The position numbers and the translations under genes were made by a program. From a virus: 64,000 nt of DNA. The notes beneath the pieces are model-generated. The model had not been told where the DNA came from. It worked only from the letters and a program-made list of their open reading frames with translations, and searched no databases. This document shows positions 1-64,000 of the stretch, in pieces; position 1 is the first letter of the stretch, and each line of letters begins with the position of its first letter. The stretch covers positions 5,053 to 69,052 of the IMG/VR virus record IMGVR_UViG_3300013233_000137; one strand, given 5' to 3'.

Positions 1-89
1 GCCTGGAACTTTAGTCCAATAGCGGCCTCGATATCCACCTCAATAGGTACATTCCATTTCTTAATCATCATTTCTCCTGATTTGGTAAA

Positions 90-296
90 TCACTCTATCT
101 CAAAAATATTTTCCTGTGGAAAACACTTCAGCCAAACTTTCCCGAGCCTTTCATTGTATCTAAAAGCTGGACACCAGTTCCCGCACATAATCTTGCGGTT
201 CTTCTTATGAGGCTGGAATGGACACATGAAAGGTAAGTAACGCTCCTTTGCCAACATCGCTTTAGTCGCTTCATAATCATCGTCATATATTTTCAT
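90..296 (-). CDS. Small Cys-rich protein, paralog of 24589..24780
   Basis: Shares MCGNWCPxF...CxPQE with 24589..24780; its TGA stop lies in the palindrome at 78. Confidence 0.7.
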   Translation of the reverse strand: MKIYDDDYEATKAMLAKERYLPFMCPFQPHKKNRKIMCGNWCPAFRYNERLGKVWLKCFPQENIFEIE

Positions 297-721
297 CTCT
301 CAAACCTCACGGCTATGGGCCTCACGGCTTTATATCCCTCTTTCCAGTAGCAATGGTACATTCTGCGCCCTGGCTCAAAGTAACGCACCAACAGATTAGT
401 TACTTCACCATCCTTATACACATATCCGATGAGTTTGAACCTTGGGGCAATGTCAAGTCTCGACTTTTTGCCCTGATATGAAAATTGTGCTAGGCCATTC
501 CTCCATTCAATCGGACAATCCACGTAATCAGACTCCATCTCCGGCTCTTCAATTGTCCAGTCATTGAGCGTAAAATCACGGATGCAAACTCGTGTACCCT
601 CGTCTTTCCAGCGTAGTTGCCCCTCTAGGTAGACAACTGCTTCTTCCATTTCTCCATCATGAATATGCTTTATTATTTTACCATTATCTAACGCCTCATA
701 CGCCTCTGCTAATGTACTCAT
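293..721 (-). CDS. Hypothetical protein
   Basis: ORF; start moved to MSTLAE after an AGGAGA RBS; ATGA overlap with next gene. Confidence 0.65.
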   Translation of the reverse strand: MSTLAEAYEALDNGKIIKHIHDGEMEEAVVYLEGQLRWKDEGTRVCIRDFTLNDWTIEEPEMESDYVDCPIEWRNGLAQFSYQGKKSRLDIAPRFKLIGYVYKDGEVTNLLVRYFEPGRRMYHCYWKEGYKAVRPIAVRFER

Positions 722-755
722 TTCATTTCTCCTTGGCCATTGATTTAGTAAATCA

Positions 756-989
756 TTAATCCATATATCCAACACCCTCTTCCTGCTCAATCAGCATATA
801 CCAAGTTCCTTCACTGGCTACGCGTCCACCTCCCGCCAGTATCCACTTCCAAGGGTCACTGGTTCGAGGTACTATACCAGTAGCTTTGAGTTCTTTGACG
901 TTGGGTTTGTGACTCCATGCCGCAACAAAGTACTTTCCGAACTGGTCGTATTCGTTCTCTTCACGTAACAAGACCCAGAGTGTAGCCAT
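756..989 (-). CDS. Hypothetical protein
   Basis: 77-aa ORF in a tightly packed operon. Confidence 0.65.
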   Translation of the reverse strand: MATLWVLLREENEYDQFGKYFVAAWSHKPNVKELKATGIVPRTSDPWKWILAGGGRVASEGTWYMLIEQEEGVGYMD

Positions 990-990
990 T

Positions 991-1167
991 TCATTTATCC
1001 TTTCTCAACCTGTTCCAGATTTTGATTGCCTTTTTTGGCGTACTCCGAAAAGGACCACATAACGCACACTCAGCCTCGCGGCATCGTGCGTAATATGATG
1101 TATCAATACCGCCGATACATACCTCAGTGTATTTGGCCCCACACACCGGACACTTTTTAATCTTCAT
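991..1167 (-). CDS. Lar-like restriction-alleviation zinc-ribbon protein (58 aa, not in ORF track)
   Basis: Hand translation MKIKKCPVCG...RCREAECALCGPFRSTPKKAIKIWNRLRKDK fits the CPxCG...C..C...AxxxWNxR pattern; ATGA overlap with 1164..1415. Confidence 0.6.
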   Translation of the reverse strand: MKIKKCPVCGAKYTEVCIGGIDTSYYARCREAECALCGPFRSTPKKAIKIWNRLRKDK

Positions 1168-1415
1168 TTTTCATCCTCCTGCTCCACCTCAACGACACAA
1201 ACCTCGTTTTCCAGCTTAACAGTCTTGTATTTCTTGTCGGGATCAAGTTCAAAAACCGTGCATAAATCTTTCCAAAACTCTTCCCTCTGCTTTTCAATTT
1301 CGACAAGCCGATTGCTGTAATAGTCCATGGCTTGCATAAACACTCTCTGCGCTGCAAGTTTATCCCTGCCGACAGATTGCATCCAATCAATTTGCCTCGC
1401 TGATAATTTTTTCAT
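1164..1415 (-). CDS. Hypothetical protein
   Basis: 83-aa ORF with ATGA overlaps. Confidence 0.65.
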   Translation of the reverse strand: MKKLSARQIDWMQSVGRDKLAAQRVFMQAMDYYSNRLVEIEKQREEFWKDLCTVFELDPDKKYKTVKLENEVCVVEVEQEDEK

Positions 1416-1669
1416 CTCGCATCCTCCTCAATCTCCAAAACCCATCCTCTGGATTTCACCTGCGCCACAATGCCCCTCAGTATCGGGGATTGTCCATTTG
1501 ATCTCAACATGCCGTCGCGGTCCACCGGCGCCGTGGCGAATATTGCTTTGCCATCTGCATCGCGGATCAAATTAAATTTGCCCCTGTATAGCTCCCAGTG
1601 TACGGCGTCACCAGGCTTGCCGTGTGCCACTTGGGGCTGCTCAGGGTAGGTGTTTCTGATTATTTTCAT
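1412..1669 (-). CDS. Hypothetical protein
   Basis: ORF from MKIIRN, GGAGG RBS. Confidence 0.6.
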   Translation of the reverse strand: MKIIRNTYPEQPQVAHGKPGDAVHWELYRGKFNLIRDADGKAIFATAPVDRDGMLRSNGQSPILRGIVAQVKSRGWVLEIEEDAR

Positions 1670-2049
1670 CCTGCATCCTCCATAGCTTTGCTCAACCAAT
1701 CAGAACCATATTCCTGCTCCCAGCGTTCCTGAATTTCGGCGCGGCTGAAAGCCGATTCTTCCCATGTGTCACATTCAAAGTCGATCTTAATATTAAGCCA
1801 GACGCCTGTACTAACCCACGTCTCATGGCGCACTTTTGGCGCCCAAAGACAACAGCCCCAATTCGTATACCGATCCATTGCAATCCCCCACCAGTCAATA
1901 GGTATCCGCAACGGATTAACCAGCGGCACGATGCGCTTGAACAGGGGCTCTGCTTTGGTTTTGCTCGGGCAGTACACGCCGCTTTCATAATCATGCGTCC
2001 AACCGATAGGCGTTTTATGTATCGCCTCACCACAATGTTTACATATCAT
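1666..2049 (-). CDS. Hypothetical protein with N-terminal CxxC
   Basis: ORF from MICKHCG, AGGAGA RBS. Confidence 0.6.
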   Translation of the reverse strand: MICKHCGEAIHKTPIGWTHDYESGVYCPSKTKAEPLFKRIVPLVNPLRIPIDWWGIAMDRYTNWGCCLWAPKVRHETWVSTGVWLNIKIDFECDTWEESAFSRAEIQERWEQEYGSDWLSKAMEDAG

Positions 2050-2192
2050 TTCTTCTCCTAAAAAGCTCAGCGGCTGGCCGGGATTTCTCATTCAGCATAC
2101 TGCTTTTGTGAGCACCAAATCCACGGTAAATCCTCCATGCTGAATGTCGCAGCCGCCAAGCAAAGATTGATTTACTAAATCACTTATTCTCT

Positions 2193-2483
2193 TCACACAA
2201 AAGTAAGCCCCAGATTACTTAACATATGTTGATTTACTTTATGTGCAGATATAATTCTTTTGTAGAGGGACGTGGCCTTGTCAATCTCCTGGCTCTTAAA
2301 AAACTTATCCATAAGACAATCATCCATACCACGAACAACAACAAGATGACATCCATTTGGAAGATTTATATCACATCTAACCAAAACTTGTTTATTAGGA
2401 TAACACGGATACCAATCATCATCTGTATCTTTGAGCTGTTCATACTTGCAGTAAGCATTTTCTTTACAAATATCACATCTCAT
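2193..2483 (-). CDS. Hypothetical protein
   Basis: 96-aa ORF, AGGAGA RBS. Confidence 0.6.
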   Translation of the reverse strand: MRCDICKENAYCKYEQLKDTDDDWYPCYPNKQVLVRCDINLPNGCHLVVVRGMDDCLMDKFFKSQEIDKATSLYKRIISAHKVNQHMLSNLGLTFV

Positions 2484-2495
2484 TTCTGTTCTCCT

Positions 2496-3020
2496 TTACT
2501 TCAAAATCCGTGAACCAGGTAATTTGCCGGAAGGTTCACGTAACCATTCCAGAATGGCCTTCATAATTTGTCCAATAGCACTTGGACTAACACTATACTT
2601 TTTTGCGAGATCCTTCTTCTGGACGCCATGAATATGGTGCGCTACAACCAGCTCCTTATAAACAGGTGGCAATTGTCTAAGAAGGTACTCCACTTGATCC
2701 TTACATATTAGCTCCTTGACGAAGGACTCCGTAGCCCACCACTCTTCGACCTGGTCTAAAGCCACAGGCTCATTAGTTGTATCCTGACGGGTCTTGAGAT
2801 GCCAACGTATGTAGTCGGTGAACGCCCCCATTATAGCTGGAGCACAGAATGTAGTGAACTTGACCCTACGCCCTTCATCGAAGTTCCTTGAACATCTAAA
2901 CATGGCGTAACGACCTTCGGCCTCTAGCTCCACGGCCAAATACCTATAATTCTCATGGTCCTTCAGGTAACGTATCAGAAGTATTTCAACGAAGTTTAGA
3001 TGCTCAGAGGTCAGTAGCAT
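2496..3020 (-). CDS. Sigma-70 family sigma factor-like protein
   Basis: Region-2-like AEGRYAM...NFDEGRRVKFTTF...IMGAFTDYIR; region-4 HTH KKDLAKKYSVSPSAIGQI. Confidence 0.8.
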   Translation of the reverse strand: MLLTSEHLNFVEILLIRYLKDHENYRYLAVELEAEGRYAMFRCSRNFDEGRRVKFTTFCAPAIMGAFTDYIRWHLKTRQDTTNEPVALDQVEEWWATESFVKELICKDQVEYLLRQLPPVYKELVVAHHIHGVQKKDLAKKYSVSPSAIGQIMKAILEWLREPSGKLPGSRILK

Positions 3021-3807
3021 TAGGTGGTAGCTCCTGATTTAGTAAATCAATATAGCAAGAGATAAACAGGGCAGCTACTTGTGGCACTATAGCATTGCCG
3101 TATGCAGCAATTTCAGATGAATATCTGGGTACCCCATAAGCCACTGGATGAAGGCCGGATTTAGTTGGGCGGAGTTTTCCATCTCGACATTTAAGCCAGT
3201 CACAATTATACCAAGAATTTGGCGTGGAAGGGAGTCTAATCTTTTTTGCTTTATCCAATAACTGGTATTTATATTGTCCTTCCAATCTCTTGCACAAGGA
3301 GTTATCCATCCTTTCAGCAATAAACCAGAGTCTGGATCTTTTATGTGGCGCTCCGATACTTGCAGCGCATATATCCACCGCCGCAATGGCGTAGCCTTCA
3401 TCTTCCAAGTTAGTCGATACAATATCGAACCATGCGAGCCCACCCTTCGACGCAACTTGCTCGCCAAAGATGATTGGAGGTAAGCACTTCTTGATGAGAT
3501 CGTACCAGATAGGCCACAAGTGTCTTTCATCTTTAACTCCTTTCCTTTTTCCTGCCCTACTAAAAGGTTGACAAGGGCAAGAACCTGTCCATACCGGGAT
3601 ATTTGGCCAGTTAGCCATTCGTAATGCTATACTCCACCCTCCTATTCCAGCGAAAAAATGACATTGCTCATAATGGATTAAATCTTTAGCTTTGACATCT
3701 AATATACTTCTATTATCTATTACGCCTGGTTTGATAACATTAGCTTGAGCAAGATACCGTAAAGCTGCTGAACATTTGAGGTTGTTCTCATTGTAATATG
3801 CTGCCAT
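3004..3807 (-). CDS. C5 cytosine DNA methyltransferase (alpha polypeptide)
   Basis: Motif I FFAGIGG, IV GSCPCQPFS, VI GEQV, VIII PHKRSR, X GNAIVP. Confidence 0.92.
   Translation of the reverse strand: MAAYYNENNLKCSAALRYLAQANVIKPGVIDNRSILDVKAKDLIHYEQCHFFAGIGGWSIALRMANWPNIPVWTGSCPCQPFSRAGKRKGVKDERHLWPIWYDLIKKCLPPIIFGEQVASKGGLAWFDIVSTNLEDEGYAIAAVDICAASIGAPHKRSRLWFIAERMDNSLCKRLEGQYKYQLLDKAKKIRLPSTPNSWYNCDWLKCRDGKLRPTKSGLHPVAYGVPRYSSEIAAYGNAIVPQVAALFISCYIDLLNQELPPNATDL
3087..3530 (-). CDS. Nested alternative-frame ORF, candidate methyltransferase beta polypeptide
   Basis: WITPCARDWKD and motif-IX-like QLNPAFIQWLMGYP; true start uncertain. Confidence 0.6.
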   Translation of the reverse strand: MKDTCGLSGTISSRSAYLQSSLASKLRRRVGSHGSILYRLTWKMKATPLRRWIYALQVSERHIKDPDSGLLLKGWITPCARDWKDNINTSYWIKQKRLDSLPRQILGIIVTGLNVEMENSAQLNPAFIQWLMGYPDIHLKLLHTAML

Positions 3808-4054
3808 GGCTCTCCAATTCCTGATTTAGTAAATCAATAATTGCCATAAGGTCCTCATCCTTGCCTTCGGCAAGGCCATGTCGCGTCTCCCTGATCAATG
3901 TTTTGATACTAAGGATATTGCATTCATCTTCGGCTTCCGCGAGATGACCAACAGCTACCCACTTATGAAGTGGGTAGCCTTTCGGAACCTCGCAAAGTAG
4001 CACAAGGGCTTGGGCAACGTGCTTCAAGGCACATTCCAAACAGTGTTTTCTCAT
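3788..4054 (-). CDS. Hypothetical protein
   Basis: ORF from MRKHCLEC, GGAGG RBS. Confidence 0.6.
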   Translation of the reverse strand: MRKHCLECALKHVAQALVLLCEVPKGYPLHKWVAVGHLAEAEDECNILSIKTLIRETRHGLAEGKDEDLMAIIDLLNQELESHGSILQ

Positions 4055-4284
4055 TGGGGCCTCCAATTGTATGTACTATCACATTCATCACAGAGCCAAT
4101 AGTCAGCATGCCATGGCTCCAATATTCCTTTCTTGCAATGTGGGCATGTTGGTGGTAGATATGACACTCGGATCTCGGAAGTTCCCAAAGATACTGCACC
4201 ATAATACTTCTCCACCTTGAACCGATGAAGCCGTAATTTCTTGTCCCCACATATGAGAGTTACATAACCATCGTCATCATACAT
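4051..4284 (-). CDS. Zinc-ribbon protein
   Basis: CPHC...CDEC. Confidence 0.55.
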   Translation of the reverse strand: MYDDDGYVTLICGDKKLRLHRFKVEKYYGAVSLGTSEIRVSYLPPTCPHCKKGILEPWHADYWLCDECDSTYNWRPQ

Positions 4285-4507
4285 ACCACTCCTCCCACAA
4301 TTCCGCCATCTCTCTACGGATCTTGGCATTCCATAGCTCCTTGATATCCCTCTGCATAGCCAAGGACTCCTCGTAGTCAGCCGGTTGTTCATATGGCCAA
4401 AGACCTAAGAGCATGCCCAATAGTACGATGTCCAACATGGCATTACCGTCAGGTGGCTCCACGTAATCAATATCTGGTAATTCCAATTCTCCCCAGTCTA
4501 GGTCCAT
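4277..4507 (-). CDS. Hypothetical acidic protein
   Basis: ORF overlapping its neighbours. Confidence 0.55.
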   Translation of the reverse strand: MDLDWGELELPDIDYVEPPDGNAMLDIVLLGMLLGLWPYEQPADYEESLAMQRDIKELWNAKIRREMAELWEEWYV

Positions 4508-4935
4508 GGTGCAATAACTCCTACAAAACCACCATTCTTATACAACTTAATAGCCTTGCCCTTGCCCATATACATGGGGGCGAAGGGTTTTACAGCACTT
4601 CGATACTTCTTATCGATCTTGACCTTAACCCGGAATGCAGTAACCCAGGTATCAAGTCCATTTCGTGTGCCACTGTATGTGAGGGCTTCTCCAGGGCCTT
4701 CTCCTCTTACTGCACCAATAGCATCTCCAATACTCAGAATCTCATTACGATAATCAAGGGGTTCGTCCTTGATGATGTTGATAACTTGCCTAGCCAGCAG
4801 TAACTTATTGAGTCGTACAGAGTTGAAGCAGAAGTTCTTCTTGAAGAACCTACGGATGAAGGCCCAATGACCATTGGTCACCCAGGTATCATCCATTTGA
4901 ATGCAGTCGCTCGCTCCATATCCTATCCTGATCAT
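4498..4935 (-). CDS. Hypothetical protein
   Basis: 145-aa ORF, AGGAGA RBS. Confidence 0.65.
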   Translation of the reverse strand: MIRIGYGASDCIQMDDTWVTNGHWAFIRRFFKKNFCFNSVRLNKLLLARQVINIIKDEPLDYRNEILSIGDAIGAVRGEGPGEALTYSGTRNGLDTWVTAFRVKVKIDKKYRSAVKPFAPMYMGKGKAIKLYKNGGFVGVIAPWT

Positions 4936-4947
4936 GATTGTTCTCCT

Positions 4948-4999
4948 TGGCCTTGGCCTTGGCCTCGGCCTTGGCCTCGGCCTTTGATTTAGTAAATTA
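4948..4999. repeat. (T[T/C]GGCC)n microrepeat ending in a palindrome variant
   Basis: tggccttggccttggcctcggccttggcctcggcctttgatttagtaaatta. Confidence 0.85.
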
Positions 5000-5010
5000 A
5001 ATTAGATCGA

Positions 5011-5502
5011 CTAAAGTCTCATAAGTACCTCGCCCTCTGGTAATGGGCAGTTCTTTATCCATACCATATTCTCTTTCACTTTCCAACCTTGGGTGTTGAC
5101 CCCGTCCAAATTAACTCCTTGGAAGACGTTAAGTCGAAGGGATTTATTTGCCTGTGGATGCAGCAAGAGTATATTTTGTAGACTTATATAAGGCCCTACA
5201 TCTCGCTGCTCGTGTAATGTCAAGGTCACACCATCGAGGAGACTAAGAACCGCTAAAAAAGCCAGATACTCATCACATTTAGCCGAGTACATTATGACCT
5301 TGGCACTTGTCTCTTTTCTTATTTTGCAGATGGTACTGATGACCCATTTTTGCCTTAGCATTGGCTCCCCACCGGTTAGGTAGATTTCACTATAACCCTC
5401 ATAGCTATCAATAATAGGAAGGGAAGAGAGGTCCCAATCTTTATTGCAGCATCCAGCGCAATTCCTATTACATAGTTCAAACATCAAGAGTCGAAGTTTC
5501 AT
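5011..5502 (-). CDS. Radical SAM protein
   Basis: CNRNCAGC (CxxxCxxC) and LTGGEP. Confidence 0.85.
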   Translation of the reverse strand: MKLRLLMFELCNRNCAGCCNKDWDLSSLPIIDSYEGYSEIYLTGGEPMLRQKWVISTICKIRKETSAKVIMYSAKCDEYLAFLAVLSLLDGVTLTLHEQRDVGPYISLQNILLLHPQANKSLRLNVFQGVNLDGVNTQGWKVKENMVWIKNCPLPEGEVLMRL

Positions 5503-5520
5503 TTTGAACTCCTCGGCCTT

Positions 5521-5615
5521 GGCCATTGATTTGGCCTACGGCCTTTGATTTGGCCCATGGCCTTTGATTTGACCTCGGCCTTTGATTTGACCTCGGCCTT
5601 TGATTTAGTAAATCA
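5521..5615. repeat. Half-site array: TGATTT at 5527, 5546, 5565, 5583, then full palindrome at 5601
   Basis: 18-19-bp units such as GGCCTTTGATTTGACCTC. Confidence 0.9.
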
Positions 5616-5666
5616 CTCAATATAAGTACCGTAAACAGTGATACCCTTTCCTGTTAGTATTAGTTC

Positions 5667-5840
5667 CTAGGTGGCTCTGTCGCCCTTCTTAAGCATCTGC
5701 CAAACACGGCCATAGTAGCCGTGGTCGATCCACCGTTGGATCTTGCGATACATGTACCAGCTAACATCCTCGTACCGATATATCTTGTCATTTGCCAGGA
5801 TTTTCAGCTCCCCGTAATCGTTCCACATCAGTACTCGCAT
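5667..5840 (-). CDS. Hypothetical protein
   Basis: ORF with AGGAGG RBS. Confidence 0.55.
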   Translation of the reverse strand: MRVLMWNDYGELKILANDKIYRYEDVSWYMYRKIQRWIDHGYYGRVWQMLKKGDRAT

Positions 5841-5851
5841 GGCTCCTCCTT

Positions 5852-6076
5852 TCAATCCATAGCATCCATTAAAAGATTTATTTGCCTTTGGGACATTACG
5901 AGTAACTCATCGCATATTTCTTCCGCTTCTTTGTCCTTGTTTTTAATACTAACTTCCCTGCAAAACTTTATTGTATGTTTTTCTGGATTGCCATCTAAAA
6001 AGCAATGTAAACTTGGATGGCTATCTCTTTGAGTTTTAAGCTCATAAGCAAGTAATCTTTTTAATATAGAGGTCAT
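5852..6076 (-). CDS. Hypothetical protein
   Basis: ORF with ATGA overlap. Confidence 0.55.
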   Translation of the reverse strand: MTSILKRLLAYELKTQRDSHPSLHCFLDGNPEKHTIKFCREVSIKNKDKEAEEICDELLVMSQRQINLLMDAMD

Positions 6077-6462
6077 TGTGATCTTTTCTCCTTAGGGCGG
6101 CTCTGCCTCCTCTCAATATGCGTCTTACCCCAAACCCGTAGATTCTTGAGGTCCCCATCGACCAACTCCCCTGTACCCTTTTGACCTGTTACCTTGGTTA
6201 CTATCCCTTCACCGTAGTAGAAGATCGTGGGGTTGTCGAGCTCCACTCCTTGGCCATCATCACTACGGGCTTCGTCGGCGAATATCTCGCAAACCAATTT
6301 GCCCCGGAATACCGGGATACGTAACTTGGATACATTCCAAGTGACAGTTGGCTTCCCCCGTCTTGGGACGGTGATGTGAACCTTGTCTACTTGCTTACAG
6401 GAAAGTAGATATGCACACCATAGCAGTAGGGCTATGAGAACTGCAATTAAGGCCTTAGTCAT
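6073..6462 (-). CDS. Membrane-anchored or exported protein, possibly LptC-like
   Basis: N-terminal hydrophobic helix followed by a beta-rich IFADEA...LDNPTIFYY...VTGQKG...LRVWG segment. Confidence 0.5.
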   Translation of the reverse strand: MTKALIAVLIALLLWCAYLLSCKQVDKVHITVPRRGKPTVTWNVSKLRIPVFRGKLVCEIFADEARSDDGQGVELDNPTIFYYGEGIVTKVTGQKGTGELVDGDLKNLRVWGKTHIERRQSRPKEKRSQ

Positions 6463-6588
6463 AGTCTCCTTCCTCTAGGCCGAAGAATCTGGCGGCCTTC
6501 GTCATCAAACAGAATCCCCACCTTCCGTACTTTGCCTTTGGAATCCGGTACAAGCTTCGTGGTCGGGCACAATTTGTTCATTGGTTTA

Positions 6589-6840
6589 TTATTCATTCCA
6601 TCCCTCCAAAATATCGACAAATTCTGAGACCGTATAGACCTCATCCAAGACCGAACCAACCATGAATCGGACCCTACCCGTACCACATAAATGGACTGAG
6701 ACAGGGTCATGCTCATCTACTTTCCCCAGTATAGCCACTACATACTCCAAGCATTCTCTCATTTTCTGCTTGTCATAGGTTATGGTCACCTTATTCTCCT
6801 TTTTAATTGAATACACGTTTGAGCATCTTCCTCTTGCCAT
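6589..6840 (-). CDS. Hypothetical protein
   Basis: 83-aa ORF. Confidence 0.5.
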   Translation of the reverse strand: MARGRCSNVYSIKKENKVTITYDKQKMRECLEYVVAILGKVDEHDPVSVHLCGTGRVRFMVGSVLDEVYTVSEFVDILEGWNE

Positions 6841-6979
6841 TTACTTCTTGCCAAACAGTTCCCCGCCAAAGGTTGATACCCCTGGCATGGTAGAAATTAC
6901 TTGTCACTGTCTTGAAGCGCTTACCATCCCTATCTATACCTGTTATGACGTAGCTCACCATGTTCTCCTCTATTCTGTC

Positions 6980-7210
6980 TTAGGATTTAGCTTGTGAGCG
7001 ATGAGTAAAAGTCGAAATGATCACATAACTAGGGAGTAAATCTTTCTCCTTTCTGCAACATCTGGGTCTCTTGCAGTTTTTTATTATTTTAATTTTATGT
7101 CCAATATCCCTTCCATTGACTATTTTACTGCCAACCTTTCTTAATCCCAAACAATCACAATCAAATTCTAATATCTCCATCTCAGTTTTTATAAGATCTT
7201 TTATCACCAT
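6980..7210 (-). CDS. Hypothetical protein
   Basis: ORF with AGGAGA RBS. Confidence 0.5.
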   Translation of the reverse strand: MVIKDLIKTEMEILEFDCDCLGLRKVGSKIVNGRDIGHKIKIIKNCKRPRCCRKEKDLLPSYVIISTFTHRSQAKS

Positions 7211-7446
7211 GTTCTCCTTATCGCAATTTCTCCTGAATGAAATTGACTTACTAAATCAAATTCTTCTTGATACTCACAGATTACAGCTGGGAGCCCTGTA
7301 TCTGGACCACTGAAATACCTGGCCAAATATCCCATGCCATCAACACTACTACCGTCGATAGCCGTGAACTCAATATCCTGGCTCTCCAAGACCTCTTTCA
7401 ACTCCTGACAAGCTCCACACATTGCTCTGGTTATTATCGTCATCAT
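7204..7446 (-). CDS. Glutaredoxin/NrdH-like protein
   Basis: TRAMCGACQELKEVL (CxxC) and cis-Pro-like LPAVI; 80 aa. Confidence 0.75.
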   Translation of the reverse strand: MMTIITRAMCGACQELKEVLESQDIEFTAIDGSSVDGMGYLARYFSGPDTGLPAVICEYQEEFDLVSQFHSGEIAIRRTW

Positions 7447-8174
7447 AGTCCTCCTTGCAGATAAGAACAGATCAGCTCACAAATCGGTGTATACTCTATA
7501 ACCGGGTCCCCACGCCTGAAGTACATCTTGTTCGGCCTATTCTTGGCAGGCCAAGATCCTGGTGCTCTTTGACTGAAGGCCACTGGGTTGGTGGTCTTCT
7601 GTACTTCTCCTCCACTCATCTTCGGCCCAGGAAAGTTGCCCTCCCACTTCTCGCCATATATCCAGAGATAGAAGGGGTTATCATAGGCCAACCATTTCAT
7701 AGAGGCCGGTGGACGCTTCCTCAGAACCATATAGGCCATGAATATGCTATTCATATGTTGATTTAGTAAATCAAACCTGTTCAACCAGCCGAATAGCCAA
7801 CCAAACTTCACCATGAACTCCGCTTGTGGTATTGGATTGAAGGGTAGAGGCAGCTCTGTATACTCACTGGCCCACCATAGTGCCGCCGGTCCAGCAAAGG
7901 ACTGCTTCTTACGTTTTATCCACCATCCGTCACAGGGCTCCCAGTCAGGACCAACTTGAATAGGGGCGAAGTTCCTGGCCTCATCACTAAGCTCAAGGAG
8001 CTGGGTTATCCACTTCTTTGAAGCTGACCAAACTACTTTATCCCCTACTATATGTGCAGCTCCACATAGCATTGAGATGTGGAATAAGCCGTCGATATAG
8101 TTAGAATACCTGAAGGGTATCACCTGACTATATCCGGTCTTGAAACTGCTTAGAACCTTTTCCCTAATACTCAT
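7443..8174 (-). CDS. Hypothetical protein
   Basis: 243-aa Trp-rich ORF with ATGA overlaps. Confidence 0.7.
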   Translation of the reverse strand: MSIREKVLSSFKTGYSQVIPFRYSNYIDGLFHISMLCGAAHIVGDKVVWSASKKWITQLLELSDEARNFAPIQVGPDWEPCDGWWIKRKKQSFAGPAALWWASEYTELPLPFNPIPQAEFMVKFGWLFGWLNRFDLLNQHMNSIFMAYMVLRKRPPASMKWLAYDNPFYLWIYGEKWEGNFPGPKMSGGEVQKTTNPVAFSQRAPGSWPAKNRPNKMYFRRGDPVIEYTPICELICSYLQGGL

Positions 8175-8683
8175 GGTGCCCTTTCCATATCAAAAGGAAA
8201 ACGTCTACGAATAGCTTCTATCTCCTTCGCTGTGAAGATGTGCTTACGCTTGGCCGCAGTGATGTTGAGATGTGGTAACTTATAGTGAGTAACATCGAGG
8301 CACTCAAGTAGAATGTCAAAGTCTCGTTGGAAATGGTAGTAGTTAATAAGCTGTATACAATCCTCCAAATGGAAATGTATACGATCCTGGAAATAGGTAT
8401 GCCGATATTGATTTATGAAATCAAGCATACCATATCGCCACCATTCACGATTCAAGTAATACCAGGACGTTATCACGTCGAAGATACATCGAGTATTGGA
8501 TACGATGATCTCCCCTCCTATAATGGCCTTCTGGACTTCTTCACTACCATATCTAATATGGTGTTCCTCCGTTACGATGGCTTCGGGGTAGATATCATTG
8601 AGAGCCGTTTGAACGGATGTCGAGCCTGTGCGCGGTGTACAGAGGTAGACCACTTTCCCTGGGACAATCAGTGCCATTGGCAT
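8171..8683 (-). CDS. Sulfotransferase-family protein
   Basis: PAPS 5'-PSB-like TPRTGSTSV and 3'-PB-like RCIFDVITSWY. Confidence 0.7.
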   Translation of the reverse strand: MPMALIVPGKVVYLCTPRTGSTSVQTALNDIYPEAIVTEEHHIRYGSEEVQKAIIGGEIIVSNTRCIFDVITSWYYLNREWWRYGMLDFINQYRHTYFQDRIHFHLEDCIQLINYYHFQRDFDILLECLDVTHYKLPHLNITAAKRKHIFTAKEIEAIRRRFPFDMERAP

Positions 8684-8788
8684 CTCCTACATAGACCAGA
8701 ATATTGGAACTCCTCCACCTCTTCGGAGTTACGGAAGCTTGAGATCTTTACCCAGCTTCCACATTTCACACATGGTTTACCTTTGTCC

Positions 8789-9850
8789 TTAATCCTGACG
8801 CGTTCTCCAGAATCGCGCTTCTTGCGGGATGCCATCTTTAGTTACTCCTCTATATCTAAACGTTATAATCATGCCACGTGGGAAGTGGACCGCTTCCACT
8901 TCTTCAGGGCATATCGTCTCGGGGTGCTCAATAGCCCACTCCGTGTCATTGAGCACTCGCTCCTCATCAGTGAATCCTGATAATTCAAGCCTCTTACCAT
9001 TGGAGAGCTTCACGATCATGGCCCCCATTTTCCCAAGGAGCTTCGACCCCTTATTCGTTTGCCTACCAGTGATGTAGCCGATAACCGTACCTTCCGCGTC
9101 CTCGGTCTTCTTCATCTTAAGCAGATCATGGCTTCTAATGGACCCCCACATGCTTTCTGGTTTGCGAAGCATGACACCTTCTCCTCCGGCTTCGCTAATC
9201 TCGTCAAGTGTTTGATTTACTAAATCAAGGGCCGCTGAACTCTGGAACGGTAGTTGCATTTGTGGATGTGGCCTGGTAACAGCACTTCTGGCGTATTTCT
9301 GTAGCAGCCTATAGACACTTGTGAAAGGCGTCCCCCGCTTCGGGATGTAGACCAAGCTCGAGATATCCGTATCCTCATAGATCCATTTCTGAATATCGGT
9401 GAATCGCTTTTGGAAGTTGATTACATCTATTAGTCCATCGTCGAAGACCACATCCAAACAGGGCATATCAAAGGCCCGAAGGGTGATGCCATCCCAATTA
9501 ACGCCATGGGTATTCTTGACCTTGCTCATGAGATCCTGACGCTTCATATTTCCATAAAGTTCCCCGTCTAAGGGAACTTTGGGCATAAGATCCAGATAAT
9601 CAGGAGGAGCATGGATAACATTGCCATAGCGTGACCACAAGCCAGTAGCAATTGGTTTAGCAACATACCGTTCATCCTTATCCGTATTAGCCCAAGGCAC
9701 ATTCTCCTTGAGCATCCCGCGAGTTAACCCGCCGTCCCAAAAGCATCTCATACCGTCGAGCTTCTCCGATAGGAACCAACCACCTAGACTTGGGGCTCTA
9801 GGCCCGGCTTTATAGGTTTGGGCGAGCATCAGGAATTGTCGTTTAGCCAT
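8789..9850 (-). CDS. ATP-dependent DNA ligase
   Basis: SEKLDGMR (KxDG), LDGEL, AFD, EGVMLR, LKMK. Confidence 0.92.
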   Translation of the reverse strand: MAKRQFLMLAQTYKAGPRAPSLGGWFLSEKLDGMRCFWDGGLTRGMLKENVPWANTDKDERYVAKPIATGLWSRYGNVIHAPPDYLDLMPKVPLDGELYGNMKRQDLMSKVKNTHGVNWDGITLRAFDMPCLDVVFDDGLIDVINFQKRFTDIQKWIYEDTDISSLVYIPKRGTPFTSVYRLLQKYARSAVTRPHPQMQLPFQSSAALDLVNQTLDEISEAGGEGVMLRKPESMWGSIRSHDLLKMKKTEDAEGTVIGYITGRQTNKGSKLLGKMGAMIVKLSNGKRLELSGFTDEERVLNDTEWAIEHPETICPEEVEAVHFPRGMIITFRYRGVTKDGIPQEARFWRTRQD

Positions 9851-9858
9851 TGGTTCTC

Positions 9859-10404
9859 CTAGTAAACTGGATTGCAAAACTCCACGGTACAACCACACTC
9901 ACATAGATAATCCCCATCGGCATCGGGTTCGAGCCGTTTGATAACATCGCACTCTGGACATTGGATCTCAATGACATCATCCATAAGAATATCTTCAGGT
10001 TCTGAGAGTACCTCACCCTCAACAGTCTTATCCTTGGGAGCCTCTTGCACGCGCTGAGCCAATTTGCTCCCACAACTAAGGGCCACGGGTGCAGCATTGA
10101 GCTCGAAATGTTCTTGACACATATAGCCCCATCGTCCACTTGTAGTCGGGGCGTCATAAACTGCTGGCTTGTTACAAAAGGTGCACTTCGGTATGGTGTT
10201 GAGTCTTACGATCTTCATTTTTGGTCTCCTGAGTTTGCTTCCACAAATAGACGCCCATGGTAGGGCATTAAGATTGAAATGCTTTTGACATAGGTTTTGC
10301 CACTTTATACCTTTCACAGGGGCATTATAGAGTGCAGGCTTATTGCAAAAGGTACATCTCGGTATTGTGCTAACAATAAAGGTACTCATCTCACCAGTGC
10401 TCAT
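9859..10404 (-). CDS. Multi-zinc-finger protein with internal duplication
   Basis: Two IPxCTFCNKPA.Y.AP....W...CQxHF repeats, then CPEC/CECG. Confidence 0.7.
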   Translation of the reverse strand: MSTGEMSTFIVSTIPRCTFCNKPALYNAPVKGIKWQNLCQKHFNLNALPWASICGSKLRRPKMKIVRLNTIPKCTFCNKPAVYDAPTTSGRWGYMCQEHFELNAAPVALSCGSKLAQRVQEAPKDKTVEGEVLSEPEDILMDDVIEIQCPECDVIKRLEPDADGDYLCECGCTVEFCNPVY

Positions 10405-10443
10405 CCTGTTCTCCCTGGGCAGGGCCGCCTCTGATTTAGTAAA

Positions 10444-11253
10444 TCATTTGAAATACCATTTCCATTTGGAGGGGAACTTTTCCATCCGCTTGGTAATGAG
10501 TTCTTTCTCTTCCCCAGGGATAGAACCTTGCCAACCGAAGTATAGCTCATGGGAATGATCATACCAAATTACGTTGTCAATTGGTACATGATTATCAATA
10601 AGCCACTTAAAGATATTATACTCCATTTTAGCATCTTCGACCTTCATTGAGAGACACTCTAACTTCTTTTCATAACTTGCTTCAAGATGTTTGAGTTCGG
10701 CCTCTTTACTAATAGCCAAGTAACGATCAATAAACTCCTTTGAAGGCATCTTATCCCTCTTGACCTTGTACTCATTGACTATAGCAATAAGTTGTAGAAG
10801 TGGCAAGTCGGCTTCCTTTAGGTACGAGACACCTAAACAAGCCTCGCACCACTCCCCTTCCTTACGATCTGTATATTGCTTTCCGCAATAACCACACCTT
10901 ACTGTTTGTGAACGGGTCTCAACCATCTCAGATGTTTGTTCTAACCAGTAACCGGTGTAGGTTAGGCCATGAGAATCACGGTAGTGCCGCCAGTCAAAGA
11001 TACGTGCACCAGATTCAGCGATGCAACCATCTACAGTATTCCATTGATCTTGGAATAGGAACAAGGGATCGAGCTCGACATCTTTGCCGTCATACTCTTT
11101 AACTTGTGCATGAAACTCATAGTGACTCGGATCCATATCATAGGCGTCGAACTCATGTAGGCCCATGCCTTTGAGTTTGGTACGCAATTCTTTATACCCT
11201 TCTTTGGTTGCGAAGTCGAACCAATGTAGCTTAGTCCTTAAGATTGTTTTCAT
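10444..11253 (-). CDS. Hypothetical protein with CxxC pairs
   Basis: 269-aa ORF; stop codon lies in the palindrome at 10432. Confidence 0.7.
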   Translation of the reverse strand: MKTILRTKLHWFDFATKEGYKELRTKLKGMGLHEFDAYDMDPSHYEFHAQVKEYDGKDVELDPLFLFQDQWNTVDGCIAESGARIFDWRHYRDSHGLTYTGYWLEQTSEMVETRSQTVRCGYCGKQYTDRKEGEWCEACLGVSYLKEADLPLLQLIAIVNEYKVKRDKMPSKEFIDRYLAISKEAELKHLEASYEKKLECLSMKVEDAKMEYNIFKWLIDNHVPIDNVIWYDHSHELYFGWQGSIPGEEKELITKRMEKFPSKWKWYFK

Positions 11254-11303
11254 AACGTTCTCCTGATTGATTTAGGCGGCTCTGCCGCCATTGATTTACT
11301 AAA

Positions 11304-11507
11304 TCACACATGTAGAAAAAGTCTTTGTCCTTTGGACTCGATCCAATAGGATGCGACATTGGAGTAACAGGTGGCATATACCCTATACCATCTGTTACTA
11401 TGGAAAGCCTTTTGATTGGTGGCTATCCTTTTCCCATATCCATAGTGAGTACGAGGAGCCGGATCGGCCTTTATCTCTGTATCGTATGGCAAATATTTGA
11501 TGCCCAT
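11304..11507 (-). CDS. Hypothetical protein
   Basis: ORF; stop codon lies in the palindrome at 11292. Confidence 0.6.
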   Translation of the reverse strand: MGIKYLPYDTEIKADPAPRTHYGYGKRIATNQKAFHSNRWYRVYATCYSNVASYWIESKGQRLFLHV

Positions 11508-11845
11508 CTTATTCCCCTAAATCATTGATTCCACGAGATCCACAACGCCTTTGATTGCTTTCACCTCTGCATAACTAAGGATCGTGAAGCACCAGAAAGT
11601 GACTTGATTACTTTCCATAAGCAACTTAAAGTTCTTGTCCTTACGTCTAATGCTCCTCTGTACACCTTCCTTGCAGTACATCTTCGTTCTGATTGCATAC
11701 TTGTTCATGATTGGCCCTCCTGTAGCCATAGAACTCGTCAATATAGTCTACCTCCTCATCTTCAATCAACCCATCCAGGGCTTCCTCGATGAGGCATACC
11801 ATACAATTTAATTCCAATTGCAACTCTAAGACTGTCATTGGTCCC

Positions 11846-12028
11846 TCATTCAATAGACTCAGGATCTTTGCTCTCATGGCAAGCCTCCAGGAATTTCGTG
11901 ACATTGAATCTCCAATTTTGACAAGCAAACCATTGTGCAAAATGGGATACTAGTCTATCCTTTGCAGGACTACTCTCCTCTTCACTGAAGATCTTTGTTA
12001 TTTCTTTGAGGTGTTTTCTTGTAAGCAT
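11846..12028 (-). CDS. Hypothetical protein
   Basis: 60-aa ORF with AGGAGA RBS. Confidence 0.55.
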   Translation of the reverse strand: MLTRKHLKEITKIFSEEESSPAKDRLVSHFAQWFACQNWRFNVTKFLEACHESKDPESIE

Positions 12029-12180
12029 AGTATCTCCTTAGCGATTGAAATGTGTTTACAGGTTCCTCTGTAGAAGAACCCACGGCAAGTGCAACTGAAC
12101 TCGCTATCAATAACTCGTACAATATACTTCTGCCCCTCACCACTTGGTCTACTTATTTCAACCCATGTTTTCTCTCCCAT
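11998..12180 (-). CDS. SWIM zinc-finger protein
   Basis: FSCTCRGFFYRGTCKHI (CxC...CxH). Confidence 0.75.
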   Translation of the reverse strand: MGEKTWVEISRPSGEGQKYIVRVIDSEFSCTCRGFFYRGTCKHISIAKEILCLQENTSKK

Positions 12181-12830
12181 ATCATAGCCACCTCCTTTAG
12201 AATTTGTCCAATACGTGAAGCAGTCAATCCAATCTTGCTCGCAATCTCTCGGTCAGTATATCCTTCCATCTTCATTTGTACTATCTTGGCTTCCCGTTTT
12301 GATAAATGATTTAGGAAATCAGTTACCACTAACTTGTCATCATCAACAGTAAAAGGTAATATAGATATAGGCCCACTATATACATAAGCTGTATTATCTT
12401 CGTCCTCCTTACCATACTCCATACTAAAGTAGGAATGGAAATAGTGCTTAACATCTGAACTTCTCGGTATATGGATTAGCTTATTCTCTCTGAGGAAGTT
12501 CGCAATGTGACCATGTATATGGCTGACGATCCATCCCGATATCCCATTGTCCTTCAGCCGATCGACTTTGCCTATGGCATCGAGAATACCGCAATACATC
12601 TCTGCTAAGATGTCCTCTCGACTATCAGGGAAGTAAGATGCGTATCTTGCTGCTATTGTCACGCCTAGACGCATGTGTCCCATGATAATAATGTCTCGGG
12701 CATGTATGTCGCCCTCACGTAGCTTTTTGATTTGGTAAATCAATTCTTGTTCTGGGAGTGGCGATGGTAGGTTCCCCAGTTCGTGCGCTATGCCATATTT
12801 CTTATGTCCCTTAATACCCCCTAAATACAT
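12153..12830 (-). CDS. Sigma-70 family sigma factor-like protein
   Basis: GDIHARDIIIMGHMRLGVTIAARY (region 2.1-like); HTH LSKREAKIV...YTDREIASKIGLTASRIGQI. Confidence 0.82.
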   Translation of the reverse strand: MYLGGIKGHKKYGIAHELGNLPSPLPEQELIYQIKKLREGDIHARDIIIMGHMRLGVTIAARYASYFPDSREDILAEMYCGILDAIGKVDRLKDNGISGWIVSHIHGHIANFLRENKLIHIPRSSDVKHYFHSYFSMEYGKEDEDNTAYVYSGPISILPFTVDDDKLVVTDFLNHLSKREAKIVQMKMEGYTDREIASKIGLTASRIGQILKEVAMIWERKHGLK

Positions 12831-12872
12831 TCTATTCTCCTGGTTGATTGATTTGGTAAATCACTGCTCTCT

Positions 12873-13145
12873 AATTGATTTGTGTAATTGATTTCCTATA
12901 TTGAGTAAATCAAAATTCTGAATCATCCACACCTGGTTGACATAATAATGTAAAAGGTAAATACATTATTATTATACCACAATAACCGTAATATGCAACT
13001 AAAAAATTTTATAATTCGTGTAACCTATTGGTATATAAGGAATAGAAAAATAAAATTTTACTTGACAAGATTTTGGAATAATAATTGCATATTGTTTTGA
13101 TATCTTGATTAAATCAAAATTCTAAATCAATTACGTAAATCAATT
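12873..13145. promoter_or_regulatory. AT-rich control region bracketed by inverted compound half-site elements
   Basis: 12873-12926 and 13091-13145 are imperfect inverted repeats of TGATTT/AAATCA half-sites at 13-bp pitch. Confidence 0.75.
12971..12998 (-). promoter_or_regulatory. Sigma70-type promoter for the leftward accessory operon
   Basis: Minus strand TTGCAT-16 bp-TATAAT with TG extension. Confidence 0.65.
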
Positions 13146-13557
13146 AAGAACTCTCTATAATCCAGAACTCCTCCCAGCCATATTTGATTTGATAAATCAA
13201 TCCAGAAGGATCATAGATTTGTTTACCATCCCAAGCAACGACATGCTGAGATTCCGCATACATGAATATACCGGTATGGCTTAAAGCCTCATAGCAAATT
13301 GGAATGTCAATAACTTTGCCATTGATATATGTCTTAGCGAAGAACGGCATTGCCCAATATCCCTTCTTATATATTACAGGTAGGAGGTCTTCGATCTGGA
13401 TACCACGATACTTCCTAGGTCCAATTGCATTGGGCCAGGTCACCTCATGTGGGTCATGGTCTATTTGATTTCGTAAATCAGAAACCTGTATATCCATACA
13501 CATTGCAACCGATGTCAACACACATCCGTATACCTCGCTTTGTTTTTGAAGCTCCAT
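13144..13557 (-). CDS. Peptidase C39-like cysteine protease
   Basis: Q.....GC (QKQSEVYGCVLTSVAM), HVVAWDG, IYDP. Confidence 0.65.
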   Translation of the reverse strand: MELQKQSEVYGCVLTSVAMCMDIQVSDLRNQIDHDPHEVTWPNAIGPRKYRGIQIEDLLPVIYKKGYWAMPFFAKTYINGKVIDIPICYEALSHTGIFMYAESQHVVAWDGKQIYDPSGLIYQIKYGWEEFWIIESS

Positions 13558-13574
13558 TTCTCCTCCAAAAGAAA

Positions 13575-13592
13575 AGGGCGGGTTGCCCCGCC
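13575..13592 (-). terminator. GC hairpin with U-tract
   Basis: Minus strand GGGCGGG-GCAA-CCCGCCC-TTTTCTTTT. Confidence 0.5.
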
Positions 13593-13820
13593 CCGGGATC
13601 AAGAACTATTTGATGGCCAAATACTCTTCGATAAGGCCATAGACTTCATCAGTTGTATGGACTCTGGACAGGGTGACGACATTCTCACGCTTACTAAGCC
13701 ATTTAATGAAGCCAGTGATGATATCCTTCTTGCTTTGGGCAGGCTGCGGCTTAGATTTGGACTGGGACTCAGATGTGGACTGGGATGGGAACTTCTTTGT
13801 ATCCATATTCTCTCCTAAAA

Positions 13821-14168
13821 TCAGTGTAAGTAGAACATCCAATTACATGGCTTATGTAACCGTAGGAATTCCAGATCATTATTGCCGGTTAAAATCCATA
13901 CCCCACTCCCGAAAGCGCACAACTTCGGAAAGGTTTCGATCTGGGCAGGTGTGAATCGAGAGCCTTTCATGTCAGGAAGTTTGACTTCGATCCAACGATG
14001 CCCATATCTAGTATGGGTTGCAAACAAATCTGGGAACCCCGATTGATACATATTGCCATGTGTTACCAAGACAAACCAATTCTCCTTTCTAAGTCTATTG
14101 ACTATTTTTTGTTGGATAACTGCTTCTGGCCCTTTTGTACCGTACTTCTTAAATTTTGTTGTTCGCAT
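13821..14168 (-). CDS. VRR-NUC (PD-D/ExK) nuclease
   Basis: EAVIQQKIV, GFPDL, IEVK, TPAQ. Confidence 0.85.
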   Translation of the reverse strand: MRTTKFKKYGTKGPEAVIQQKIVNRLRKENWFVLVTHGNMYQSGFPDLFATHTRYGHRWIEVKLPDMKGSRFTPAQIETFPKLCAFGSGVWILTGNNDLEFLRLHKPCNWMFYLH

Positions 14169-14398
14169 TTTGCCCTCACTATATTCAGAAGTATCTGAGC
14201 CATTTTCAATTTCTCGTTGACCAATTTACCAAGGGACATGTCCAGACAACCCGTTATCAACTCCTTGGCACGTAGTAAATAGTATGCCTCATTATCCGCA
14301 TCAAGAATCACTTGTAGTTGAGGGTTTTCTTTTCCTCTTACTACACACTCTCTTAGTAATTTTTGCTGAACCTTTATTGGTAGTTTTCTTTTTGGCAT
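14102..14398 (-). CDS. Hypothetical protein
   Basis: ORF with AGGAGA RBS. Confidence 0.55.
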   Translation of the reverse strand: MPKRKLPIKVQQKLLRECVVRGKENPQLQVILDADNEAYYLLRAKELITGCLDMSLGKLVNEKLKMAQILLNIVRAKCEQQNLRSTVQKGQKQLSNKK

Positions 14399-14705
14399 CT
14401 CCTATCTCCTTTTGACGTTTGGCTTCGGCCCTCAAATCCTTTAATGCCTTACGAAGCATCACTTGTTCTCTTAAATCTTTGACTCCTAGCAATACGTAGT
14501 TCTGCCACATGACTTCGGGTATTAGCGATCTTACTGCTATATACCTATCGTAATATTTTACCAATGGCTTAATTGGTAGGCTCTTACGATAACGAATGCC
14601 AAGTGACCTGATCCCTTGCCTAACAGATTCTTCATCGTGCTCTCGAACTCTCATTGGCTCTGGTGCCTCTCGCATATCGTTCTCCTTTTTCGATAAAATC
14701 CCCAA
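14301..14705 (-). CDS. Hypothetical basic protein
   Basis: ORF; start uncertain. Confidence 0.5.
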   Translation of the reverse strand: MGILSKKENDMREAPEPMRVREHDEESVRQGIRSLGIRYRKSLPIKPLVKYYDRYIAVRSLIPEVMWQNYVLLGVKDLREQVMLRKALKDLRAEAKRQKEIGDAKKKTTNKGSAKITKRVCSKRKRKPSTTSDS

Positions 14706-15024
14706 GAATACTATCTTGGTGTTTTATGGCTATAACTAAATCTTCTCGGCTTAATTGGGAATACCTTGGAATACGTAGCTTACATCCAAGGGTCTTCAAC
14801 GTGGTATATGCTATAGGTCTTGAGTCCTTTCCTTCCTCGATGATCAGGTCAATAAAACAATCACTAACAGATATTCTAAGCATCTTGGAGATTGACTCGA
14901 CGGCTTCTTCCGGTACATCATTGACCTCTAGGAAGTAATCCAGCCGCCTTAACTTCTTAATCAAATTTCCAAGGGCAATACGTAAATCTATTTTTCCCCC
15001 CATGATTGGATGCCCTCCTTCCAT
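14632..15024 (-). CDS. Hypothetical protein
   Basis: ORF; C-terminal LRIPRYSQLSREDL resembles a Rho-N-like helix pair. Confidence 0.5.
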   Translation of the reverse strand: MEGGHPIMGGKIDLRIALGNLIKKLRRLDYFLEVNDVPEEAVESISKMLRISVSDCFIDLIIEEGKDSRPIAYTTLKTLGCKLRIPRYSQLSREDLVIAIKHQDSILGDFIEKGERYARGTRANESSRAR

Positions 15025-17165
15025 TTTATCTTAAGAAGTGGAATTATTTCCTTGTTCTTCTTCACAAATGTCTCCACGATGTTGGTAGCTTGATTTACTA
15101 AATCAGGAAGCATAGGTGCCATTATCTCATCATGGACATTCATAGGCATTATATGCCACTTACAAATGCCTCTTGGCTGTAACTCCCATAACTCATACTG
15201 TAGTTGCTTGGTCAGTGTCGCTCCTGGAGACTGGATAACATGGTTACCAGCAGCCCGCATATTAGCACTTTGAATCTGGAAGGCCGCGCCGTATAGGGCA
15301 CTTTGCAATGCCCCTACAGCCGTTTGTTGGCGGTCACGCCTAGTGACCTTGAGCTTGTAGCGCTTCCACTCTTTAGGTGGCTCTTGGGCCAGATCATATA
15401 GGGCTTTACAAATCTTATTCTCAAGGGTGAAGTATCTCTTGAAGCCAAACATACTTTCAATATATTCTTTGGGTTCATGCCATTCCACGGCGGTGCCGAT
15501 GCCATTAGGCTGACGCATACTGCAAAACATGTCAAAGATCTTTTGCCTAGCGGCGGCCACCCCAGTGTAATCTTTACCGAAGTCCTCGAAAGCCTTGACC
15601 GCGATGTCATGCGGTATGCCAAGCTTCGACTCTAAAGTAAACTCTGTACCCCCATAACCCATACCAAATATACCTTGCTTACCATCTTTATACCGCGTTC
15701 CGTTGATGTACTTGTTATTGAATACTCCGGCCTTCTCCTCGGCCATCACCTCCTCATATGTGCATCCGGGATACAACTTCGTGGCGAAGATCGCATGGAT
15801 CTTCTTACCAGATAGTAATTGCTCTCGGAGGTTCTTATCTTTCCACTCCGCCTCCATAAGACTTACCTCAAAGGAGGAGAAGTCGCCTCCACATAATACC
15901 ATGCCGTCAGGGGACAGAGGGAATTTCGATCGAACCTTACCATCTTTCTTGATACCTTGGGGGTTGAGACCATCGGAACCGGACATCCTTGTACTTTTGG
16001 TGCCGATGATTCGGAAGCCGGCGTGGAACTTTCCAGCTTTGATAAGCTTGTCATATAATTCAACTTCCTTTTGGGCTTCACGGGCATTCATAACTTCTCT
16101 AGCGGCCTTAGCAGCGGGGTGGTCGCCCCACTTCATTACCTCTTGTAGTATGACCTTCCCCGTTCCTTTCATCACGATCTTCTCGGTATCACTCATATTC
16201 ATAGTGATATACTTCATAACCATATTGGGGGCAGTAGGGGTACCCTCGAAGGCCAAATGTGCTTGCTTCCTTAGTTCCTTCAGGCCTGAGATATCGACCT
16301 TATAGCCTTTCCATCTTACGGCGGCAACCATACAAGCTAATTCGGAATCTACATCCCCAGTAGGAGGGGAGCCAAAGTATTTATACAAATCCCTGGTGTA
16401 GATAACATCGTTCTCAGCGTACATCTTACCGAAACGATTGAAGGCCCAGTAGGAGATATGGTGCCTAATGACCTCTGGCCAGTTGCTACCATAGGGAACG
16501 TACTTATCCTCCTTTGGATACCAGGTCTTGTCGATACCAATGTCCCCTAGCAGTAGTATTCGATCTTCCTCAATACCAAGCGCATGTAAGGCCAAGGCTT
16601 TCAGGGCTGTACTTGGCTCGAACTTCATCTCCAAATCCTTGAACATCGGATCATCGGTGTCTCGGACTTGCCATTGTGGAGCCTTGCGTTTACGTCTTGC
16701 AAAGTAAATATTATTAAGCGGTATAAGTTCCTCAAGCTTCTTGGCCAGGTTCTCTGCCAATATAGTTGGTATACGTTTAATACGTATTGGCTTACGATTC
16801 ATCGTCGATTGAAAAGGACCTTTACGAGCATGGAGCATTAGGTCTAAGGCAGCTTTAGGACGTAAGCATGGTCCCTCTTGAGATGGCACTTCTTGATTCG
16901 CTAAATCAATTATGATATCTTCAGGATATGCGTCGTAATCATGGTGCAGACGTAACATATTATAGATCTTGGAGAGCTGGAACTGGTCGAAGACCAGATT
17001 GAAGCCACATACCTCATTAGCCATCATATCCTCGATGAGAGTTAAGGTATCTATAATCGGCAGCTTCCAAATGTTATGGAGGACAACTGGGCCATCATCA
17101 ATGGCATACTGGATTAAGACTGCTGGACCGTGGAGACCGCAGGTTTCGGTGTCATAGAAGTACAT
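14988..17165 (-). CDS. polA: Family A DNA polymerase with 3'-5' exonuclease
   Basis: Exo YDTETCGL, FNLVFD, YAENDV; pol motif A DFSSFE, B KDGKQGIFGMGYG, C VHDE. Confidence 0.92.
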   Translation of the reverse strand: MYFYDTETCGLHGPAVLIQYAIDDGPVVLHNIWKLPIIDTLTLIEDMMANEVCGFNLVFDQFQLSKIYNMLRLHHDYDAYPEDIIIDLANQEVPSQEGPCLRPKAALDLMLHARKGPFQSTMNRKPIRIKRIPTILAENLAKKLEELIPLNNIYFARRKRKAPQWQVRDTDDPMFKDLEMKFEPSTALKALALHALGIEEDRILLLGDIGIDKTWYPKEDKYVPYGSNWPEVIRHHISYWAFNRFGKMYAENDVIYTRDLYKYFGSPPTGDVDSELACMVAAVRWKGYKVDISGLKELRKQAHLAFEGTPTAPNMVMKYITMNMSDTEKIVMKGTGKVILQEVMKWGDHPAAKAAREVMNAREAQKEVELYDKLIKAGKFHAGFRIIGTKSTRMSGSDGLNPQGIKKDGKVRSKFPLSPDGMVLCGGDFSSFEVSLMEAEWKDKNLREQLLSGKKIHAIFATKLYPGCTYEEVMAEEKAGVFNNKYINGTRYKDGKQGIFGMGYGGTEFTLESKLGIPHDIAVKAFEDFGKDYTGVAAARQKIFDMFCSMRQPNGIGTAVEWHEPKEYIESMFGFKRYFTLENKICKALYDLAQEPPKEWKRYKLKVTRRDRQQTAVGALQSALYGAAFQIQSANMRAAGNHVIQSPGATLTKQLQYELWELQPRGICKWHIMPMNVHDEIMAPMLPDLVNQATNIVETFVKKNKEIIPLLKIKWKEGIQSWGEK

Positions 17166-17632
17166 ACTCCTCTCCTCCAAACCCCTACAAGATACCATGG
17201 ACGCTCGACTTTGTGTAGTTCAAAATCTGGCAGATCAGCTTTACCCCATAGACTACGGTGACGATTGTAGATATTACCATAGTAGAAAGAGTTAGGGCCT
17301 ATATTCAAATTCTGTGACCATTTATAAGGCGTTAAGAGGATTATCTCCTTATCGCATATCTTCTTGGCCTGCTCAAGAACCTGGAAGCCACGTGGCTTAG
17401 TGAGATGCTCAATAAAGTCCAGCATTAGAATAATATCGAACTTCCATGACATGTCCAAATCTCCGAACTCCATATTACGGACAATGGTGGGGCTATATGA
17501 CTCCTCGACATCAATGGTAGTAACCCTATTGAAATGCTTCGAGATCTTCTTGTCACCACAACCTATATCAAGTATTGTGGGATTCTCATATAAGGCAACA
17601 CGTTGATTTACGAAATCAGCTAGACTTTTCAT
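17114..17632 (-). CDS. Class I SAM-dependent methyltransferase
   Basis: ILDIGCG, FDIILMLDFIEHL. Confidence 0.85.
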   Translation of the reverse strand: MKSLADFVNQRVALYENPTILDIGCGDKKISKHFNRVTTIDVEESYSPTIVRNMEFGDLDMSWKFDIILMLDFIEHLTKPRGFQVLEQAKKICDKEIILLTPYKWSQNLNIGPNSFYYGNIYNRHRSLWGKADLPDFELHKVERPWYLVGVWRRGVCTSMTPKPAVSTVQQS

Positions 17633-18525
17633 ACGCTCTCCATACCTGACATGCTTGAGACGCTTTCATGTGGAACAATATAGGGTCGTCCTAGTTTCGC
17701 AGCTTGTGCACGGATTTCCTGGTAGACTGAATTATCGCTGATCTCCCCAGAGGCCCAGGCTAAGCAGCGAGTACCGAAGTTATTGCCAATGGACTTCTGA
17801 ATATGGTCCATCATGCAGAAGATCTCATTACGTTTACGATGCCGTTTGATTAAGGAGTTCTCACTATGTTTTTTCTTGATTATTGGAGCGCGATTGCCCT
17901 TCTCCTTGGCATTTTTAATTTGCCTTACTGCCTCGAACTGCATCTCCTTCGTTGGCAGTTTCGAGATGTCCCGAATATTGTATTGGGTCAGAACTCCAGC
18001 GGCAGCTTGCTGCTGAATCTCATGTGGGAGTTCCAGGAGTTTTATACGCATCTGGACCCAAGTTGTGGACTTCCCTAACTCATTAGCTATTTGCTGATAG
18101 GTTAGTTTGAAGGAGGCCAAATGTTCAACAGCTTTGGCCTCCTCCATGATGTTGAGGTCTTTACGTAGGAGGTTCTCCCGGAGGTTGATAAGCCTAGCAT
18201 CGCATTCATCAGCAGAGGTAGTCACCGTTGCACGAATGGTTGCCCAGTTAAGGATCTTATGACAGGTGAACCTCCGGAACCCCGCTATAAGACGGTATTT
18301 GTATTTCTTACCGAAGTGATCCCCAGAATGTCTCTGAACAATAACAGGTGATAGTAGGCCATTGTTGCTGATATCCCGAACAAGATCCTGTACATCTATT
18401 GGGGCTATTGCACCACGGCAGTTCAGACCCTCATCCATGAGAATCTCCTTGAGTGGAATATCTAGTATCTCATTACTTGTTTGCTGACCTTTTAGTGGTA
18501 CGCCAATGTCTGCGCTCTTAGTCAT
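17629..18525 (-). CDS. ParB/Spo0J-family protein 1
   Basis: GLLSPVIV, LIAGFRRF (GxRR), ENLLRKDL, HTH LTYQQIANELGKSTTWV. Confidence 0.9.
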   Translation of the reverse strand: MTKSADIGVPLKGQQTSNEILDIPLKEILMDEGLNCRGAIAPIDVQDLVRDISNNGLLSPVIVQRHSGDHFGKKYKYRLIAGFRRFTCHKILNWATIRATVTTSADECDARLINLRENLLRKDLNIMEEAKAVEHLASFKLTYQQIANELGKSTTWVQMRIKLLELPHEIQQQAAAGVLTQYNIRDISKLPTKEMQFEAVRQIKNAKEKGNRAPIIKKKHSENSLIKRHRKRNEIFCMMDHIQKSIGNNFGTRCLAWASGEISDNSVYQEIRAQAAKLGRPYIVPHESVSSMSGMESV

Positions 18526-20447
18526 GATTTCTCCCAGGTTATTATGTCCTCGGTTCTCTTAGCTCGTTCATTCCAATGGTACTTGAAGTCCCCAAGGCTT
18601 ATGGCCTGTAGCTTACGCTTGGCCTTGAGGTTCTTCATAATCATATAGTCCGTTTCCAAATGTACCAAATCAATGATTGTTGCTCCTCGGTTAGTATCCA
18701 TCCCTGTACGGTGAATACGATCTTCACTTTGTATTCGGGACTCCGCGTTGAAATCATTACTGTAATAGATGATTACCGGTGAAGCCGTAAGGTTCAGACC
18801 CATGCCAGCTGCCCCTGGTTGACCAACAAATGCTAAGCGGGGATATTGATTTAGTAAATCAATTCTTTTGGGATGGGTTCTATCGAAGGCTTCAAGGTAT
18901 TCTCCGGAATCACCATCTCCTATTGTATGCCAACCACGTCCATCAACACGTAGTACGTCCCATTTCTGCTTTTGGCAGACTTTGACAATACGGTCTATAG
19001 AACCAGTAAACCCACCATAGATTACTACACGGCCTTGCTCACTATATTCATCAAGCAGGTCAATAAGCACATCTTCCTTCGGACAAGGAACCTCTGTAGT
19101 CACGCGTTGGAACTTCGGTATCTTCTTGAACCCACCGCATTTATCGCAGATGACGTTTTCAGTCTCGGCTTCCGCCCCGTCGAACTCAGCTGTATTCTCT
19201 GGTTTCTCATATATCGGTACGTCAATACGGCCAGTACCCTTGCATAATGGACATTCCTCCATACCTATCTGCTCCTCGGAATACTGGAATCCATCACTCA
19301 ACTCCCTCATGGACTCAAGACCCGTGATGACCCTCGGAGCTGTATCCACTAGAACCTGTGCCACTCTCAATATCTCATCAGAAGGCTTACACTCGATAAC
19401 CTTATAGGTCTTCTCTGGAAGGTCGAGGCAATCCTTCTTGAAGAATACCTTAACCAATCCAGTCATTCGTCTATATAGGGTTTCAACCTCGTTTATCGAG
19501 GTCTTAAAGAGATGATCGGCTATGGTCACATGGTCAGCTTCATATAATCCGCACTTAGCGCACTTCTTCTCGTCATCAAGCCAAGTTACTAGATGAGGAT
19601 ATACTCCACCAGTTATGGGTTGCTCACGCTGTTCAACTATCGACATGCGATTCTTGAACTTATGTATATCGCCTTCACGGAGATACCCTGGACAAGCTAT
19701 AGAACATTGCATCCACCAGTCAGCAGGGGATTTCGGAGCCGGTGAGCCTGACATCAATATTACGAATCCCTTATCTCCCCAGTCTTCGCGGACACCTTCT
19801 GCTAACTGCATAGCGGCTTGACTACGTAGGGCTGTAGGGGTTTTGACACGGCTTGACTCATCGAAGATCACGACATGTGGGGCTTTACGACCTTCAGGCC
19901 ATTTATCTATAACGCCCCTTAATTTGGCGTATGTCATGAACTCGGGCCTTACGTCACATCCCCATTTCCTGAACTCCAATTTCACGGCTTGAAGCGCACT
20001 TCGTGGACCTATCCAGAATACATCTTCAAAACCACTTTCCTCGATAAGTTCAATGGCAGCCAGAGTTTTACCACATCCCATCTCGGCAGCCCAAATTCCG
20101 TAGTGAACAAGGAGCCCATGGGCTACCATCTCAAGCTGATGTTTGAATAATGTTCTTGTAGTGATATAAGGGGCAGGAGCCTGGTCATAGATCTCAAATG
20201 GATCGTTACCCATGAGGTAATTGAGTTGGAACCAATTATGTCTACAATCCTTTACTGACCAGACCTTACGGGGTGGGGCCTCGAAGCCATGCCATTTGGC
20301 ACCTTGCATAGCTTTGACTTCGTCTTTTAGCACTTCATTATATGGGAAGGACAAGAATAATCTGTCTCCTTCTTTCGCTATCTTAGTAGTCACCCAACGA
20401 TTTCCTCCTCGCAACTTACATTCTCTAACATCGGTAGGCATGTTCAT
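18522..20447 (-). CDS. SNF2-like superfamily 2 helicase
   Basis: EMGCGKT, DESS, SGSP, GMGLNL, QSEDRIHR; CxxCxGxG zinc insertion. Confidence 0.9.
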   Translation of the reverse strand: MNMPTDVRECKLRGGNRWVTTKIAKEGDRLFLSFPYNEVLKDEVKAMQGAKWHGFEAPPRKVWSVKDCRHNWFQLNYLMGNDPFEIYDQAPAPYITTRTLFKHQLEMVAHGLLVHYGIWAAEMGCGKTLAAIELIEESGFEDVFWIGPRSALQAVKLEFRKWGCDVRPEFMTYAKLRGVIDKWPEGRKAPHVVIFDESSRVKTPTALRSQAAMQLAEGVREDWGDKGFVILMSGSPAPKSPADWWMQCSIACPGYLREGDIHKFKNRMSIVEQREQPITGGVYPHLVTWLDDEKKCAKCGLYEADHVTIADHLFKTSINEVETLYRRMTGLVKVFFKKDCLDLPEKTYKVIECKPSDEILRVAQVLVDTAPRVITGLESMRELSDGFQYSEEQIGMEECPLCKGTGRIDVPIYEKPENTAEFDGAEAETENVICDKCGGFKKIPKFQRVTTEVPCPKEDVLIDLLDEYSEQGRVVIYGGFTGSIDRIVKVCQKQKWDVLRVDGRGWHTIGDGDSGEYLEAFDRTHPKRIDLLNQYPRLAFVGQPGAAGMGLNLTASPVIIYYSNDFNAESRIQSEDRIHRTGMDTNRGATIIDLVHLETDYMIMKNLKAKRKLQAISLGDFKYHWNERAKRTEDIITWEKS

Positions 20448-20941
20448 TTCTCCTCTAAGATGAAAGTCCCATCGGGTAACATCGTCTTGGCGTAGGAGTC
20501 CCAGATTAAGCCATAACCATGGGCCTCGAACTCCAATAGTAATGTACCAAATAGTGTCCGTCTAACTTGTTCCTCATCTTCTTTGAAGATCAAATTAGTA
20601 CGTATGGTGTCCTTCCACTTCCTAAGTGTCCCATATAATAAGTAAAGTTGATTTGATAAATCAATTTTACTTATCGAGGCGTACCATCCTTTGTTGATCT
20701 CATCAACCAATATTGAAATGTTTATCGCCTCCAAAAATAAATGGCCATTACGTATAGTACGCATTGGCTCCTCGGTCCTACCTGTTAATTCGTTTAATGT
20801 CAGAGCATAAGTTAGTGGCTCATTGAACTTTAGACTAGAGTTATCTAGTGTTCTGGTTGGATATCCATTATTGGAGGTCTTGCAGAACTCCAAATATTTT
20901 GGCCAGTTGATTCGAGATTCACTAACCCATACTATTTCCAT
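20444..20941 (-). CDS. Hypothetical protein
   Basis: 165-aa ORF with GGAGA RBS. Confidence 0.65.
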   Translation of the reverse strand: MEIVWVSESRINWPKYLEFCKTSNNGYPTRTLDNSSLKFNEPLTYALTLNELTGRTEEPMRTIRNGHLFLEAINISILVDEINKGWYASISKIDLSNQLYLLYGTLRKWKDTIRTNLIFKEDEEQVRRTLFGTLLLEFEAHGYGLIWDSYAKTMLPDGTFILEEK

Positions 20942-20959
20942 GTGTTCTCCAAGAAATAA

Positions 20960-21027
20960 CTAGGGGAGAGGCAATCAGGTTCAGGAGGAACCTTGTGGGC
21001 CTCACAGCTACCACCCTCTCCCCTAGT
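20960..21027 (-). other. Multi-branch stem-loop downstream of the SSB-like gene
   Basis: 12-bp stem CTAGGGGAGAGG/CCTCTCCCCTAG enclosing two small hairpins. Confidence 0.6.
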
Positions 21028-21038
21028 GAGCGATTGCA

Positions 21039-21671
21039 CTACCGATCGCGTTTGTCGTCCTCGGCTACCTCTTCACTCTCGGCGCTTGCGAACTTTAGTG
21101 CCTGCTTCTTGATCTCCTCCATAGGCGGTGTCTCGAGAGGCGTTGAACATTCAACGACCAACGGACCATACCATGAGTACTTCTTCGTCTCGATGAAATG
21201 AGTCTTAAACGTGGCGGCTTTGTGCATCAGCTTAAAGATGTTCTTAGCCTCACGTCTTGCGGTGATACTGCAACAGAAATATGTTGCAAAGGTCTTGGCA
21301 GTGGGGATGTATACCAGGAACTCTGGGCCCCACAGGCACCCTGAATCCTTTACCGTGGAATTATCGGCAATAGTCTTGAAGGTATCGCTCTCTTTCTCAT
21401 GTGAGAATATAGGTTTCTCACCATTGGTATCTAATGCTGTCCAGCGCATATGAATAATCAAGATATCTACTTGATTTGATAAATCAACGACATCATCTTC
21501 ATTACGAACCAGGCCCCAATTACCGGCCTCAACTTGTTTTCTTTTACAGATTTTGGAATTCGTATCTGCGACTTGCAGACGGGGAAGAAACTCCCCACTC
21601 GAAACTTCTTCATTAAATGCCTCTTGGGTCACTGGCAATGCTGGCATGTCCTCGAATTTAACAACGTCCAT
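21039..21671 (-). CDS. Putative ssDNA-binding protein
   Basis: Replication-module position, LPRLQ motif, acidic C-terminal tail. Confidence 0.55.
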   Translation of the reverse strand: MDVVKFEDMPALPVTQEAFNEEVSSGEFLPRLQVADTNSKICKRKQVEAGNWGLVRNEDDVVDLSNQVDILIIHMRWTALDTNGEKPIFSHEKESDTFKTIADNSTVKDSGCLWGPEFLVYIPTAKTFATYFCCSITARREAKNIFKLMHKAATFKTHFIETKKYSWYGPLVVECSTPLETPPMEEIKKQALKFASAESEEVAEDDKRDR

Positions 21672-21754
21672 TTGAGCTCCTTGAGATTAGTATGGCCTGG
21701 GACCATCACTAGGCCCCAGGCTGATTTAGTAAATCACTTCCAAGCCATACAATG

Positions 21755-21943
21755 CTATCCTATACCATATCTTACGAGATTATGGGCATGTAGAAAACTA
21801 GCCCACCCTCGTTTAAGGCCCTCTGCAATTATCCATGAAAGAAATTCCTCTTCATGTTGTTTACAAAGCCAGATAGGATTGCCCTGGATATAGACCTTTT
21901 CTGCTGGTAATTTGAAGTAACGATCACAGGCTATACAGTCCAT
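21755..21943 (-). CDS. Small Cys/His protein
   Basis: CIAC...LCKQH. Confidence 0.5.
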   Translation of the reverse strand: MDCIACDRYFKLPAEKVYIQGNPIWLCKQHEEEFLSWIIAEGLKRGWASFLHAHNLVRYGIG

Positions 21944-21979
21944 AGTATCCCCATATAAGTATGGCTTAAACGTTTGTCA

Positions 21980-22930
21980 CTATGCTACGGCTTCGGCGGT
22001 CTTCTCTGCTGCCGCTGCCGCTTTCTTTGCCTCACGCTCGGCCTTACGCTTGGCCTTAAGCTCATCCTGTTCAGCCTTCTTCTGTTCCCAGGTTGCCTTG
22101 GCAACCTCGATAGTCTCGGGGTCCATACGCAGAACCCACTTCATCGCCATACCAAATCCCTCTTCAGGCGTTGACAGGGAATGAGCTGCACAGAGTGCGC
22201 TTGCTGTGGTGCCACCTGCCAGTTCCTCTTTCAGTTCAGCGAGAGGACGAAGACGCGGGGCTGCAACGAACTCCTCGGGCTTCGCATCCCGGCCTTCACG
22301 CTTGGCAGCACGGATCTCGGCCAGACGGGCTTTGACCTCTGGAATGAACTTCTGGGGCGTATCAGTCTGGGCGCGATCCAGGAAGTTTTCCTGCTCATCT
22401 TCAGGGAGCTTTGCAAGGTGGTTAGCATTGCTGACACAAATGTCACCATCATCTACCAATGCCGCAATCTTCTCATTGAGCTTAACCAGACCCAAACGAT
22501 CATGCAGCCATCCGGTACTTACGGAGAGCTTCTCGGCCAGTGCTGACATGGAGAGGAACGGATCAATACTCAGAAGGCGGTTAAGCTGCTTGGCATACTC
22601 CGCCGGACGGGTTTCGATCTTATGCAGATTGGTAGCCAACTGAGCTTCCAGAACACCTGCTTCATCCATGTCCTTCATAAGCATCGGGATCTCATTCAGG
22701 CCAGCATCCTTCGCTGCATTGAATCGCTGCAAGCCATCAATAAGGCCGATGTACTCTTCCCCAGTTTCCGGGTCCTTACACATACGGCCCAGAGGCGGAT
22801 TCAAAATACCTTTGGTACGTATGGAGTCCACCAACTCCAGATAGCCTTCGCTGTCACGCTTCACCTCGCGCAATGCTGATGGATTCTCACGAATCCGATG
22901 CAAAGCAACCATTTCCATCGTTTCTGCCAT
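21980..22930 (-). CDS. ParB/Spo0J-family protein 2
   Basis: ELVDSIRTKGILNP, LIDGLQR, ATNLHK, HTH LSMSALAEKLSVSTGWL, Lys/Ala-rich tail. Confidence 0.88.
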   Translation of the reverse strand: MAETMEMVALHRIRENPSALREVKRDSEGYLELVDSIRTKGILNPPLGRMCKDPETGEEYIGLIDGLQRFNAAKDAGLNEIPMLMKDMDEAGVLEAQLATNLHKIETRPAEYAKQLNRLLSIDPFLSMSALAEKLSVSTGWLHDRLGLVKLNEKIAALVDDGDICVSNANHLAKLPEDEQENFLDRAQTDTPQKFIPEVKARLAEIRAAKREGRDAKPEEFVAAPRLRPLAELKEELAGGTTASALCAAHSLSTPEEGFGMAMKWVLRMDPETIEVAKATWEQKKAEQDELKAKRKAEREAKKAAAAAEKTAEAVA

Positions 22931-22984
22931 TTTGTTTCTCCTATATTAAAACGACTATCAATCTACATAGATTGATTTGATTTA

Positions 22985-23671
22985 CTAAATCAACGTAAAT
23001 AACTTCTCGATATTCTTCTTATTTCCAATGGCTAGATCAAGGGTCGAATACATCTGCCTTGAGAATATGCACTTGAAATCCTCTGGAGCATTGTACTCCG
23101 AGATGTATACCTTATGCCCTTCTGCTGTTTTAGCCCTACACCACTTCCAGAAGGCACTATGATCAAATGTCATACCATATCCCTGTGTACCTTGATAAGG
23201 TGGATCGCAATATATTATACTATTGGATGGGATATCCAAATAGCAATAATCTTGGAATATTAATTGGGCACCTTGTAATTTCTTAGATTGCTTTACCGCT
23301 GATCTGTATGCCTCTGCCACCTCATCTATACCCTTACCTCTACGCCACCCACCAAAGAACTTACCACCAAAGGATAAGGCGAACCCCACATATGAGGCCA
23401 AAGGGCCCAAGGAGTATTGTAGCATACCATATTGGTATTCATTTAACTCTGCTTCGCTCTTAGGTATAAGATCAATATGATCACGAATGAGGCGCAAGGC
23501 TGCTATGGCATGACTATTTACGTCTGCTCCTATTCGTGGGCCGGTGACTTGGCAGATACTATTCCCGCCTCCAACGAAGGGCTCTACATAGTATTGTCCT
23601 GGTTTACGGGACCTCAATATCTTAGGAAGGATGAGCCTAGCTATTCTAGTCTTACTGCCGATGTACTTCAT
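22985..23671 (-). CDS. dam: DNA adenine methyltransferase (Dam-like)
   Basis: KYIGSK, YVEPFVGGG, YCDPPY. Confidence 0.9.
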   Translation of the reverse strand: MKYIGSKTRIARLILPKILRSRKPGQYYVEPFVGGGNSICQVTGPRIGADVNSHAIAALRLIRDHIDLIPKSEAELNEYQYGMLQYSLGPLASYVGFALSFGGKFFGGWRRGKGIDEVAEAYRSAVKQSKKLQGAQLIFQDYCYLDIPSNSIIYCDPPYQGTQGYGMTFDHSAFWKWCRAKTAEGHKVYISEYNAPEDFKCIFSRQMYSTLDLAIGNKKNIEKLFTLI

Positions 23672-23683
23672 TCTCTGTCCTTA

Positions 23684-23873
23684 TGATTTACTAAATCAGG
23701 GCCGGGTGTGAGCCATATATACATGGGTTTAAGGGTCTTCGCCCTCCCATAGCTTGTATACTTGGGTCAGATATACAACGGCGACATAGGCCACTACGGG
23801 GTACTTCCTTCCTCGTATATTAGGATGCCCGGTCTTTGCCTCCCATGACTCGCGGCCCTGATTTAGTAAATCA
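23684..23873. other. 190-bp element with 21-bp perfect terminal inverted repeats; candidate structured RNA
   Basis: TGATTTACTAAATCAGGGCCG...CGGCCCTGATTTAGTAAATCA with internal complementary segments. Confidence 0.5.
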
Positions 23874-23879
23874 CCCTCT

Positions 23880-23932
23880 TCTCAAATTGATTTGGTATCT
23901 TGATTAAATCAAAATAGTAAATCAATTTGAGA
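23880..23932. repeat. Compound palindrome of half-sites
   Basis: TCTCAAATTGATTT-GGTATC-TTGATTAAATCAA-AATAGT-AAATCAATTTGAGA. Confidence 0.85.
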
Positions 23933-23964
23933 CTTGTGCCACTGTCACTTGTCGCGCACCTTAC

Positions 23965-23993
23965 ATTATAGGTATTTAGCCCCTAGAAGTAAA
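23965..23993 (-). promoter_or_regulatory. Leftward sigma70-type promoter (dam/parB/polA operon)
   Basis: Minus strand TTTACT-17 bp-TATAAT. Confidence 0.65.
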
Positions 23994-24025
23994 ATGGTTT
24001 TCAGAATTATTTTCAAAAGGCCCAA

Positions 24026-24245
24026 GTGTAACGTTTCGTTACACTGTAACATATCTTTACCTACTACTAGGGCCCTTAAACTTCTCTCTATAGGGATTTT
24101 TTTTCTTTTTTTCTCTATAGAGCAACTTAATATATAAAAATAGTAAGTTGTAAGTGACTATATACCAACATGTTACAAGGGCCTATTTACTGTTTTCTGG
24201 AAAACCTGGTAACCGGCTTGTAACATGTTGTCATATAACGACTTA
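24026..24245. other. Candidate replication origin
   Basis: Noncoding; GTGTAACG-TTT-CGTTACAC palindrome, T-tracts, inverted 29-mers at 24151 and 24217; upstream of the primase-helicase operon. Confidence 0.45.
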
Positions 24246-24254
24246 GAAAAACGC

Positions 24255-24283
24255 TTGACTTACTGCTTTGAAATGCCTATAAT
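24255..24283 (+). promoter_or_regulatory. Rightward sigma70-type promoter (primase operon)
   Basis: TTGACT-17 bp-TATAAT. Confidence 0.75.
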
Positions 24284-24308
24284 ACATTATACAGCAAGGG
24301 GTTATGGG

Positions 24309-24362
24309 ATTGATTTGATATTTTGATTTGAATCAAAATACTAAATCAATTATAGAAATCAA
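24309..24362. repeat. Compound palindrome of half-sites
   Basis: ATTGATTT-GATATT-TTGATTTGAATCAA-AATACT-AAATCAAT plus a further AAATCA 13 bp on. Confidence 0.85.
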
Positions 24363-24418
24363 ATAGGAAGACGTATTAGTCGCTGGAAATTGATTTAGTA
24401 AATCAGAAAGGAGGACCA

Positions 24419-24592
24419 ATGATAAAACGTCAATGTGATACGTGTTTCTCTTGGATAGATTTCTGCCAATTTTATGACGATCCGGAGGAACCAAGGGACC
24501 ATGGGTTTTGTCAGAACAGAAAAGTGGAAACGGAAATCACCCATGGGGATGAGAGTTGTGAGTTCTGGATGTATTATAAGGAGGACCAATGA
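24419..24592 (+). CDS. Small Cys-rich protein (57 aa, not in ORF track)
   Basis: AGGAGGACCAATG start; MIKRQCDTC...GFC...SCEFW; ATGA overlap with next gene. Confidence 0.65.
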   Translation: MIKRQCDTCFSWIDFCQFYDDPEEPRDHGFCQNRKVETEITHGDESCEFWMYYKEDQ

Positions 24593-24780
24593 AACTGTAT
24601 ACGAGTTTTGAGGCAGCAAGAAACAGTATTGAGCCAGTGTTTTTACCTAAATTCTGTTACCTAAAGGACAATGAGGCGATGTGTGGAAACTGGTGCCCAC
24701 ACTTCCATATCATTAAAACCGGTAGTGTGAAGATAACATGTAGTCCACAAGAGGTTTTCATTAAAGTCGAGGAGCAATGA
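24589..24780 (+). CDS. Small Cys-rich protein, paralog of 90..296
   Basis: MCGNWCPHF...CSPQE; AGGAGG RBS. Confidence 0.7.
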   Translation: MKLYTSFEAARNSIEPVFLPKFCYLKDNEAMCGNWCPHFHIIKTGSVKITCSPQEVFIKVEEQ

Positions 24781-27464
24781 TGCCCACAAGAACTGAAGCC
24801 ATTAAACGCTTTCTCACCGCCAAAACCCATGCCGATCTGGCAGGTCTGTACTCCCATGATATGGAATGTCAGGTCAACGTGGCCCAGGATGATGGCGAAC
24901 GTGTAGAAGGTGACTACCAAGGTAGGCAGTGGCATGGTTGGAGTAATGGTTTGGAGACCTGGAAGAGCTTCCGAATACCGTATAAAGCAAACTCCAAGCC
25001 AGAGTATACCGATAAGGAGATGTCCTTTGATTTAGTAAATCATTCCGAAGGTATAGGGATGACTGGATGGAACTGGAAACTAGGAGTTAGTAAGTGGGTT
25101 GCCTTCGACTTCGATGCCATCACGGGTCATAGTGATAAGCATGCCAGTAAACTAACCCCCAATGAGCTTGAGGAGATCAAAAATGTTACAATGGCTGTGG
25201 ATTGGATTACAATTCGTAAGAGTACATCGGGAAAGGGGTTACACCTATACGTTTATCTTGATGACATTAGGACGGTTAATCATACGGAGCATTCAGCATT
25301 GGCAAGGGCCATTCTCGGGAAGCTCTCCGCTATAACAGGATATGATTTCCAGTCAAAGGTCGATGGGTGCGGGGGTAACATGTGGGTATGGCACCGTAAG
25401 ATGACCAACACCGATGGCCTAACACTTATAAAGAAAGGTATAAAACTCTATGACATACCTCCGAATTGGCGTGATCACCTGCAAGTAGTTACCGGAAAAA
25501 GGCGAAAGGTCAACATCCCGGATGTAGACAATATCGATGATTTCGAGGAACTACTGGGGCAGGGTACGTATGTCACTTTGGATGAGGAGCATAAGGCACT
25601 AATCACCTACCTCACGGAGAAGAACCTCTTCTACTGGTGGGATCAAGACCATCATATGTTGGTTACCCATACGCTTAACCTCCAGGACGCCTACGATGAT
25701 CTGAATATGAAGGGGATCTTCAAGACCAATTCCCCTGGGACTAATCGTGATGAGCAGAACTGCTTTGCCTATCCGATCAAGAACGGCGGCTGGGTGGTAA
25801 GGCGATTCACGAAGGGGATCAATGAGGACCTATCATGGGAGCAAGACGGCAATGGCTGGACGAAATGCTTTCTAAACCGTTCTCCTAACCTCAAGATCGC
25901 AGCTGTGAGTTCCGGTGGTCTTGAAAATGAGAGAGGGGAGTTCATCTTCCGCCACGCTCAGATGGCCCAAGACGCCGCTCTCAAGCTGAATGCCAATGTG
26001 ACCTTGCCTCCTTGGGCACTTGGACGTAAGGCCAGTATTAAACAACATAAAGACGGTAGGCGAATCGTATTGGAGATGGATCATCAGGCCGAGGATAGTA
26101 TGGAGAAGGGCTTACAAGGTTGGCTACTGGAAAAGGGTAAGTGGAAGAGGATCTTCGACGTGGCAGCTACGGAAACCCGTGCTGAGCTTACTAACTATGA
26201 TGATTTAGTAAGACATTTAGTGACCGAGGGATCAGATGACGCAGGATGGGTGATTAAAACCGATGAGGAATGGCAGCAAGAGCCTTACCAGCATATCAAG
26301 GTCGCCGTGGAAAGCCTTGGCTTCAAGGCCACAGAGGTTCGCGGGATACTTGGGGCCAGTATCTTCAAGCCCTGGAAACTGGTTAATCAGCCATTTCAAC
26401 CGGAATACATCGGTGATAGGCAGTGGAATCGGGACGCCTCCCAATATCGTTTTATGCCTACTCTAAACCGCGATGACTTGAGCTACCCTTGTTGGATGGC
26501 TATTCTAGATCACATAGGTAAGAATCTCCAAGAAGCCGTAGCCAACAATGGTTGGGCCAAGGCCAATGGCATTCTCACTGGTGCTGATTATCTCAAATGC
26601 TGGATAGCTTCCCTACTGCAAGAGCCATTACAGCCACTACCTTACCTGTTTCTCTACGGTCCGCAAGGTAGTGGTAAATCCATTCTACCCGAGGCGCTGA
26701 GTCTGTTGTTCACCAAGGGCTACGCTAGAGCAGACATGGCCTTGAAATCTAAAGATGGTTTTAATGGCGAACTACGTAGTGCTATATTGTGTTCTATTGA
26801 GGAGACGGACTTAAACCGTAATAAGCAAGCATCGTCACGTATCAAGGACTGGGTGACCAGTCTTCAACTACCTGTTCATGTGAAGTGTAAAACCCCGTTC
26901 TTAGTACCGAACTCCACACATTGGATTCAGACTGATAACGACCAGGCGGCATGTCCAGTATTTCCGGGCGACACCCGTGTCGTGGTGATCTACGTTGAGA
27001 GCGTCGATCCCATTAAGTTAATCCCAAAGAAGAAGTTGATACCAATGCTAGAGAAGGAGGCCCCGGACTTCTTATCAAGTTGTCTTGGCATCGAATTACC
27101 GGCCTCCCCTGATAGGCTTAACATCCCAGTTGTGACAACGGCGGAGAAACACTCCATCGAACTAGGTAACCGTACAATGCTTGAGGTCTTCATCGAAGAA
27201 CAATGCCACCATGTCCCCGGGGAGATGATCAAGTTCTCAGCGCTTTATGACCGATTTCGAGAATGGTTAGAACCAAGTGACGTCAATAGCTGGTCGAAAA
27301 TACGTTTTGGCCAATACTTCTCTGCCAATATGCATAAGTACCCCAAGGGCCGTTCAACTAAGAATGGGCAATGGCATATCGGTAATATAAGTTTAACTAA
27401 GGTTCCAGTCACAGGGGCTCCCTATATTGTTCAAGATGATATGCTTAGGGAGGGTAAACTATGA
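24777..27464 (+). CDS. Primase-helicase (AEP/prim-pol N-terminus, SF3/D5-like helicase C-terminus)
   Basis: FDFD, STSGKGLHLY, Walker A GPQGSGKS, Walker B IEE, TDN. Confidence 0.88.
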   Translation: MMPTRTEAIKRFLTAKTHADLAGLYSHDMECQVNVAQDDGERVEGDYQGRQWHGWSNGLETWKSFRIPYKANSKPEYTDKEMSFDLVNHSEGIGMTGWNWKLGVSKWVAFDFDAITGHSDKHASKLTPNELEEIKNVTMAVDWITIRKSTSGKGLHLYVYLDDIRTVNHTEHSALARAILGKLSAITGYDFQSKVDGCGGNMWVWHRKMTNTDGLTLIKKGIKLYDIPPNWRDHLQVVTGKRRKVNIPDVDNIDDFEELLGQGTYVTLDEEHKALITYLTEKNLFYWWDQDHHMLVTHTLNLQDAYDDLNMKGIFKTNSPGTNRDEQNCFAYPIKNGGWVVRRFTKGINEDLSWEQDGNGWTKCFLNRSPNLKIAAVSSGGLENERGEFIFRHAQMAQDAALKLNANVTLPPWALGRKASIKQHKDGRRIVLEMDHQAEDSMEKGLQGWLLEKGKWKRIFDVAATETRAELTNYDDLVRHLVTEGSDDAGWVIKTDEEWQQEPYQHIKVAVESLGFKATEVRGILGASIFKPWKLVNQPFQPEYIGDRQWNRDASQYRFMPTLNRDDLSYPCWMAILDHIGKNLQEAVANNGWAKANGILTGADYLKCWIASLLQEPLQPLPYLFLYGPQGSGKSILPEALSLLFTKGYARADMALKSKDGFNGELRSAILCSIEETDLNRNKQASSRIKDWVTSLQLPVHVKCKTPFLVPNSTHWIQTDNDQAACPVFPGDTRVVVIYVESVDPIKLIPKKKLIPMLEKEAPDFLSSCLGIELPASPDRLNIPVVTTAEKHSIELGNRTMLEVFIEEQCHHVPGEMIKFSALYDRFREWLEPSDVNSWSKIRFGQYFSANMHKYPKGRSTKNGQWHIGNISLTKVPVTGAPYIVQDDMLREGKL

Positions 27465-27667
27465 TAGCAGATATCCTTAATGCCCTTGAACCAGAACAGC
27501 ATAGTCAACTTATGTATGCCTTCGAGCAGGGGTTCTCCCAGATTATTATCTATGAACCTGGACGATTCATAGGGGTCAACATCTCGAATATTAAGAATCT
27601 TGATTTAGTAAATCAGGAAGGAGACTGGTCATGCGGAACGGTAAGAAATACGACACGGGGAAACTGA
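27461..27667 (+). CDS. Hypothetical protein
   Basis: ORF with ATGA overlap. Confidence 0.6.
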   Translation: MIADILNALEPEQHSQLMYAFEQGFSQIIIYEPGRFIGVNISNIKNLDLVNQEGDWSCGTVRNTTRGN

Positions 27668-27993
27668 GGTGGTGCCTACTGCCCTGGAAGCAAGTAGGTA
27701 AGATCGTAGGGGTACTCAACTTCGGTGCTGAGAAGTACGGCGATGACAATTGGAAGGAGGTTGAAAATGGCCGGCAACGGTACTTCTCCGCTGCCATACG
27801 TCATCTGAGCGCATGGTGGGAAGGGGAGTCTAAGGACCAGGAATCTGGGCTCCACCATCTCGCCCATGCAGGTTGTTGTATACTTTTTCTTTTATGGATG
27901 GAGGATTGCGATGAGACTATTAGCAATAGCCATGGTCATGACTATGGCTCTGATAGGGTGCCAGAATCAGGGTCAGAGGGCGTTGCCCTCTGA
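27631..27993 (+). CDS. dATP/dGTP diphosphohydrolase domain protein (DUF5664-like)
   Basis: KYDTGK, GAEKYGDDNW, AAIRHL, DQESGLHHLAHA. Confidence 0.85.
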   Translation: MRNGKKYDTGKLRWCLLPWKQVGKIVGVLNFGAEKYGDDNWKEVENGRQRYFSAAIRHLSAWWEGESKDQESGLHHLAHAGCCILFLLWMEDCDETISNSHGHDYGSDRVPESGSEGVAL

Positions 27994-28132
27994 GCAGTTC
28001 CAAATCATCAAAGGGGTTACGACCCTTGCCCAGCATGGCACTGAGATAGTGGAGCTGACCCTGCCCAAGGGATGTGTGATAACTGTTGAAGCCAAGAAGG
28101 AAAGGAGCAAACAATATGCCTCCATACGCTAA
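27911..28132 (+). CDS. Lipoprotein
   Basis: Signal peptide with lipobox LIGC. Confidence 0.6.
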   Translation: MRLLAIAMVMTMALIGCQNQGQRALPSEQFQIIKGVTTLAQHGTEIVELTLPKGCVITVEAKKERSKQYASIR

Positions 28133-28721
28133 GGTAGATTACTATATGTATAAGAACCCGATCTTCGCCGTGGATGTGGAGACCACAGGTCTCGACCCCA
28201 AGAAGCAGGATGTCATCCAAGTTGCTATACTGCCTTTGGATAGGGCATATAGACCAGATAAGTCCTATATGCCTTTCAATATGCATATAAAACCAATGAG
28301 ACCGGAGAATGCCACGGTACGTGGCGTATATAAGGAGAAGCTCAACCATGCCATCGTCAATGGTCTTGACGCCTTCCAAGCCGCCGACCTCTTGGATGAA
28401 TGGTTTGATAAATTGCATCTTGGTAATGGGGTCAAGATCACACCCTTGGGACATAATTATGGCTTCGATAAAGCCTTCCTAGAGGAATGGATGGGTAAGC
28501 TTAGTTACGATCGCATCTTCCACTATCAGTACCGCGATACCATGCGCACAGCTATATACCTAAATGATAAGGCAACGAGCAATGGTGACTCGTTGCCTTA
28601 CACTCGATTCTCGCTTAACGTCGTATCCAAGAGGCACTCGGTAACTAACCAACAAGCTCATGATGCCCTTAGTGATTGCGTCACGACTGCTGAGGTTTAT
28701 CATCGGATGATGGGTTACTAG
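28116..28721 (+). CDS. DEDDh 3'-5' exonuclease (DnaQ-like)
   Basis: DVETTG, HNYGFD, HDALSD. Confidence 0.9.
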   Translation: MPPYAKVDYYMYKNPIFAVDVETTGLDPKKQDVIQVAILPLDRAYRPDKSYMPFNMHIKPMRPENATVRGVYKEKLNHAIVNGLDAFQAADLLDEWFDKLHLGNGVKITPLGHNYGFDKAFLEEWMGKLSYDRIFHYQYRDTMRTAIYLNDKATSNGDSLPYTRFSLNVVSKRHSVTNQQAHDALSDCVTTAEVYHRMMGY

Positions 28722-29967
28722 TGGCCGGGATCACCCACTCCGGACTATAACGTCTTAGGTCTGTATCAAGCATCTTACGGTGACGTAAGAAACGTTCGGG
28801 CTTACCATGTTCTTCAGGTTTACTGCCTACGCATTCCGCGTAGGCAGTTTTCTTGTTGACACAGGCATCAAAGCATACCATACGAATCTTCGTAATGCCG
28901 AATACCTTACACAAACCAATAGCTATCTGGGCAGATAGACTAGAATCCCGTAGACCGAGGCTCACTGCCTTGTAGACCACGCGATTGGCGAAGTCCTTAC
29001 CACATTGGCTTGCCATAGTGCTTATGAACATCTTGGTCTTGGTCTTACTGGGAACACACTTCTCACCTAAATGGGAATCCTGCTGAACTACTATAGTGCT
29101 ATTAGGTAGGTCCAAGGACTCTACCTTATGGATCGCCTCGTTCAGGGCGATGATTGGGCCATCGACGATATCGGCAGCGGTAAGGTTGTCAAGACTAGGC
29201 CCTTTACCGATGATATTAGCTGTTTGTCCTTTGAAGATATCACGTAGCAGATCGAGGTCGGTATCCTTGACATCTGGATACCACTTCCGCTCATTGGGGT
29301 ATCTGGTGAGGTTGCTATCCATATATTCCTCGATAGCTTTATCTCTACGAACCAGATAAAATGTCCCATCAGCTAAGATACGTATCTTACTGGGCAATAC
29401 AAATCCGGTACTCATAATTTTCTCCTTAACCTTGTTTTTACGATATTTCCTACTTGCCTGGTAATGTGTTATCACGGGGTCCTTGATCTTTCGCATGAGG
29501 TCGAAGATCTTGATATACTTATCTGGCAATGGCTTGATACTCATCTGGGACTGGAACTTCGGGATCAAGGTCGCCATGACTTCCTGATCGAAGACCCTAG
29601 TATGCTCCTTCTGGAGCATTACCCATGCCTCAATGAACGGCATAGCATTACGGTTGAAGTATAGCGTCCCGGAAAGAGGCTCCTCACCGCGAAACTTGTA
29701 GTAGTGCATATCTCCGGTGAAGATATCCTCGGGCTTCCGATCGAAGATCGCATCGGCATCGACGTACAGTATCTTCTCGAAACGTTCGAGACAATGTAGT
29801 ATGAACTCGGGCTTTATAGCGCAATTCTCAATCCATAGTCCACGACTTGGATACTTCTTGATATAATGCTCGATGTCAAGATGTTTAAGACTCTCTTGAA
29901 GTGGCTTAACTACCTCCTCATAGTCTCCTTCCGTGTAGTAGGCACACACTGTATATGGTACGGTCAT
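28681..29967 (-). CDS. Two-domain glycosyltransferase (GT-A plus MAF/GT29-like domain)
   Basis: YVDADA (DxD), FDQ, HYQASR; C-terminal IIGKGPSL, IALNEA. Confidence 0.75.
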   Translation of the reverse strand: MTVPYTVCAYYTEGDYEEVVKPLQESLKHLDIEHYIKKYPSRGLWIENCAIKPEFILHCLERFEKILYVDADAIFDRKPEDIFTGDMHYYKFRGEEPLSGTLYFNRNAMPFIEAWVMLQKEHTRVFDQEVMATLIPKFQSQMSIKPLPDKYIKIFDLMRKIKDPVITHYQASRKYRKNKVKEKIMSTGFVLPSKIRILADGTFYLVRRDKAIEEYMDSNLTRYPNERKWYPDVKDTDLDLLRDIFKGQTANIIGKGPSLDNLTAADIVDGPIIALNEAIHKVESLDLPNSTIVVQQDSHLGEKCVPSKTKTKMFISTMASQCGKDFANRVVYKAVSLGLRDSSLSAQIAIGLCKVFGITKIRMVCFDACVNKKTAYAECVGSKPEEHGKPERFLRHRKMLDTDLRRYSPEWVIPATSNPSSDDKPQQS

Positions 29968-30896
29968 TAGATGAACTCCTTATGCTGTAACTCCTCGGTC
30001 ATATGCTGCAAACAGATGTTATAGTCATTATAGTAACACTTACTACAAATACTGCCATCGAAAACTATGCCAGGGGCATAGTCTTTCCACTTCATCATAC
30101 GGAATCGTTCTGGCATTGTGCGTTGTTCCTCGGTGGCATATTGAACACCACAACAGGGGTATACATACCCATCGACGTTGATCACTGGTTTCACCTGCCC
30201 AATTAGACAACGTTCTGAGCCTTGGGTGAAGATGTTGCGATACTGGAATATACCTTTATTAGATGTACAAACGCGTTTGACCTCGTCCATAGCTTGCATT
30301 GTATCTACATTATTGGCTGTCAGGATATCTGTCACGAAGCGTATATGTGTTATATTCGGGGTCAGCTTCGCGAGTTTATCAATAGCAATGACTGTAGTCA
30401 TATTGACATCTGGTGTTATGGTGAAGCTGACGCCTATATCGCATGTTAGATACTCACTTATCTTCGCTATTATCTCCGCGTCATAATAACCTTGGGTATT
30501 GAACACGGATATTCTTAGCCAAGTTAATGTTTGATTTAGTAAATCAAAATCTATGTGACCTTTCGAGATCTCAATACCATTTGTTACCATACCAATCTTG
30601 TAACCGCGATGCTCAGCGGTGATGAGAATACGATCGAAATCCTTATGCATCGTCGGTTCGCCACCACCTGTGATCGTGATGGCCTCGGCACCTAGCTTCT
30701 TGAAATGTGTCAAACAGTCCCTAATCTCGATTATGCCCATCTCAAGGGACCTATCGACCTCTGAGCAAGAACACCAAGAACATTTACCATTGCAATGATT
30801 AGTTGGTATCAACTGTATATGATACGGGCGAGGGACGAAGTCCTTAGAAACTAATTTCCAAGGCATCGTTCCGGCAGCCGTGTAATTCGTTAGCAT
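29967..30896 (-). CDS. Radical SAM protein with SPASM/twitch-like C-terminus
   Basis: CNGKCSWC, TGGGEP, DGYVYPCC, CSKCYY. Confidence 0.88.
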   Translation of the reverse strand: MLTNYTAAGTMPWKLVSKDFVPRPYHIQLIPTNHCNGKCSWCSCSEVDRSLEMGIIEIRDCLTHFKKLGAEAITITGGGEPTMHKDFDRILITAEHRGYKIGMVTNGIEISKGHIDFDLLNQTLTWLRISVFNTQGYYDAEIIAKISEYLTCDIGVSFTITPDVNMTTVIAIDKLAKLTPNITHIRFVTDILTANNVDTMQAMDEVKRVCTSNKGIFQYRNIFTQGSERCLIGQVKPVINVDGYVYPCCGVQYATEEQRTMPERFRMMKWKDYAPGIVFDGSICSKCYYNDYNICLQHMTEELQHKEFI

Positions 30897-31584
30897 ATTG
30901 GGCTCCTGGCCTGTTATTCCTAACTATAATACCCCTTCTAGCCTCGAATAATCTCTTATTATATTGCAAGGCCCTATGATTCCGTGAAGGGGCTCGACGG
31001 TCATGGAAGAGGTGGACGACCTGTTCTGGGATGGCACGGTAACTAGCTCCCAGGTCTAGGAGTCTAGTTACGAAGTCATCGTCATCATATCCTTGACCGG
31101 TGAAGTCCTCGTCATATCCACCTATCTCCTGGTATAGGGTCTTCTTCAGGGCCATACAGAATGGCAGTTTGGTATTCAATTGTGGTAGGAAGCTATAAGC
31201 TTCGGGGCATCCCTTCTTATATCTCTGGACATAGGCTAGGTACATGCCGTTATCATCCCTACCATTTGGGATCACCATCTCTAGGTCACCGACCTTGAGG
31301 TCGGCGAGCACATCTGTGGTGTGGTAGATCTCTGCACAACTGAGGACCACGGTCTCCCCGTCCGAGGCCGCGACACCCAGGTTGAAGGCCCAAGCTGGGC
31401 ATCTCCACTTCGTATTACCGGTGTAGAGGTAAGTGCAATCATACTTCTTAGCTATGGCTTCCGTGGACCCAGGAGGCCCGTCGTTAACCAATACTATTTG
31501 ACCTTGGAAGTATTCACGAATCCTCGGCAATGTTAGGTGTAGCAGATGATCTCGGTTGTGTGTCGTCAATACTATACTTATCAC
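30844..31584 (-). CDS. GT2/GT7C-type glycosyltransferase
   Basis: ISIVLTTHNR, VNDG, GGYDEDFTGQGYDDDDF, HLFH. Confidence 0.88.
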   Translation of the reverse strand: MISIVLTTHNRDHLLHLTLPRIREYFQGQIVLVNDGPPGSTEAIAKKYDCTYLYTGNTKWRCPAWAFNLGVAASDGETVVLSCAEIYHTTDVLADLKVGDLEMVIPNGRDDNGMYLAYVQRYKKGCPEAYSFLPQLNTKLPFCMALKKTLYQEIGGYDEDFTGQGYDDDDFVTRLLDLGASYRAIPEQVVHLFHDRRAPSRNHRALQYNKRLFEARRGIIVRNNRPGAQYANELHGCRNDALEISF

Positions 31585-31786
31585 AGTTCGTACACTCCCT
31601 ATTATGGAGACTACATAGTAGCCTCCTAACCTTTCGGCAACATCCCTTTGTTACTATTTTGCTAACAGAATATTTACACTTACGAAGTGTAAAGACAAAT
31701 GGGTCTTTCGTTGGCTGATAACCATCGGGACAAGCTGGTGGCTTGCCCCGATGGGGGAAGAATGCCTTATCACCTATTACTCGCAT
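31514..31786 (-). CDS. Cys-rich hypothetical protein
   Basis: ORF with PPACPDGY and GCC. Confidence 0.5.
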   Translation of the reverse strand: MRVIGDKAFFPHRGKPPACPDGYQPTKDPFVFTLRKCKYSVSKIVTKGCCRKVRRLLCSLHNRECTNCDKYSIDDTQPRSSATPNIAEDS

Positions 31787-32057
31787 CTAGCATCCCTTTC
31801 AAATCCTGGGCCTTGATAGCATAGTAACCGCCGAGGTCCATTGTCGTGTCGATATCCTTCTTGCCCTCGATAGTTACGGGGATCTTCTTATTCGTTGCTA
31901 TCTTGATCGCACCATGTAGTTCCTTGGGAATCTTATACTGACTGACGTAGATTACTCTAACCTTCTCCTTGATCCCGACGGTGCATCCAATCGCCATACT
32001 GACTATTGATAGCATCGCTAGAGCTAGAAGGCATTTCCTTAGTACCGGTATCTTCAA
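31770..32057 (-). CDS. Lipoprotein, o-spanin-like
   Basis: Lipobox AIGC; overlaps the upstream membrane ORF; near the holin-like gene. Confidence 0.5.
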   Translation of the reverse strand: MKIPVLRKCLLALAMLSIVSMAIGCTVGIKEKVRVIYVSQYKIPKELHGAIKIATNKKIPVTIEGKKDIDTTMDLGGYYAIKAQDLKGMLDASNR

Positions 32058-32151
32058 CTGTGACCTCCTTTGCTGGGGTTGATAGTGCCGCCATGATGAC
32101 CTTGGCTATGATGCCCTTGAAGAAGTTAAGTACCGCTAGGATAACTGGCAT
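31957..32151 (-). CDS. Small membrane protein, i-spanin-like position
   Basis: Hydrophobic N-terminus; overlaps the lipoprotein gene. Confidence 0.4.
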   Translation of the reverse strand: MPVILAVLNFFKGIIAKVIMAALSTPAKEVTVEDTGTKEMPSSSSDAINSQYGDWMHRRDQGEG

Positions 32152-32153
32152 AG

Positions 32154-32351
32154 TTACTTCCTCCTTAGCTTCCTTAGCGTCTTGGCGAGGTTGACACGCC
32201 TTGCCAAAGTGGTGTTACCAGTTTTCTTTGCCCTAGCAGCCAACTTCGTGAGGTTGAGCGTACCATTCTTATTGATCTCCTTCTTCTTAGCTGAACGTCG
32301 AAGGGCTCCGGGGTTCTTTATTGCTTGTTTGATGAAGTTCTTCTTAGCCAT
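32154..32351 (-). CDS. Small highly basic protein
   Basis: MAKKNFIKQAIKNPGALRR...LAKTLRKLRRK. Confidence 0.7.
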   Translation of the reverse strand: MAKKNFIKQAIKNPGALRRSAKKKEINKNGTLNLTKLAARAKKTGNTTLARRVNLAKTLRKLRRK

Positions 32352-32353
32352 GA

Positions 32354-32734
32354 TCACTTTCCTTTATGCTTAGACAACAACTGCTTCACAAGACTACTTA
32401 CCTTACGGGTGGTCCATGCCATAACGACATCTTTAGCGGGACCAGTGGCAGCTTCCTTAGCTATATTCCAAGCTGCCTGCTCAAGGTTCTTGGCCTCTTC
32501 CTTAGTGATCTTACCATCTGCTGCCGCTTTCTTCATGCCATTAGCGAAGGGCTGTTGCTCAGCCATACCCTCAAGCAGGGCCTCGATAGCCTTACGCTCT
32601 GCTTCATCGGCACCTAACTTGGTAAGCAATACTCCGATGTACTTCCTAACCAGCAACCACATGCCGCCAATAGCAAAGGCCATGATAACACTTGCACCCT
32701 GTACCCACCATCCTTGTACGATTGTTTCTTCCAT
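32354..32734 (-). CDS. Holin-like membrane protein
   Basis: Single N-terminal TM helix plus helical soluble domain. Confidence 0.45.
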   Translation of the reverse strand: MEETIVQGWWVQGASVIMAFAIGGMWLLVRKYIGVLLTKLGADEAERKAIEALLEGMAEQQPFANGMKKAAADGKITKEEAKNLEQAAWNIAKEAATGPAKDVVMAWTTRKVSSLVKQLLSKHKGK

Positions 32735-32744
32735 GACATTCTCC

Positions 32745-33260
32745 TCAGAATTCCAAACAATACAGATCGCCATCGACCTGTCTAGAAGTTATTGATGCCC
32801 CTAATAGCTGTTCATAATCAACTATACTACGTCTGATATAGTATACATCATACTGACTACCATCTCCAATGTCCTCGTAGATAAAGATCTTCTTCCCCAC
32901 TCGAAGCATCTCGGTACAAAGGATATCTGGGGCTACTGTAACGTGCTGTAAACAGGTTACTGTGAATACGATATCGAATTGATCAGTAATGTATGGCAGA
33001 AGATTATCGGAAATGATATCTACATTAGGTTCTTCGACCTCAGATAAGGCAACCATATTTGGGGAGATATCGCATCCCTTGGTATTAGGATATATCTTGA
33101 GGTTAATACCAGCTCCACATCCTACTTCAAGTATCTGACCTGTCCATCCTTGATTTAGTAAATCAGTTTGAACAATAGCTCTACGCTCAGAGGTGCCTCC
33201 GACCTTACCACCTGCTACGCAACTAGCTGCATAATCATCCCAATATTCTTTTGGTGTCAT
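32745..33260 (-). CDS. Class I SAM-dependent methyltransferase
   Basis: ILEVGCGAG, GCDIS, FDIVFT. Confidence 0.85.
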   Translation of the reverse strand: MTPKEYWDDYAASCVAGGKVGGTSERRAIVQTDLLNQGWTGQILEVGCGAGINLKIYPNTKGCDISPNMVALSEVEEPNVDIISDNLLPYITDQFDIVFTVTCLQHVTVAPDILCTEMLRVGKKIFIYEDIGDGSQYDVYYIRRSIVDYEQLLGASITSRQVDGDLYCLEF

Positions 33261-34051
33261 TATACTAGTCCTAACTGTTGAAATTTTACAACATGTTCAA
33301 GGTTATTATCTTTAATAACCTGATGATAACAAGTTCTTAATGATTGTCCAGGCGCAAGCTCATTATCATCATTAGAACTAGCTCGAACATATTGTAAATT
33401 TCTGAAGAAATCTTCACGTTCATATCTGTGTTTATATGCTAAAAGAATCTCCATTATTAGAGAAGTAGTCTTTCTATCCTTACTTCTAAATCTCTTAAAA
33501 GTTGTTTTGCCACCAGTATGTCTGAAGTAAGAGGATGCGCATCTAAGTATTTTTCCTCCCTTGGCTTTTACCTTATAGGCCCAATCCACTTCTTCAAAAT
33601 CACCCCCTAGCCAACCATTTCGTAGTCCTATATTGTAATCCCATTTTGATTTAGTAGCTGAATGATGGGTATCTATTAGCATACAAGCTGCTGGTCCATA
33701 AGGTATTTCATTATCTTGATTAGGATTTAATTCCAATTCTTGCATTGAATGAATAACTTCTTCCTCAGTACCCCATAACTCTTGTCCAAATACTAAGGCT
33801 GCATTATTATTTTGCATGGTGGCTAGCATTTTAGGTAGCCACTCTGGATCAATCATCTCACTATCATAATCAAGAAAACATACGTATCTGGTATCAATCT
33901 TTGAAAGAATCTTCTCTCTTGCTTCAGCAACATTGATTGATGGATCAATATCTATGAGGAGTTTGAAGCCCTTAGTATATTGATTTACTAAATCAACAGT
34001 TCTATCTAACTGTATAGACTCTTTCTCAACTGGAATTGCTATAGTAATCAT
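33260..34051 (-). CDS. GT2-type glycosyltransferase
   Basis: FLDYD (DxD), FEEVDW, FRH. Confidence 0.75.
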   Translation of the reverse strand: MITIAIPVEKESIQLDRTVDLVNQYTKGFKLLIDIDPSINVAEAREKILSKIDTRYVCFLDYDSEMIDPEWLPKMLATMQNNNAALVFGQELWGTEEEVIHSMQELELNPNQDNEIPYGPAACMLIDTHHSATKSKWDYNIGLRNGWLGGDFEEVDWAYKVKAKGGKILRCASSYFRHTGGKTTFKRFRSKDRKTTSLIMEILLAYKHRYEREDFFRNLQYVRASSNDDNELAPGQSLRTCYHQVIKDNNLEHVVKFQQLGLV

Positions 34052-34059
34052 ATTTGTCC

Positions 34060-34710
34060 TTAATACCAGAGATGGAGATTTGCCATAGATGCCCTAAAAA
34101 GTCTATGTCCTTTGTCTATATATGGAAATGTAACATTTCCATAGGTCAACCAAGTTAATAATTGAGTACCTGATAATGAGTTAATAACTGATGGATCAAG
34201 ATCAAGCATATAGTAATCTGGGGAACTATATTTATAAGGGTTTGAAGCAGCAAAAGGTATCTGCATGTCTATAGGAGCGGCTTCTAATGCACTTCCACTT
34301 CCAAAACTAACAGTCTCTGTAAATTTAAGATTTAACACATTTTCATTGATATCTGACCAGCCTGAACCTTGAATATATAAAGAATGATATCCTCGTATAG
34401 ATAACTTAGCTACTTGAGTATTACCTATTGCTGCTGGGGGTATATTGTATATACTATATCTACTAGACCTCTCACAAAATGCAAAATTATACCCTAATCC
34501 AGTGTATAAATTTAATAAATCACTATTGGCTCCGACCAAAGTAGTATCTGCTAAATAGGTATTGTAGGCATTGACCTGAGCATTAAGGGTATCAGCAGTT
34601 TGGTTCCCTGTTTCCTCTGTGTCTACGCCATAGTATTCCTGTGCAGTAGTAATACTTATATTGGAATACGTTAATCCTATAGATGAGTTTACGCTTCCTG
34701 ATAACATCAT
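34060..34710 (-). CDS. Hypothetical tail-associated protein
   Basis: ATGA overlap with the large tail gene. Confidence 0.6.
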   Translation of the reverse strand: MMLSGSVNSSIGLTYSNISITTAQEYYGVDTEETGNQTADTLNAQVNAYNTYLADTTLVGANSDLLNLYTGLGYNFAFCERSSRYSIYNIPPAAIGNTQVAKLSIRGYHSLYIQGSGWSDINENVLNLKFTETVSFGSGSALEAAPIDMQIPFAASNPYKYSSPDYYMLDLDPSVINSLSGTQLLTWLTYGNVTFPYIDKGHRLFRASMANLHLWY

Positions 34711-37700
34711 ACCTCCTGTGCTGTTAGAGTGAATCCCTTATTGCCTGTTCCACCAGATAAGGTGATGCTTACTATCTTCCTACCATTAGTCCATCCAGTA
34801 TTATCAGTTGAGGAAGGAGTAAGAATCTCTCCATTAAGTCCAGTACCAGATAGAGTGAAGTTTATATTCCCTGCAAATGTAGTATTAGCAGAGCCATCTC
34901 CATTTATAGCTTGAATATCTAGACTAAAGGCAGACCCTCTTGATATTGAACCTGGCATAGTCATGGCAAGATAAGGAGTCTCAACACCAACTACTACCGA
35001 GTCATTGAAGCGCGTCTCCTGATATAAGACCTCAGCATTGATGCGAATATTGGTTGCCAATCCGACATCGATCTCACATGTCGAGCAGGTCCACTCCCCA
35101 TTCTGCATATCGGCATAGAGGAACCCACCATAGTTACTGGCATTGGGGCCACCATCTAGCCAAGATAACAGGGTATTGGTGTCATCATCATAAGCCTCAA
35201 CACGAATAGTCTCGATATAACTGGTGTCTACCGTATCATCGGGGTTCAGAATCTGGATGGTGAGGGCGAAGTCCGTGGTATCCTCGATAGCACTTGGAGG
35301 AGTGATCTTAAGATAATCCTCATCGGCTGCCGACGTCTGACTGAAGGCCACGGTTGTTACCACCGTTACAGCAGATAACCCGGAGAGGGCGAACTGACTA
35401 CTCTGCTTGAAGACGTATTTATTCTGAGTTGTATCAACGGCAGTTAGAGTACCAACATCGGCACCATTACCGCCTTTGATATATGTACCTGAGAAGGTGT
35501 AACTACCAGAGCCATCAAGGGTCACTTGGGTTATGACACTGTCACTGCTATCATATAAGATGTCGGCACCATCTGAACTGGCGAGGATGATATCAATAAT
35601 CTCTCCAGCAGCTCCGCCTGTGAGGGTGTAATTGGCTATCACCACATCCCGGACCACGGTAGCAGGGGTGCCAACCCATGCTAAGGTATCCATCCTAGCG
35701 TCTATAATCGTGAAGCTCGAAGTCGTAGCCCCGGTATACCCGCCAGCAGCTACGGATATCGTACCGGCATCTGAGCCTGCTCCCGTGTTGATCTGCACAG
35801 CGGAGCTTGACCAAGTGCCATTGACGATGCTGATGTTAATGGTGTTGAGCACATCCCCGCCATCTGTGGAGGTAAGTCCAAGAGTAGCAGAGGTGCTTTC
35901 ATAGACAGTATTCCCAAGGCTATCTTTGATCCTAACGGCGAGATCGAAGGCGACTCCACGCTGTACCTCAGTAGGTTGAGAAGTGAACTCCAGTTCATAG
36001 ACATCGGGGTCTCCTTTTCCAGTACCAGTTCCAGTCTCGGGTTCACTAGTAGTCTGACCCTGAGTAGGTACGGTATAGTCAATCTGACTACGCCCAGCAC
36101 CTACATCACTTGGCATTGGGTTGCCATTGATAGCATGACTTGGGTCACCGGTGAAGTAGTTTAGATTCTCGGTCGGCTCCCCACTACTTGCATCCCCTGC
36201 TCTGGAGGCCATTTGCGCTTGGAGAGCAATCTCATTGTCAATTGGATTATGATTTACTAAATCAATAACGCCACGTATGGTATTCGCGCTGAAGATGCTT
36301 ACACCCATAGCTATGGGGTCGAAGGCCTCCAGAGCCAACTCCTCAAGGAAAGCTGTGAATGCCACGATACGCCAGGAATTGCTATAACGATAACCCCAGA
36401 AGGCTGCTGAGAGAATGACTAAGGACTCGATATTATAGATGTAGAAGTCCTTCTCCAGCTCTCGAAGGCCATAGGTGCTGACGTTATTGCTATAGAGATA
36501 TTGGGGCGTGGGTTCAGCCTCATAATCACGTTGCCATTTGGCGATGAGTTTGGTGTAGATATCCTCCGTAGAGGTGAAGCTAAGCTTCATGCTCTTCAGC
36601 AGGATGCTACTCTCATTGAGAGTAGCCACAGCAGTGGGTGTCTCACTGAGGTACTTAATAAACACCTCGCCATTAACGATATATAGAGCACAACGTGCTT
36701 GCCATGCGGTCTCCTCAATAAGGTCCAGAACTTCCCGCAAGTCGAATAGCGTGAAGCCCACTGGGTATCGACTGGTCTTGCTGGCAACGGTGTTGAAGCT
36801 ATTACTATCGGCGGTCAGCGTCGACCAGTTATTGATCAGATACTCGATGACCCTAGCGACATTTGGTCCAACTGTAGATCGCAAGGACACATAGACATCG
36901 GCCTCCCACGCCTCGCCGACGTAATCTTCAAGAGCAGTTGTGAACTCGATGCTCGTGACATTATAACCTGCCAAGGAGTTCGAGAGGTTGACCGTATAGT
37001 AACTACTCGGTATTGGTGCGAAGATCCTCTGTCCTCGATAAGTACGATGTCCATATACCTCTAGGACCTCTGTACTTGGAAGCAGATTCGCGATGTAGAG
37101 GTTATTGAAGTCAGCCATGTACTTGACCTCTGTACTAACAGGTATCACCCAACTACCCCGTAATACTACAGTAATACCTACAAGCTGCTCGTAGTCAATA
37201 CCATACCAAGTCGAATTATCCCATTTCGCTATGTGTTCGACAACATAGTTGACAGCCCATGAACCCCTAACTACTGGACATACCTCAGATATCGTGGAGC
37301 CAAAACTGAGTTTCACCTCCAAGGTTGTACTCTGAGGCCTCCAGGGCTGGATGAAATAACATTTATTACCTTCCTGCTTATAGCAGAGGTTGACCATCCA
37401 TCCATAGGTTGCATGGTTGACTATGCAGTATAGTCCAGGGAGCCTAACAGTGGTACCGGCAGTAAGCCAAATGACACTGGAATCATTATAGTTGGCGTCA
37501 TTCATTGGCCTATTGGCGATGACGACATTAGTATAGTAGGGAATGTTGCCCTCGGTGATCGTGAATATGTCATCGGTGAAACTACCATTGAAACGGATAG
37601 CTCCGACCTGAACCTGTATCGGCGTACTCTGAATAAAGGTCTCACCCTTCTCGACCTGGAACTGGGTGAAATTGGCATTGATGCCATAGGTCAAGGTTCC

Positions 37701-38258
37701 GAGTTGACGATTACGAACACGAACTGCTGGGCTCTTCAGCACTGTTCCGAAAGCCATTGGCCAGGGGACGTCGATAGCCTCTTCCCAGAGGTTCGTTATA
37801 TCCCCGGCTTTCGGGGCGTAGCCTACAATACCATCTGCTGTCAAGGATTCCAGGTCGAAGGATAATTGACGTAGCCCTTCACTCCAAGATATATCTCCAG
37901 CTATACGGCCTTTGAGTATCGTGGTTAGATCACCAGTGCTTAGCCCCTCGTAATGATGATATAGTGTTACTGACCTACCTTCGATAACCTCGGTATTCAC
38001 CTTGGATTTGATCAAACCCTCACTATCATCGAGCGTTATCCCGATACTGGATACCTCACCAGTGACTTCCTGCTTAAGCTGTGAGACTATCGACGAGGCG
38101 TCGAGAATCCCACCTTGAACACTCCACGCCCCAAGGGTAAACGTCTTATAGCCGTAATACTCCGTGCCACCGGCCCAATTGATTTGTAAAATCAATTGGG
38201 GTTCGGTCCCCAGGGCCGTATCCAATTTAATCTGAGTTGATGAGGTTATGGAACGCAT
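34707..38258 (-). CDS. Large tail tip/hub protein with C-terminal Ig-like domains
   Basis: 1183 aa, downstream of the tape measure; PWPMAFG; Thr/Ser/Gly-rich beta C-terminus. Confidence 0.75.
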   Translation of the reverse strand: MRSITSSTQIKLDTALGTEPQLILQINWAGGTEYYGYKTFTLGAWSVQGGILDASSIVSQLKQEVTGEVSSIGITLDDSEGLIKSKVNTEVIEGRSVTLYHHYEGLSTGDLTTILKGRIAGDISWSEGLRQLSFDLESLTADGIVGYAPKAGDITNLWEEAIDVPWPMAFGTVLKSPAVRVRNRQLGTLTYGINANFTQFQVEKGETFIQSTPIQVQVGAIRFNGSFTDDIFTITEGNIPYYTNVVIANRPMNDANYNDSSVIWLTAGTTVRLPGLYCIVNHATYGWMVNLCYKQEGNKCYFIQPWRPQSTTLEVKLSFGSTISEVCPVVRGSWAVNYVVEHIAKWDNSTWYGIDYEQLVGITVVLRGSWVIPVSTEVKYMADFNNLYIANLLPSTEVLEVYGHRTYRGQRIFAPIPSSYYTVNLSNSLAGYNVTSIEFTTALEDYVGEAWEADVYVSLRSTVGPNVARVIEYLINNWSTLTADSNSFNTVASKTSRYPVGFTLFDLREVLDLIEETAWQARCALYIVNGEVFIKYLSETPTAVATLNESSILLKSMKLSFTSTEDIYTKLIAKWQRDYEAEPTPQYLYSNNVSTYGLRELEKDFYIYNIESLVILSAAFWGYRYSNSWRIVAFTAFLEELALEAFDPIAMGVSIFSANTIRGVIDLVNHNPIDNEIALQAQMASRAGDASSGEPTENLNYFTGDPSHAINGNPMPSDVGAGRSQIDYTVPTQGQTTSEPETGTGTGKGDPDVYELEFTSQPTEVQRGVAFDLAVRIKDSLGNTVYESTSATLGLTSTDGGDVLNTINISIVNGTWSSSAVQINTGAGSDAGTISVAAGGYTGATTSSFTIIDARMDTLAWVGTPATVVRDVVIANYTLTGGAAGEIIDIILASSDGADILYDSSDSVITQVTLDGSGSYTFSGTYIKGGNGADVGTLTAVDTTQNKYVFKQSSQFALSGLSAVTVVTTVAFSQTSAADEDYLKITPPSAIEDTTDFALTIQILNPDDTVDTSYIETIRVEAYDDDTNTLLSWLDGGPNASNYGGFLYADMQNGEWTCSTCEIDVGLATNIRINAEVLYQETRFNDSVVVGVETPYLAMTMPGSISRGSAFSLDIQAINGDGSANTTFAGNINFTLSGTGLNGEILTPSSTDNTGWTNGRKIVSITLSGGTGNKGFTLTAQEV

Positions 38259-38623
38259 TGAAACTCCAGGCTAAGATCGTAAGTATCACTACACTCGTCA
38301 CTACCAGTTGTGGTGGCTTCTATGGGGTTGGTGAAGATGATTCCCTTCCAAAGTACGGCCTCATGGTCATTATATCCTACTATACTTCCACTACTTGTAC
38401 CCAGGAAGGTGAGGAAGTTCTCAACATCCGTTTTACTAAGGTTCTTGAAGCTAAGCAGTAGCCGCTGGTTCATTGGTGTTCGCTTATGACTATGCACACT
38501 TCCATCCATGGCTATCTTGAACATGGTCTTCACATCTACCTGCTCATTATTGCCTAACTCCGGATTACGTAAGGTCACGGTAGTAGTTGGAGTGGTATAG
38601 GGATATTGGAAGCTTACACTCAT
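38246..38623 (-). CDS. Distal-tail-like protein, paralog of 44515..44946
   Basis: LRNPELGN vs IRNPEYGD; WKG.I.TNP vs WDG.I.SNP. Confidence 0.6.
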   Translation of the reverse strand: MSVSFQYPYTTPTTTVTLRNPELGNNEQVDVKTMFKIAMDGSVHSHKRTPMNQRLLLSFKNLSKTDVENFLTFLGTSSGSIVGYNDHEAVLWKGIIFTNPIEATTTGSDECSDTYDLSLEFQCVP

Positions 38624-39108
38624 ATCACTACTTTCTTTAGCTTATCGAAAACAGGTTTGTGCTTCACTATGTCATCATATTTGGAAGTGGCATTGATACT
38701 TGCTTCATTAGTAAGGATATCTGCCCGAATCTGATCACGTTCAGCAGCGATGTCTGCCGGTATTGGGGTCCCCTTCTCCGCTTTCCGAATAACATAGTAA
38801 TCAGTTTGATTTAGTAAATCACGAGCTATAGCATTAAGTTCCTCGACACGGTTAGCTTTGGCATCTGCTACCGTGTCTTTGGGTTCGGTGGTATGGGTAC
38901 GGACTACAGTACCATTAACATCTTCAGAATCGGTATATCCTGTGCTCTTGTAACCTTCAGTAATTTGGGCCTCATGGAAGGGCTTGACTCCGATCTCTGC
39001 CAAGGCTTCTTTGCTCCACTTCACCAGAACCGCACCTCTACGCCTCTGGCCATTGCCGTCTGTGAAGTCCTTCTGGCGATTGATAACTTGACCATTGACT
39101 ATCCACAT
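38620..39108 (-). CDS. Tail fibre assembly-like protein
   Basis: LLNQTDYYVIRKAE...R..IR motif, following the fibre gene. Confidence 0.65.
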   Translation of the reverse strand: MWIVNGQVINRQKDFTDGNGQRRRGAVLVKWSKEALAEIGVKPFHEAQITEGYKSTGYTDSEDVNGTVVRTHTTEPKDTVADAKANRVEELNAIARDLLNQTDYYVIRKAEKGTPIPADIAAERDQIRADILTNEASINATSKYDDIVKHKPVFDKLKKVVI

Positions 39109-39123
39109 ATGTTTCTCCTTAAG

Positions 39124-41289
39124 TTAGCGTGCCCTAGCATAAATAAACGGGCTTTCTGCGAATGCAGCGTAAATATATGTGCCACCGTTGGTGTTATATG
39201 ATGAATCATTTAATCTTATTTTAAAGCCATTTGATACATAATCAAGATAATCAAATGTAGTTTCTGCATTAGATGTGTTTGCAAGAAGTGACTTATTATT
39301 GGCATTATAACTACCTCTTCTTGCATCTGACATATACCAATCAGCTGGGGCATCAATCTTCTTCACCATAACATAAGCAGGACGGAATCCGCACCAGATG
39401 AATGGACCATCTGCGCTGCCATTCCCTGTGTACTTACCGAACTTACTGAAGCCTGGTACACTGGTAAAGAGGTAGGCTATGAAATTGTCTGTATTAGTAT
39501 TGACAAGTCCATTAGAACCAAGACTAAATACAGTACTTGTTGGAGCAGTGCTATTCCACATTGTGGCATCCGTTTGCTCTGCCTGAGTTCCATCCAAATA
39601 TAAGAATTTTGTAAGAGCTGTTAAATCCTTATGGTAAACAGCCCAATCAAATGCTGTTGTCCTATCTTTTATAATCATCATCTCAAGCACAGCACCAAGA
39701 CTATGGGCTATCGTTCTATTTGTGGCATTACCAGTATAACTAACGATGTCGAAGCCTGGGATTGCACCTTTCTTCCAGCACCATGCTGCATATGTTTCGC
39801 CACTATTATTATAGTCAGTAGTTGTGCCTACAGTGAAGCCATTAGTATCAAAAGATGTCAGGCCATTGGGATCAGTTGCTTCAGCTACCATTAAGTCTGA
39901 TGACAATCTTTTGGTAGCACCTCGTACCGTGTCTGTGAGCATATGACTACGAGCATTACTGCGATCCTTAATCCAGGCTAAATCAGGCGAGAAGTCCAAA
40001 GCAGCACGAGCCAACGTAGCACCAGTACCAGTGTAGAGGTCAACATCAAAATAATCACTTGGCTTCGTGATTGCTGGAGTAGATAGATTACTGGTGCTGA
40101 GTGCCGAGCCAGAGGCCGTCCCTGCGAAGGTGCTGGCCCCGAAATTCCAAGTCGTAGCTTGAGCAGTACCATAAGGGAACCATAAGCCTGTTAGTGAAGT
40201 AGCGATACTGGTCCATGACCCTGCATCCGTGATGTTGATATAGTCAAGATTCCCCGCCGCAGTCATGCGAAAACCAAAGGTTTTATTGGCGGTTACAGTC
40301 GTAGTATGAGTGGTACCGCCATCCTCACTAATTACTCCGCAGGTTGGCGCACTTGCCCCAGCAGTTACTTCCCAATAGCTGGCGAAGGCATTAGCATCAA
40401 ATGTGCCTTGACATGTTCCAGTTGCCTTCAAATTTCCATCACTCAAAGTGCTAACACTTGGATGAACACCATTGAGAACAGCATAATTATCCTCAGGGCT
40501 ATCACTCACTTGACTCGAAGTCGTCAGCCCACTGGTCGTGTAATTATTACCATTACCACTAACATCTGTACCAAGTGCCCCTGAGTTGGCGTAGTCCATC
40601 CTGAAACCATTTGTTCCAAACGTTCCAGTGTACCCCTGTGGACGCCAGTTACCATTAGTGTCAAACTGTCCGAAGCTGGAGGGAGTTAAAGCCTGGCCGT
40701 CAACCAGAATTGTCTCAGCGAGGTAGCCGTCGAATAATGAGCTACTAGATAATACGTACCTACCTATATAATGTACAGTCGTATTATTTACACTATAGTC
40801 AACATTGGCAGGTTGCGCACCTGTTGCAGCCGCCTCTATCCCATTAATATATATTTTAATATTGGTGTTTGCTGCATCAAAGGCTACCACAATATGCATC
40901 CAGGCACTTATGTCTCTAAATACCGCAGAAGTTACACGATTAAAGGGGTTAGCATTTCCAGGGTCATTTGTTACAGATATTTTATCTGTATCAGTGCTAT
41001 TTGAGAATGCAATCATCGTACCCTTTTCAGTTCCTGATTTATATGCATTAAATAGTATTCGTCTTGTAGCACTCAAATCTCCCCTCTTCACCCAAGTAGA
41101 AAAAGTCCAAGCCTTACGATTGCCAGCAACACTAGGAGTACGTGACATATAGTCACTATTGCCACTGTCGAAGAGCACAGAATTGGGAATGTTAAGATAA
41201 GATGACATGGCAGTATCGCTACCATTCGGGCCATTACGCACGAACTTCTTCAGATAGTCATTTTGAGTTACAGTTGATCGTCTAATCAT
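39124..41289 (-). CDS. Tail fibre/receptor-binding protein with LamG-like domain
   Basis: WTFSTWVKR, WMHIVVAFD, FDGYLAE, repeated YTGNG/PDL.WIK modules. Confidence 0.78.
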   Translation of the reverse strand: MIRRSTVTQNDYLKKFVRNGPNGSDTAMSSYLNIPNSVLFDSGNSDYMSRTPSVAGNRKAWTFSTWVKRGDLSATRRILFNAYKSGTEKGTMIAFSNSTDTDKISVTNDPGNANPFNRVTSAVFRDISAWMHIVVAFDAANTNIKIYINGIEAAATGAQPANVDYSVNNTTVHYIGRYVLSSSSLFDGYLAETILVDGQALTPSSFGQFDTNGNWRPQGYTGTFGTNGFRMDYANSGALGTDVSGNGNNYTTSGLTTSSQVSDSPEDNYAVLNGVHPSVSTLSDGNLKATGTCQGTFDANAFASYWEVTAGASAPTCGVISEDGGTTHTTTVTANKTFGFRMTAAGNLDYINITDAGSWTSIATSLTGLWFPYGTAQATTWNFGASTFAGTASGSALSTSNLSTPAITKPSDYFDVDLYTGTGATLARAALDFSPDLAWIKDRSNARSHMLTDTVRGATKRLSSDLMVAEATDPNGLTSFDTNGFTVGTTTDYNNSGETYAAWCWKKGAIPGFDIVSYTGNATNRTIAHSLGAVLEMMIIKDRTTAFDWAVYHKDLTALTKFLYLDGTQAEQTDATMWNSTAPTSTVFSLGSNGLVNTNTDNFIAYLFTSVPGFSKFGKYTGNGSADGPFIWCGFRPAYVMVKKIDAPADWYMSDARRGSYNANNKSLLANTSNAETTFDYLDYVSNGFKIRLNDSSYNTNGGTYIYAAFAESPFIYARAR

Positions 41290-41630
41290 ACTTGACTCCC
41301 AAATATCTGGATAGTAACCTTATTGGCATTACTTGTCGCCGCCTGAATCGTGTCATTCGTATTTTCAAGTACCAAGCCAATCTTGGGAACTTCCACAAAG
41401 ACCGTTTCATTTGCTGCAAGGTCATCAGCCCAAAAACGATTAGCATCAGCAGCAGTACCAGCTGATCCAGCATTATCTGGTACATTCCAAAGTTCTACAC
41501 TCTCAGTGACACTATTCGTATTATGCAATACGATTAGCGTCACATAAGAGGTCTTGGAAGCGGGATTAGCGAAGACCGAAGCGGCAGCAGCCGCTATAGT
41601 CGTAATCTCTGTAAGCCTTTTATAATCCAT
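41286..41630 (-). CDS. Tail-associated protein
   Basis: ORF with AGGAGA RBS in the tail cluster. Confidence 0.6.
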   Translation of the reverse strand: MDYKRLTEITTIAAAAASVFANPASKTSYVTLIVLHNTNSVTESVELWNVPDNAGSAGTAADANRFWADDLAANETVFVEVPKIGLVLENTNDTIQAATSNANKVTIQIFGSQV

Positions 41631-41653
41631 AGTATCTCCTTTGATTTACTAAA

Positions 41654-43384
41654 TCAAGCGAAGTTCCATGCTTGTAATTGAGTAATATCATCCAATATCC
41701 TACCCCCAATGATCTTCCAGCCAACAGAGGCATCTACATAAACCAATCCGAAAGTGGCGCCATTCGTTGCGATGATGATATCCTTAGCAAGGCTCTCGAT
41801 ATTCTGACCATTCCTAGCTATCGTAAGGACATATGTAGAGGCCATTAGGGCAGCGTCCGAGAACCATACCTCATCACCTACTGAAGGGGCAATAGGCAGT
41901 GTCAATGTCAGATCAGTAGCGGCCACAGCAGCATATCCATTACCTACTAATGCCGTGGTATCTCCAGTTATCTTCGACCAGGTTAAACCTCCGCCGCCTC
42001 CCCCTCCAACGGCGTAGAGCTGGTTACTGCCATTCTCTTTGATTGTGACGTTATCGATCTTGATCGCCACGCCATTCGTATTAACACTAACAGCCGTAGC
42101 CAAATTAGCGCCGCCAACGGCATCGGGCTTCACACTAAGGGAAGCACCAGCCCCGCCTGTAATGCCATTACCTTGTGTGGCTAGACGCAAATTAGCGGAG
42201 CCATCGGCCTCAATACCAGTACCTGCAATGGCATTGACATCGAGACCAGCGCCATCTGCTGTGAGGTTAACAGGTTGCACGTCGCCACCAGTGATGGCAT
42301 CAGCTTTCACACTTACAACACTACTCGTTATGTCGATGCCATTACCAGCGAATAGACCGCCACCTTGATTTATGAGGTTCCAAGAACCAGTTGGCACCGT
42401 GCCATCGAAGGAATACTGGTTATTGCTATTCACACCTAGACGAACTACTATGGCATTGCCATCTGTGGCATCTGTCCCTGCAGTACCAGTGAGACTTGTA
42501 CCATCGAAGTCTACGACCTTACCATCATCTGTGGCATCGGTATACGGGGCGATCAGTGCAGTTGTCGTAGATAACGATGCCCGTGTCCCCGAGGCCACGA
42601 ACCCGCCACTACCAGTTACAAGTTCAATCCAGCTAGTACCATCGAATTCCGCAACACTACCTGCTACAAGGGCATCTGAGGCTCCAATAGTTGGAGTACC
42701 AGCATCAGTACATACGTAACAATCGCCTGAACTAGGTGTAAGGCCATTCAGTGTTGCTATCGTGGCATTACCAATGAGGTTGACACTCTCCAAAGGGAGC
42801 TTCCAACTTGTGCCAGCTACCGCATTGGCAATGGCCACTGCTACCTTGCTGGCGGTCCAAAGTTCGGAAGTCGTAGTACCTGTGTCATCGACGGTTACCC
42901 CTGCATCCTGGGGATGCCCATTGGCGTCGATACTAACGAGATTGTCTTGTGTACCGGAGATGTCACTGATAGCAGCTTTGGTCCAGACAGCGCCAGTATC
43001 GTAGTATATGTCATCGGTATCTGTGGCTATGAAAAGCCGGCCCCTCTCTGCCGCAGCAGGGAGATTAGCTATAACATCCAATAGTACTTTGCCAACTAAG
43101 ATATTGCTGACTCCATCCCCGACGTAGATCTCCTTCTCATTATCAGTAGTGAAGTACATCTCACCGGAAGCCAAGGTGATACTGCCAAGGGCTACTTTCG
43201 AGCCCCGTCTAACTTGGACTGTAGTTGTATCGCCATCAGTCCCAGCAGTATCGAGCTTCCCCTTGATGTAGATATAAAGAGAAGCCAACGTACTCTTAAA
43301 CGAGGACAAGGCATTGACGATATACATCTCGGAGGCATCATTTGGTGCACCTACTGAGAGGTCTGATAATTTTTGATCAGCCAT
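41654..43384 (-). CDS. Tail fibre protein
   Basis: VQVRRG...LASGE N-terminal motif, AGNGI repeats, poly-Gly hinge. Confidence 0.75.
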   Translation of the reverse strand: MADQKLSDLSVGAPNDASEMYIVNALSSFKSTLASLYIYIKGKLDTAGTDGDTTTVQVRRGSKVALGSITLASGEMYFTTDNEKEIYVGDGVSNILVGKVLLDVIANLPAAAERGRLFIATDTDDIYYDTGAVWTKAAISDISGTQDNLVSIDANGHPQDAGVTVDDTGTTTSELWTASKVAVAIANAVAGTSWKLPLESVNLIGNATIATLNGLTPSSGDCYVCTDAGTPTIGASDALVAGSVAEFDGTSWIELVTGSGGFVASGTRASLSTTTALIAPYTDATDDGKVVDFDGTSLTGTAGTDATDGNAIVVRLGVNSNNQYSFDGTVPTGSWNLINQGGGLFAGNGIDITSSVVSVKADAITGGDVQPVNLTADGAGLDVNAIAGTGIEADGSANLRLATQGNGITGGAGASLSVKPDAVGGANLATAVSVNTNGVAIKIDNVTIKENGSNQLYAVGGGGGGGLTWSKITGDTTALVGNGYAAVAATDLTLTLPIAPSVGDEVWFSDAALMASTYVLTIARNGQNIESLAKDIIIATNGATFGLVYVDASVGWKIIGGRILDDITQLQAWNFA

Positions 43385-43393
43385 GATTTATCC

Positions 43394-43564
43394 TTACAGA
43401 AGTAAACTATCTCCGGATTCAAGTAGTAATCCACCACCATCTTCCTTCAATAACCTGCCAACAGTGGCTATAATCTCCTCCCCAAGTATAGGGAGTAGGA
43501 TATTATCTCGAATCGGAGAGCCAAGAATAACGTCCCTTATTATACCTTTGAAACGCTTGAACAT
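43394..43564 (-). CDS. Small tail-associated protein (56 aa, not in ORF track)
   Basis: AGGAGA RBS; ends LLKEDGGGLLLESGDSLLL. Confidence 0.6.
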   Translation of the reverse strand: MFKRFKGIIRDVILGSPIRDNILLPILGEEIIATVGRLLKEDGGGLLLESGDSLLL

Positions 43565-43572
43565 GTCGTCTC

Positions 43573-44427
43573 CTAAACAGTATATACTAATCTCAATCCC
43601 AGAAGAGAATGTGTGTTGACGCTATTATTCGTAATCTTAACCCCTACAATATCTCCAGCAGCAAGTGACCCCAATTGACTTGATAAATCAATTTCAAAAA
43701 GCTGATCTAGGGTTACATTATAAGTAGTAGTGGTATCACTTCCAGTATTGGTATTCTTTGCCTCACCAACTGCCGCATACTGGAGGTCATAGTCTATATT
43801 CTCGGTACCACCAGTTGCTCCACCAATTAGAACTAATTTGGCAGATGTTAAAATGGCGAAGTCATAAGGCACATTGAAACTTAGGTACCCTACTCCAGCA
43901 GCGGCAATATCCTGGGATGCATAGTCTCCATTATTATTACCAGTATTACAAGAGATCCAAGTTTCCTTCTTTGGGGCTGCCCACTTCACACCAGCAGCCT
44001 GGGCTGAATCCGCCACCAGCAATTGGTTATTGGCTCCAACACCTAAACGGGCTAAGGCATTGGCACCAGTGGCTGCGAGGATATCCCCCTTAGTCGTTGC
44101 CAAGGACTGCATAACAGCGCCAGCGGAAGCCACATTAGTGGCATCGGTGACATCGGCTAAAGCCTCGACAGCATCAAGCTTCGTGATCTGTGCAGCAGTT
44201 GCTAGGCCCTTCTGTGCGGCGGTAGCATCCTGGATATCATCGGTACCATCTGTATGATTAGCAGCATGTGTTGAACCGGCCTTGAGGTCCAGAGCATCAC
44301 GGATAGCTTTCTCAGTTGCTAAAGCAGTATCAACACCTGGAGTACCTACTGCTGTATTAGCATCGTAGCCATCCTGTATATGGTCCGCACTTGCGGCCTT
44401 TGGTATTTTTCCAGCAGTAAGTCCCAT
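43573..44427 (-). CDS. Tail fibre-like protein
   Basis: TTKGDIL...RLGVG...GVKW motif; start MGLTAGK after AGGAG. Confidence 0.7.
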   Translation of the reverse strand: MGLTAGKIPKAASADHIQDGYDANTAVGTPGVDTALATEKAIRDALDLKAGSTHAANHTDGTDDIQDATAAQKGLATAAQITKLDAVEALADVTDATNVASAGAVMQSLATTKGDILAATGANALARLGVGANNQLLVADSAQAAGVKWAAPKKETWISCNTGNNNGDYASQDIAAAGVGYLSFNVPYDFAILTSAKLVLIGGATGGTENIDYDLQYAAVGEAKNTNTGSDTTTTYNVTLDQLFEIDLSSQLGSLAAGDIVGVKITNNSVNTHSLLGLRLVYTV

Positions 44428-44514
44428 CTTTGCTCCTTGCGGCAGGGCCGCTTGATGCTGGCCTTGCCAGCTTTGATTTACTAAATCAATGGCCACGGGC
44501 CAAATCAATGGCCG

Positions 44515-44946
44515 CTAAATCACCTTAACAGTGTCCTCATCGCCATTATATACTTGTGCACCAACATCATTTAGTAGGAGTTGTGCAACTCCTGAATAAA
44601 TGGCCATCATCTCGAAGTCAACATCATAGTTACAATCATCCTTGATGGTGACGATATCGCTAGGATTCGAGATTATATAGCCATCCCAAAGCTCATCATT
44701 AGAATCACTAATTGTCACTTGTAATCCGGCAGCAGCTTGCAGAGCTGATCGGAAGGTGACCATCTGGGCACGACGTAAAGACCTGAAGGTGAAAACCCTA
44801 AATTGCTTATCGGGCCAGTCATCAACCGTCTTATACTCCCCTCCAACTGTTGGACGGTTCTCGACATTGGTATCCAAACGGCGTATATCCCCGTATTCGG
44901 GGTTACGTATTGTTAGATATCCGCCTGGATAGAATAGTGTGAACAT
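44515..44946 (-). CDS. Distal-tail-like protein
   Basis: Position after the tape measure; paralog of 38246..38623. Confidence 0.6.
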   Translation of the reverse strand: MFTLFYPGGYLTIRNPEYGDIRRLDTNVENRPTVGGEYKTVDDWPDKQFRVFTFRSLRRAQMVTFRSALQAAAGLQVTISDSNDELWDGYIISNPSDIVTIKDDCNYDVDFEMMAIYSGVAQLLLNDVGAQVYNGDEDTVKVI

Positions 44947-44955
44947 AGTGATCCC

Positions 44956-45453
44956 TTAACCAGCAGCGCCAGTAACAGTATATGTCACATTGAGAGTATC
45001 GCCAGATACGGCGGAGACATCTCCATCCGTGAAAAGCCCAGTGGCCCAAAGTGTCCCAGCAGTTCCACCCTTGGTGCTATCGCTACAGCAGAATAGTCCA
45101 CTTATAGTTACAGTGGCATTGATGCTGTAGACTACGTAAGCCGCATTGGTGACGCTCTTACTTGCAGCAGCTCCAACAGTCCATGTCTGCCTGACCGCTT
45201 CGGTATAGCTCTGTTCCTCAGTCCAACCAGCATGGCTTGCCATAGTATCACCATCTACCAAATCCCCAGCAACAGCACTTCCTATAAGGCCCAAATACCA
45301 TGTTGCTACTTGGGCAGAGGAGTTGAAATATGTATCCAGAATGGCATTGACACCTTCAGCTACAACGGCATTGTCAATATGTTTGGTAGCAAGTAGCTTA
45401 CCATCTCGATGATGTTCGACAACAAAATGTCCTTTGAATTTTAGTTTGTTCAT
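44956..45453 (-). CDS. Tail protein
   Basis: NAVVAEG, WYLGLI, GDTLNVTY; directly follows the tape measure. Confidence 0.65.
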   Translation of the reverse strand: MNKLKFKGHFVVEHHRDGKLLATKHIDNAVVAEGVNAILDTYFNSSAQVATWYLGLIGSAVAGDLVDGDTMASHAGWTEEQSYTEAVRQTWTVGAAASKSVTNAAYVVYSINATVTISGLFCCSDSTKGGTAGTLWATGLFTDGDVSAVSGDTLNVTYTVTGAAG

Positions 45454-45463
45454 ATTCTCCTCC

Positions 45464-48400
45464 CTAATTCAGCTTCAATGTTCCTCGGCGTATTTGCCTT
45501 CTAAGTAATTTTCCGAATTTCGTCACATCATAATTCTCATTACCACTGCTCTGCATGGAGACATTAACATCTCCAACATTATTGTTTACAAGTCCGCCTC
45601 TAGCAAAAGGAGTGGCGTTCATGGCTACCAGTTGACTATAGAAACGCTTCGAGGAACGGGCGTTCATCACGAACTCGCCAGGACTAAGCATAGCGGGTAT
45701 TGAGTCCATACCTATCTGGCCCCCATGGGCTTTGCCTATTGTCTTAGGATTAGTCCCATTAAACTTTTGCAGCTCTTGCAGGATCTTTACAAGGGTCAAG
45801 GTCTGCTTGGGTAGTTCTTCCTTTATAACATTACTAAATCCTAGCTTTTTCTGTATGGCTTCGATCTTCTTCAAAGTTCTAGCAGACTCCCTGCCTTTCT
45901 CTAGAGTTTTCTTCTGGGCCTCTACAACCTTATTTTGAAGTGCATGTAAAGATACAATAGCCTTCCCTATCAAATCTACTGAAGGCAAAGATGTAGCCCC
46001 TATTGCCCCAGTCGCCCTCTCAAATTTACGGAGATTATCTTGCAAAGCCCCAATATTCGTGGCAGTGATGTCTTCAAATGTAGACTGGAGTTGTTTTAGT
46101 GCATCCTTTTTAACAGTTACTGGCACCACTGCCCTATCCAATAAAGTTTTAACGCTCTCAGTTATAGCATTCTTTACCCCTTCAACTCTGGCTATTGCAT
46201 CTGCACCTTGAGTTTTAAGGGCCTTTTTCTCCTTGGCAATGATCTCAAGGCGTTTCTTCAATTGATCATCAAGACCACGGAGTTTTTGCTCATTGTCATT
46301 TGCTGTAAGAAGAGCATTGAGTTGTCCTCGACGATCTGCAAGCTTCTGTTCAAGTCTAAAGCGTGTAGCCTCATCGAGTCCAGCGCCCTTCTCTGCGAGG
46401 GTCTCTCTGAAGGCTTTAATACTCTTTAAGGAGTCTTCGATATTTTTCTTCTGCTTCTTGAGATCATCTTCCTTAACAAGTCCCGTAGCAGTGATGTTGG
46501 CTACTTCAACATAGGCATCTTGGATATCAGCAATATTCTTCCTCTGAATAGCTGCTGCAGCTTCACGCTCTTGGGTAACTTTCTTAGCCTTAATACGTAG
46601 TTCTTCCTCAAACTTAATTTGGTCCTTTAGAAGTTTGAGACGCGCACTCTGAATATTGAATAATTTGACCCCTATTCCTATTTCCTTCTTCTTGGTCTTG
46701 GTCAATTGATTTACTAAATCATTTCTCTTTTTAACCAGATTAGCGATCCGTTGTTCCGAATCTGCTTGTTTCTGAAGACGGGCAGCATCAGCGGCCTGGG
46801 CTCTGGTGTTAGAGGTATCTACTATAGTCTTACCATTCTTAGTGGTAATCCCTACAGCTTCACCAGATTTACTGGCTCTACGGATTTTATCAAGGGCCTT
46901 GAGTTCATCAGAATGCTGCTTCCGACGTACTTTAGCTATATCTTCATCGGCCCGTTTTATCTTCTCACGGAGTTCCAGTTCACGTTTAGAGTTCTTGTTC
47001 GCGCCCTTCTGAATATTATCGATAAGAGTTTGAAGAGTGGCAATCTCCTTATAAGCATTTCGAGCGTCATCTACAGCCTGCTTATCGACCCCAACGTTAA
47101 TCGTGCGTAACTTCAGATTCTTGATACGGGCTTTGATGGCTTCTATCTGCCTAGTGGGATCTTCTATCTTACCAAGGACGCCTTCAAACAGTTTACGTTC
47201 AAGCTCACGGCGTAAGTCTACAATCCTATTTGCAGCATCATCCGCGAGTTTGTTGGCTTCTTTAATGGAGTCCGTGATGCCCTTTAGACCTGCTTTCAAG
47301 GACTTCTTGACCTCGCCATATGCACTGGCAATTCCTTTACCGATGTTCTTATCTAGAGCTATTTGATCATCTGAGAGTTTGAAATTCGCTGAACGTATAG
47401 CTGCAATGGCTTTAAGAGCAATAGTTTTGATCTTATCATAAGATTTGAAGGCATTGTTAACAAGTGCATCAGTGATCTTCTTGGCATCTTCAATTTGTCG
47501 TAGTCGGAATTTCTCTGAGGCCTTTGCAGCTTCCTCTAGAGATGAGGTATATGAATCTATAGCTACTTTTAATACCCCTCCAATTATGGATGCGACCACA
47601 ACAGCAATATTTAAAGAGGTAAGAGCACGTTTTAATGTCTTAGTTGCTGCTATGGCTAAGAAAATAGCTGGAACTAAAACTATCTCAAAAGCACTAGCAA
47701 GAGTCTTCACAATGGTTGTTAAAGAAATTAGTTTCCTATTCACTAAGGATAGAACTTCGACTACATCCTTACCAAAATCATTTGTGAAAAAGTTCTTGAT
47801 CTTATTGACTTCAACCTGAATATTTTTACCAGCACTTTGGAAGATGATCTTCTGAGCATTTGCAAAGGATTTTCCTGCATTTTCAATCTTCTTGAAGTTC
47901 TCTCGGTAGTCCTTCAGTCCTTTACCTGCAAAGACCATATCACCAACCGTACCACGAATACGCCTAAAGAACTTCGCAATCTCGGTACTACTTCCCTTAG
48001 TTCGTTTCTCAATTTCAGCTAGGGCCCCGCCGAATCCTAGGGCAGCAATCATTGCCTCGCCAGAGGAGAATCCCAATTCCCTAATTAGACCTTTCATCGT
48101 ATCCGTAGGACGAATGAGGCTTAGCATAACGTTACGAAGTAAGGTCTGGGCCTCATTAAAAGGTATACCTCGTTTAGTTATGGTATCAACAGCCGCACCT
48201 AATTCACTGAAACGGATATTCAACTGCTTTGCAGGTACTGCAAGTTGACCTATAGTCTGGGACATCTCATTCAGACGCACGCGGCCTAGTTCTACGATCT
48301 TAAATGCCTTGGCAGCATTCTTACCAGTTTCCTCTAAAGAGAAATTGTAAGCATTCTGAATAGCTGTTAAGAACTGCACAGCGGTTGCCGAGTCGGAGAC

Positions 48401-49474
48401 CGTAGCCAGTGCCAATCTATTGGCCTGCTCAAGGAAACCAAAGACCTCTGCACCATGGGCAACCTGATTTGAGAGAGTCTGATAGGCCGCTTCAGTTTGA
48501 TTTAGTAAATCAATTCCAAAGGAATCACTAAGCTCCCTCAATCCTCTGGCCCATTCCTCTGTAGACAATTGGTTCTGCTGGGAGATCGTACGAACCTCTG
48601 CTATCTTAATACTGAATTCCGTGGCCCTTGTTATAGACTCCTTTAACTGACTAATAAAGGTGAAGAGCACACGGCGAATAGCCTGAGCCGCAATAATACG
48701 CAGCATAGACTTCCAAGATAACGTGAACTCCGCAAGCCGTTTACCGGTTTTCTGTAGACTTCGATCTAAGGTCGGAAGGTTACCAGAAATATTAGTTATC
48801 CGGCCATTAGTTCTTGTTATTGTAGCATTGAAAGTCTTACCTTGTGCATCTAAGCCTTTCCAGGTCTCGATAAGCCTATTATTACTTGTACTAATCCTCG
48901 GAATGATCTGTAGATTCTTGAGCAATCCGCGATTACGTAAATCAGTAAGTGCAGCAAATTGAGCAGTAGCCCTAGCTACCTGGGCTTCCAACTTCTTCTG
49001 GGCATTGATTTGGGCGTGAGTGGCAAATATTTCTTTGGTCTTGACACCGAGCAATTTACCTTCTGCATCGGCATCAATAGTGATCTTCTTTGCGGCACTA
49101 TCAAGACCTTTTATTTGTTGTTTAACTAATCTATTTTGTTCATCATATGCTTTATTTTGTTCCAGAATTGTCCCTATTAGCTTCTTCCGGATAGCATTGG
49201 CATTTGCAGCTTCCTTATTGCCCTTACCAGTTGAGGGACCTAATTTAGCTTGAGTCGCAAGAAGTTGCTCAATAGTTTTTATGAGATTAGAGAGGTTAGC
49301 AGTTTTATTCACTGATTCATTAAACAGAGCTGCTTGCTTAGTGAATACCTCCATAGCGGAGTTTACAGCTATTAAGGCATCTCTTAATGTATTTAATTTC
49401 GTAGCAGAGTCTCCGACATTGAAAACAATGTCGGCTCCAAACTGCTCAATGCCATACCATAATCTATATCTCAT
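45464..49474 (-). CDS. Tape measure protein
   Basis: 1336 aa, helical/coiled-coil, hydrophobic mid-segment, C-terminal DSIPAMLSPGEFV. Confidence 0.9.
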   Translation of the reverse strand: MRYRLWYGIEQFGADIVFNVGDSATKLNTLRDALIAVNSAMEVFTKQAALFNESVNKTANLSNLIKTIEQLLATQAKLGPSTGKGNKEAANANAIRKKLIGTILEQNKAYDEQNRLVKQQIKGLDSAAKKITIDADAEGKLLGVKTKEIFATHAQINAQKKLEAQVARATAQFAALTDLRNRGLLKNLQIIPRISTSNNRLIETWKGLDAQGKTFNATITRTNGRITNISGNLPTLDRSLQKTGKRLAEFTLSWKSMLRIIAAQAIRRVLFTFISQLKESITRATEFSIKIAEVRTISQQNQLSTEEWARGLRELSDSFGIDLLNQTEAAYQTLSNQVAHGAEVFGFLEQANRLALATVSDSATAVQFLTAIQNAYNFSLEETGKNAAKAFKIVELGRVRLNEMSQTIGQLAVPAKQLNIRFSELGAAVDTITKRGIPFNEAQTLLRNVMLSLIRPTDTMKGLIRELGFSSGEAMIAALGFGGALAEIEKRTKGSSTEIAKFFRRIRGTVGDMVFAGKGLKDYRENFKKIENAGKSFANAQKIIFQSAGKNIQVEVNKIKNFFTNDFGKDVVEVLSLVNRKLISLTTIVKTLASAFEIVLVPAIFLAIAATKTLKRALTSLNIAVVVASIIGGVLKVAIDSYTSSLEEAAKASEKFRLRQIEDAKKITDALVNNAFKSYDKIKTIALKAIAAIRSANFKLSDDQIALDKNIGKGIASAYGEVKKSLKAGLKGITDSIKEANKLADDAANRIVDLRRELERKLFEGVLGKIEDPTRQIEAIKARIKNLKLRTINVGVDKQAVDDARNAYKEIATLQTLIDNIQKGANKNSKRELELREKIKRADEDIAKVRRKQHSDELKALDKIRRASKSGEAVGITTKNGKTIVDTSNTRAQAADAARLQKQADSEQRIANLVKKRNDLVNQLTKTKKKEIGIGVKLFNIQSARLKLLKDQIKFEEELRIKAKKVTQEREAAAAIQRKNIADIQDAYVEVANITATGLVKEDDLKKQKKNIEDSLKSIKAFRETLAEKGAGLDEATRFRLEQKLADRRGQLNALLTANDNEQKLRGLDDQLKKRLEIIAKEKKALKTQGADAIARVEGVKNAITESVKTLLDRAVVPVTVKKDALKQLQSTFEDITATNIGALQDNLRKFERATGAIGATSLPSVDLIGKAIVSLHALQNKVVEAQKKTLEKGRESARTLKKIEAIQKKLGFSNVIKEELPKQTLTLVKILQELQKFNGTNPKTIGKAHGGQIGMDSIPAMLSPGEFVMNARSSKRFYSQLVAMNATPFARGGLVNNNVGDVNVSMQSSGNENYDVTKFGKLLRRQIRRGTLKLN

Positions 49475-49477
49475 AAT

Positions 49478-49996
49478 TTATCCTACACTTATGACTGTTT
49501 TAAGAAGAGGTTTCTGATTTAGTAAATCACGTAGAACAGGGAATAAAGTGCTTACAATATACTTCTCTGTTTCTTCTCCTGCTTCATCCAGTGTTTGCCA
49601 AGGTGTATTCTTTATCTCTGTAGCCTCTTCCTCATTCTCAAGTAAGTAGTTAATCCCATTATGTTTATTCAGATCTTCGACCCATGATCTAAGAGAAAAA
49701 CCATATTCCTTAGAGTCCTTGAAAAATCTAGCAGAGCCTTGTCCTATGCCTGTCTGTCTGGTTTTCCCTTTACGGTTAGGTTCTTGAATGTCTGGATACT
49801 GAATAGTTACACCTACAATTATGGCTGCACGTGTTAAAGAGGCTCTAGCTTGGCCAGTCCAAGTAGGTATTGAATAGGCAACCCCTTGAACAAAATATTG
49901 TGCTGCATCTTTTAACATGAAACGAATAACTTCATCTAAAAGATTTGGAAACTCAGGATTTATACTTGGCATCTTAGATCGAACTATCCACTTCAT
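49478..49996 (-). CDS. Neck/tail completion-like protein
   Basis: IPTWTGQARAS resembles the P..TG.L..S motif of HK97 gp10-like proteins. Confidence 0.5.
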   Translation of the reverse strand: MKWIVRSKMPSINPEFPNLLDEVIRFMLKDAAQYFVQGVAYSIPTWTGQARASLTRAAIIVGVTIQYPDIQEPNRKGKTRQTGIGQGSARFFKDSKEYGFSLRSWVEDLNKHNGINYLLENEEEATEIKNTPWQTLDEAGEETEKYIVSTLFPVLRDLLNQKPLLKTVISVG

Positions 49997-50223
49997 ATCT
50001 GAACCCCTTGAGAATTGGCCAAGATCTCCATCTCCTCATGCTCCCTGATCTGATTATATGCTATCAGGAGAGCTTGTGCCCATACATTACAGTCTTCCCA
50101 CTTATTATCAATACCTGTTGGCAAAACCGCAAAACGTTCACAGGCCCTCCATTCAGCATATGCCTCTTTCCGGAACTGGGGGAAGATAGCTTTCCTTACT
50201 CCTTCCCCTGACCAGCTAAAAAA
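49993..50223 (-). CDS. Tail assembly chaperone -1 frameshift extension (gpT-like)
   Basis: Slippery T-TTT-TTA at 50223-50217; -1 frame open to a TGA at 49993 that overlaps the next ATG. Confidence 0.75.
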   Translation of the reverse strand, partial: FFSWSGEGVRKAIFPQFRKEAYAEWRACERFAVLPTGIDNKWEDCNVWAQALLIAYNQIREHEEMEILANSQGVQI

Positions 50224-50660
50224 TGTTTCAGTGCCTCTTGAATCTTGACATCATTAAGACCTTGAGCCTGGGAGATCGCAGCCACAATGCGGAATATCTC
50301 GGACTCAGTGAAGAACGAGGCTTTAAGCTCTTCCTCGAACTTATCCCAAGTCTCTGGTTTCCCCATATCAATGGTGTTCCATTCCAGCCCCTCAGTGGCC
50401 TCAAGACTCTTTAGGCACATCCAGTTATATTTCAAAGTAGAATGCCTATTAACCTTCTCTAAATAGTCTTTGTCATTGATGTCTACAGACTTATCCCCAC
50501 CTGGACGAATAACCTCTGGAGGTTTAGGACTCGGGCAGAGTTTCTCGAATTCTGAGTAATCTAATACGGCCTGTGCTCTAAGGAAGAACTCCTCACCATT
50601 ACGAATGAAAGGAATAACTTCAACATTCGGACACTTAAACTCTGTACCATTAATCTTCAT
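50196..50660 (-). CDS. Tail assembly chaperone (gpG-like)
   Basis: Follows the tail tube gene and ends just after the slippery site. Confidence 0.75.
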   Translation of the reverse strand: MKINGTEFKCPNVEVIPFIRNGEEFFLRAQAVLDYSEFEKLCPSPKPPEVIRPGGDKSVDINDKDYLEKVNRHSTLKYNWMCLKSLEATEGLEWNTIDMGKPETWDKFEEELKASFFTESEIFRIVAAISQAQGLNDVKIQEALKHFLAGQGKE

Positions 50661-50684
50661 ATTATTTCCTCGGCTAGATAAAAT

Positions 50685-50724
50685 CCCTCCCAGAAATTGA
50701 TTTACTAAATCAATCCTGGGAGGG
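50685..50724 (-). terminator. Hairpin after the tail tube gene with the palindrome as apical stem
   Basis: CCCTCCCAG-(palindrome at 50698)-CTGGGAGGG then ATTTT on the minus strand. Confidence 0.6.
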
Positions 50725-50730
50725 TTAAAA

Positions 50731-51249
50731 TTACTGTCGGACATCTACCGCTTGAGTAGCATTACACTGACCAGTCACCGCTACAGTACCTGCACGCAGA
50801 TCATGTGCCAAACTTGTATAACGGAAATCTGGCAAAGTAATAACCTCATCAAGTTCTCCACCACAAGGAGGCACATAGTGGACCTCTACGTCCACAGCAA
50901 AGGGCTCACAAGGGTCACTTGAGCTACTAACCCAGGCTGAAGCCTCACCGCGCTGTTTAAGTACGTCTTCGATAGTTGGGGTACCAGCACCCGTGGTACT
51001 AACTGCCTTCAGAAATTCCCATGTGAAGTCAAAACGAACATCCATGGGCTCCTCATCCCCCTCTTTAACGGTATCAAGAACACTACGATTGAGAACGTAG
51101 TTGATATTCCGTTTCTCGTCATAGGTGAGATTTCCTTCACCAATCTTTACCTCGAGGGACTGCTGGGCAGAACCAGTGCCACCATCTTTAAGGTATACTG
51201 TGGCATTCTTCAAATCAATCTGTGCCCCATACCAATTTCTAATTCGCAT
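50731..51249 (-). CDS. Major tail tube protein
   Basis: Position before chaperone and tape measure; 172 aa; start MRIRNWYG after AGGAG. Confidence 0.7.
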   Translation of the reverse strand: MRIRNWYGAQIDLKNATVYLKDGGTGSAQQSLEVKIGEGNLTYDEKRNINYVLNRSVLDTVKEGDEEPMDVRFDFTWEFLKAVSTTGAGTPTIEDVLKQRGEASAWVSSSSDPCEPFAVDVEVHYVPPCGGELDEVITLPDFRYTSLAHDLRAGTVAVTGQCNATQAVDVRQ

Positions 51250-51253
51250 ATTC

Positions 51254-52039
51254 TTACTCCTTCGCAAGAACCATATGATAATGTCTCTCAATACTTGCCA
51301 TGAGGATATCATCTGATGGTTGTAATTGTCCAAAATGACTTATTTGAAGCCGTCTTCTGAAACCATCCATAGCATGTAAACATTCTATGAATGTGCTGTC
51401 ATCGAGAACTCCATTGCCATACTTATACACCTCAATATCATTAGTAAAAATTGCAGCTACAGCATCGGTAACTCGTCTAATAGCATGGAAATCTTGATCA
51501 CTTTTAGCCACTGTGACAATGGTGTTCACCTCAACAATCAAATCCCACCATCCCTTCTGATATTGCGTATAAAATGGCCCATCTACACGGAGTTCAAAGA
51601 ACTGTTGGAAATCTTGAGTCTGACGCTGTTCCCCTTCGAGAAACATATGTAGACTACCTCGATTTGCCTCGAAGTGTTGACAAATTGAAGCATAGCACCA
51701 TCGGCCCCAATTAGGGTCGATACCGCCACTCAAAGTACCCCCTGATATTACGAAGTCTACGGAGTCACTAACTGTCCCAGGTGAACCAGTGAGCATTATA
51801 CGTGCCGTATAATTCCCAGCAGCTAATCCTGTTATCTCAATAATACCGTCCCCAATTCTTGATCCAATTTGTCTCCATACACTCTTCCCCTGAAGAGTTA
51901 TAAGAAGACTATTGGTATAAATTGGTCCGGTATTGGATATTGTAGCAGTCGTACCTACGATATTAAGAATGGGAGTAGGTATGCTCGTGCCACTTTGACC
52001 TATAGCACGTAAGATTTGACCAAAGGTTGTAGGCATCAC
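51254..52039 (-). CDS. Tail terminator-like protein with extra N-terminal beta domain
   Basis: Directly upstream of the tail tube gene. Confidence 0.5.
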   Translation of the reverse strand: MMPTTFGQILRAIGQSGTSIPTPILNIVGTTATISNTGPIYTNSLLITLQGKSVWRQIGSRIGDGIIEITGLAAGNYTARIMLTGSPGTVSDSVDFVISGGTLSGGIDPNWGRWCYASICQHFEANRGSLHMFLEGEQRQTQDFQQFFELRVDGPFYTQYQKGWWDLIVEVNTIVTVAKSDQDFHAIRRVTDAVAAIFTNDIEVYKYGNGVLDDSTFIECLHAMDGFRRRLQISHFGQLQPSDDILMASIERHYHMVLAKE

Positions 52040-53076
52040 TACTCCAAGTAATTTCCAATTAAGTCATTGACACTAACTACATTAGTACCATCTGCCTGTG
52101 TCAAGTTCTTACGGTATAATTCAACGGCTGTTCCTCGCTGGTAATAGACGGCTTGCCAAGGTGTGGCCGTGGTATCTACTCCAACATCGCACTCTACCGA
52201 CTTCTGAATGGTACCTTGGTTGGCAAGCACCGTGGTTTGGTTTGCTGCGGTTGCGTATTCTGAAGCAAGCAAAGTCCTTGCTGTCATTTCCGCATTGGTC
52301 GGTCCATCGTATGAAAGCAAAGCAGAAGAACATTGTGCCAAAACGTCCGCAGTGGAAATATCATTAAGACCATTTACCAATGCAGCATTAGCAAGCACAT
52401 TATTATTGATAGTGGTCTGATTTGCATCAGTGGCGTAGTTTGCTGCCAGCAAAGTTCGTGCAACCATCTCAGCATTGGTCGGACCATCATATGTATTAAG
52501 CGCGGATGAGCATTGTGCTAAGACATCGCCGGTTGAAATATCGTTCAATGCATTTATCAAAACAGCATTGGCAAGAACATTGCCGTCTATTGTGGATTGC
52601 CCTGCTGCAGTCGCGTAACTAGCCGCAAGCAGAGTTCTGGCATTCATCTCTGCATTAGTTGGCCCATCGTACGTGTTCAATGCTGAGGTGCATTGTGCTA
52701 GGACATCGCCTGTGGAGATATTATTCAATGCATTTATCAGAACTGCATTCGCGGCAATCGAAGCATCAACATTGGCGCCTGGGAATGCGGTTGAGTCAGA
52801 AAGAATGGCATCCCGAATATCCGTCCTAAAACTATCATTCCCTGCAAACACATATCGGTCTGGCGCTGTCAATGCGGCAGTACCATCACACCGAATGGCG
52901 TAATCCAAGGTTGGGTCGTACGTAGTAAAATCATACTTATACCAACCGTCACCAATCTCGGTCATTGCAGCATCCGTCACCACCAATGCACCAGTAGCCA
53001 CATTACGAATTCTGATAGTGGGCGATAATCCTGTAGCCGGTGTGCCTGTATTAGTAAAGTATGCGACTATATTCAT
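52039..53076 (-). CDS. Virion protein with three 60-aa repeats
   Basis: ANA.L.N.LN.IST.DVLAQC.SAL..YDGPTNAEM.ARTLLA..YAT x3, 180-bp DNA period. Confidence 0.75.
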   Translation of the reverse strand: MNIVAYFTNTGTPATGLSPTIRIRNVATGALVVTDAAMTEIGDGWYKYDFTTYDPTLDYAIRCDGTAALTAPDRYVFAGNDSFRTDIRDAILSDSTAFPGANVDASIAANAVLINALNNISTGDVLAQCTSALNTYDGPTNAEMNARTLLAASYATAAGQSTIDGNVLANAVLINALNDISTGDVLAQCSSALNTYDGPTNAEMVARTLLAANYATDANQTTINNNVLANAALVNGLNDISTADVLAQCSSALLSYDGPTNAEMTARTLLASEYATAANQTTVLANQGTIQKSVECDVGVDTTATPWQAVYYQRGTAVELYRKNLTQADGTNVVSVNDLIGNYLE

Positions 53077-53082
53077 ATCAAA

Positions 53083-53262
53083 TTACCTCGCAATAAAAGA
53101 TACCTGTGGGACATTGCCTTGCTGACAAATCAGCATTGAGACGTTGAGCAGGATGCCGTCCGCTTCGGCTTCAGCCACCAACTTCTTGAGCCTGGCTGTA
53201 TATTCATCAACCAATTTTTGCTTCTGCTCCTGGATTATTTCTGTAGGTTTTTTCTCGCTCAT
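53083..53262 (-). CDS. Hypothetical protein (59 aa, not in ORF track)
   Basis: MSEKKPTEII...; AGGAG RBS, ATGA overlap. Confidence 0.55.
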   Translation of the reverse strand: MSEKKPTEIIQEQKQKLVDEYTARLKKLVAEAEADGILLNVSMLICQQGNVPQVSFIAR

Positions 53263-53681
53263 ATGTCTATCGCTCCTGAGAATTTGTTGGCGTCGATCTG
53301 CTTCTTGGTGACGTCAACTTCAGCACCATCGACCAAAACATACACAGTCCCATCCGCGCGTTGAGTGCCTTGCTCAACTGGATATTCATTGGCGTTGACA
53401 TCAACCCAGATGATATTATTAGATGCGTCAATAGCATCGGTCATCTGAGGTTTTTTGATCTCTGTGTATACGTCCGACATAGCAACCAATTCTGCAACGG
53501 GAAACGTCACAACCTGCTCACTATAGATAATAGCATTGAGATCCGCTTGGCGGGTTGCAGAATCTTTATACAGATCAAGACGAACTGTAAGACTGCCTGC
53601 AAACCGGTCATAAACAATCAGGCCAATTCTCCAATAGTTTGCGATAAACCCCTTGATTGTTTCCTGTAATTGCAATGCCAT
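53259..53681 (-). CDS. Hypothetical fibre-associated protein
   Basis: ORF with AGGAGA RBS. Confidence 0.6.
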   Translation of the reverse strand: MALQLQETIKGFIANYWRIGLIVYDRFAGSLTVRLDLYKDSATRQADLNAIIYSEQVVTFPVAELVAMSDVYTEIKKPQMTDAIDASNNIIWVDVNANEYPVEQGTQRADGTVYVLVDGAEVDVTKKQIDANKFSGAIDI

Positions 53682-53689
53682 TTTATCTC

Positions 53690-54682
53690 CTATACAATAC
53701 TGGTTATTAGGCCATTGGTGACCGTGACAGTTTTGCCGTCAGTCGTTGTGAATGTTCCACTTGCTCCAGCCACACCGCCAACTTGATATGCCACAGCATT
53801 TGCAGTACCGAGTATGTCTGCAATACCTGTGCCGACTTCTTTTGGATTTATCTTGAGGTCAGTGCCATCATAATAAATTGAGGCATCTGCATTCTGCCCA
53901 AACATGACTTTGGCGTTATCTGTAAAATATGCACCACCCCATTTACCAGTTACAAGATCTCCTGTATGTTTTCCAAGTTTTCCTGTTATGGCTTGAGGGT
54001 ATATTGAGGCCCCATAGGTAGTATCCTCATAAAAATGGAACATATTCATTGCACCACTTGACCGCCCAAATATAATATCAGCAGGATTCGCATCAGTGCC
54101 CGTAGCCTCTGTCATAAACTGAGGTCCACTGGGAAGAATACCTAACCTTGTCCCAGTGGCACCTGCAGTGGTTTGAAACCAAATCACACCAAGTGTATTT
54201 GTCTGTAGTACCCCGCCTGCAAATATTCCACCAGTCCCCGAATTCGAGAAATCCAGCATGCCAATATCGGCACCAAAAGACCCCAATCCAGTAGCAACAT
54301 TAAAGCTGCATATCTCATTGACGCCGGATTTGATCCTCACTACCTTGGCGCCGGTAGTCCCTAGATTATTAGTTGCAATTAAATCAAAACCAATTGCACT
54401 CGCGCCATCAACTACATCTGTCCTGGCCTGGAATGTATATGCACCTGCTTGGATTGCACCCGCTTGATTCGATACTTGAATCGGGTCTGACGCAATGATT
54501 AACCCACGTGTTGCATGAGCAGTGGATTGTAGCGTAAGATTCTCGCCTGCTGCAATGCCGCCAATCTGTACTTGCCCTCCTGCTCGTCCTGCAAGCAGAG
54601 TATATTGAGTATGGTCATCATCAGCCAAACCAATGAGCACGCCATGGTCAAGATTAGATGTAGGCTTTCGCGTGATTATCAT
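53690..54682 (-). CDS. Fibre/decoration protein
   Basis: DHG.L.GLADDDHTQY N-terminus, Gly-rich body, GKTVTVTNGLITSI C-terminus. Confidence 0.65.
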   Translation of the reverse strand: MIITRKPTSNLDHGVLIGLADDDHTQYTLLAGRAGGQVQIGGIAAGENLTLQSTAHATRGLIIASDPIQVSNQAGAIQAGAYTFQARTDVVDGASAIGFDLIATNNLGTTGAKVVRIKSGVNEICSFNVATGLGSFGADIGMLDFSNSGTGGIFAGGVLQTNTLGVIWFQTTAGATGTRLGILPSGPQFMTEATGTDANPADIIFGRSSGAMNMFHFYEDTTYGASIYPQAITGKLGKHTGDLVTGKWGGAYFTDNAKVMFGQNADASIYYDGTDLKINPKEVGTGIADILGTANAVAYQVGGVAGASGTFTTTDGKTVTVTNGLITSIV

Positions 54683-55104
54683 TACACCACTCCAAGAGAG
54701 TCTATTAAAGCTATTTTTGATATGTCAGACATCACATTCATATGAGGATATTTTCTTTTATATTCCTTACGTATCTTCTCGCTCCTTGAGTAGGCTACAT
54801 ACGGAATATTCGTATCTTCTATCTCCTCTACTACTCTTTGATTTACTAAATCAATATTAACTAGGGCACAAATTATATCTTTTTGATTGCGGCGTAAAAC
54901 AAAGATCGCATCTTCATTGGTATCGGCACATTTACTATCCATATTGCGGTAGCTAAGAGCCTTCCTTAAATAGGAACTTACGCTCCAATCATTATCTACT
55001 ATAAGGCAAAATCCTTCTGTGCAAGTCATCTGACGAATTATTACACGCGTATTTTGAGCCTTCAAGAAATAGGAGTCCACGATCTTTTTATCAAGCATCT
55101 TCAA
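54682..55104 (-). CDS. Degenerate response-regulator receiver-like protein
   Basis: CLIVDND, ALVNIDL, IPYVAYS spaced as in the REC fold. Confidence 0.5.
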   Translation of the reverse strand: MKMLDKKIVDSYFLKAQNTRVIIRQMTCTEGFCLIVDNDWSVSSYLRKALSYRNMDSKCADTNEDAIFVLRRNQKDIICALVNIDLVNQRVVEEIEDTNIPYVAYSRSEKIRKEYKRKYPHMNVMSDISKIALIDSLGVV

Positions 55105-55315
55105 CCCTCGTGCAAGCAGTCATAACATCTTTAACTTCTACCATAAGGCCATTACAAGCGCGTACTAACTCAGCTAAACTCCCCATTAATTCTTTACTCT
55201 CGGAGAGTAGGGACTCGACTTGACCTTGTTGGCGAATATTTTGTTTATATAAAACCCCTATTGTTGCGGCCAGAGCACCTACAACAGAGAGTATAACTGA
55301 TAAAGGTATCATCAT
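55091..55315 (-). CDS. Small membrane protein with coiled coil
   Basis: N-terminal TM helix. Confidence 0.55.
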   Translation of the reverse strand: MMIPLSVILSVVGALAATIGVLYKQNIRQQGQVESLLSESKELMGSLAELVRACNGLMVEVKDVMTACTRVEDA

Positions 55316-55330
55316 GATGGTCGTTCCTTA

Positions 55331-55615
55331 TTATTGGCTAATACGTACAACTGCATTTCCACTGATGTACTCCCCGGACTTGAAACCTATACGGTAATGT
55401 ATACCTTGTTCTGGATCATCACCTACTTTTTGACCACTGGCAGTGAATTGGTATATATCATACCAGTTTGCCCCATCGAAAGAACGTTGGAGGGTTATTG
55501 TTCCAGCCCATGTTCCAGCTACAGAAACATTAAAGGTCGAAGCAGGTAACTGTACTACGGCCCACTGATCTGCACCAGTAAGCGTGGCTTCAACCTCTGC
55601 AATTGCATTACTCAT
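55331..55615 (-). CDS. Small beta-sandwich virion protein
   Basis: VSVAGTWAGTITLQRSFDG. Confidence 0.6.
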   Translation of the reverse strand: MSNAIAEVEATLTGADQWAVVQLPASTFNVSVAGTWAGTITLQRSFDGANWYDIYQFTASGQKVGDDPEQGIHYRIGFKSGEYISGNAVVRISQ

Positions 55616-56100
55616 GATTGTGCTCCCTCGAAAAATGTTATTTGGGCATTCATTGTTTTATTATGCCATTCAAATGGCAAGGCATTCTCTGTCTCATTGG
55701 CGGTGAAGTACACCGCAAGTCTATGGTCATAGAAGTTTATTTCCTTCATCTCAAAACGTCTATGCTCATATACTACGCTCCAACCAAGGTCGATAGTTTT
55801 ATCTTTTGGGACATCACGCAGTTCAATAATGAAATCTCTAACTCCTAAGTCATAATAAGCACCATATTGGAAGTTCTTATTTGCCGCCAAGAAAGTTAAG
55901 TCATACGAGAATTTACGCGTAAGTCTTTTCGGAAGCAAAATAGCTCGCTTTACAGGTATGACCTCATAGGACTTAACTACCTCTCCAGTCTTTACATCAT
56001 TACTAACACTTGTGACCTTATACAGATATACCTTTGTGCCATACTCTCTCTTGAGTCGGTACAAAACGCGTCGCATTTGGATTTTGCCTGTATAAGACAT
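55612..56100 (-). CDS. Head closure-like protein
   Basis: First gene after the capsid gene; start MSYTGK. Confidence 0.55.
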   Translation of the reverse strand: MSYTGKIQMRRVLYRLKREYGTKVYLYKVTSVSNDVKTGEVVKSYEVIPVKRAILLPKRLTRKFSYDLTFLAANKNFQYGAYYDLGVRDFIIELRDVPKDKTIDLGWSVVYEHRRFEMKEINFYDHRLAVYFTANETENALPFEWHNKTMNAQITFFEGAQS

Positions 56101-56108
56101 ACTATTCC

Positions 56109-56231
56109 TTTTGATTTGGCCTCGGCCTTCTTTTGATTTGGCCTTGGCCTTCTTTTGATTTGGTAAATCAATGGCCGCGTAGCGGCGTAAATCAATGGGC
56201 CGCGTAGCGGCGTAAAGAAACGCCGCGTAGC
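56109..56231. repeat. Half-site array around TGATTTGGTAAATCA (56156)
   Basis: TGATTT at 56112, 56134, 56156; AAATCA at 56165, 56189; GC-rich spacers. Confidence 0.88.
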
Positions 56232-56240
56232 AGAAAATGG

Positions 56241-56268
56241 TGGGAGGCCGACCTGGGCCGGCCTCCCA
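56241..56268 (-). terminator. Terminator-like hairpin after the capsid gene
   Basis: TGGGAGGCCG...CGGCCTCCCA. Confidence 0.65.
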
Positions 56269-56278
56269 GCCGATGGCA

Positions 56279-57661
56279 CTAGCCGAGGAGCACAGCACCA
56301 AGATTCGTATCCAGAACCTTCACGCCACCCAGCAGATCGACAGTAACCAAATGACCCTGGTTATTGCCATCATAGGTGATGGTGGTACGAATTGCAATAT
56401 TATTGTAATTCGCAACAGCAGAAAGGGCACCAGCACCAGGACGCGGAGTCGCAAGAGGCCGACTGACAAAGGCAATGGCATTCCGATGGAAAGCGAAGTT
56501 ATAGCTTCCAGCAGGACCAATATTCACGGTGACATTATCAGCAATAGCAGCTTCCAGAGGACGATCAAGAGTGATACCAGTAGTACCAGTAACATCAATA
56601 ATCGTGTATACAGCAGTCGCAGTTGAAGTACCGAATGCCACAAACTGTCCAACCTGTGGAGCAACTGAGAACCCGTCAACGACAATTTCCTTGGCCCAAT
56701 TAGCAGCATAGCCCGCTACCAAATTAACTGCCCCAGGGGTATAGATGGTGATGACTGCATTATCTACAACCGCAGTCTTCAGACCAGTCAGAACAGTAAT
56801 GGCAGTCGGGGTAGCACCACCAACGGTGGACACAACTCGCAGAGGAGTCATATCGCCTGCAATGGTGATATAGCTACCTGCCGAGATCGCTGCACTGAAA
56901 CCATCAACCGTAAAGGTCTTGACTCCAACTGCATACCCTGCAGCATTGTTAATTGCCCCGGTAACAGTGGTATTACCAATTGAGACATAAGGCATATTCT
57001 GAGCCATGAAGTTATTAAAGCCCAGTTTACGCCCCATGCTCGCTTCCCGCAATGCCGTACCATTGTCTCCAACCTTATCAGCGGTGAGGAAGATATCGGT
57101 ATTAAGGGCTTCAGTCTCGCCATCAGAGTTCCAAATGAGGTTACGGCCATTGACAAACGCCTTATTCTCATTCATAACCTTACGAGTATCAAGCATATAC
57201 TGCTTAGCAGTGGTACTTGAAAGGCCACCAAGAATACCTGCACTGTTCGCAAGGAACTGAGGATACTGACCAAGCACGACCTGATCAAGGGCACTGGCAA
57301 TGGAGATGACCGCGGGCTCCAAATGGGTGGTGACCAGGTCCTTCATGGACTTCGATTCCTCACCGTCATAAATCATGAAACTGGTATGGAAATGCTGGTC
57401 CAACTTGACCTGAATATCAGTGGTATTCGCAGCCTGAACGGTGACCGAATCTGAATCAGTTTTCCGTTTAGCAGTAAAAGACCCGGGTTGACTGGTGTGA
57501 ACCATATCGCCAAACCTCGCAATCTCATCAGAGAAATCGCGGTGAACCAAATTGGTAACCACCATATTCTCAGTCAGAATTGCGAGTGCCTCATTCGACC
57601 AGATCTCCGGAATGAGGGCATCATTAGAGTTACCATACCACAGTCTGTTACGTTTGAACAT
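56279..57661 (-). CDS. Major capsid protein (P22-coat-like, with inserted beta domains)
   Basis: LIPEIWS, LVHRDFS, GDMV, NFAFHRNAIAFVSRPL, DLLGGVK. Confidence 0.88.
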   Translation of the reverse strand: MFKRNRLWYGNSNDALIPEIWSNEALAILTENMVVTNLVHRDFSDEIARFGDMVHTSQPGSFTAKRKTDSDSVTVQAANTTDIQVKLDQHFHTSFMIYDGEESKSMKDLVTTHLEPAVISIASALDQVVLGQYPQFLANSAGILGGLSSTTAKQYMLDTRKVMNENKAFVNGRNLIWNSDGETEALNTDIFLTADKVGDNGTALREASMGRKLGFNNFMAQNMPYVSIGNTTVTGAINNAAGYAVGVKTFTVDGFSAAISAGSYITIAGDMTPLRVVSTVGGATPTAITVLTGLKTAVVDNAVITIYTPGAVNLVAGYAANWAKEIVVDGFSVAPQVGQFVAFGTSTATAVYTIIDVTGTTGITLDRPLEAAIADNVTVNIGPAGSYNFAFHRNAIAFVSRPLATPRPGAGALSAVANYNNIAIRTTITYDGNNQGHLVTVDLLGGVKVLDTNLGAVLLG

Positions 57662-57670
57662 GTTGCTCTC

Positions 57671-58480
57671 CTATATTTTACTGAGGTCAATCTTGCCCTC
57701 TTTACGGGCCTTAAGATATTCCTCTGTAGTCATCTTCGCGGGGTTTACACTACCTCCGCCAGTATCACCCTGAGTATTCATTCCCAAGCCACCTTTGACA
57801 TTGGATTTGAAGAGGTTACCATACTTCTCAGGCATCTTCTTCATTACTTCCACTGCCTCATTGACTTTAAGATCCAACTCAGTATCTTTACCATCTTGAT
57901 CTTTACCAGTGATCTTGACCCGTGAGACCAAGTTCCCTGTGGGATTACCGTCCTTATCCAATTCATCAGTTAAGGTCGTATTTGGACGCAAGATCGCAAC
58001 AATTTGTTCAGGGGAAAACGCATCACTTGCAACAGCTGCATCCGTTATAGTTCGTTGAATAGTCTCTCCAGTGTATCTATTTTGGAGAGACTCTAATTGA
58101 TTTTGTAAATCAGAAATCTTCTTCTCATTCTCGGCTTTGATTGCTTCCTCATTCTGTTTGGCCAGCTCCTCTTTGGTCTTGAGGCTATCTGAGAGCTCCT
58201 TAACACGCTTCTGAAGGGTGATCTTCTCTTCAGCGGTTAGAGAACCTGACTTGGCCTCTGAGAGTTGTCCTTCAAGCTCTGTAACCTTCGTCTGCAAATT
58301 ACGACGATTCTTTGCCATAATTGCATTGACTTCATCCTGAGTGAAGGTCTTAACTGGCGGATCTCCTGCTGGCGGATCTCCTGCTGGCGGATCTCCTGCT
58401 GGCGGATCTCCTGCTGGCGGATCTCCTGCTCCAGTATCCTCACCATACCACAAACGGCTCCTCGGCATTTCCTCGTACAT
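57671..58480 (-). CDS. Head scaffolding protein
   Basis: KTFTQDEVNAI, coiled coil, C-terminal MTTEEYLKARK; upstream of the capsid gene. Confidence 0.85.
   Translation of the reverse strand: MYEEMPRSRLWYGEDTGAGDPPAGDPPAGDPPAGDPPAGDPPVKTFTQDEVNAIMAKNRRNLQTKVTELEGQLSEAKSGSLTAEEKITLQKRVKELSDSLKTKEELAKQNEEAIKAENEKKISDLQNQLESLQNRYTGETIQRTITDAAVASDAFSPEQIVAILRPNTTLTDELDKDGNPTGNLVSRVKITGKDQDGKDTELDLKVNEAVEVMKKMPEKYGNLFKSNVKGGLGMNTQGDTGGGSVNPAKMTTEEYLKARKEGKIDLSKI
58354..58428. repeat. 15-bp tandem repeat x5 (AGDPP)
   Basis: CTGGCGGATCTCCTG x5. Confidence 0.95.
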
Positions 58481-58490
58481 TCCTATTCTC

Positions 58491-58937
58491 CTATGTTGCC
58501 CTATTAACCTGCATCGTCTCTGGGTCATCTAAATACGGCTTCAAATATTGCCAAGCTAAGGAGCTAGGAATACCGGCCAAAAGATGCTCTGGAACGAATG
58601 AACGGTCATAGGTAGACCTCGCACTTGCGAGTCCTTGTGATTTCATACTTAATAATTCCACTTCACGCTCAGGCTCGATACCATCAAGCAATGCAAATGC
58701 GGCTTCGGCGCAGGCATACTGGATATCGTCGGGGATCGTGGTGTCGTCATAGCGCGGAAACTGATTTGCTTGGGTATCACTATTCTTCCTACCAACGAAA
58801 TTCAGTCTATCAATACGTATCGTGGACTCTGCGAGGGCTTTGGTCTTATCGGCATCACTAGCATTATCCCAGGAATCCACATTATATCTGGAAGTGAAAT
58901 AGGTATCGGCATCAGCTACGGTAATATATGCAGTCAT
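58491..58937 (-). CDS. Head-tail adaptor (DnaT-like family)
   Basis: YITVADADTYF, QFPR, IQYACAE, LKPYL. Confidence 0.75.
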   Translation of the reverse strand: MTAYITVADADTYFTSRYNVDSWDNASDADKTKALAESTIRIDRLNFVGRKNSDTQANQFPRYDDTTIPDDIQYACAEAAFALLDGIEPEREVELLSMKSQGLASARSTYDRSFVPEHLLAGIPSSLAWQYLKPYLDDPETMQVNRAT

Positions 58938-60703
58938 TTCGCACTCCCACGGGTTTTATCTTTAATAACTACATCTTGTGTCTTGTCCTTCTGGGACTGG
59001 GTCTTCTCCAAAACTGGAGAAGAAGGATTGGCATCCAGAGCTGCTACACCTCTGGCAGCCGCATTAGTTTGAGCAAGGACTATACGGGCTGCACGTTCCG
59101 CATGTTCAACCTTGGCCTTCTCAACCTCCCCTTCGGGGTAACCCTTAGCCTCAGATGCAGTCTCAACACTTAATAGTCCCTGCTCAATATCTTGAGATAT
59201 CGTATCGGGATCAAGAACCGGAATATCGGAGTTATCGACCTCACCATATATGGTATTAAGGGTCTCTACACCAACTTTATCGGTAAGAAGTGCATGAGCA
59301 ATATCCTTTGAAAGTTCCTTCTGATAGGTCTTCGACCCCACTTGGCTACGCAGTTTGGCTTTCGACTCTGCCTCCACAACTCGTTGTGCGTCGGTTTTAA
59401 GACTATAATGAGTTGGGTACTTCACCGTAGCAGATCGTCTTGAGGACTCGTACATCGCCCATAGTTCCGCTATGCGATTCTCCCCAGATTCCAATTCCTG
59501 TCCAATGTAACTCAACCCAGCCTCCAATGACTGGGAATCCATGGCCTTCGACTCGGCACTAGCTTCACGCCTCGGGATAAGGTTTGATACGGCGAGGTTT
59601 ACGAGGAGCTTGATATCCCGTTTCAACTGCTCTTGCTTCTCCATGCTGACTCGGAGAGGCTCTGGACTGGGACTAATATAGGCAGGTCTCTCGGTGTTGA
59701 TTGGATAACGACGCCCCCGTGTCGCACCCGTCACTAACTCCTGGGCCTTACCTGTTGCCGCAGAAGCCGCAGTTCCCGGTTGATTTACTAAATCAGTTTC
59801 CGAACCATCGGCATTGTAGGTCGGGCTCGAATATGTATTATTCTGACGTAGATGACCGGAGACTCGCCTTGGGTCATACTGCTCTGTATAGAATGGGAAA
59901 TTGGATTTGAAGCTATAGTTCATATCCGCCGAGGCGAGGTTCAGAAGTGATATCTGAATATCAGCCACGTCTGTTAGGAGGGACTGACTTAACTCCATAG
60001 TAAGGAATGGGATATTAGGGATGTTGAGTACTCTCTCCGATATCTGCTCACCGTCCTTATCATACAAGATCGCCAATACGCCTTCGGAGACTAACCGCAG
60101 ATAACGGTACTGCTTGACCAATTTGATTGGGAGCTGTGTTAGGGGATCGGTCTCATACACATGGTCTCTAAGTAGTATCGCAGCAAACTGCCCGGGGTTG
60201 TCATCTAAATACGACCAAGAACGAATGTCTTGAGCCTCATAGGTATAGATATAAGGGTTCTTACCTATCTGCTCAAGCTGTGTGGCTCCGGGCTCATTAG
60301 TCATATCGACGAAGATCCCTACCTTCCCGATGGAGAGCAAACCTGGAAGGACGCTTGCACCAATAAAATTATTCATGGTACTTGACTTCCGGTCCACGCC
60401 TTTGTCTCTACCAGCCACGGCATTCATATAGCTCGGAGTGCCCTCGCGACGGGTGATGTCCACCATCCTCTGGAAGATCGAGTTCTTGATCTCGTTGATA
60501 GCCGCCTTAGCGAAGGCTGGGACATAGGAGATCTTCTTACGGTTAGAGAAATCCCACTTGTCCTCCCGCTGAGAGAACTTCTGAAGGTACTCCTCAAGGA
60601 AGGCATGACCACCCTCATAGGCTAAGGCATACTTATCCCAGAGTTCTATCATCTTCTCGTAAGTGGGGTGTTTAACTTGGTAGATCATTCTATATCCTAT
60701 CAA
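58934..60703 (-). CDS. Portal protein
   Basis: 589 aa following the terminase; HPTY, YEGG, SAESK. Confidence 0.82.
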   Translation of the reverse strand: MIGYRMIYQVKHPTYEKMIELWDKYALAYEGGHAFLEEYLQKFSQREDKWDFSNRKKISYVPAFAKAAINEIKNSIFQRMVDITRREGTPSYMNAVAGRDKGVDRKSSTMNNFIGASVLPGLLSIGKVGIFVDMTNEPGATQLEQIGKNPYIYTYEAQDIRSWSYLDDNPGQFAAILLRDHVYETDPLTQLPIKLVKQYRYLRLVSEGVLAILYDKDGEQISERVLNIPNIPFLTMELSQSLLTDVADIQISLLNLASADMNYSFKSNFPFYTEQYDPRRVSGHLRQNNTYSSPTYNADGSETDLVNQPGTAASAATGKAQELVTGATRGRRYPINTERPAYISPSPEPLRVSMEKQEQLKRDIKLLVNLAVSNLIPRREASAESKAMDSQSLEAGLSYIGQELESGENRIAELWAMYESSRRSATVKYPTHYSLKTDAQRVVEAESKAKLRSQVGSKTYQKELSKDIAHALLTDKVGVETLNTIYGEVDNSDIPVLDPDTISQDIEQGLLSVETASEAKGYPEGEVEKAKVEHAERAARIVLAQTNAAARGVAALDANPSSPVLEKTQSQKDKTQDVVIKDKTRGSAK

Positions 60704-62306
60704 AAATGTCCTGGCTACCTGCCATCTCCGCCGCGAAGTTCAAGGCCACCTCATTATATACACGTGAATGAGTGTAATGATCGGCACTCGACCCCTCTAC
60801 ATACCTCGCTACGGGGTTGCCATTGCCGTCTTTCTTGTAAATCCGCACTGGAGCCTTAATCTGATCGCGATACTCAATGCCGGTATCCACTGGGAGGGTT
60901 ATCGACTTGTTCCGAAAACGGCTCAAGGCGACATCCATCCAGGATGTTCTATCTACTGTAACGGTATGCTCCATCTCCTTGTGAATCGAGATTTGTTTAC
61001 CTTGTATCCCTTGTCCATAGAAACAGGTTTTCACATATCCGTTGAAATTCTGAGCGAACTCGAAGCTTTTCCGGCGTTCAGGCTGGGCATCGATAACCGC
61101 GTACTGCACGGCCCATTTCCTCATAAGGGCGTTCAGTTCATTAAATGTCCTCACTTTACCGAACTCCAAAACCTTGCATCGGGCTTCGATGTTCAGGTCA
61201 TCTGTGACCATATTGGCCGGGAAACGCCACTCATCGACCTCATAGTTAATCCAAGTACCAACGTCAACACCCATAGTCACGATACCTGTGGGGGTTGACA
61301 TCTGGTTCTTATGTTCTCCAATACATTGATCCAGGTCACCATCCGTGACACGCGCACCATCAATAATATGCGTTAGGCCGAGCTTCGAGTTGAAGAACTC
61401 CTGTTCATCGGCGACGTTATTCAGGGACCCCTCATACGCCTTCGATAACTCCGCAGGCGTTATCATCATGCTGTAGAGCTGGTTGATATAGAATCCACGG
61501 TCATCGGCTTCTTGGGTAGGCATCCAGAAGCCATCTGCTAGCCATTCTTGTTTGGTTTCATGGGACAGCGTGCTTTTGCACGCTGTGCAGATCAGATGGC
61601 TATCCTTACCATCGAAGACTATGGAATCCGGATACTGGAGTTCTATGCTCCTCGAACAATGAGGGCATCTAAACATGAAATGTTCTTGTGTAGATGTCTT
61701 GAACCGCTTATTAATGCCGTGGTCATCTATACTCGGGGTCGAAATGCCCCAAGTTTGTTTCTCCAATTGTCCACTTGTGCGCTCGAAGACCAGCGGTATA
61801 TTGTCTTGGGTCATCTCCTCGATCTCGTCGAGGATTATGAGTCCCACTGGTACGCTCTTCAAACCTGCCCGTGACCGACTGCCACGTATGTAGATGTTCG
61901 CAGTTCCAGCTCTCTTATGGCCTATGTTCTTAGTGTCCGTGAATAACGTCTGGAGGTAAGGGCTTAACTCCACCGCCGGGTCGAAACGGGCAGAGGAGAA
62001 GTCACTGGCGTCAGGCGTTTTCGCAGGTAGAACATAGAGCACTGAAACCGCGTTTATACCGACCTCGTAGAATACCTTATTAAGAACTGTCTCAGTATAA
62101 CCCATCTGGGCCGCTTTCTGGCCCCATACAAATGGGCTTTTGGCGTCGTGCATCTCCCGTAACCAAGGGTGATGCTCAAACGTCCAAGGACCGGAGAACT
62201 GACCGCCCATTACGCGGTACGTTTCGGCCCATTTCGAGCAACTGGTTATCGACCTCTTAGTGAGACCTGCCGCGATACGCGACACGAATTGCTCGGCGAT
62301 GTCCAT
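60690..62306 (-). CDS. terL: Terminase large subunit (lambda gpA-like)
   Basis: KAAQMGYTE, LDEIEE, ISTP, CPHC, GVDVG, DHYTH. Confidence 0.92.
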   Translation of the reverse strand: MDIAEQFVSRIAAGLTKRSITSCSKWAETYRVMGGQFSGPWTFEHHPWLREMHDAKSPFVWGQKAAQMGYTETVLNKVFYEVGINAVSVLYVLPAKTPDASDFSSARFDPAVELSPYLQTLFTDTKNIGHKRAGTANIYIRGSRSRAGLKSVPVGLIILDEIEEMTQDNIPLVFERTSGQLEKQTWGISTPSIDDHGINKRFKTSTQEHFMFRCPHCSRSIELQYPDSIVFDGKDSHLICTACKSTLSHETKQEWLADGFWMPTQEADDRGFYINQLYSMMITPAELSKAYEGSLNNVADEQEFFNSKLGLTHIIDGARVTDGDLDQCIGEHKNQMSTPTGIVTMGVDVGTWINYEVDEWRFPANMVTDDLNIEARCKVLEFGKVRTFNELNALMRKWAVQYAVIDAQPERRKSFEFAQNFNGYVKTCFYGQGIQGKQISIHKEMEHTVTVDRTSWMDVALSRFRNKSITLPVDTGIEYRDQIKAPVRIYKKDGNGNPVARYVEGSSADHYTHSRVYNEVALNFAAEMAGSQDIFDRI

Positions 62307-62322
62307 CGTTGTCGGCTCCTCG

Positions 62323-62464
62323 GCCTGTCGGGCTTTGATTTGCCCTGTCGGGCTTTGATTTGCCCTGTCGGGCTTTGATTTGCCCTGTCGGGCTTTGATT
62401 TAGTAAATCAAAGGCCGGGGACCGGCCTAAATCAAAGGCCGGGGACCGGCCTAAATCAAAGCCC
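62323..62464. repeat. Symmetric half-site array between terS and terL
   Basis: 20-bp unit (G)CCCTGTCGGGCTTTGATTT x4, the last running into the core at 62396, then 24-bp unit TAAATCAAAGGCCGGGGACCGGCC x2. Confidence 0.93.
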
Positions 62465-62502
62465 ATCGGGCATGGCCGGGGACCGGCCGGCGCTAGCGCC
62501 CA

Positions 62503-62997
62503 TCAGGGCGCCACGGTTATCCGGTTCATGGCCGCCGTTATCTGGGCCGCGACCTTGGCTACCGCTTCCTCGTCCTGAACCTCGGCTACGATGATCTGGA
62601 TAATCTCGTCAGCCAACTGGATTGCCTTGTTACGGTCAAGCAACTGACCCAGATTTATATCCAATTTGTTGGTGCTCATGACCAGGCGTTCAATACTATT
62701 GACTAATGTGCTAATCTGGGTGCTTGCCAGAAGCAGATCGTGCTCATCCTTACAGCGATTCAAGCATGTCTCCAGCACCATACGCAGAACTCCAACCTCT
62801 TCACTCAGGGTTTTCAGGGCGGAGTTCGTAGATAGCTCCTCAAAACGGCTTTTGAACCGCGTCAACTGGTAGTTGAATACTTTTTTCCTTTCCTTCTGCT
62901 CCTTCTCAATGGTGTTATGTGTCTCGCAATACTGGAAGCCTTCGGGGGCCTCGTTTTTGCACGGTCCGAACTGGGTAGTGTATTGGCAGAGACTCAT
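62503..62997 (-). CDS. Terminase small subunit candidate
   Basis: Upstream of terL; N-terminal C...C...YCETH; helical body. Confidence 0.6.
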   Translation of the reverse strand: MSLCQYTTQFGPCKNEAPEGFQYCETHNTIEKEQKERKKVFNYQLTRFKSRFEELSTNSALKTLSEEVGVLRMVLETCLNRCKDEHDLLLASTQISTLVNSIERLVMSTNKLDINLGQLLDRNKAIQLADEIIQIIVAEVQDEEAVAKVAAQITAAMNRITVAP

Positions 62998-63043
62998 AAT
63001 GTGACTTTCGGCGAAGAAAAAAAGAAGAAAACTCCTCTAATTT

Positions 63044-63072
63044 ATAGTAGGTGTAAAAAGTGGAAAAATCAA
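63044..63072 (-). promoter_or_regulatory. Promoter for the packaging/structural operon
   Basis: Minus strand TTGATT-17 bp-TACTAT with AT-rich upstream element. Confidence 0.5.
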
Positions 63073-63177
63073 GGAAAATTTTTATTTTTTTCTTCGGCGG
63101 AAAGCTTGTTTCGGGGTTGATTTAGTAAATCAGACAGCCATATAACCCACCCTCCCACCCCTTGGCGTCGGGCACCA

Positions 63178-63290
63178 TCTCACTTGCTCACTATCTAGCA
63201 TAGGCCATAGGCCATTATCTTGGCCTCGGGAATCGTCTCACTTGCTTGCTATCTATATATCTAGCATAGGCCATAGGCCATTGTCTTGGC
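63178..63290. repeat. Imperfect ~50-bp direct repeat upstream of terS
   Basis: TCTCACTTGCT...TATCTAGCATAGGCCATAGGCCATT.TCTTGGC at 63178 and 63236. Confidence 0.85.
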
Positions 63291-63403
63291 ATTGGGCATT
63301 GGCTGTTTGTTGGTTGGAAAATTTTCAGAAGTGTGGGATAGTGTAGGGGAGCCGTAGGCTCACATAACAAGCCTACCTTACTTGACTAGGAAAACCCTCC
63401 CTC

Positions 63404-63610
63404 CTATAGTGACGCCTTGGCAAAGCAAGTCAACATCCTTGCTTGGCCAAAGGTGATCTCGTCCTCTTCGAACGCTGAATCTATCAGCACCTTACATAAC
63501 TCAAGAGTATCCTTACTAGGCTCAAGCTCCATGTACAGACCTATTACCCGAGCAAGGCGCCAATAGATACCGGCACAAGCCGGCAATGAAATTGTTTGAG
63601 CGGTCATCAT
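63404..63610 (-). CDS. Hypothetical protein
   Basis: ORF with AGGAGA RBS. Confidence 0.55.
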   Translation of the reverse strand: MMTAQTISLPACAGIYWRLARVIGLYMELEPSKDTLELCKVLIDSAFEEDEITFGQARMLTCFAKASL

Positions 63611-63629
63611 ATCTCCTTAGCATAAGAAT

Positions 63630-63653
63630 CCCGGCCGGGAAATCCCGGCCGGG
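63630..63653 (-). terminator. GC hairpin
   Basis: CCCGGCCGGG-AAAT-CCCGGCCGGG. Confidence 0.5.
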
Positions 63654-63672
63654 CGGTAAATGGCAATGGTAA

Positions 63673-63999
63673 TCACGTGATGCTTGCGTCGAGCTCCTTA
63701 ACGAGCTTGACTGCATCACGGTCGGCCTGGTCTTCGTCTGGTGCGGCGAAGAGCGCTGCAAGCTTGCGCATGGTGGGACTACTGAAATCCTGCAGCATAT
63801 CAGCAAAGACCTTACCGGTCAGCTTATTAGCCGGCTTAGTGTCCGGATTATCGAGCTCATCCTTGCGAGCGGTGATAATCTTGTCGTAGGCCGCAGCTGC
63901 TATCTCTGGAGTATCACCCTTGACGCCACAAAGTTTTTTGATTGTGTCACCGTCATAGACCTTTCCCTTCCTCGTCCCTTCATTGTGTTCAGCATAGAC
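63673..63999 (-). CDS. 3' part of a hypothetical gene cut by the window edge
   Basis: Open frame VYAEHNEG...ELDASIT* from the window end. Confidence 0.6.
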   Translation of the reverse strand, partial: VYAEHNEGTRKGKVYDGDTIKKLCGVKGDTPEIAAAAYDKIITARKDELDNPDTKPANKLTGKVFADMLQDFSSPTMRKLAALFAAPDEDQADRDAVKLVKELDASIT

Positions 64000-64000
64000 T

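Follow-up and report, generated by a model that had tools for sequence, protein, structure and literature searches.

Introduction

Canonical parS and NBS are even-length palindromes, and plasmid RK2 carries twelve OB sites. Plasmid iteron and centromere arrays, such as sopC of F and parC of R1, consist of short protein-binding repeats in tandem with a regular spacing and in some cases lie on both sides of a promoter; the sopC and parC arrays are conserved, essential and paired with a partition NTPase. The ParB-family protein Noc nucleates at numerous palindromes dispersed along a chromosome and then spreads (excerpt of PMC8429893). KorB is described in an excerpt of PMC11790492 as a CTP clamp of the ParB family with a second role in global repression; it loads at a palindrome, OB, that occurs in dispersed copies and the core of which (TTTAGCGGCTAAA) has an odd length and a central G/C. 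Cluster A mycobacteriophages have 20-30 stoperators, the sites of one phage protein, over a genome of ~50 kb; these lie mostly away from promoters, with the true operators at the early promoter (excerpt of PMC6550527).

We analysed a stretch of 64,000 nucleotides (the window) from the 69-kb contig of an uncultured phage (G000), which has 57 copies of the palindrome TGATTTAsTAAATCA (the full site, with ≤2 mismatches) at a density of ~1 per 1.2 kb, genes included. TGATTT and AAATCA are its left and right arms, or half-sites. The NBS of Bacillus subtilis, where Noc is a ParB paralogue, are 16-bp sites of even length on the host chromosome and are far sparser than one per kb, whereas the phage site is an odd-length palindrome of 15-17 bp that lies on the phage and is forced into ORFs. 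Odd length and a central G/C are common to the phage site and the OB core as given in the excerpt, which describes no tandem half-site arrays for OB. RK2 has far fewer sites than the phage, and its ParA partner IncC and the clamp-locking KorA and TrbA had no counterpart among the phage ORFs scanned. Stoperators have a density similar to that of the phage full sites but are asymmetric, co-oriented with transcription and bound by a monomeric immunity repressor (L5 gp71-type) of temperate phages that acts in lysogeny. The phage site is palindromic, about one-third of its copies are deep within ORFs, and repressor, integrase and parA were not found in the ORFs scanned. The sopC and parC type of array resembles the 13-bp-pitch clusters at 12849-13143 and 23859-24405 (Table 1); the GC-spacer arrays described below differ from it in being confined to one lineage, in their variable pitch and in the lack of a ParA among the scanned ORFs.

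Results and Discussion

The full site is under selection at the DNA level

Shuffled versions of the window contained a mean of 0.44 full-site matches (maximum 3; 100 shuffles), compared with the 52 found. Exact copies numbered 37 in the 69,052-bp contig and the reversed control gave 0. The relative G001 had 71 full sites. Aligned genes and segments of G000 and its relatives were merely 64-86% identical in nucleotide sequence, yet the sequence of the palindrome was identical, and 7 of 11 mappable positions were kept between G000 and G001 in either direction. Full sites were also more evenly spaced than random (CV of 0.64 in G000 and 0.70 in G001 versus ~0.97 for random placement; P≤0.0005).

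The exact motif encoded 22 of the 24 DL[LV]N[QH] pentapeptides in G000 ORFs and 16 of the 17 in G001 ORFs; G008, G009, G003 and G004 had 0-1 such pentapeptides. Orthologues without a full site carried different residues at that position, mostly with no indel. Full sites are written into ORFs by substitution, which forces the DL[VL]N[QH] pentapeptides. Taken together, the identity in diverged relatives, the even spacing and the ORF pentapeptides demonstrate strong DNA-level selection on the palindrome.

Half-sites also occur in clusters. In G000, two promoter regions are bordered by TTGATTT/AAATCAA clusters with a 13-bp pitch, and such clusters recur in G001 (Table 1). These conserved clusters, and the finding that TGAGTT and TGATTT arms are interchangeable in G008, support the view that the half-site behaves as a functional recognition unit of its own.

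Table 1. Features of the phage contig. Coordinates are those of the window; TRF, Tandem Repeats Finder.
Feature	Position	Strand	Details
Full sites, n=52 in the window	78..63132	.	≤2 mismatches to the 15-bp palindrome
Sixth array, outside the window on the same contig	-3315..-3232	.	Spacer GGCCGCTCTGCGGCC
(CCTTGG)n GGCC microsatellite adjoining one-mismatch full site 4985-4999	4945..4999	.	Period 6, 6.7 copies
Array: 4 extra left arms with GGCC-type spacers, then full site 5601-5615	5517..5615	.	TGATTT starts 5527/5546/5565/5583/5601, pitch 19, 19, 18, 18; upstream of start of gene 5011-5526(-); TRF 5517-5606: period 18, 4.9 copies, 83% matches
One extra left arm and hairpin GGCGGCTCTGCCGCC, then full site 11292-11306	11268..11306	.	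Pitch 24; spacer folding energy -10.4 kcal/mol
Two half-site clusters (12849-12913, 13103-13143), 13-bp pitch	12849..13143	.	Flank AT-rich ~190 bp region upstream of sigma-factor gene 12153-12830(-); G001 equivalent 74674-75038
ParB1, 298 aa, ParB_N + HTH_ParB + KorB-domain match	17629..18525	-	Second candidate binder
ParB2, 316 aa, ParB_N + HTH_ParB	21980..22930	-	First-choice candidate half-site reader
Divergent regulatory region with full sites at 23859 and 24391	23859..24405	.	Half-site clusters 23887-23925 and 24311-24362, downstream of sigma70-like promoters 23993-23965(-) and 24255-24283(+); G001 equivalent 4276-4767
Full site 44474-44488, two extra right arms, 10-bp-stem hairpin on left	44441..44522	.	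Pitch 19, 15; terminator-like calls on both strands
Full site 50698-50712 at tip of 18-bp hairpin	50685..50725	-	Orthologue in G001
Array: 2 extra left arms, one-mismatch full site 56156-56170, 1-2 extra right units	56108..56231	.	TGATTT starts 56112/56134/56156 (pitch 22, 22); AAATCA 56165/56189 (24; right units 24-25); between capsid-gene terminator and next gene; TRF 56108-56163: period 22, 2.5 copies, 97%; TRF 56163-56231: period 25, 2.9 copies, 87%
Intrinsic-terminator-like hairpin, canonical, 12 pairs, tail CCATTTTCTG	56241..56268	-	Right after major capsid gene, upstream of array
Array: 3 extra left arms, full site 62396-62410, 2 extra right arms	62323..62464	.	TGATTT starts 62336/62356/62376/62396 (pitch 20, 20, 20); AAATCA 62405/62429/62453 (24, 24); TRF 62324-62401: period 20, 3.9 copies, 100% identical units; TRF 62404-62461: period 24, 2.4 copies, 100% identical units

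Arrays of half-sites adjoin six intergenic full sites

Inspection of the loci confirmed the five window arrays reported in an earlier note, with their coordinates and pitches. Every array adjoins a full site, and all six on the contig are at intergenic copies, among them the junctions of major late genes (capsid/next gene and TerS/TerL). The note had TGATTT copies extending to the left and AAATCA copies to the right of the full site, and indeed, across the six arrays, all 18 of the 18 extra half-sites were oriented toward it. Its claim that each array is symmetric did not hold, the left/right numbers of extra arms in the five window arrays being 4/0, 2/1, 3/2, 1/0 and 0/2. Same-orientation half-site pairs 15-25 bp apart occurred 15 times in the window, compared with a mean of 0.28 (maximum 2; n=200) in first-order Markov sequences and of 2.06 (maximum 8; n=2000) when the same 158 hexamers were placed at random. 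The arrays are far beyond chance.

Array copy numbers were taken from a metagenome assembly, and units of 18-25 bp at 100% identity are hard to count. That short-read assembly mis-built or mis-counted the tandem units is nevertheless scarcely credible: the same architecture, with different spacers, was found at six separate loci, the arrays (40-140 bp) fall mostly inside one read length, and their flanks are unique, with intact genes on both sides.

Spacers differed from locus to locus and units were near-identical within each locus, which supports an independent origin of the arrays at each locus, as the earlier note had proposed. Its further proposal of convergence on about two helical turns was not borne out: the pitch is the length of the arm plus the local spacer. 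Over all arrays it ranged from 15 to 25 bp (mean ~21 bp), with values per array of ~17, 18.5, 20, 22, 23 and 24 bp, a spread in helical rotation of about ±100 degrees, and helical phasing is therefore loose. Similar spacers were seen at separate loci (GGCGGCTCTGCCGCC at 11268 and GGCCGCTCTGCGGCC at -3315; ACGGCTACGCCA at three G001 sites), which hints at copying between loci or hairpin selection, beyond local slippage. GGCC was enriched near full sites in G000 (86/310 within 100 bp versus 16% of the genome) and not enriched in G001 (6/83).

The arrays are young and not conserved

Among G000, G001, G007, G008 and G009, GC-spacer arrays were found in G000 only. None was detected in G007, G008 and G009, and G001 had one extra arm at each of just two loci, which differ from those of the G000 arrays. 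The earlier note had named absence of the arrays from close relatives, together with unprotected half-sites, as pointing to neutral slippage and against its own reading; the arrays are largely absent from the relatives compared, although the nearest of these are rather distant (aligned segments are 64-86% identical). In G001 and in L231/L232 TerS lies directly next to TerL, and G000 has an insert of ~190 bp at this junction that contains the array at 62323. The units there are 100% identical, so this duplication is recent. We conclude that the arrays are young, phage-specific and not conserved. Our favoured reading, held with middling confidence, is that they are tandem duplications at six intergenic copies of the palindrome, added on to a conserved lattice that a ParB-type protein most likely binds.

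Alternatively, the extra arms may have been selected and kept as nucleation hubs for cooperative polymerisation of the site-binding protein, with a centromere-like or silencing function. This would fit the invariable association with a full site, the preserved arm orientation, the position at late-gene junctions and the mean pitch; the single extra arms at two G001 loci suggest that the tendency recurs, and the promoter clusters show functional use of multi-arm arrangements. We consider such hubs rather unlikely, since the arrays are not conserved at the same junctions in G001, G007 and G008, identical units indicate a very recent event at one locus, the pitch of 15-25 bp differs from the 13 bp of the conserved functional clusters, and neither ParA nor a lysogeny or plasmid module was found in the scanned ORFs.

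Hairpins in the spacers

Of 12 spacer types, eight folded at -4.6 to -10.4 kcal/mol, two were marginal (-2.1 kcal/mol) and two unfolded. The self-complementarity that the earlier note described for most spacers is in part automatic, because GGCC is its own reverse complement.

A unit of GC hairpin followed by TTTGATTT as the U-tract resembles a Rho-independent terminator, and the arrays might be tandem terminators or insulators in which right units stop sense (minus-strand) transcription and left units antisense transcription, a flanked full site forming a convergent terminator pair. A simple consensus scan of 44001-64000 gave 22 terminator-like calls (15.4±3.8 in shuffles), nine of which fell on units of the arrays or on hairpins directly beside a full site. 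Arrays come after the ends of genes, for example capsid and TerS, and the palindrome forms the tip of a long hairpin with a U-rich tail at 50698 and in its G001 orthologue. Relative to the genes, however, 13 of the 18 extra units are antisense, and the array on the capsid side already has a strong canonical terminator ahead of it. Four of the 12 spacer types show little or no folding (0 to -2.1 kcal/mol). Hairpins beside full sites were overall no commoner than background (G000, 17% left and 8% right versus 11.5%; G001, 6% left and 8% right versus 5%), and relatives do without terminators between TerS and TerL. Moreover, unlike in terminators, the T-tract of the arrays belongs to a palindrome, as one of its arms, and this palindrome is also found without hairpins and inside ORFs. 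A terminator function of the arrays is therefore improbable.

The earlier note had also considered branched ssDNA or RNA. On this reading the arrays would work as groups of hairpins, either in the transcript or in ssDNA at replication or packaging, and would need no dsDNA-binding protein. The three large array regions do fold far better than shuffles (-100.3, -85.2 and -45.3 kcal/mol; z=-6.1, -6.0 and -3.2), which inverted repeats do by construction. The hairpins at 50698 and in G001 (-25.5 kcal/mol with z=-3.8 and -32.4 kcal/mol with z=-6.4, respectively) have wholly different lower stems, so that the structure was kept by compensatory change. Speaking against a need of the core site for a hairpin, 7 of 19 sites in G008 were hybrids (TGAGTT...AAATCA) with broken arm pairing; neither these nor the mismatches confined to one arm in G000 and G001 had a compensating change. 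Left and right spacers of the arrays were not complementary to one another, the direct repeats of the promoter clusters cannot pair, the arrays are not conserved, and no Rfam family matched. We regard this explanation as very unlikely.

Candidate proteins reading the half-site

The closest solved relatives of ParB1 and ParB2 are Noc, Spo0J, ParB and KorB. By sequence, the best for ParB1 were Noc chains (E=1e-17); ParB1 also matched KorB 8qa8 (E=1e-4) and passed the Pfam cut-off for the KorB domain (25.9 versus 22.3 bits). In relatives, TTGAT/ATCAA repeats lie between the promoter and the start of parB2. At least two repeats were present in the 150 bp upstream at 14 of 30 parB2 loci (mean of 1.47 versus a background of 0.70), a modest enrichment, with at least three at 7/30 loci and none at 10/30. 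Besides sigma factors, no other recognised family of sequence-specific dsDNA-binding proteins was found in the ORFs scanned; many ORFs had no family at all, and any of these could encode the full-site binder. We infer that the best candidates belong to the ParB family, chiefly ParB2, because its gene is just downstream of TTGAT-type repeats in many relatives, and then ParB1. The recognition helices of both proteins are conserved even in relatives without dispersed sites, and ~66 of 70 ParB1-bearing loci had no dispersed palindrome, so the presence of ParB does not explain site dispersal.

Scans of 25 + 74 ORFs of the window and of 100 of the 125 ORFs called in the complete G001 detected no family of ParA, integrase or CI-type repressor. 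A role of the sites as a partition centromere is therefore unlikely, which speaks against the centromere-like hubs of the earlier note, whose interpretation as a whole is partly supported.

A proposed lattice with local additions

We propose that the conserved system consists of the full-site lattice, ~1.2 kb apart, with sites placed at gene junctions wherever space allows and otherwise written into ORFs, and that the denser 13-bp-pitch clusters around the two early promoter regions would be part of it. The arrays would be additions outside this system. What is duplicated is an arm (TTGATTT) together with the neighbouring GC-rich spacer of GGCC type, which in many cases forms a small hairpin like those at the ends of genes, and replication slippage would be the simplest route to the tandem copies. 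Because the unit is an arm with its adjacent spacer, left arms stack to the left, right arms stack to the right, and the pitch follows the length of the two. The arm is probably the recognition unit of a conserved dimeric DNA-binding protein of the phage, most likely of the ParB family. Such a protein would load at full sites, like Noc at NBS or KorB at OB, and the arrays would locally increase the number of its binding units.

Structure and origin of the half-site arrays

All arrays of tandem arms listed in the earlier note are present at the pitch described, and Tandem Repeats Finder also calls them. They are not a product of chance: the window holds 15 pairs of same-orientation half-sites (TGATTT or AAATCA) 15-25 bp apart, compared with a mean of 0.28 pairs in Markov sequences (maximum 2; 200 sequences) and of 2.06 after random placement of the same 158 hexamers (maximum 8; 2000 runs). 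A sixth array was found a little beyond the window edge, at -3315..-3232. All 18 extra arms of the six arrays are oriented as had been claimed, with TGATTT to the left and AAATCA to the right of the full site TGATTTAsTAAATCA. Copy numbers and spacers are unequal on the two sides, and the case for phasing at about two helical turns is weak, given a pitch that spans 15-25 bp. The spacers had been called mostly self-complementary; eight of the 12 types do fold, the remaining four being weak (-2.1 kcal/mol or weaker) or non-folding, and GGCC is self-complementary by nature.

Units within an array are near-identical (100% at the TerS/TerL junction), and spacers differ between loci. TerS and TerL abut in the complete relative phage G001 and in two metagenome relatives, and are separated by an insert of ~190 bp in our contig, G000. 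The arrays are missing from the nearest relatives: G001 carries a single extra arm at each of two other loci, and G007, G008 and G009 carry no extra arms. Only in G000 does GGCC cluster near full sites, and GC hairpins beside full sites are no general feature of the system. A (CCTTGG)n microsatellite adjoins the site at 4985, indicating that array-type junctions are prone to slippage. In the simplest account, an arm would have been duplicated in tandem along with the GC-rich spacer next to it, recently, at a handful of junctions and in the G000 lineage alone. Spacer types recur at different loci, and copying from one locus to another, or selection acting on the hairpin, may therefore have contributed. 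From these sequence comparisons, the best reading of the arrays, whose copy numbers come from a metagenome assembly, is that they are young and unstable expansions, specific to this lineage, at copies of a conserved palindrome.

GGCC occurs at expectation in G000 (310 observed, 315 expected) and is depleted in G001 (83 observed, 125 expected). G000 also encodes a C5 cytosine methylase (3004-3807, minus strand) with no homolog in G001; in a PDB search its matches were confined to the catalytic core of M.HhaI. This enzyme may protect GGCC, its candidate specificity, and so permit GGCC-rich spacers.

Alternatively, the array units could be intrinsic terminators, and by a simple terminator consensus they provide 9 of the 22 calls in 44-64 kb. 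An intrinsic terminator would combine a GC-rich stem of five or more pairs with a T-rich tail behind it, and would lie in sense orientation at the 3′ end of a gene. However, 13 of the 18 extra units are antisense to genes and five are in sense, the capsid-side array is already preceded by a canonical terminator, and the weak folding of four spacer types also argues against this function. One full site does form the tip of a long hairpin (50685-50725) that is conserved via compensatory change. A U-rich tail follows this hairpin in G000, and its ortholog in G001 (33254-33302) has entirely different lower stems; the two probably represent a terminator that is conserved among the tail genes. On the branched structures considered in the earlier note, the array regions do fold well as RNA, but Rfam covariance models gave no match in the whole window at gathering thresholds.

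A palindrome dispersed over the genome

We consider the lattice of full sites a more remarkable feature than the arrays. TGATTTAsTAAATCA occurs 52 times in the window (at most two mismatches) versus 0.44 expected, and 57 times in the contig. It is a perfect palindrome except for the central G/C, which is G in 19 and C in 14 of the exact sites in the window, without strand bias. The identical motif is present in 71 copies in G001, whose genome (84,413 bp) is collinear with G000 and alignable in just 26 segments of 64-86% identity. Of the 11 G000 sites in aligned segments, 7 coincide in position with a G001 site, and the count is likewise 7 of 11 in the other direction. The sites are more evenly spaced than random placement would predict (CV 0.64 in G000 and 0.70 in G001 versus ~0.97; P ≤ 0.0005). 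G007 has 13 copies. G008 carries 19 sites built from TGAGTT and TGATTT arms (11 symmetric G-type, one T-type, seven hybrids), which suggests that specificity has been relaxed or shifted at arm position 4. The relatives G009, G010, G003 and G004 have zero dispersed sites.

Many sites lie at most 70 nt upstream of a start codon (27 of 57 in G000, 39 of 71 in G001), where they often abut the Shine-Dalgarno sequence; 17 in each genome lie deep in ORFs, and 13 and 15, respectively, elsewhere. The palindrome has a single stop-free reading frame, encoding D-L-[V/L]-N-[Q/H]. The ORFs of G000 contain 24 such pentapeptides, 22 of them encoded by the exact motif, compared with 17 in G001 (16 exact), four in G007 and none or one in four other relatives. 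Orthologs without a site have unrelated residues at the aligned position, mostly with no gap. We conclude that the intragenic sites arose by substitution and that selection at the DNA level overrides the protein sequence.

A promoter function was rejected on two grounds: the site adjoins the Shine-Dalgarno sequence, often 4-20 nt from the start codon, and it also occurs inside ORFs. Site-specific recombination or a mobile element was rejected because the scans found no recombinase or transposase family and the intragenic sites arose by substitution; REP/BIME- or MITE-like repeats would be marked by a dedicated transposase (RAYT/IS200-type) or by terminal inverted repeats with target duplications, and a transposase family was absent from the scans of window ORFs and of 100 of the 125 G001 ORFs. 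The palindrome is best read as a conserved, strongly selected, putative protein-binding site.

Two of the longest site-free gaps, 50713-54838 (4141 bp) and 38822-41641 (2835 bp), cover the blocks 52039-54682 and 38620-41630, which are mostly without homologs in any of six compared relatives. These blocks may be recent acquisitions in which sites have yet to arise.

As a text string, the motif appeared in the literature only in an unrelated yeast paper, and the excerpts consulted held no description of a phage system of dispersed ParB-type palindromes. Among the at least 120 stretches listed from bacterial and archaeal genomes, matches were single per contig. In the search for closer relatives, a metagenome scan with TerL reached 69% identity at best, the loci retrieved with the capsid protein (L124-L131; 40-53% identity) had no repeated palindrome, ParB2 gave no cultured relative among GenBank phages (18 weak matches, all <60% identity), and megablast of 8 kb against phages gave zero matches.

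Half-site clusters and gene content

Two regions of the window hold arms packed more densely, as direct and inverted copies with a pitch of 13 bp, and equivalent clusters were found in G001. The back-to-back promoters next to the clusters at 23887-23925 and 24311-24362 are TTTACT-17-TATAAT (minus strand) and TTGACT-17-TATAAT (plus strand). Direct repeats and the hybrid sites of G008 are what one would expect if a protein recognised the arms singly, and not what one would expect of a hairpin. Overlapping arm doublets TTGATTTGATTT, offset by 5 bp, recur near regulatory clusters as a third arm arrangement beside the 13-bp and 18-25-bp pitches.

Positions of genes and arm arrangements (window numbering unless G001 is named)
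Feature	Position	Strand	Basis or context
Large terminase	60690-62306	-	Family scans
Portal	In window		Family scans
P22-type capsid protein	56279-57661	-	Family scans
Tape measure	45464-49474	-	Family scans
Primase-helicase	24777-27464	+	Family scans
Family-A DNA polymerase, SNF2 helicase, ligase	In window		Family scans
Sigma factors (two)	In window		Family scans
ParB1	17629-18525	-	ParB_N + HTH_ParB (family scans)
ParB2	21980-22930	-	ParB_N + HTH_ParB (family scans)
Half-site clusters	12849-12913, 13103-13143		Flanking AT-rich stretch upstream of sigma-factor gene
Half-site clusters	23887-23925, 24311-24362		Just downstream of back-to-back sigma70-like promoters
Arm doublets	22973-22992; G001: 4313-4346, 45208-45232, 74696-74757

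The IMG/VR contig (69,052 bp), of which the window is bases 5053-69052, is estimated to be ~75% complete, and family scans found a siphovirus-like gene set in the window. Integrase, ParA and CI-type repressor families were found neither in 25 + 74 window ORFs nor in 100 of the 125 G001 ORFs (the other 25 being mainly structural or long replication genes), and ParA was also not found among 70 ORFs compared with PHROGs. The centromere-like hubs of the earlier note thus lost ground: a partition centromere is unlikely because neither ParA nor any lysogeny module was seen in the ORFs scanned.

Several other genes were observed. A tail-fibre-like protein (41654-43384, minus strand) has the N-terminal domain Mtd_N (major tropism determinant); the family scans of window ORFs found no reverse transcriptase, and so gave no evidence of a diversity-generating retroelement. 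The scaffold-protein gene (57671-58528, minus strand) contains a perfect 15-bp tandem repeat, CTGGCGGATCTCCTG, at 58354-58430 (5.1 copies, 100% identical), which encodes a 5-residue repeat in frame. The SNF2 helicase has 641 aa and no intein in G000, and its G001 ortholog (1534-4338 of the retrieved locus L136) has 935 aa with an intein and a LAGLIDADG domain. A cluster at 27631-34051 encodes a MazZ-like dATP/dGTP diphosphohydrolase, a 428-aa MptE-like/nucleotide-sugar-transferase-like protein, a radical SAM protein, glycosyltransferases and a methyltransferase; homologs of the cluster's core genes are confined to G001, G007 and G008, which are also the phages with dispersed palindromes.

Candidate reader of the site

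Among the ORFs scanned, ParB1 and ParB2 are the sole recognised sequence-specific dsDNA-binding families beside the sigma factors, and from this we infer that a ParB-family protein is the candidate reader of the site. Each combines a CTPase-fold domain at the N terminus with an HTH; among solved chains, Noc, Spo0J and ParB are the nearest, and ParB1 also shows a weaker resemblance to KorB. ParB1 matches PF08535 KorB at 25.9 bits (cut-off 22.3; its G001 ortholog, 23.7 bits) and KorB 8qa8 at E = 1.2e-4, and its AGFRRF aligns with AGERRW of Noc. Upstream of parB2, many relatives have a promoter and then TTGAT/ATCAA repeats that lead straight into the start codon of the gene. This order would be the layout of an autoregulated gene; the link between ParB and the repeat is a positional one. 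The enrichment is modest, with at least two TTGAT/ATCAA in the 150 bp upstream of parB2 at 14 of 30 loci and a mean of 1.47 versus a background of 0.70. One argument against ParB is that its recognition helices are also conserved in relatives lacking dispersed sites; another is that the dispersed palindrome is absent at most ParB1-bearing loci.

The 152-aa protein encoded at 13144-13602, next to the half-site cluster near 13 kb, was tried as a binder and rejected; it has just six homologs, all unannotated, and its invariant Cys and His give it an enzyme-like look. For the clade-specific 165-aa and 134-aa proteins, the ESM Atlas provided no usable lead. Clade-specific genes lie at 20444-20941, 14301-14705 and 27461-27667.

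Comparison with known systems and implications

According to the excerpts consulted, Noc acts on scattered NBS sites (PMC8429893), KorB acts on OB, a palindrome of odd length centred on a G/C (PMC11790492), and stoperators are an analogue with dispersed sites (PMC6550527). As in ParABS, G000 has ParB with CTPase-fold and HTH domains, but a cognate ParA was not found. ParB1 resembles KorB in its KorB-type DNA-binding region, and G000 likewise has dispersed odd-length palindromes (57 sites), some at promoters; two sigma70-like promoters have clusters and full sites immediately downstream. Pfam and PHROG scans of window ORFs found no family of clamp-locking co-repressors like KorA or TrbA. Stoperators are asymmetric and oriented with transcription, whereas the G000 site is palindromic and without strand bias. 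Moreover, stoperator phages are temperate, with an immunity repressor and an integrase or parABS; neither the window nor the 100 of 125 G001 ORFs scanned yielded any of these. Dispersed binding sites are thus already known; what appears new is their imposition on coding sequence at ~1 per 1.2 kb, which the parts of these sources consulted do not describe for Noc/NBS, KorB/OB or stoperators.

We tentatively propose, as a possibility that is rather doubtful, that an apparently virulent phage has tiled its own chromosome with loading sites for its ParB/Noc/KorB-like clamp, every ~1.2 kb and in coding sequence, at the cost of a fixed DL[VL]N[QH]. The genome would then be coated, organised, self-marked or silenced by one protein, and the arrays would be hypervariable high-avidity hubs that tune particular gene junctions. 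The arrays matter less than the lattice; from them it can be seen that the arm duplicates as a unit and that the junctions are unstable, and as natural variants with 0 to 4 extra arms they are ready for binding and expression assays. Across the small clade of uncultured phages G000, G001, G007 and G008, the sites expand by degrees, from operators local to promoters up to a lattice over the whole genome. The clade therefore offers a natural series for asking how such a lattice evolves and what role it has, be it in genome coating, as transcriptional roadblocks or in self-marking.

Follow-up and report, generated by a model that had tools for sequence, protein, structure and literature searches.

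The replication operon of an uncultured tailed phage encodes two divergent ParB proteins in a genome where neither ParA nor an integrase was found, and we tentatively read the pair as a ParA-independent, KorB/Noc-like system: ParB2 would sit on dispersed palindromes without hydrolyzing CTP, the CTP clamp would be ParB1, and the role would be other than partition, an interpretation that we rate as a real possibility just short of probable. The phage is represented by contig IMGVR_UViG_3300013233_000137 (69,052 bp, about 75% complete), of which the window, the whole stretch of DNA that was analyzed, covers 64,000 nucleotides (positions 5,053 to 69,052). It was compared with eight related records (n=9 with its own contig), including the complete relative G002 (84,413 bp with terminal repeats, 100% complete); the family alignments comprised 101 ParB1 and 73 ParB2 sequences, and the locus comparison 30 loci, all full-length with full flanks. 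We found no cultured relative. The phage shows no sign of lysogeny and belongs to a large clade of uncultured siphoviruses that look virulent; IMG/VR lists a distant relative (G005) as a provirus.

ParB1 and ParB2 are an ancient pair of paralogues, with 27% identity over 152 amino acids (E 2e-9) and a profile–profile alignment of ParB1 residues 15–241 with ParB2 residues 1–238 at a probability of 99.4%. Searched against structures, the family profiles matched Spo0J, Noc and ParB at 1e-21 to 1e-30 and KorB at 1e-13 to 1e-17. Foldseek searches with the confident AF2 models (pLDDT 91.9 for ParB1, with residues 1–15 of low confidence, and 85.7 for ParB2) likewise indicate ParB/Noc/KorB-like folds, the ParB1 model matching Noc, ParB and KorB. 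The earlier note had described two full-length proteins that both combine a ParB N-domain with a helix-turn-helix (HTH), and Pfam agrees for both open reading frames: ParB1 matches ParB_N (6.2e-9), HTH_ParB (8.7e-14) and KorB (9.7e-6; 25.9 bits, above the cut-off of 22.3), and ParB2 matches ParB_N (1.4e-11) and HTH_ParB (8.8e-5; 23.0 bits, barely above the cut-off of 22.6).

The motif difference reported there, GFRR in one protein and GLQR with a Lys/Ala-rich tail in the other, was located and is fixed across both families. All 101 ParB1 sequences have an invariant G-x-R-R in Box II, the E, N and R of Box III (ENLxR), and the NCR motif. In the ParB2 family, the Gly and the last Arg of Box II are present in 73/73 sequences and the first Arg of the RR pair, at position 68, is replaced throughout (Q in 41, H in 32); Box III has A, T, G, L or M at position 100, never Glu (0/73), next to an invariant N101 (73/73). 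The final 45 residues of the ParB2 family average 25% Lys plus Arg and 28% Ala. These motif states suggest that ParB2 has lost hydrolysis; nucleotide binding may persist. The proposed division of labor gains support at the level of sequence from this split between the 101 and the 73 members of the two families.

The placement inside a replication operon was also correctly recognized at the outset: the pair is accompanied by a Dam methylase, an SNF2 helicase, a small methyltransferase and PolA, with a primase-helicase on the divergent flank (table 1). The order in the clade is primase, divergent from ParB2–p210–(p165)–SNF2 helicase–ParB1–PolA, and homologues of p210, SNF2 and primase occur in that order in 30/30 loci. 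One ParB1-type and one ParB2-type gene are found together in 29 of the 30, and two ParB_N genes in eight of the nine records, the ninth being a 40% fragment. Without exception parB2 heads the operon beside the divergent control region and parB1 lies between SNF2 and PolA; only in this phage does the Dam-like gene open the leftward operon. The start of parB1 and the stop of the SNF2 gene share an ATGA, as do the stop of parB1 and the start of the methyltransferase. Domain and family searches returned no family for p165, and p210 is Pam3_Gp34/DUF5895-like as judged from Atlas features only.

Table 1. Coordinates of genes, motifs, palindromes and promoter-like elements around the two parB genes (positions in the window).
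Feature	Position	Strand	Remark
PolA, family A DNA polymerase	14988..17198	-	downstream of parB1
Small class-I SAM methyltransferase	17114..17632	-	translationally coupled to parB1; homologue in 2/30 loci
Palindrome copy, one mismatch	17604..17618	.	11 bp past parB1 stop
parB1	17629..18525	-	298 aa; paralogue with canonical motifs
ParB1 HTH recognition helix STTWVQMRIK	18040..18069	-	
ParB1 Box III ENLLR	18163..18177	-	residues 117-121
ParB1 Box II GFRR	18271..18282	-	residues 82-85
SNF2-family helicase	18522..20447	-	between both parB genes; homologue in 30/30 loci
Exact palindrome copy	18847..18861	.	within SNF2 gene, 322 bp upstream of parB1 start
p165	20444..20941	-	conserved; homologue in 23/30 loci
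p210	21039..21671	-	follows parB2 in 30/30 loci
Exact palindrome copy	21722..21736	.	between p210 and the 62-aa ORF
62-aa Cys-rich ORF	21755..21943	-	unconserved, 0/30 loci
parB2	21980..22930	-	316 aa; paralogue with degenerate motifs; AGGAGA ribosome-binding site ahead
ParB2 long C-terminal helix, Lys/Ala/Glu-rich	21983..22120	-	residues 271-316
ParB2 HTH recognition helix STGWLHDRLG	22490..22519	-	
ParB2 Box III equivalent TNLHK	22619..22633	-	residues 100-104
ParB2 Box II equivalent GLQR	22724..22735	-	residues 66-69
Exact palindrome TGATTTACTAAATCA	22978..22992	.	48 bp upstream of parB2 ATG
Second palindrome ATCAATCTATGTAGATTGAT			adjoins the site at 22978..22992
D12-class (Dam-like) N6-adenine DNA methyltransferase	22985..23671	-	homologue in 1/30 loci
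Exact palindrome copy	23684..23698	.	12 bp upstream of Dam start
Exact palindrome copy	23859..23873	.	divergent control region
Imperfect composite palindrome, ~50 bp	23886..23936	.	TTGATTT-type half-sites; downstream of leftward promoter-like site 23993-23965
Sigma-70-like promoter TTGACT-17-TATAAT	24255..24283	+	consensus match (11/12) only; faces primase operon
Second imperfect composite palindrome	24309..24351	.	TTGATTT-type half-sites; just downstream of the promoter at 24255..24283
Exact palindrome copy	24391..24405	.	immediately ahead of the first rightward gene's ribosome-binding site
Primase-helicase, DUF5906/D5-like	24777..27464	+	divergent; homologue in 30/30 loci

The absence of ParA and integrase, first noted in the window, extends to the entire 69,052-bp contig, where six-frame profile searches with PF13614, PF01656 and PF00589 detected neither; a Pfam scan of 100 contig open reading frames returned no ParA/MinD, recombinase or repressor families. 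ParA and tyrosine integrase were found in 0/9 of the related records, and the complete G002 gave the same picture: ParA, recombinase, repressor and telomerase-like families are absent from the 112 scanned of its 115 open reading frames of at least 70 amino acids. Use of a host ParA, which the earlier note had offered as an option, finds no support, as the ParA-binding motif occurs in 0/101 ParB1-family and 0/73 ParB2-family sequences.

The contig holds 37 exact copies of TGATTTASTAAATCA, and the window 49 copies with up to two mismatches against 0.2 expected; the spacing in this phage is approximately one per 1.9 kb genome-wide. G002 has 40 exact copies and G004 contains the variant GATTAWTAATC 74 times; related phages carry variant palindromes of the form tGAT...ATCa. 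Sites are enriched in the 60 bp preceding start codons, with 12/37 cases on the contig, 25/40 in G002 and 28/74 in G004 (about 9% expected), and 24 of the 37 exact sites on the contig fall within open reading frames. As RNA, the palindromes fold weakly. Clusters are found ahead of parB2 in G000, G002, G003 and G004, and a GAT-arm palindrome is present within the primase–parB2 spacer of 20/30 loci compared with 182/567 control windows. The high-GC relatives G001 and G005–G007 keep both paralogues and lack the dispersed palindrome; dense genome-wide sites are therefore dispensable for the role of the pair.

The recognition helix of ParB2 co-varies with palindrome type: its positions 139, 140, 143 and 144 vary within the clade, and Gly144 is present in the four loci that have at least four copies of GATG-type sites. 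Conservation of this helix does not exceed that of the remaining protein (53% vs. 55%), and its co-variation with the palindromes may stem from one or a few evolutionary events. For ParB1, the helix is 64% conserved against 46% for the remainder, with the clade consensus SRGWVQVRYM; the subclade with the 15-mer has STTW..IK, SFGW..TY and SYGW..TY in place of SRGW..YM, and since this helix, too, deviates from the consensus there, ParB1 stays a candidate binder. The palindrome is tied to the ParBs by position and this co-variation, and one of the two proteins probably binds it. The action at the palindromes suggested in the earlier note is plausible but indirectly supported, with the clustering upstream of parB2, the excess in the spacers and the helix co-variation in its favor.

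Noc, which mediates nucleoid occlusion in Firmicutes and is paralogous to Spo0J/ParB, supplies the structures that ParB1 matches best in both fold and sequence. It binds many dispersed palindromes across the genome, retains the CTPase motifs and is targeted to the membrane by a helix at its N-terminus; the phage's ParB2 differs in missing Box II and Box III residues and in having no N-terminal extension, an N-terminal amphipathic helix is not evident in the phage pair, and the context is phage replication instead of cell division. Shared features would be the origin by ParB duplication and the independence from ParA, both described for Noc in the available part of the survey PMC12704722 and proposed here for the phage pair. 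The same part of that survey presents orphan ParBs as common in phages, and genes for the ParB-CTPase fold outside parAB operons and without a ParA-binding motif as widespread, phages included; it describes neither a conserved canonical-plus-degenerate pair in a lytic replication module nor genome-wide palindromes in a virulent phage.

ParA-independent regulation by a ParB-type CTP clamp on a mobile element has precedents in KorB with KorA (available text of PMC11790492) and in TrbA (available text of PMC13584720), and BisD (available text of PMC12409273) and VirB are reported to be ParB-like CTP-dependent regulators without ParA. The phage resembles the KorB system in that a mobile element encodes a member of the ParB family having both N-domain and HTH, in that ParB1 passes the Pfam KorB cut-off, and in the many palindromic operators of odd length scattered close to promoters: RK2 (IncP) has 12 KorB sites with the core TTTAGCGGCTAAA (available text of PMC11790492) against the 37 copies here. 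KorB is a gene-regulating CTP clamp aided by a second DNA-binding protein (the clamp-locking KorA or TrbA), whereas the second protein of the phage is a ParB paralogue and not a small KorA-type repressor. KorB also partitions with IncC, a ParA, via an IncC-binding peptide, while the phage has neither ParA nor such a motif; the carrier here is a lytic-looking phage, and the family profiles fit chromosomal ParB/Noc better than KorB.

The two proteins might also hold separate jobs without cooperating. ParB2 would simply act at the early divergent promoters and the many gene-proximal palindromes as a site-specific repressor or autoregulator, and ParB1 would be a replication accessory with a different, conserved target, perhaps one that marks or clamps DNA under replication for SNF2 and PolA. 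We consider this rather unlikely. It would fit the fixed position of ParB2 at the operon head by the control region and of ParB1 between SNF2 and PolA, the site enrichment directly upstream of start codons, and a recognition helix that is conserved in ParB1, but not in ParB2, across phages with differing palindromes; however, once coding conservation is set aside, 44 distinct loci have neither a palindrome nor a k-mer in common that could serve as a conserved ParB1 site, and the retention of both genes together in nearly all loci fits a joint function without proving it. We regard as plainly unlikely a scenario in which the ParBs do something unrelated and the palindromes serve a host protein or a different phage-encoded factor, such as a sigma factor or regulator. 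The sole link would then be the placement of the palindromes beside parB2, possibly a mere early promoter region; relatives with both ParBs and no dispersed palindromes, and sigma-70-like promoter matches flanked by sites, point this way, and the contig offers other candidate owners in two sigma-70-like genes, an HTH_23 protein and many small open reading frames. Against this, symmetric palindromes of 15–17 bp fit a dimeric HTH protein rather than a sigma factor, GAT-arm palindromes upstream of parB2 persist without genome-wide sets (20/30 vs. 32% of controls), and ParB2 residue 144 follows GATG-type versus GATT-type sites.

A role of the ParB N-domains as accessory or targeting subunits of DNA-modifying enzymes, here the Dam-like and small SAM methyltransferases, seems improbable to us. 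It draws on the translational coupling of parB1 to a Methyltransf_23-like gene, the position of parB2 after the D12-class methylase, and reports that phages often fuse Methyltransf_23 and N6_N4 methylases to the ParB fold (available part of PMC12704722). According to the accessible text of PMC13229309, 5mYOX-associated phage ParBs activate thymine dioxygenases, a non-partition role, and mutation of their NTP motifs did not abolish function, paralleling the degenerate motifs of ParB2; yet these activators adjoin the 5mYOX gene and have no obvious DNA-binding domain, unlike ParB1 and ParB2 with their ParB HTH. Moreover, the methylase neighbors are not conserved (Dam 1/30, small methyltransferase 2/30 loci), and Pfam scans of 100 open reading frames detected no Tet/JBP (Tet_JBP) family. 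True partition of a plasmid-like prophage, by a host ParA or an unrecognized NTPase with the palindromes as N15-style centromeres, is the reading we find hardest to credit: dispersed centromere-like palindromes, the fully canonical CTP motifs of ParB1, the provirus label of one distant relative and the incompleteness of the contig would accommodate it, but none of the nine records has ParA or integrase, G002 lacks ParA, repressor, recombinase and telomerase-like families among 112 open reading frames, 0/174 family sequences have the ParA-binding motif, and both genes lie within a lytic replication operon in fixed order with helicase and polymerase.

In the KorB/Noc-like reading that we favor, the pair, which is a fixed component of the replication module, would work on phage DNA itself. 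ParB2 is the product of the first conserved gene of the early leftward operon, has lost one phosphate-binding Arg as well as the Glu for hydrolysis, and ends in a Lys/Ala-rich helix; as a dimer it would bind to tGAT...ATCa palindromes ahead of parB2, in the primase/parB2 control region and, in this phage, throughout the genome, often just upstream of genes. ParB1 has all CTP motifs intact and is coupled in translation to the SNF2 helicase just before PolA; it would serve as the CTP-dependent sliding clamp, loading on phage DNA or being retained there, possibly in contact with ParB2, as in the heterodimeric clamp raised in the earlier note. Together, the two proteins would control phage transcription or organize replicating phage DNA.

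Both reading frames that the earlier note had called full-length ParB proteins proved to be real, each carrying a ParB N-domain and a helix–turn–helix (HTH) by Pfam, and the motifs it had read in them were borne out as well: the canonical GxRR, as GFRR, lies in ParB1, where NCRG, GFRR, and ENLLR are all present, and the GLQR lies in ParB2, in which GLQR and TNLHK replace two phosphate motifs. The Lys/Ala-rich tail described for the latter corresponds to a terminal Lys/Ala/Glu-rich stretch, of which residues 271–315 form one long helix in the AlphaFold2 model. ParB1 matches ParB_N at 6.2e-9 (PF02195, 36.2 bits against a cut-off of 26.3; a six-frame search agrees for both proteins), HTH_ParB at 8.7e-14 (PF17762, 52 bits), and KorB at 9.7e-6 (PF08535, the KorB DNA-binding domain, 25.9 bits against a cut-off of 22.3; 23.7 bits for the orthologue in G002, a complete 84-kb relative). 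ParB2 matches ParB_N at 1.4e-11 (PF02195, 44.7 bits against 26.3) and HTH_ParB marginally (PF17762, 23.0 bits against 22.6), with no Pfam match to PF08535. Both were matched by Foldseek and profile searches to Spo0J/ParB, Noc, and, more weakly, KorB structures, with which the family profiles and the AlphaFold2 models (pLDDT 91.9 for ParB1 and 85.7 for ParB2) align through the DNA-binding domain. The canonical C-terminal dimerisation domain (PF23552) gave no match at E ≤ 0.01 in either protein; it is present in more distant bacterial matches of the ParB2 family search, and the C-terminal parts of the two phage proteins are modeled as family-specific helices.

Over 152 residues ParB1 and ParB2 share 27% identity, and their family profiles align from residues 15–241 of ParB1 to residues 1–238 of ParB2 with 99.4% probability, so that they are paralogues well beyond the HTH. 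Alignment of the families (ParB1: 257 clusters at E ≤ 1e-5, 101 aligned; ParB2: 77 clusters at E ≤ 3.3e-38, 73 aligned) extended the divergence in GxRR, noted originally for the two single proteins, to all members (101/101 vs. 73/73). G82, R84, R85, E117, N118, R121, N35, and R37 are invariant in the ParB1 family, whereas the ParB2 family has invariant G66, R69, and N101, a residue between L67 and R69 that is Gln in 41 sequences, His in 32, and Arg in none of the 73, and a Box III Glu position occupied by Ala, Thr, Gly, Leu, or Met and by Glu in 0/73. As these changes are fixed family-wide, ParB2 is not a decaying copy: selection acts on it as a paralogue whose nucleotide pocket has changed. 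Judged by its motifs, ParB1 is a putative canonical CTP clamp (Box II GxRR, Box III ENLxR) and ParB2 falls outside that definition in both boxes. From what is reportedly seen with the E111Q mutant of Bacillus subtilis ParB, loss of the Box III Glu is expected to abolish hydrolysis, as it should in ParB2. For KorB, PMC11790492 states that R117A abolishes CTP binding and that N146A does not.

Comparison of related loci shows the pair to be old and fixed in place. Two ParB_N genes occur in eight of the nine related records; the ninth, a 40% fragment, has its parB2 at the terminus. When IMG/VR was searched with the ParB2 family alignment, 155 contigs proved to encode a relative, and 80 of these were retained. 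Thirty loci had full 10-kb flanks, on which the per-locus counts depend: 29 of them have one ParB1-type and one ParB2-type gene, and homologues of the primase-helicase, p210, SNF2 helicase, and exonuclease are present in all. The gene order is primase (divergent), then ParB2–p210–(p165)–SNF2–ParB1–PolA, with p165 in 23/30 and PolA also in 23/30 (often lost at the locus end). The protein p210 follows parB2 directly in every one of the 30 loci and has an acidic tail; it has no Pfam or PHROG match, resembles viral clusters partly labeled Pam3_Gp34/DUF5895 (Atlas features and structure), and may be a ParB2 partner or a replication protein of the single-strand-binding type. A Dam-like methylase upstream of parB2 (1/30 loci) and a small methyltransferase downstream of parB1 (2/30) are peculiar to the subclade of this phage; a methylase partnership as the core ParB function was therefore rejected, these neighbors not being conserved. 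As a separate observation, the SNF2 helicase of G002 contains an intein with a LAGLIDADG homing endonuclease, and the copy in the window is without one.

The earlier note had also seen neither ParA nor integrase in the window and had proposed a search of the rest of the contig. The absence extends to the full 69,052 bp, where six-frame profile searches for PF13614, PF01656, and PF00589 were empty, and Pfam scans of 100 contig ORFs returned no ParA family. ParA (AAA_31, PF13614) and tyrosine integrase (PF00589) were found in 0/9 records, which include G001–G003 and G004–G008, and PF01656 in 0/4, G001–G003 among them. In G002, whose 84,413-bp genome is complete and bounded by direct terminal repeats, Pfam found no ParA/MinD, recombinase, or repressor family in 112 of 115 ORFs of at least 70 aa, the other three crossing piece boundaries. 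As a caveat, the distant relative G005 is a provirus by its IMG/VR label. The N-terminal motif (L/F/I)G(K/R)G(L/F/I), given as the ParA-binding motif of ParBs in PMC12704722, occurs in 0/101 ParB1-family and 0/73 ParB2-family sequences. The phage pair thus departs from the type I partition ParB of ParABS systems in having no ParA, ParA-binding motif, or PF23552, and a role in partition is unlikely given the lack of ParA, of its binding motif, and of any lysogeny gene, and the placement of both genes in a lytic replication operon.

The contig carries 37 exact copies of the palindrome TGATTTASTAAATCA, 33 of them in the window, where 49 matches with up to two mismatches compare with 0.2 expected. 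Sites lie in all modules at a median spacing of 1.7 kb, about one per 1.9 kb; 24 of the exact sites are in ORFs, 8 are intergenic, and 5 are on gene edges, in a genome with about 7% non-coding DNA. Twelve of the 37 lie within 60 bp upstream of a start codon (8.8% expected), as do 25 of the 40 exact copies in G002. In the related record G003 the set is degenerate, with 4 exact copies, 14 single-mismatch copies, and 15 double-mismatch copies, and more distant relatives have variant palindromes with a common outer tGAT...ATCa. Named alongside TGATTTASTAAATCA are GATGCCGGCATC and GATTAWTAATC, the latter with 74 copies in the 130-kb record G004; further types at related loci are GATTT-N3-AAATC (L122–L126, L026, L028), GATTC-N2-GAATC (L105, L113, L132, L138), GATGC or GATGG-N2 (L078, L079, L094, L112), and AGTTA-N-TAACT (L066). 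No dispersed palindrome was found in the high-GC relatives G001 and G005–G007; a candidate in G001, CTTGCAAG-N-CTTGCAAG, was rejected as part of a 9-bp tandem array at the contig end. The 15-mer was also considered as an RNA hairpin or terminator and rejected, its folding energy being −2 to −4.6 kcal/mol, for two of three copies no better than shuffles; because of this weak folding it is best read as a double-stranded candidate site for a dimeric protein.

Several features link the palindromes with ParB2. In this phage, the parB2 ATG is preceded at 48 bp by a 17-bp version, next to which is a second palindrome; in the divergent region toward the primase-helicase, a further three exact copies and two imperfect composite palindromes, each about 50 bp long, sit just downstream of sigma-70-like promoter matches that face each way. 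The composite palindromes could be operators or part of a replication origin; between them lies an AT-rich stretch. Upstream of parB2, G002 has two copies at 55–166 bp, G003 two or three, and G004 five within 230 bp, and a palindrome with GAT arms occurs in the primase–parB2 spacer at 20/30 loci as against 182/567 size-matched control windows. In the 48 loci that have both genes, pairwise identity in the ParB1 recognition helix (consensus SRGWVQVRYM) is 64%, against 46% for the rest of that protein; the ParB2 helix shows 53% against 55% and varies at positions 139, 140, 143, and 144. Gly144 (WI[A/G]GR) is present in 4/4 loci with at least four copies of GATG-type sites, and loci with GATT-type sites have Glu, Gln, Asp, or Ser at this position, their ParB1 helices being the same as elsewhere. 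The position of palindromes near parB2 together with this co-variation points to ParB2 as the reader of the variable part of the site. It should be noted that the co-variation may rest on very few evolutionary events and that the ParB1 helix of the 15-mer subclade also departs from its consensus; the assignment to ParB2 is for these reasons one that we infer. As for a conserved ParB1 site, no palindrome was common to more than 6 of 44 distinct loci, among which the widely shared 11–14-mers resemble coding conservation.

Coordinates of features in the window, except where a related locus or the whole contig (L003) is named.
Feature	Position (strand)	Details
ParB1	17629–18525 (−)	298 aa
SNF2 helicase	18522–20447	641 aa
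p210	21039–21671 (−)	
ParB2	21980–22930 (−)	316 aa
Composite palindrome	23886–23936	TTGATTT-type half-sites; just downstream of sigma-70-like promoter match
AT-rich stretch	~24090–24160	
Composite palindrome	24309–24351	TTGATTT-type half-sites; just downstream of sigma-70-like promoter match
First sigma-70-like factor	2496–3020 (−)	PHROG 351, 1.9e-10
Second sigma-70-like factor	12153–12830 (−)	PHROG 351, 1.4e-21
Palindrome near-copies, one mismatch	12307, 12728, 12849	in or just upstream of second sigma-like gene
Possible DNA- or nucleotide-modification gene set	27631–27993 (+), 29967–30896 (−), 30844–31584 (−), 33260–34051 (−), 32745–33260 (−), 3004–3807 (−), L003:1373–1837 (−)	
Tail-fibre-like protein	41654–43384 (−)	Mtd_N, 2e-10
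Tape measure protein	45464–49474	PHROGs/Pfam
P22-like coat protein	56279–57661	PHROGs/Pfam
Portal protein	within 32.7–62.3 kb	PHROGs/Pfam
Large terminase	60690–62306	PHROGs/Pfam
Tandem heptamers ACCCAAG, ~11	L003:1–85 (window ~−5051 to −4975)	contig start
SNF2 helicase orthologue of G002	L017:1531–4338	935 aa; Intein_splicing 6.5e-21, LAGLIDADG_3 1.2e-18 (Pfam)

The window covers bases 5053–69052 of a 69,052-bp IMG/VR virus record, which is linear and about 75% complete by CheckV. Scripted ORF calls in the analysis are crude, taking the longest ORFs with a greedy overlap filter. PHROGs and Pfam scans place a siphovirus-type structural module at 32.7–62.3 kb and an early/replication region with PolA, the SNF2 helicase, the divergent primase-helicase, exonuclease, ligase, a VRR-NUC nuclease, two sigma-like factors, and several methyltransferases. 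A tblastn search of ParB1, ParB2, and PolA against 50,697 phage records gave only 24–36% identity over at most 74% of the query, and by this measure no cultured phage is close to this one. The two sigma-70-like factors, whose regions 2 and 4 score under the Pfam cut-offs, suggest that the phage probably redirects the host RNA polymerase. The DNA of the phage may be modified: a possible gene set comprises a dATP/dGTP diphosphohydrolase N-domain (PF18909, 6.6e-33), a radical SAM protein, two family-2 glycosyltransferases, SAM methyltransferases, a C5 cytosine methylase, and a DUF1937/nucleoside 2-deoxyribosyltransferase-like protein, of which the diphosphohydrolase, radical SAM, and glycosyltransferase genes are common to the phage and G002. 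Both genomes also encode the N-domain of a major tropism determinant (Mtd_N); no reverse transcriptase was among the Pfam matches, so a diversity-generating retroelement is not evident. Tandem arrays, which may be genome-end features of the clade, occur at the contig start, in G002 (a similar 7-bp array of CCTATAC type, about 10 copies), and at the contig end of G001 (ten copies of the 9-bp unit CTTGCAAGN).

ParB-type CTP clamps do more than partition, as in Noc, KorB, VirB, and BisD, and of these KorB, BisD, and VirB are ParA-independent gene regulators on plasmids and integrative and conjugative elements. To our knowledge, the roles of orphan ParBs in lytic phages are essentially unstudied. 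Our tentative reading, to which we give slightly less than an even chance, is a KorB/Noc-like division of labor without partition, with ParB2 as the binder and ParB1 as the clamp. ParB2 dimers would bind the palindromes, autoregulating the early divergent promoters and marking many gene starts; ParB1, produced through translational coupling to the SNF2 helicase shortly before PolA, would load on phage DNA as a CTP-dependent clamp at or near the palindromes, or be held there by ParB2, with control of the transcription program or organization of the replicating DNA as the result. The likeness to KorB lies in the PF08535 match of ParB1 and in the dispersed gene-proximal palindromes as candidate operators, and retention of ParB1 by ParB2 would correspond to that of KorB by KorA or TrbA (PMC11790492; PMC13584720). 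A more far-reaching version, which we consider unlikely, is that a virulent phage builds a ParA-free “chromatin” from the two paralogues: ParB2, site-specific, hydrolysis-dead, and with its basic Lys/Ala tail, would nucleate at the closely spaced palindromes and load or lock ParB1, a sliding clamp driven by CTP, with the result that the entire replicating genome becomes coated. The coat would time transcription, hold phage and host DNA apart, or protect the former against host nucleases, and recognition helix and palindrome would co-evolve throughout a large clade of uncultured phages.

PMC12704722 describes orphan ParBs that have no ParA as widespread, phages included. Another class of phage ParB, according to PMC13229309, activates thymine dioxygenases and has no DNA-binding domain; these 5mYOX-associated activators lie next to a Tet/JBP-type dioxygenase, whereas both proteins here have an HTH, and no Tet_JBP family was found among the 100 scanned ORFs of the contig. 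In the literature covered, with supplements and subscription journals outside its scope, no ParB pair and no ParB-linked dispersed palindromes were reported for a lytic phage. Within it, the conserved pairing of a canonical with a motif-dead ParB appears new, as do the fixed place of the pair among the replication genes of a large, uncultured clade of siphoviruses and the palindromes, which differ with clade and number about one per 1.9 kb.

Coating of phage DNA by the proteins, if it occurs, has implications for how phage genomes are organized and for the evasion of defense. The locus is a useful case in that a canonical and a degenerate paralogue were kept together over long evolutionary time, both fixed in the replication module, with a very dense and easily assayed candidate site that differs between relatives. 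It offers a natural series for studying the sharing of work between a CTP clamp and its motif-dead paralogue, for the evolution of ParB DNA specificity, and for the role of such proteins in a virus that never needs partition.

What the first reader, a model, noticed from the sequence alone, without database searches (positions are those of the whole stretch)
49451..58480. Shared N-terminal R-x-W-Y-G leader on capsid, scaffold, tail tube and tape measure proteins
Seen: capsid MFKRNRLWYG-NSND, scaffold MYEEMPRSRLWYG-EDTG, tail tube MRIRNWYG-AQID, tape measure MRYRLWYG-IEQF. Codons differ between copies, so the constraint is on the protein. Known: staphylococcal phage 80alpha capsid and scaffold carry an L27-like leader cleaved by the host protease Prp. 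Inference: an analogous but different leader, extended here to tail proteins, for proteolytic licensing of assembly, for targeting, or as a recognition tag for the modification enzymes.
Basis: partly seen in the sequence, partly recalled or inferred. Interest (0 to 1): 0.85.

Follow-up and report, generated by a model that had tools for sequence, protein, structure and literature searches.

The report
Shared removable-looking leader on virion proteins
Four building blocks of this uncultured phage's particle (scaffold, coat, tail tube and tape measure) start with the same short add-on tag, one variant of a tag system found throughout a large group of uncultured phages; it looks like a clip-off assembly leader, but no cutting enzyme is known and no cut has been shown.

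Summary
In a 69-kb phage genome, R-x-W-Y-G lies at the N-terminus of exactly four proteins: scaffold, P22-type coat, a protein I show has a tail-tube fold, and the tape measure. Codons differ, and 0 of 2000 shuffles reach four.

It is one subtype of a family-wide N-terminal module. 121 of 137 related coat proteins and 63 of 117 related tube proteins carry a 7-37 residue leader. The rest start Met-Ala exactly at the leader boundary. The leader sequence co-varies among a phage's own virion proteins. Two phages lack it on every protein I examined. In two close relatives it also sits on the portal and a tail fibre.

The best reading (about 55%) is a cleavable pro-leader that works like the Prp/L27 leader of staphylococcal phage 80alpha, but it is not a member of that system. 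The motif differs. Five Planctomycetota genomes carrying related prophages have no Prp and a short L27. No protease family was found in this phage or in a complete relative. Cleavage itself is untested, and this phage's host is unknown.

Earlier reports of this scan describe the same kind of leader in Planctomycetes phages. The cysteine hydrolase I took to be their candidate cutter is absent from this clade.

The parts
58442..58480 (-). Scaffold leader, 13 codons (M-Y-E-E-M-P-R-S-R-L-W-Y-G)
   Evidence: It is followed by an acidic, Gly/Pro-rich repeat, as in relatives' scaffolds.
57671..58480 (-). Head scaffolding protein (269 aa from the M-Y-E-E start)
   Evidence: phrog_206, head scaffolding protein, E 3e-15. 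It has homologues in 73 of 90 related loci.
57632..57661 (-). Coat-protein leader, 10 codons (M-F-K-R-N-R-L-W-Y-G)
   Evidence: The phrog_283 match starts at residue 11. Leaderless homologues start M-A-N at this boundary.
56279..57661 (-). Major capsid protein, P22-coat type (460 aa)
   Evidence: Pfam PF11651, E 1.1e-22. phrog_283, E 4.5e-56.
51226..51249 (-). Tail-tube leader, 8 codons (M-R-I-R-N-W-Y-G)
   Evidence: In the AF2 model, residues 4-10 have pLDDT below 50. 53 of 117 homologues start M-A-Q-I-D-L-K at this boundary.
50731..51249 (-). Tail tube protein (172 aa)
   Evidence: AF2 mean pLDDT 80.3, pTM 0.72. Foldseek against the PDB gives tail-tube proteins as top hits: HFTV1 tail 9fkb (E 1.3e-4), P74-26 tube 8ed0, lambda V 7t2e. 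The gene lies upstream of two chaperone-position genes and the tape measure.
49451..49474 (-). Tape-measure leader, 8 codons (M-R-Y-R-L-W-Y-G)
   Evidence: The frame opens one codon upstream of the ATG. The same leader type is on the tape measures of L055 and L178.
45464..49474 (-). Tape measure protein (1336 aa)
   Evidence: Pfam PF10145, E 1.8e-20. phrog_23013, E 3e-24.
58934..60687 (-). Portal protein, leaderless here (probable start M-I-Y-Q-V-K-H-P)
   Evidence: phrog_145. The upstream frame holds no leader. The homologue in L055 carries M-R-S-R-Y-W-Y-G.

Best explanation
The R-x-W-Y-G peptide is a short N-terminal pro-leader carried by several self-assembling virion proteins of this siphovirus. 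It is one subtype of a leader system used by a large lineage of uncultured phages with P22-type coats.

**Proposed mechanism (inferred).** The proteins are made with the leader. A single recognition partner, most likely a cytoplasmic endopeptidase, binds the shared motif. It cuts just after it: after Gly in the W-[YFVI]-G subtype, and after the aromatic Phe/Tyr in the commoner subtypes. This releases mature proteins whose N-termini equal those of leaderless homologues after Met removal (A-Q-I-D-L-K..., A-N-D-N-D-A-L...). As in phage 80alpha, the leader may also matter before it is cut, for folding or for ordered assembly.

**Shown here.**
- The leader is translated.
- It is a precise add-on module.
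- It is gained, lost and changed in a coordinated way among a phage's own virion proteins.
- The Prp/L27 system is not available in the hosts identified for relatives.

**Not shown.** The cut itself, the identity of the enzyme (host or phage) and the host of this phage.
For: 1. **Precise module boundary.** 13 of 137 anchored coat homologues and 53 of 117 tube homologues start Met-Ala exactly where the leaders of the others end. 121 coat and 63 tube homologues carry leaders of 7-37 and 8-26 residues (sequences).

2. **Conserved cut-site-like positions.**
- Tube family: the last leader residue is F 24, Y 23, G 13 or H 3 of 63, and the next residue is A in 48 of 63.
- Coat family: the last leader residue is Y 35, F 31 or G 15 of 121, and the next is A 45 or D 28.

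3. **Co-variation within genomes.** Scanning the N-termini of all ORFs of 90 aa or more in 21 loci, using the coat-leader probes of the 19 loci where a coat was recognised, gave:
- at least 24 bits in 14 of 352 own-locus ORFs, against 31 of 6773 ORFs of other loci;
- the top own-locus hits were scaffold, tube, portal and tape measure (examples).

4. **Same subtype in relatives.**
- The record of L178 is a complete 84-kb genome. It has R-x-W-Y-G on scaffold, coat, tube, tape measure and a tail fibre.
- The record of L055 has it on those five and on the portal.
- A DNA pattern for R-x-W-[YF]-G hits 6 and 6 sites, all on the coding strand. 6 of 6 and 5 of 6 of them are protein N-termini. The reversed-pattern control gives 0-1.

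5. **Coordinated absence.**
- L069 has leaderless portal, scaffold, coat, tube and tape measure.
- L195 has leaderless scaffold, coat, tube and tape measure.

6. **Disorder.** The leader is disordered in the tube model (pLDDT about 45 for residues 1-10).

7. **Precedent.** In 80alpha, host Prp cuts F|A and removes 13-14 residues from coat and scaffold. The same motif occurs on a tail protein of phi13 (PMC5744158, passages). In distant Firmicute-associated relatives of this coat family, 2 of 17 loci have a canonical L-x-L-Q-L-F|A motif at the scaffold N-terminus.
Against: - No cleavage has been observed. No cultured relative exists in the phage collection: tblastn with the tube found nothing among 50,697 records, and all 90 coat matches are below 60% identity, at most 31.4% among the rows listed.
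- No protease was found in this genome, which is only about 75% complete by the tool's estimate. Searched without result: Prp, C39, C39_2, S78, ClpP, C1 and C92. Pfam or PHROGs scans of the ORFs examined showed no peptidase. Several small ORFs remain without any family.
- None of Prp, S78, ClpP, C1 or C92 was found in the complete relative G407.
- Across 90 related loci no non-structural gene is conserved in the structural module.
- Five Planctomycetota genomes holding related prophages lack Prp (0 of 5 over the cut-off; the weak hits are non-coding frames). Their L27 starts M-A-H-K-K-G in 5 of 5.
- A strict leader pattern found no host gene carrying the leader in two of those genomes: only the two prophage sites in each matched.
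- In 80alpha itself cleavage is dispensable. So a shared leader need not mean that the cut is the functional point.
- At the rigid alignment offset, only 66 of 121 coat leaders have an aromatic as their last residue.
Confidence: 0.55

Rival explanations
1. The leader is a retained N-terminal docking tag. It is not cut. It binds a common partner, such as a chaperone, the scaffold or portal, or a host factor, that coordinates folding or ordered assembly of the oligomerising virion proteins.
For: - No protease was found.
- In 80alpha the scaffold leader is required for assembly while its cleavage is not (PMC5744158).
- Within-genome co-variation fits any common binding partner, not only a protease.
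Against: - Leaderless homologues start Met-Ala exactly at the boundary, and the residue after the leader is conserved. That pattern is expected of a cut site.
- Whole phages do without the leader (L069 and L195).
- A tag kept on coat, tube, tape measure and fibre alike would have to be tolerated in very different assemblies.
Confidence: 0.25
2. The leader is a recognition tag, like a RiPP leader, for the phage's modification enzymes. These are the glycosyltransferase, radical SAM and methyltransferase genes at 28681-34051.
For: - A radical SAM gene is present in this genome and in 3 of 5 relatives' records searched, including both records of the W-Y-G subtype.
- Weak NCBIfam matches of the radical SAM protein include peptide maturases.
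Against: - All NCBIfam matches lie far below their cut-offs and are mixed with MoaA, viperin and QueE-like families.
- No radical SAM gene was found in two leader-bearing records. Those records are only 60-75% complete.
- None lies in the 20-kb structural regions of the Planctomycetota prophages that carry leaders.
- The cluster looks like a sugar pathway.
Confidence: 0.07
3. The leader is a targeting signal. A short basic-aromatic peptide sends virion proteins to a membrane patch, condensate or other assembly site.
For: The leaders are basic at the start and hydrophobic or aromatic at the end. No other evidence.
Against: They are too short and too variable for a Sec/Tat signal or a typical amphipathic anchor. 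Close leaderless relatives exist. Nothing was found that would receive the signal.
Confidence: 0.05
4. The motif is an artefact: a chance match, wrongly placed start codons, or a DNA or RNA signal that happens to be read as peptide.
For: None beyond the fact that W has a single codon and Y was TAT in all four copies.
Against: - 0 of 2000 shuffles reach four copies.
- There are no alternative start codons.
- The R, L and G codons differ.
- The peptide is conserved in relatives at 76-83% protein identity and on further proteins.
Confidence: 0.01

Closest known systems
Prp-dependent N-terminal leaders of Staphylococcus phage 80alpha coat and scaffold, shared with host ribosomal protein L27 (PMC5744158; PMC9405229)
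   Same: - A short N-terminal extension shared by non-homologous virion proteins of one phage.
- It sits directly before a mature start that leaderless homologues reach by Met removal.
- An aromatic residue lies at or next to the boundary, followed by a small or acidic residue.
- The staphylococcal motif is also noted on a tail protein (phi13).
- No prohead protease gene is present, and the phage has a separate scaffold.
   Different: - The motif is R-x-W-Y-G (..P-V-F, ..L-V-Y, ..C-Y in relatives), not L-x-L-Q-F-F|A.
- The identified hosts of relatives (Planctomycetota) lack Prp and have a short L27.
- No host protein with the leader was found.
- The set of tagged proteins is wider: tape measure here, plus portal and tail fibre in close relatives.
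- Cleavage has not been demonstrated.
Propeptides removed by phage prohead proteases (HK97 delta domain, T4 gp21 L/I-x-E sites, phiKZ/SPN3US-type head proteins)
   Same: N-terminal pieces of several virion proteins share a recognition motif.
   Different: - Those proteases are phage-encoded, sit next to the capsid gene and act inside the prohead on head proteins.
- Here S78, ClpP-like and other protease families were not found.
- Tail proteins carry the tag too.
Leaders of the same kind reported earlier in this scan on Planctomycetes phages (e1-6002708, e1-6121091, e1-5798644, e1-6107882, e1-5344264)
   Same: - The same coat, scaffold and tube families.
- The same add-on position.
- The same within-phage co-variation. 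My loci L012-L017 are of that type (..C-Y or ..C-F).
   Different: - This window belongs to another clade of the coat tree, with a W-[YF]-G ending and the tag on the tape measure.
- Those reports name a phage 'small cysteine peptidase' as the candidate cutter.
- I took that to be the permuted NlpC/P60-like gene between TerS and TerL. It is absent here and from 4 other records searched.

Membership tests
Prp/L27-type leader system (MEROPS C108 substrates) | Cleavage motif of the form M-L-x-x-(D/N)-L-Q-(F/L)-F|A-(S/H)-K-K or a close copy (PMC9405229) | tested here: not met
   The window leaders read R-(L/N)-W-Y-G. Only 2 of 17 distant Firmicute-associated loci show the canonical motif.
Prp/L27-type leader system (MEROPS C108 substrates) | The host (or phage) encodes Prp (PF04327) and a long L27 | tested here: not met
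   - Prp was 0 of 1 in this genome.
- It was 0 of 5 in related phage records, including one complete genome.
- It was 0 of 5 over the cut-off in Planctomycetota genomes with related prophages.
- L27 starts M-A-H-K-K-G in 5 of 5 of those genomes.
- The host of this particular phage is unknown, so for it the test is indirect.
Prp/L27-type leader system (MEROPS C108 substrates) | The leader is shared by coat and scaffold and placed directly before the mature N-terminus | tested here: met
Prp/L27-type leader system (MEROPS C108 substrates) | The leader is removed in the mature protein | not testable with these tools
   No proteomic or structural data exist for any member. Cultured relatives are leaderless or unrelated.
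Prohead-protease propeptides (S78/U35, S77, ClpP/S49-like) | A phage-encoded prohead protease gene in the head module | tested here: not met
   PF04586 and PF00574 were 0 of 3 in G000, G407 and G406. No conserved extra gene lies in the module across 90 loci. S77 and S49 were not searched.
C39 double-glycine leader peptides | A leader ending G-G (or G-A, G-S), plus a C39 peptidase | tested here: not met
   There is a single Gly after W-Y. PF03412 and PF13529 gave no match at E<=10 in the genome.
Type IV prepilin-like leaders | A basic leader ending in G, followed by a hydrophobic helix with Glu at position +5 | tested here: not met
   The sequence read directly shows the leader followed by polar sequence (N-S-N-D.., A-Q-I-D-L-K.., E-D-T-G..). 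The defining motif is recalled, not taken from a call.
P22-type coat protein (PF11651) | Pfam match above the gathering score | tested here: met
   80.8 bits against a cut-off of 24.
Siphovirus/CIS tail tube fold | A predicted fold that matches solved tail tube proteins | tested here: met
   Foldseek probability 1.00 to 9fkb, 8ed0, 7t2e and others, with TM-scores of 0.4-0.55. The model has pLDDT 80. There is no sequence-level match in the PDB.

The most novel reading that the evidence does not exclude
A previously undescribed, Prp-independent maturation system. A still unknown endopeptidase recognises a short, lineage-specific N-terminal leader that a large clade of uncultured siphoviruses places on every self-assembling virion protein: portal, scaffold, coat, tube, tape measure and fibre. 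The enzyme would be host-encoded or belong to a novel phage family. Phage leaders and enzyme specificity would co-evolve, so the leader type could serve as a host-range marker.
Probability: 0.4. Interest if true: 0.8.

Novelty: new variant of a known kind. Interest (0 to 1): 0.62.

Why it matters
N-terminal processing of phage structural proteins by a non-prohead protease is known in essentially one system: Prp in Firmicutes. Even there its purpose is unclear.

Here the same logic appears with different motifs in a large, uncultured phage lineage. Its only firmly assigned hosts, Planctomycetota, have neither Prp nor a long L27. The tag also reaches the tape measure, portal and tail fibre.

If the leaders are cut, an unknown protease awaits discovery, and a general principle follows: one leader licensing all self-assembling virion parts. 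If they are not cut, they define a new kind of assembly tag.

The leader also gives a simple sequence marker for correct start-codon annotation. It may also be a clue to the host lineage of metagenomic phages.

Tried and rejected
**Protease searches, all negative.**
- Prp as the cutter: not found in the phage, in five related phage records or in five host genomes. The weak hits were junk frames.
- S78, ClpP, C1 and C92 in G000, G407 and G406: none.
- The permuted NlpC/P60-like hydrolase of Planctomycetes phages (L012 1246-1839), which I took to be the 'small cysteine peptidase' of earlier scan reports. A profile of 25 of the 120 listed homologues (388 hits) matched only L012 and L014 among all ORFs I held. 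It matched 0 of 5 of G000, G407, G406, G408 and G409. Pfam does not recognise it.
- The neighbouring C39-like protein of L012 has a lipoprotein signal (sequence, my reading). It is therefore unlikely to act in the cytoplasm.
- The papain-family peptidase of L005 has no counterpart in any other locus held.

**Host-mimicry test.** A strict leader pattern found only the prophage sites in G003 and G004, and nothing in G001 and G002, whose leaders do not fit the pattern. A more divergent host substrate would be missed.

**Host of this phage.**
- No close prophage was found in 401 sampled Planctomycetota genomes. 6 had tube homologues, the best at 48% identity.
- The contigs labelled Saccharibacteria and Rhodoferax (L009, L010) are short MAG contigs, which I do not trust as host evidence.

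**Cultured relatives for experimental data.**
- Vibrio phage KF4: the match upstream of the annotated start is spurious.
- Streptomyces phage Keanu and Dinoroseobacter phage R5C are leaderless or nearly so.
- Anabaena phage A-4L has a 14-residue N-terminal stretch not shared with its scaffold. The passages I read in its structure paper say nothing on processing (PMC12002296).

**Host versus phage determinism.** The three prophages in one chromosome all end in ..C-Y. That leader type also coincides with one phage clade, so the two cannot be separated.

**Literature.** Searches (listings only, apart from the three papers cited) returned no description of this leader outside the staphylococcal system. 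Supplements were not consulted.


Full report
**What is there.**

The window is 64,000 of the 69,052 bases of a single-contig virus record, about 75% complete by the tool's estimate. The late operon runs on the minus strand in this order:
- a Cys-rich small protein at the terminase small-subunit position
- large terminase
- portal
- Ad1-type adaptor
- scaffold
- P22-type coat
- several small proteins
- tube
- two genes at the chaperone position
- tape measure
- tail tip and fibre genes

Four of these proteins begin with the same peptide:
- scaffold, ...M-P-R-S-R-L-W-Y-G
- coat, M-F-K-R-N-R-L-W-Y-G
- tube, M-R-I-R-N-W-Y-G
- tape measure, M-R-Y-R-L-W-Y-G

The Arg, Leu and Gly codons differ. Each start has a Shine-Dalgarno site. 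No alternative start codon lies between the motif and the conserved mature sequence. No other long ORF of the genome starts this way. Four such starts were never reached in 2000 shuffles.

The 172-residue 'tube' has no family hit. It folds with pLDDT 80 into a tail-tube fold, and its best PDB matches are all tail tubes. Its first ten residues, the leader, are modelled as disordered.

**The motif is one subtype of a family-wide module.**

The coat search returned 2588 proteins at E<=0.001, of which I looked at the best 150 representatives. The tube search returned 479 proteins at E<=0.001, of which I looked at the best 120.

I anchored on the conserved mature starts and dropped 10 coat rows shorter than 400 aa and 3 + 2 rows that did not anchor.

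| Family | Anchored | With leader | Leader length | Leaderless (start Met-Ala at the boundary) | 2-4 residue stub |
|---|---|---|---|---|---|
| Coat | 137 | 121 | 7-37, median 14 | 13 | 3 |
| Tube | 117 | 63 | 8-26 | 53 | 1 |

- In the tube family the last leader residue is F or Y in 47 of 63, G in 13 and H in 3. The next residue is A in 48.
- In the coat family the last leader residue is Y or F in 66 of 121 and G in 15. The next residue is A in 45 and D in 28.
- The G class is the W-[YFVI]-G subtype to which the window belongs.
- In that subtype the Gly is an extra residue before the usual Ala (tube W-Y-G|A-Q-I-D-L-K; coat of L055 W-F-G|A-N-D-N-D). A cut, if any, would therefore fall after Gly.

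**Leaders co-vary within a phage.**

In locus after locus the scaffold and coat share the phage's own version of the leader. So, variably, do the tube, portal and tape measure. Examples:
- ..V-W-F-T-V-F / ..S-W-Q-A-V-F / ..V-W-V-P-V-F / ..V-W-K-T-I-F in L002
- ..L-Y-L-S-R-P-W-F-G-C-Y / ..L-Y-L-S-R-P-F-V-A-C-Y in L017
- ..R-Q-A-Y-F in both proteins of L197

I ran an unbiased scan with each coat leader against the first 40 residues of every ORF of 90 aa or more. It covered 21 loci after I dropped 5 near-duplicate loci, with coat-leader probes from the 19 loci where a coat was recognised. It scored at least 24 bits in 14 of 352 own-locus ORFs against 31 of 6773 ORFs of other loci. The cross-locus hits include related phages with the same leader type, so the contrast is conservative.

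Two phages are leaderless throughout the proteins I could see:
- L069: portal, scaffold, coat, tube and tape measure
- L195: scaffold, coat, tube and tape measure

The leader therefore behaves as a property of the phage, not of single genes.

**The W-Y-G clade.**

| Relative | Identity to the window | Record | Proteins carrying the leader |
|---|---|---|---|
| L055 (G406) | coat 76%, tube 83% | partial | portal, scaffold, coat, tube, tape measure, tail fibre |
| L178 (G407) | not measured | complete 84-kb genome with terminal repeats | scaffold, coat, tube, tape measure, tail fibre |

A DNA pattern for R-x-W-[YF]-G hits each record six times, always on the coding strand. 6 of 6 and 5 of 6 of those hits are protein N-termini. 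The reversed-pattern control gives 0-1. In the window the portal and the fibre homologue are leaderless.

**Hosts, and the Prp question.**

The one genome-collection scan found related prophages inside long Planctomycetota contigs and chromosomes (Thermoguttaceae, Pirellulales and others). All of them carry ..C-[YF] leaders. More distant, mostly leaderless relatives turned up in Clostridia and Actinobacteria.

- In five of those Planctomycetota genomes Prp is not found over the cut-off (0 of 5). The sub-threshold hits are non-coding frames.
- L27 starts M-A-H-K-K-G in all five.
- A strict version of the leader found only the two prophage genes in each of two host genomes.
- Three prophages in one chromosome all end in ..C-Y. 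That type also forms one clade of the coat tree together with all Planctomycetota prophages (quick tree). Host-determined and phage-determined specificity therefore cannot be told apart.
- The host of the W-Y-G clade remains unknown.

**Search for a cutter.**

- No Prp, C39, C39_2, S78, ClpP, papain-family or C92 peptidase is detectable in this genome.
- Except for the C39 families, which I searched only in this genome, none is detectable in the complete relative either.
- Pfam or PHROGs scans gave no peptidase. They covered 45 ORFs at once plus about 50 single submissions, with overlap between them. In one search only 25 of 30 matched families were displayed.
- Across 90 related loci the conserved genes are only the structural core.

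Earlier reports of this scan on Planctomycetes phages name a phage 'small cysteine peptidase' as the best candidate. I took this to be the permuted NlpC/P60-like gene between TerS and TerL.
- Its profile matches L012 and L014, which serves as the positive control.
- It matches none of G000, G407, G406, G408 or G409.
- It is also missing from the TerS-TerL interval of L001, L002, L005 and L178, all of which have leaders.

That gene therefore cannot be the general cutter. At most it serves one clade.

**Comparison with the known system.**

In 80alpha, host Prp cuts F|A and removes 13-14 residues from coat and scaffold. The scaffold leader is needed for assembly, but cleavage is dispensable. The motif is also seen on the phi13 major tail protein (PMC5744158, passages).

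The architecture here is the same: an add-on before the mature start, an aromatic residue at the boundary, sharing among non-homologous virion proteins, and no prohead protease. In 2 of 17 distant Firmicute-associated relatives of this coat family, the scaffold carries a canonical L-x-L-Q-L-F|A motif.

Membership in the Prp system fails on both motif and enzyme. I therefore file this as a new variant of a known kind: it works like the Prp leader but is not part of the Prp system.

**Verdict.**
- The best explanation is a cleavable pro-leader with an unknown protease (0.55).
- The main rival is a retained docking tag (0.25).
- The modification-tag idea is unsupported but not excluded.

No paper describing this leader came up in five searches.

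Noticed in passing
whole window, e.g. 50699-50713, 59782-59796; also L201/L203 (record G407): The 15-bp palindrome TGATTTA[C/G]TAAATCA occurs about 38 times in the 69-kb genome, inside genes (read as D-L-[VL]-N-Q) and between them. The same peptide trace (D-F-D-L-V-N-Q-F) lies just upstream of the fibre gene in the complete relative.
   Followed up: no
54682-55104 (-): A 140-aa protein sits inside the structural module and by eye resembles a degenerate CheY-like receiver domain. Pfam gives only a weak OKR_DC_1_N match. Homologues lie at the same place in L055, L178, L057 and the leaderless L069.
   Followed up: partly
2496-3020 (-) and 12153-12830 (-): Two sigma-70-like proteins have weak region 2 and region 4 matches below the Pfam cut-offs.
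   Followed up: no
58340-58430 (-), inside the scaffold gene: Directly after the leader, the scaffold has five tandem copies of G-D-P-P-A. Relatives have Ala-, Gly- or Asp/Glu-rich low-complexity runs at the same place.
   Followed up: no
52039-53076 (-): A 345-aa protein between head and tail genes has three copies of a repeat of about 55 residues (..N-A-L-N-x-I-S-T-G-D-V-L-A-Q-C-S-S-A-L-N-T-Y-D-G-P-T-N-A-E-M..) and no family hit. It is absent from L055.
   Followed up: no
L069 5268-5657 versus window 62503-62997: In the all-leaderless phage L069, the small protein at the TerS position lacks the N-terminal Cys-rich (zinc-ribbon-like) segment. That segment is present in the window and in other leader-bearing phages. 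This is a single case, and the region is not covered in L195.
   Followed up: partly
L005 2326-3138: A papain-family peptidase (PF00112, E 8.6e-11) lies between TerS and TerL of a leader-bearing relative. It itself begins M-I-K-S-K-R-F-Y-G. No counterpart exists in the other loci held.
   Followed up: partly
41654-43384 (-): The tail-fibre homologue has an Mtd_N-like motif at about residue 56 and a different, longer N-terminus without a leader. Its homologues in G406 and G407 start with M-R-N-R-I-W-Y-G and M-R-I-R-N-W-Y-G directly before that motif.
   Followed up: yes
G001 chromosome: L012, L172, L173: One Thermoguttaceae chromosome carries three prophages of this family. Two of them are near-identical to each other.
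   Followed up: partly
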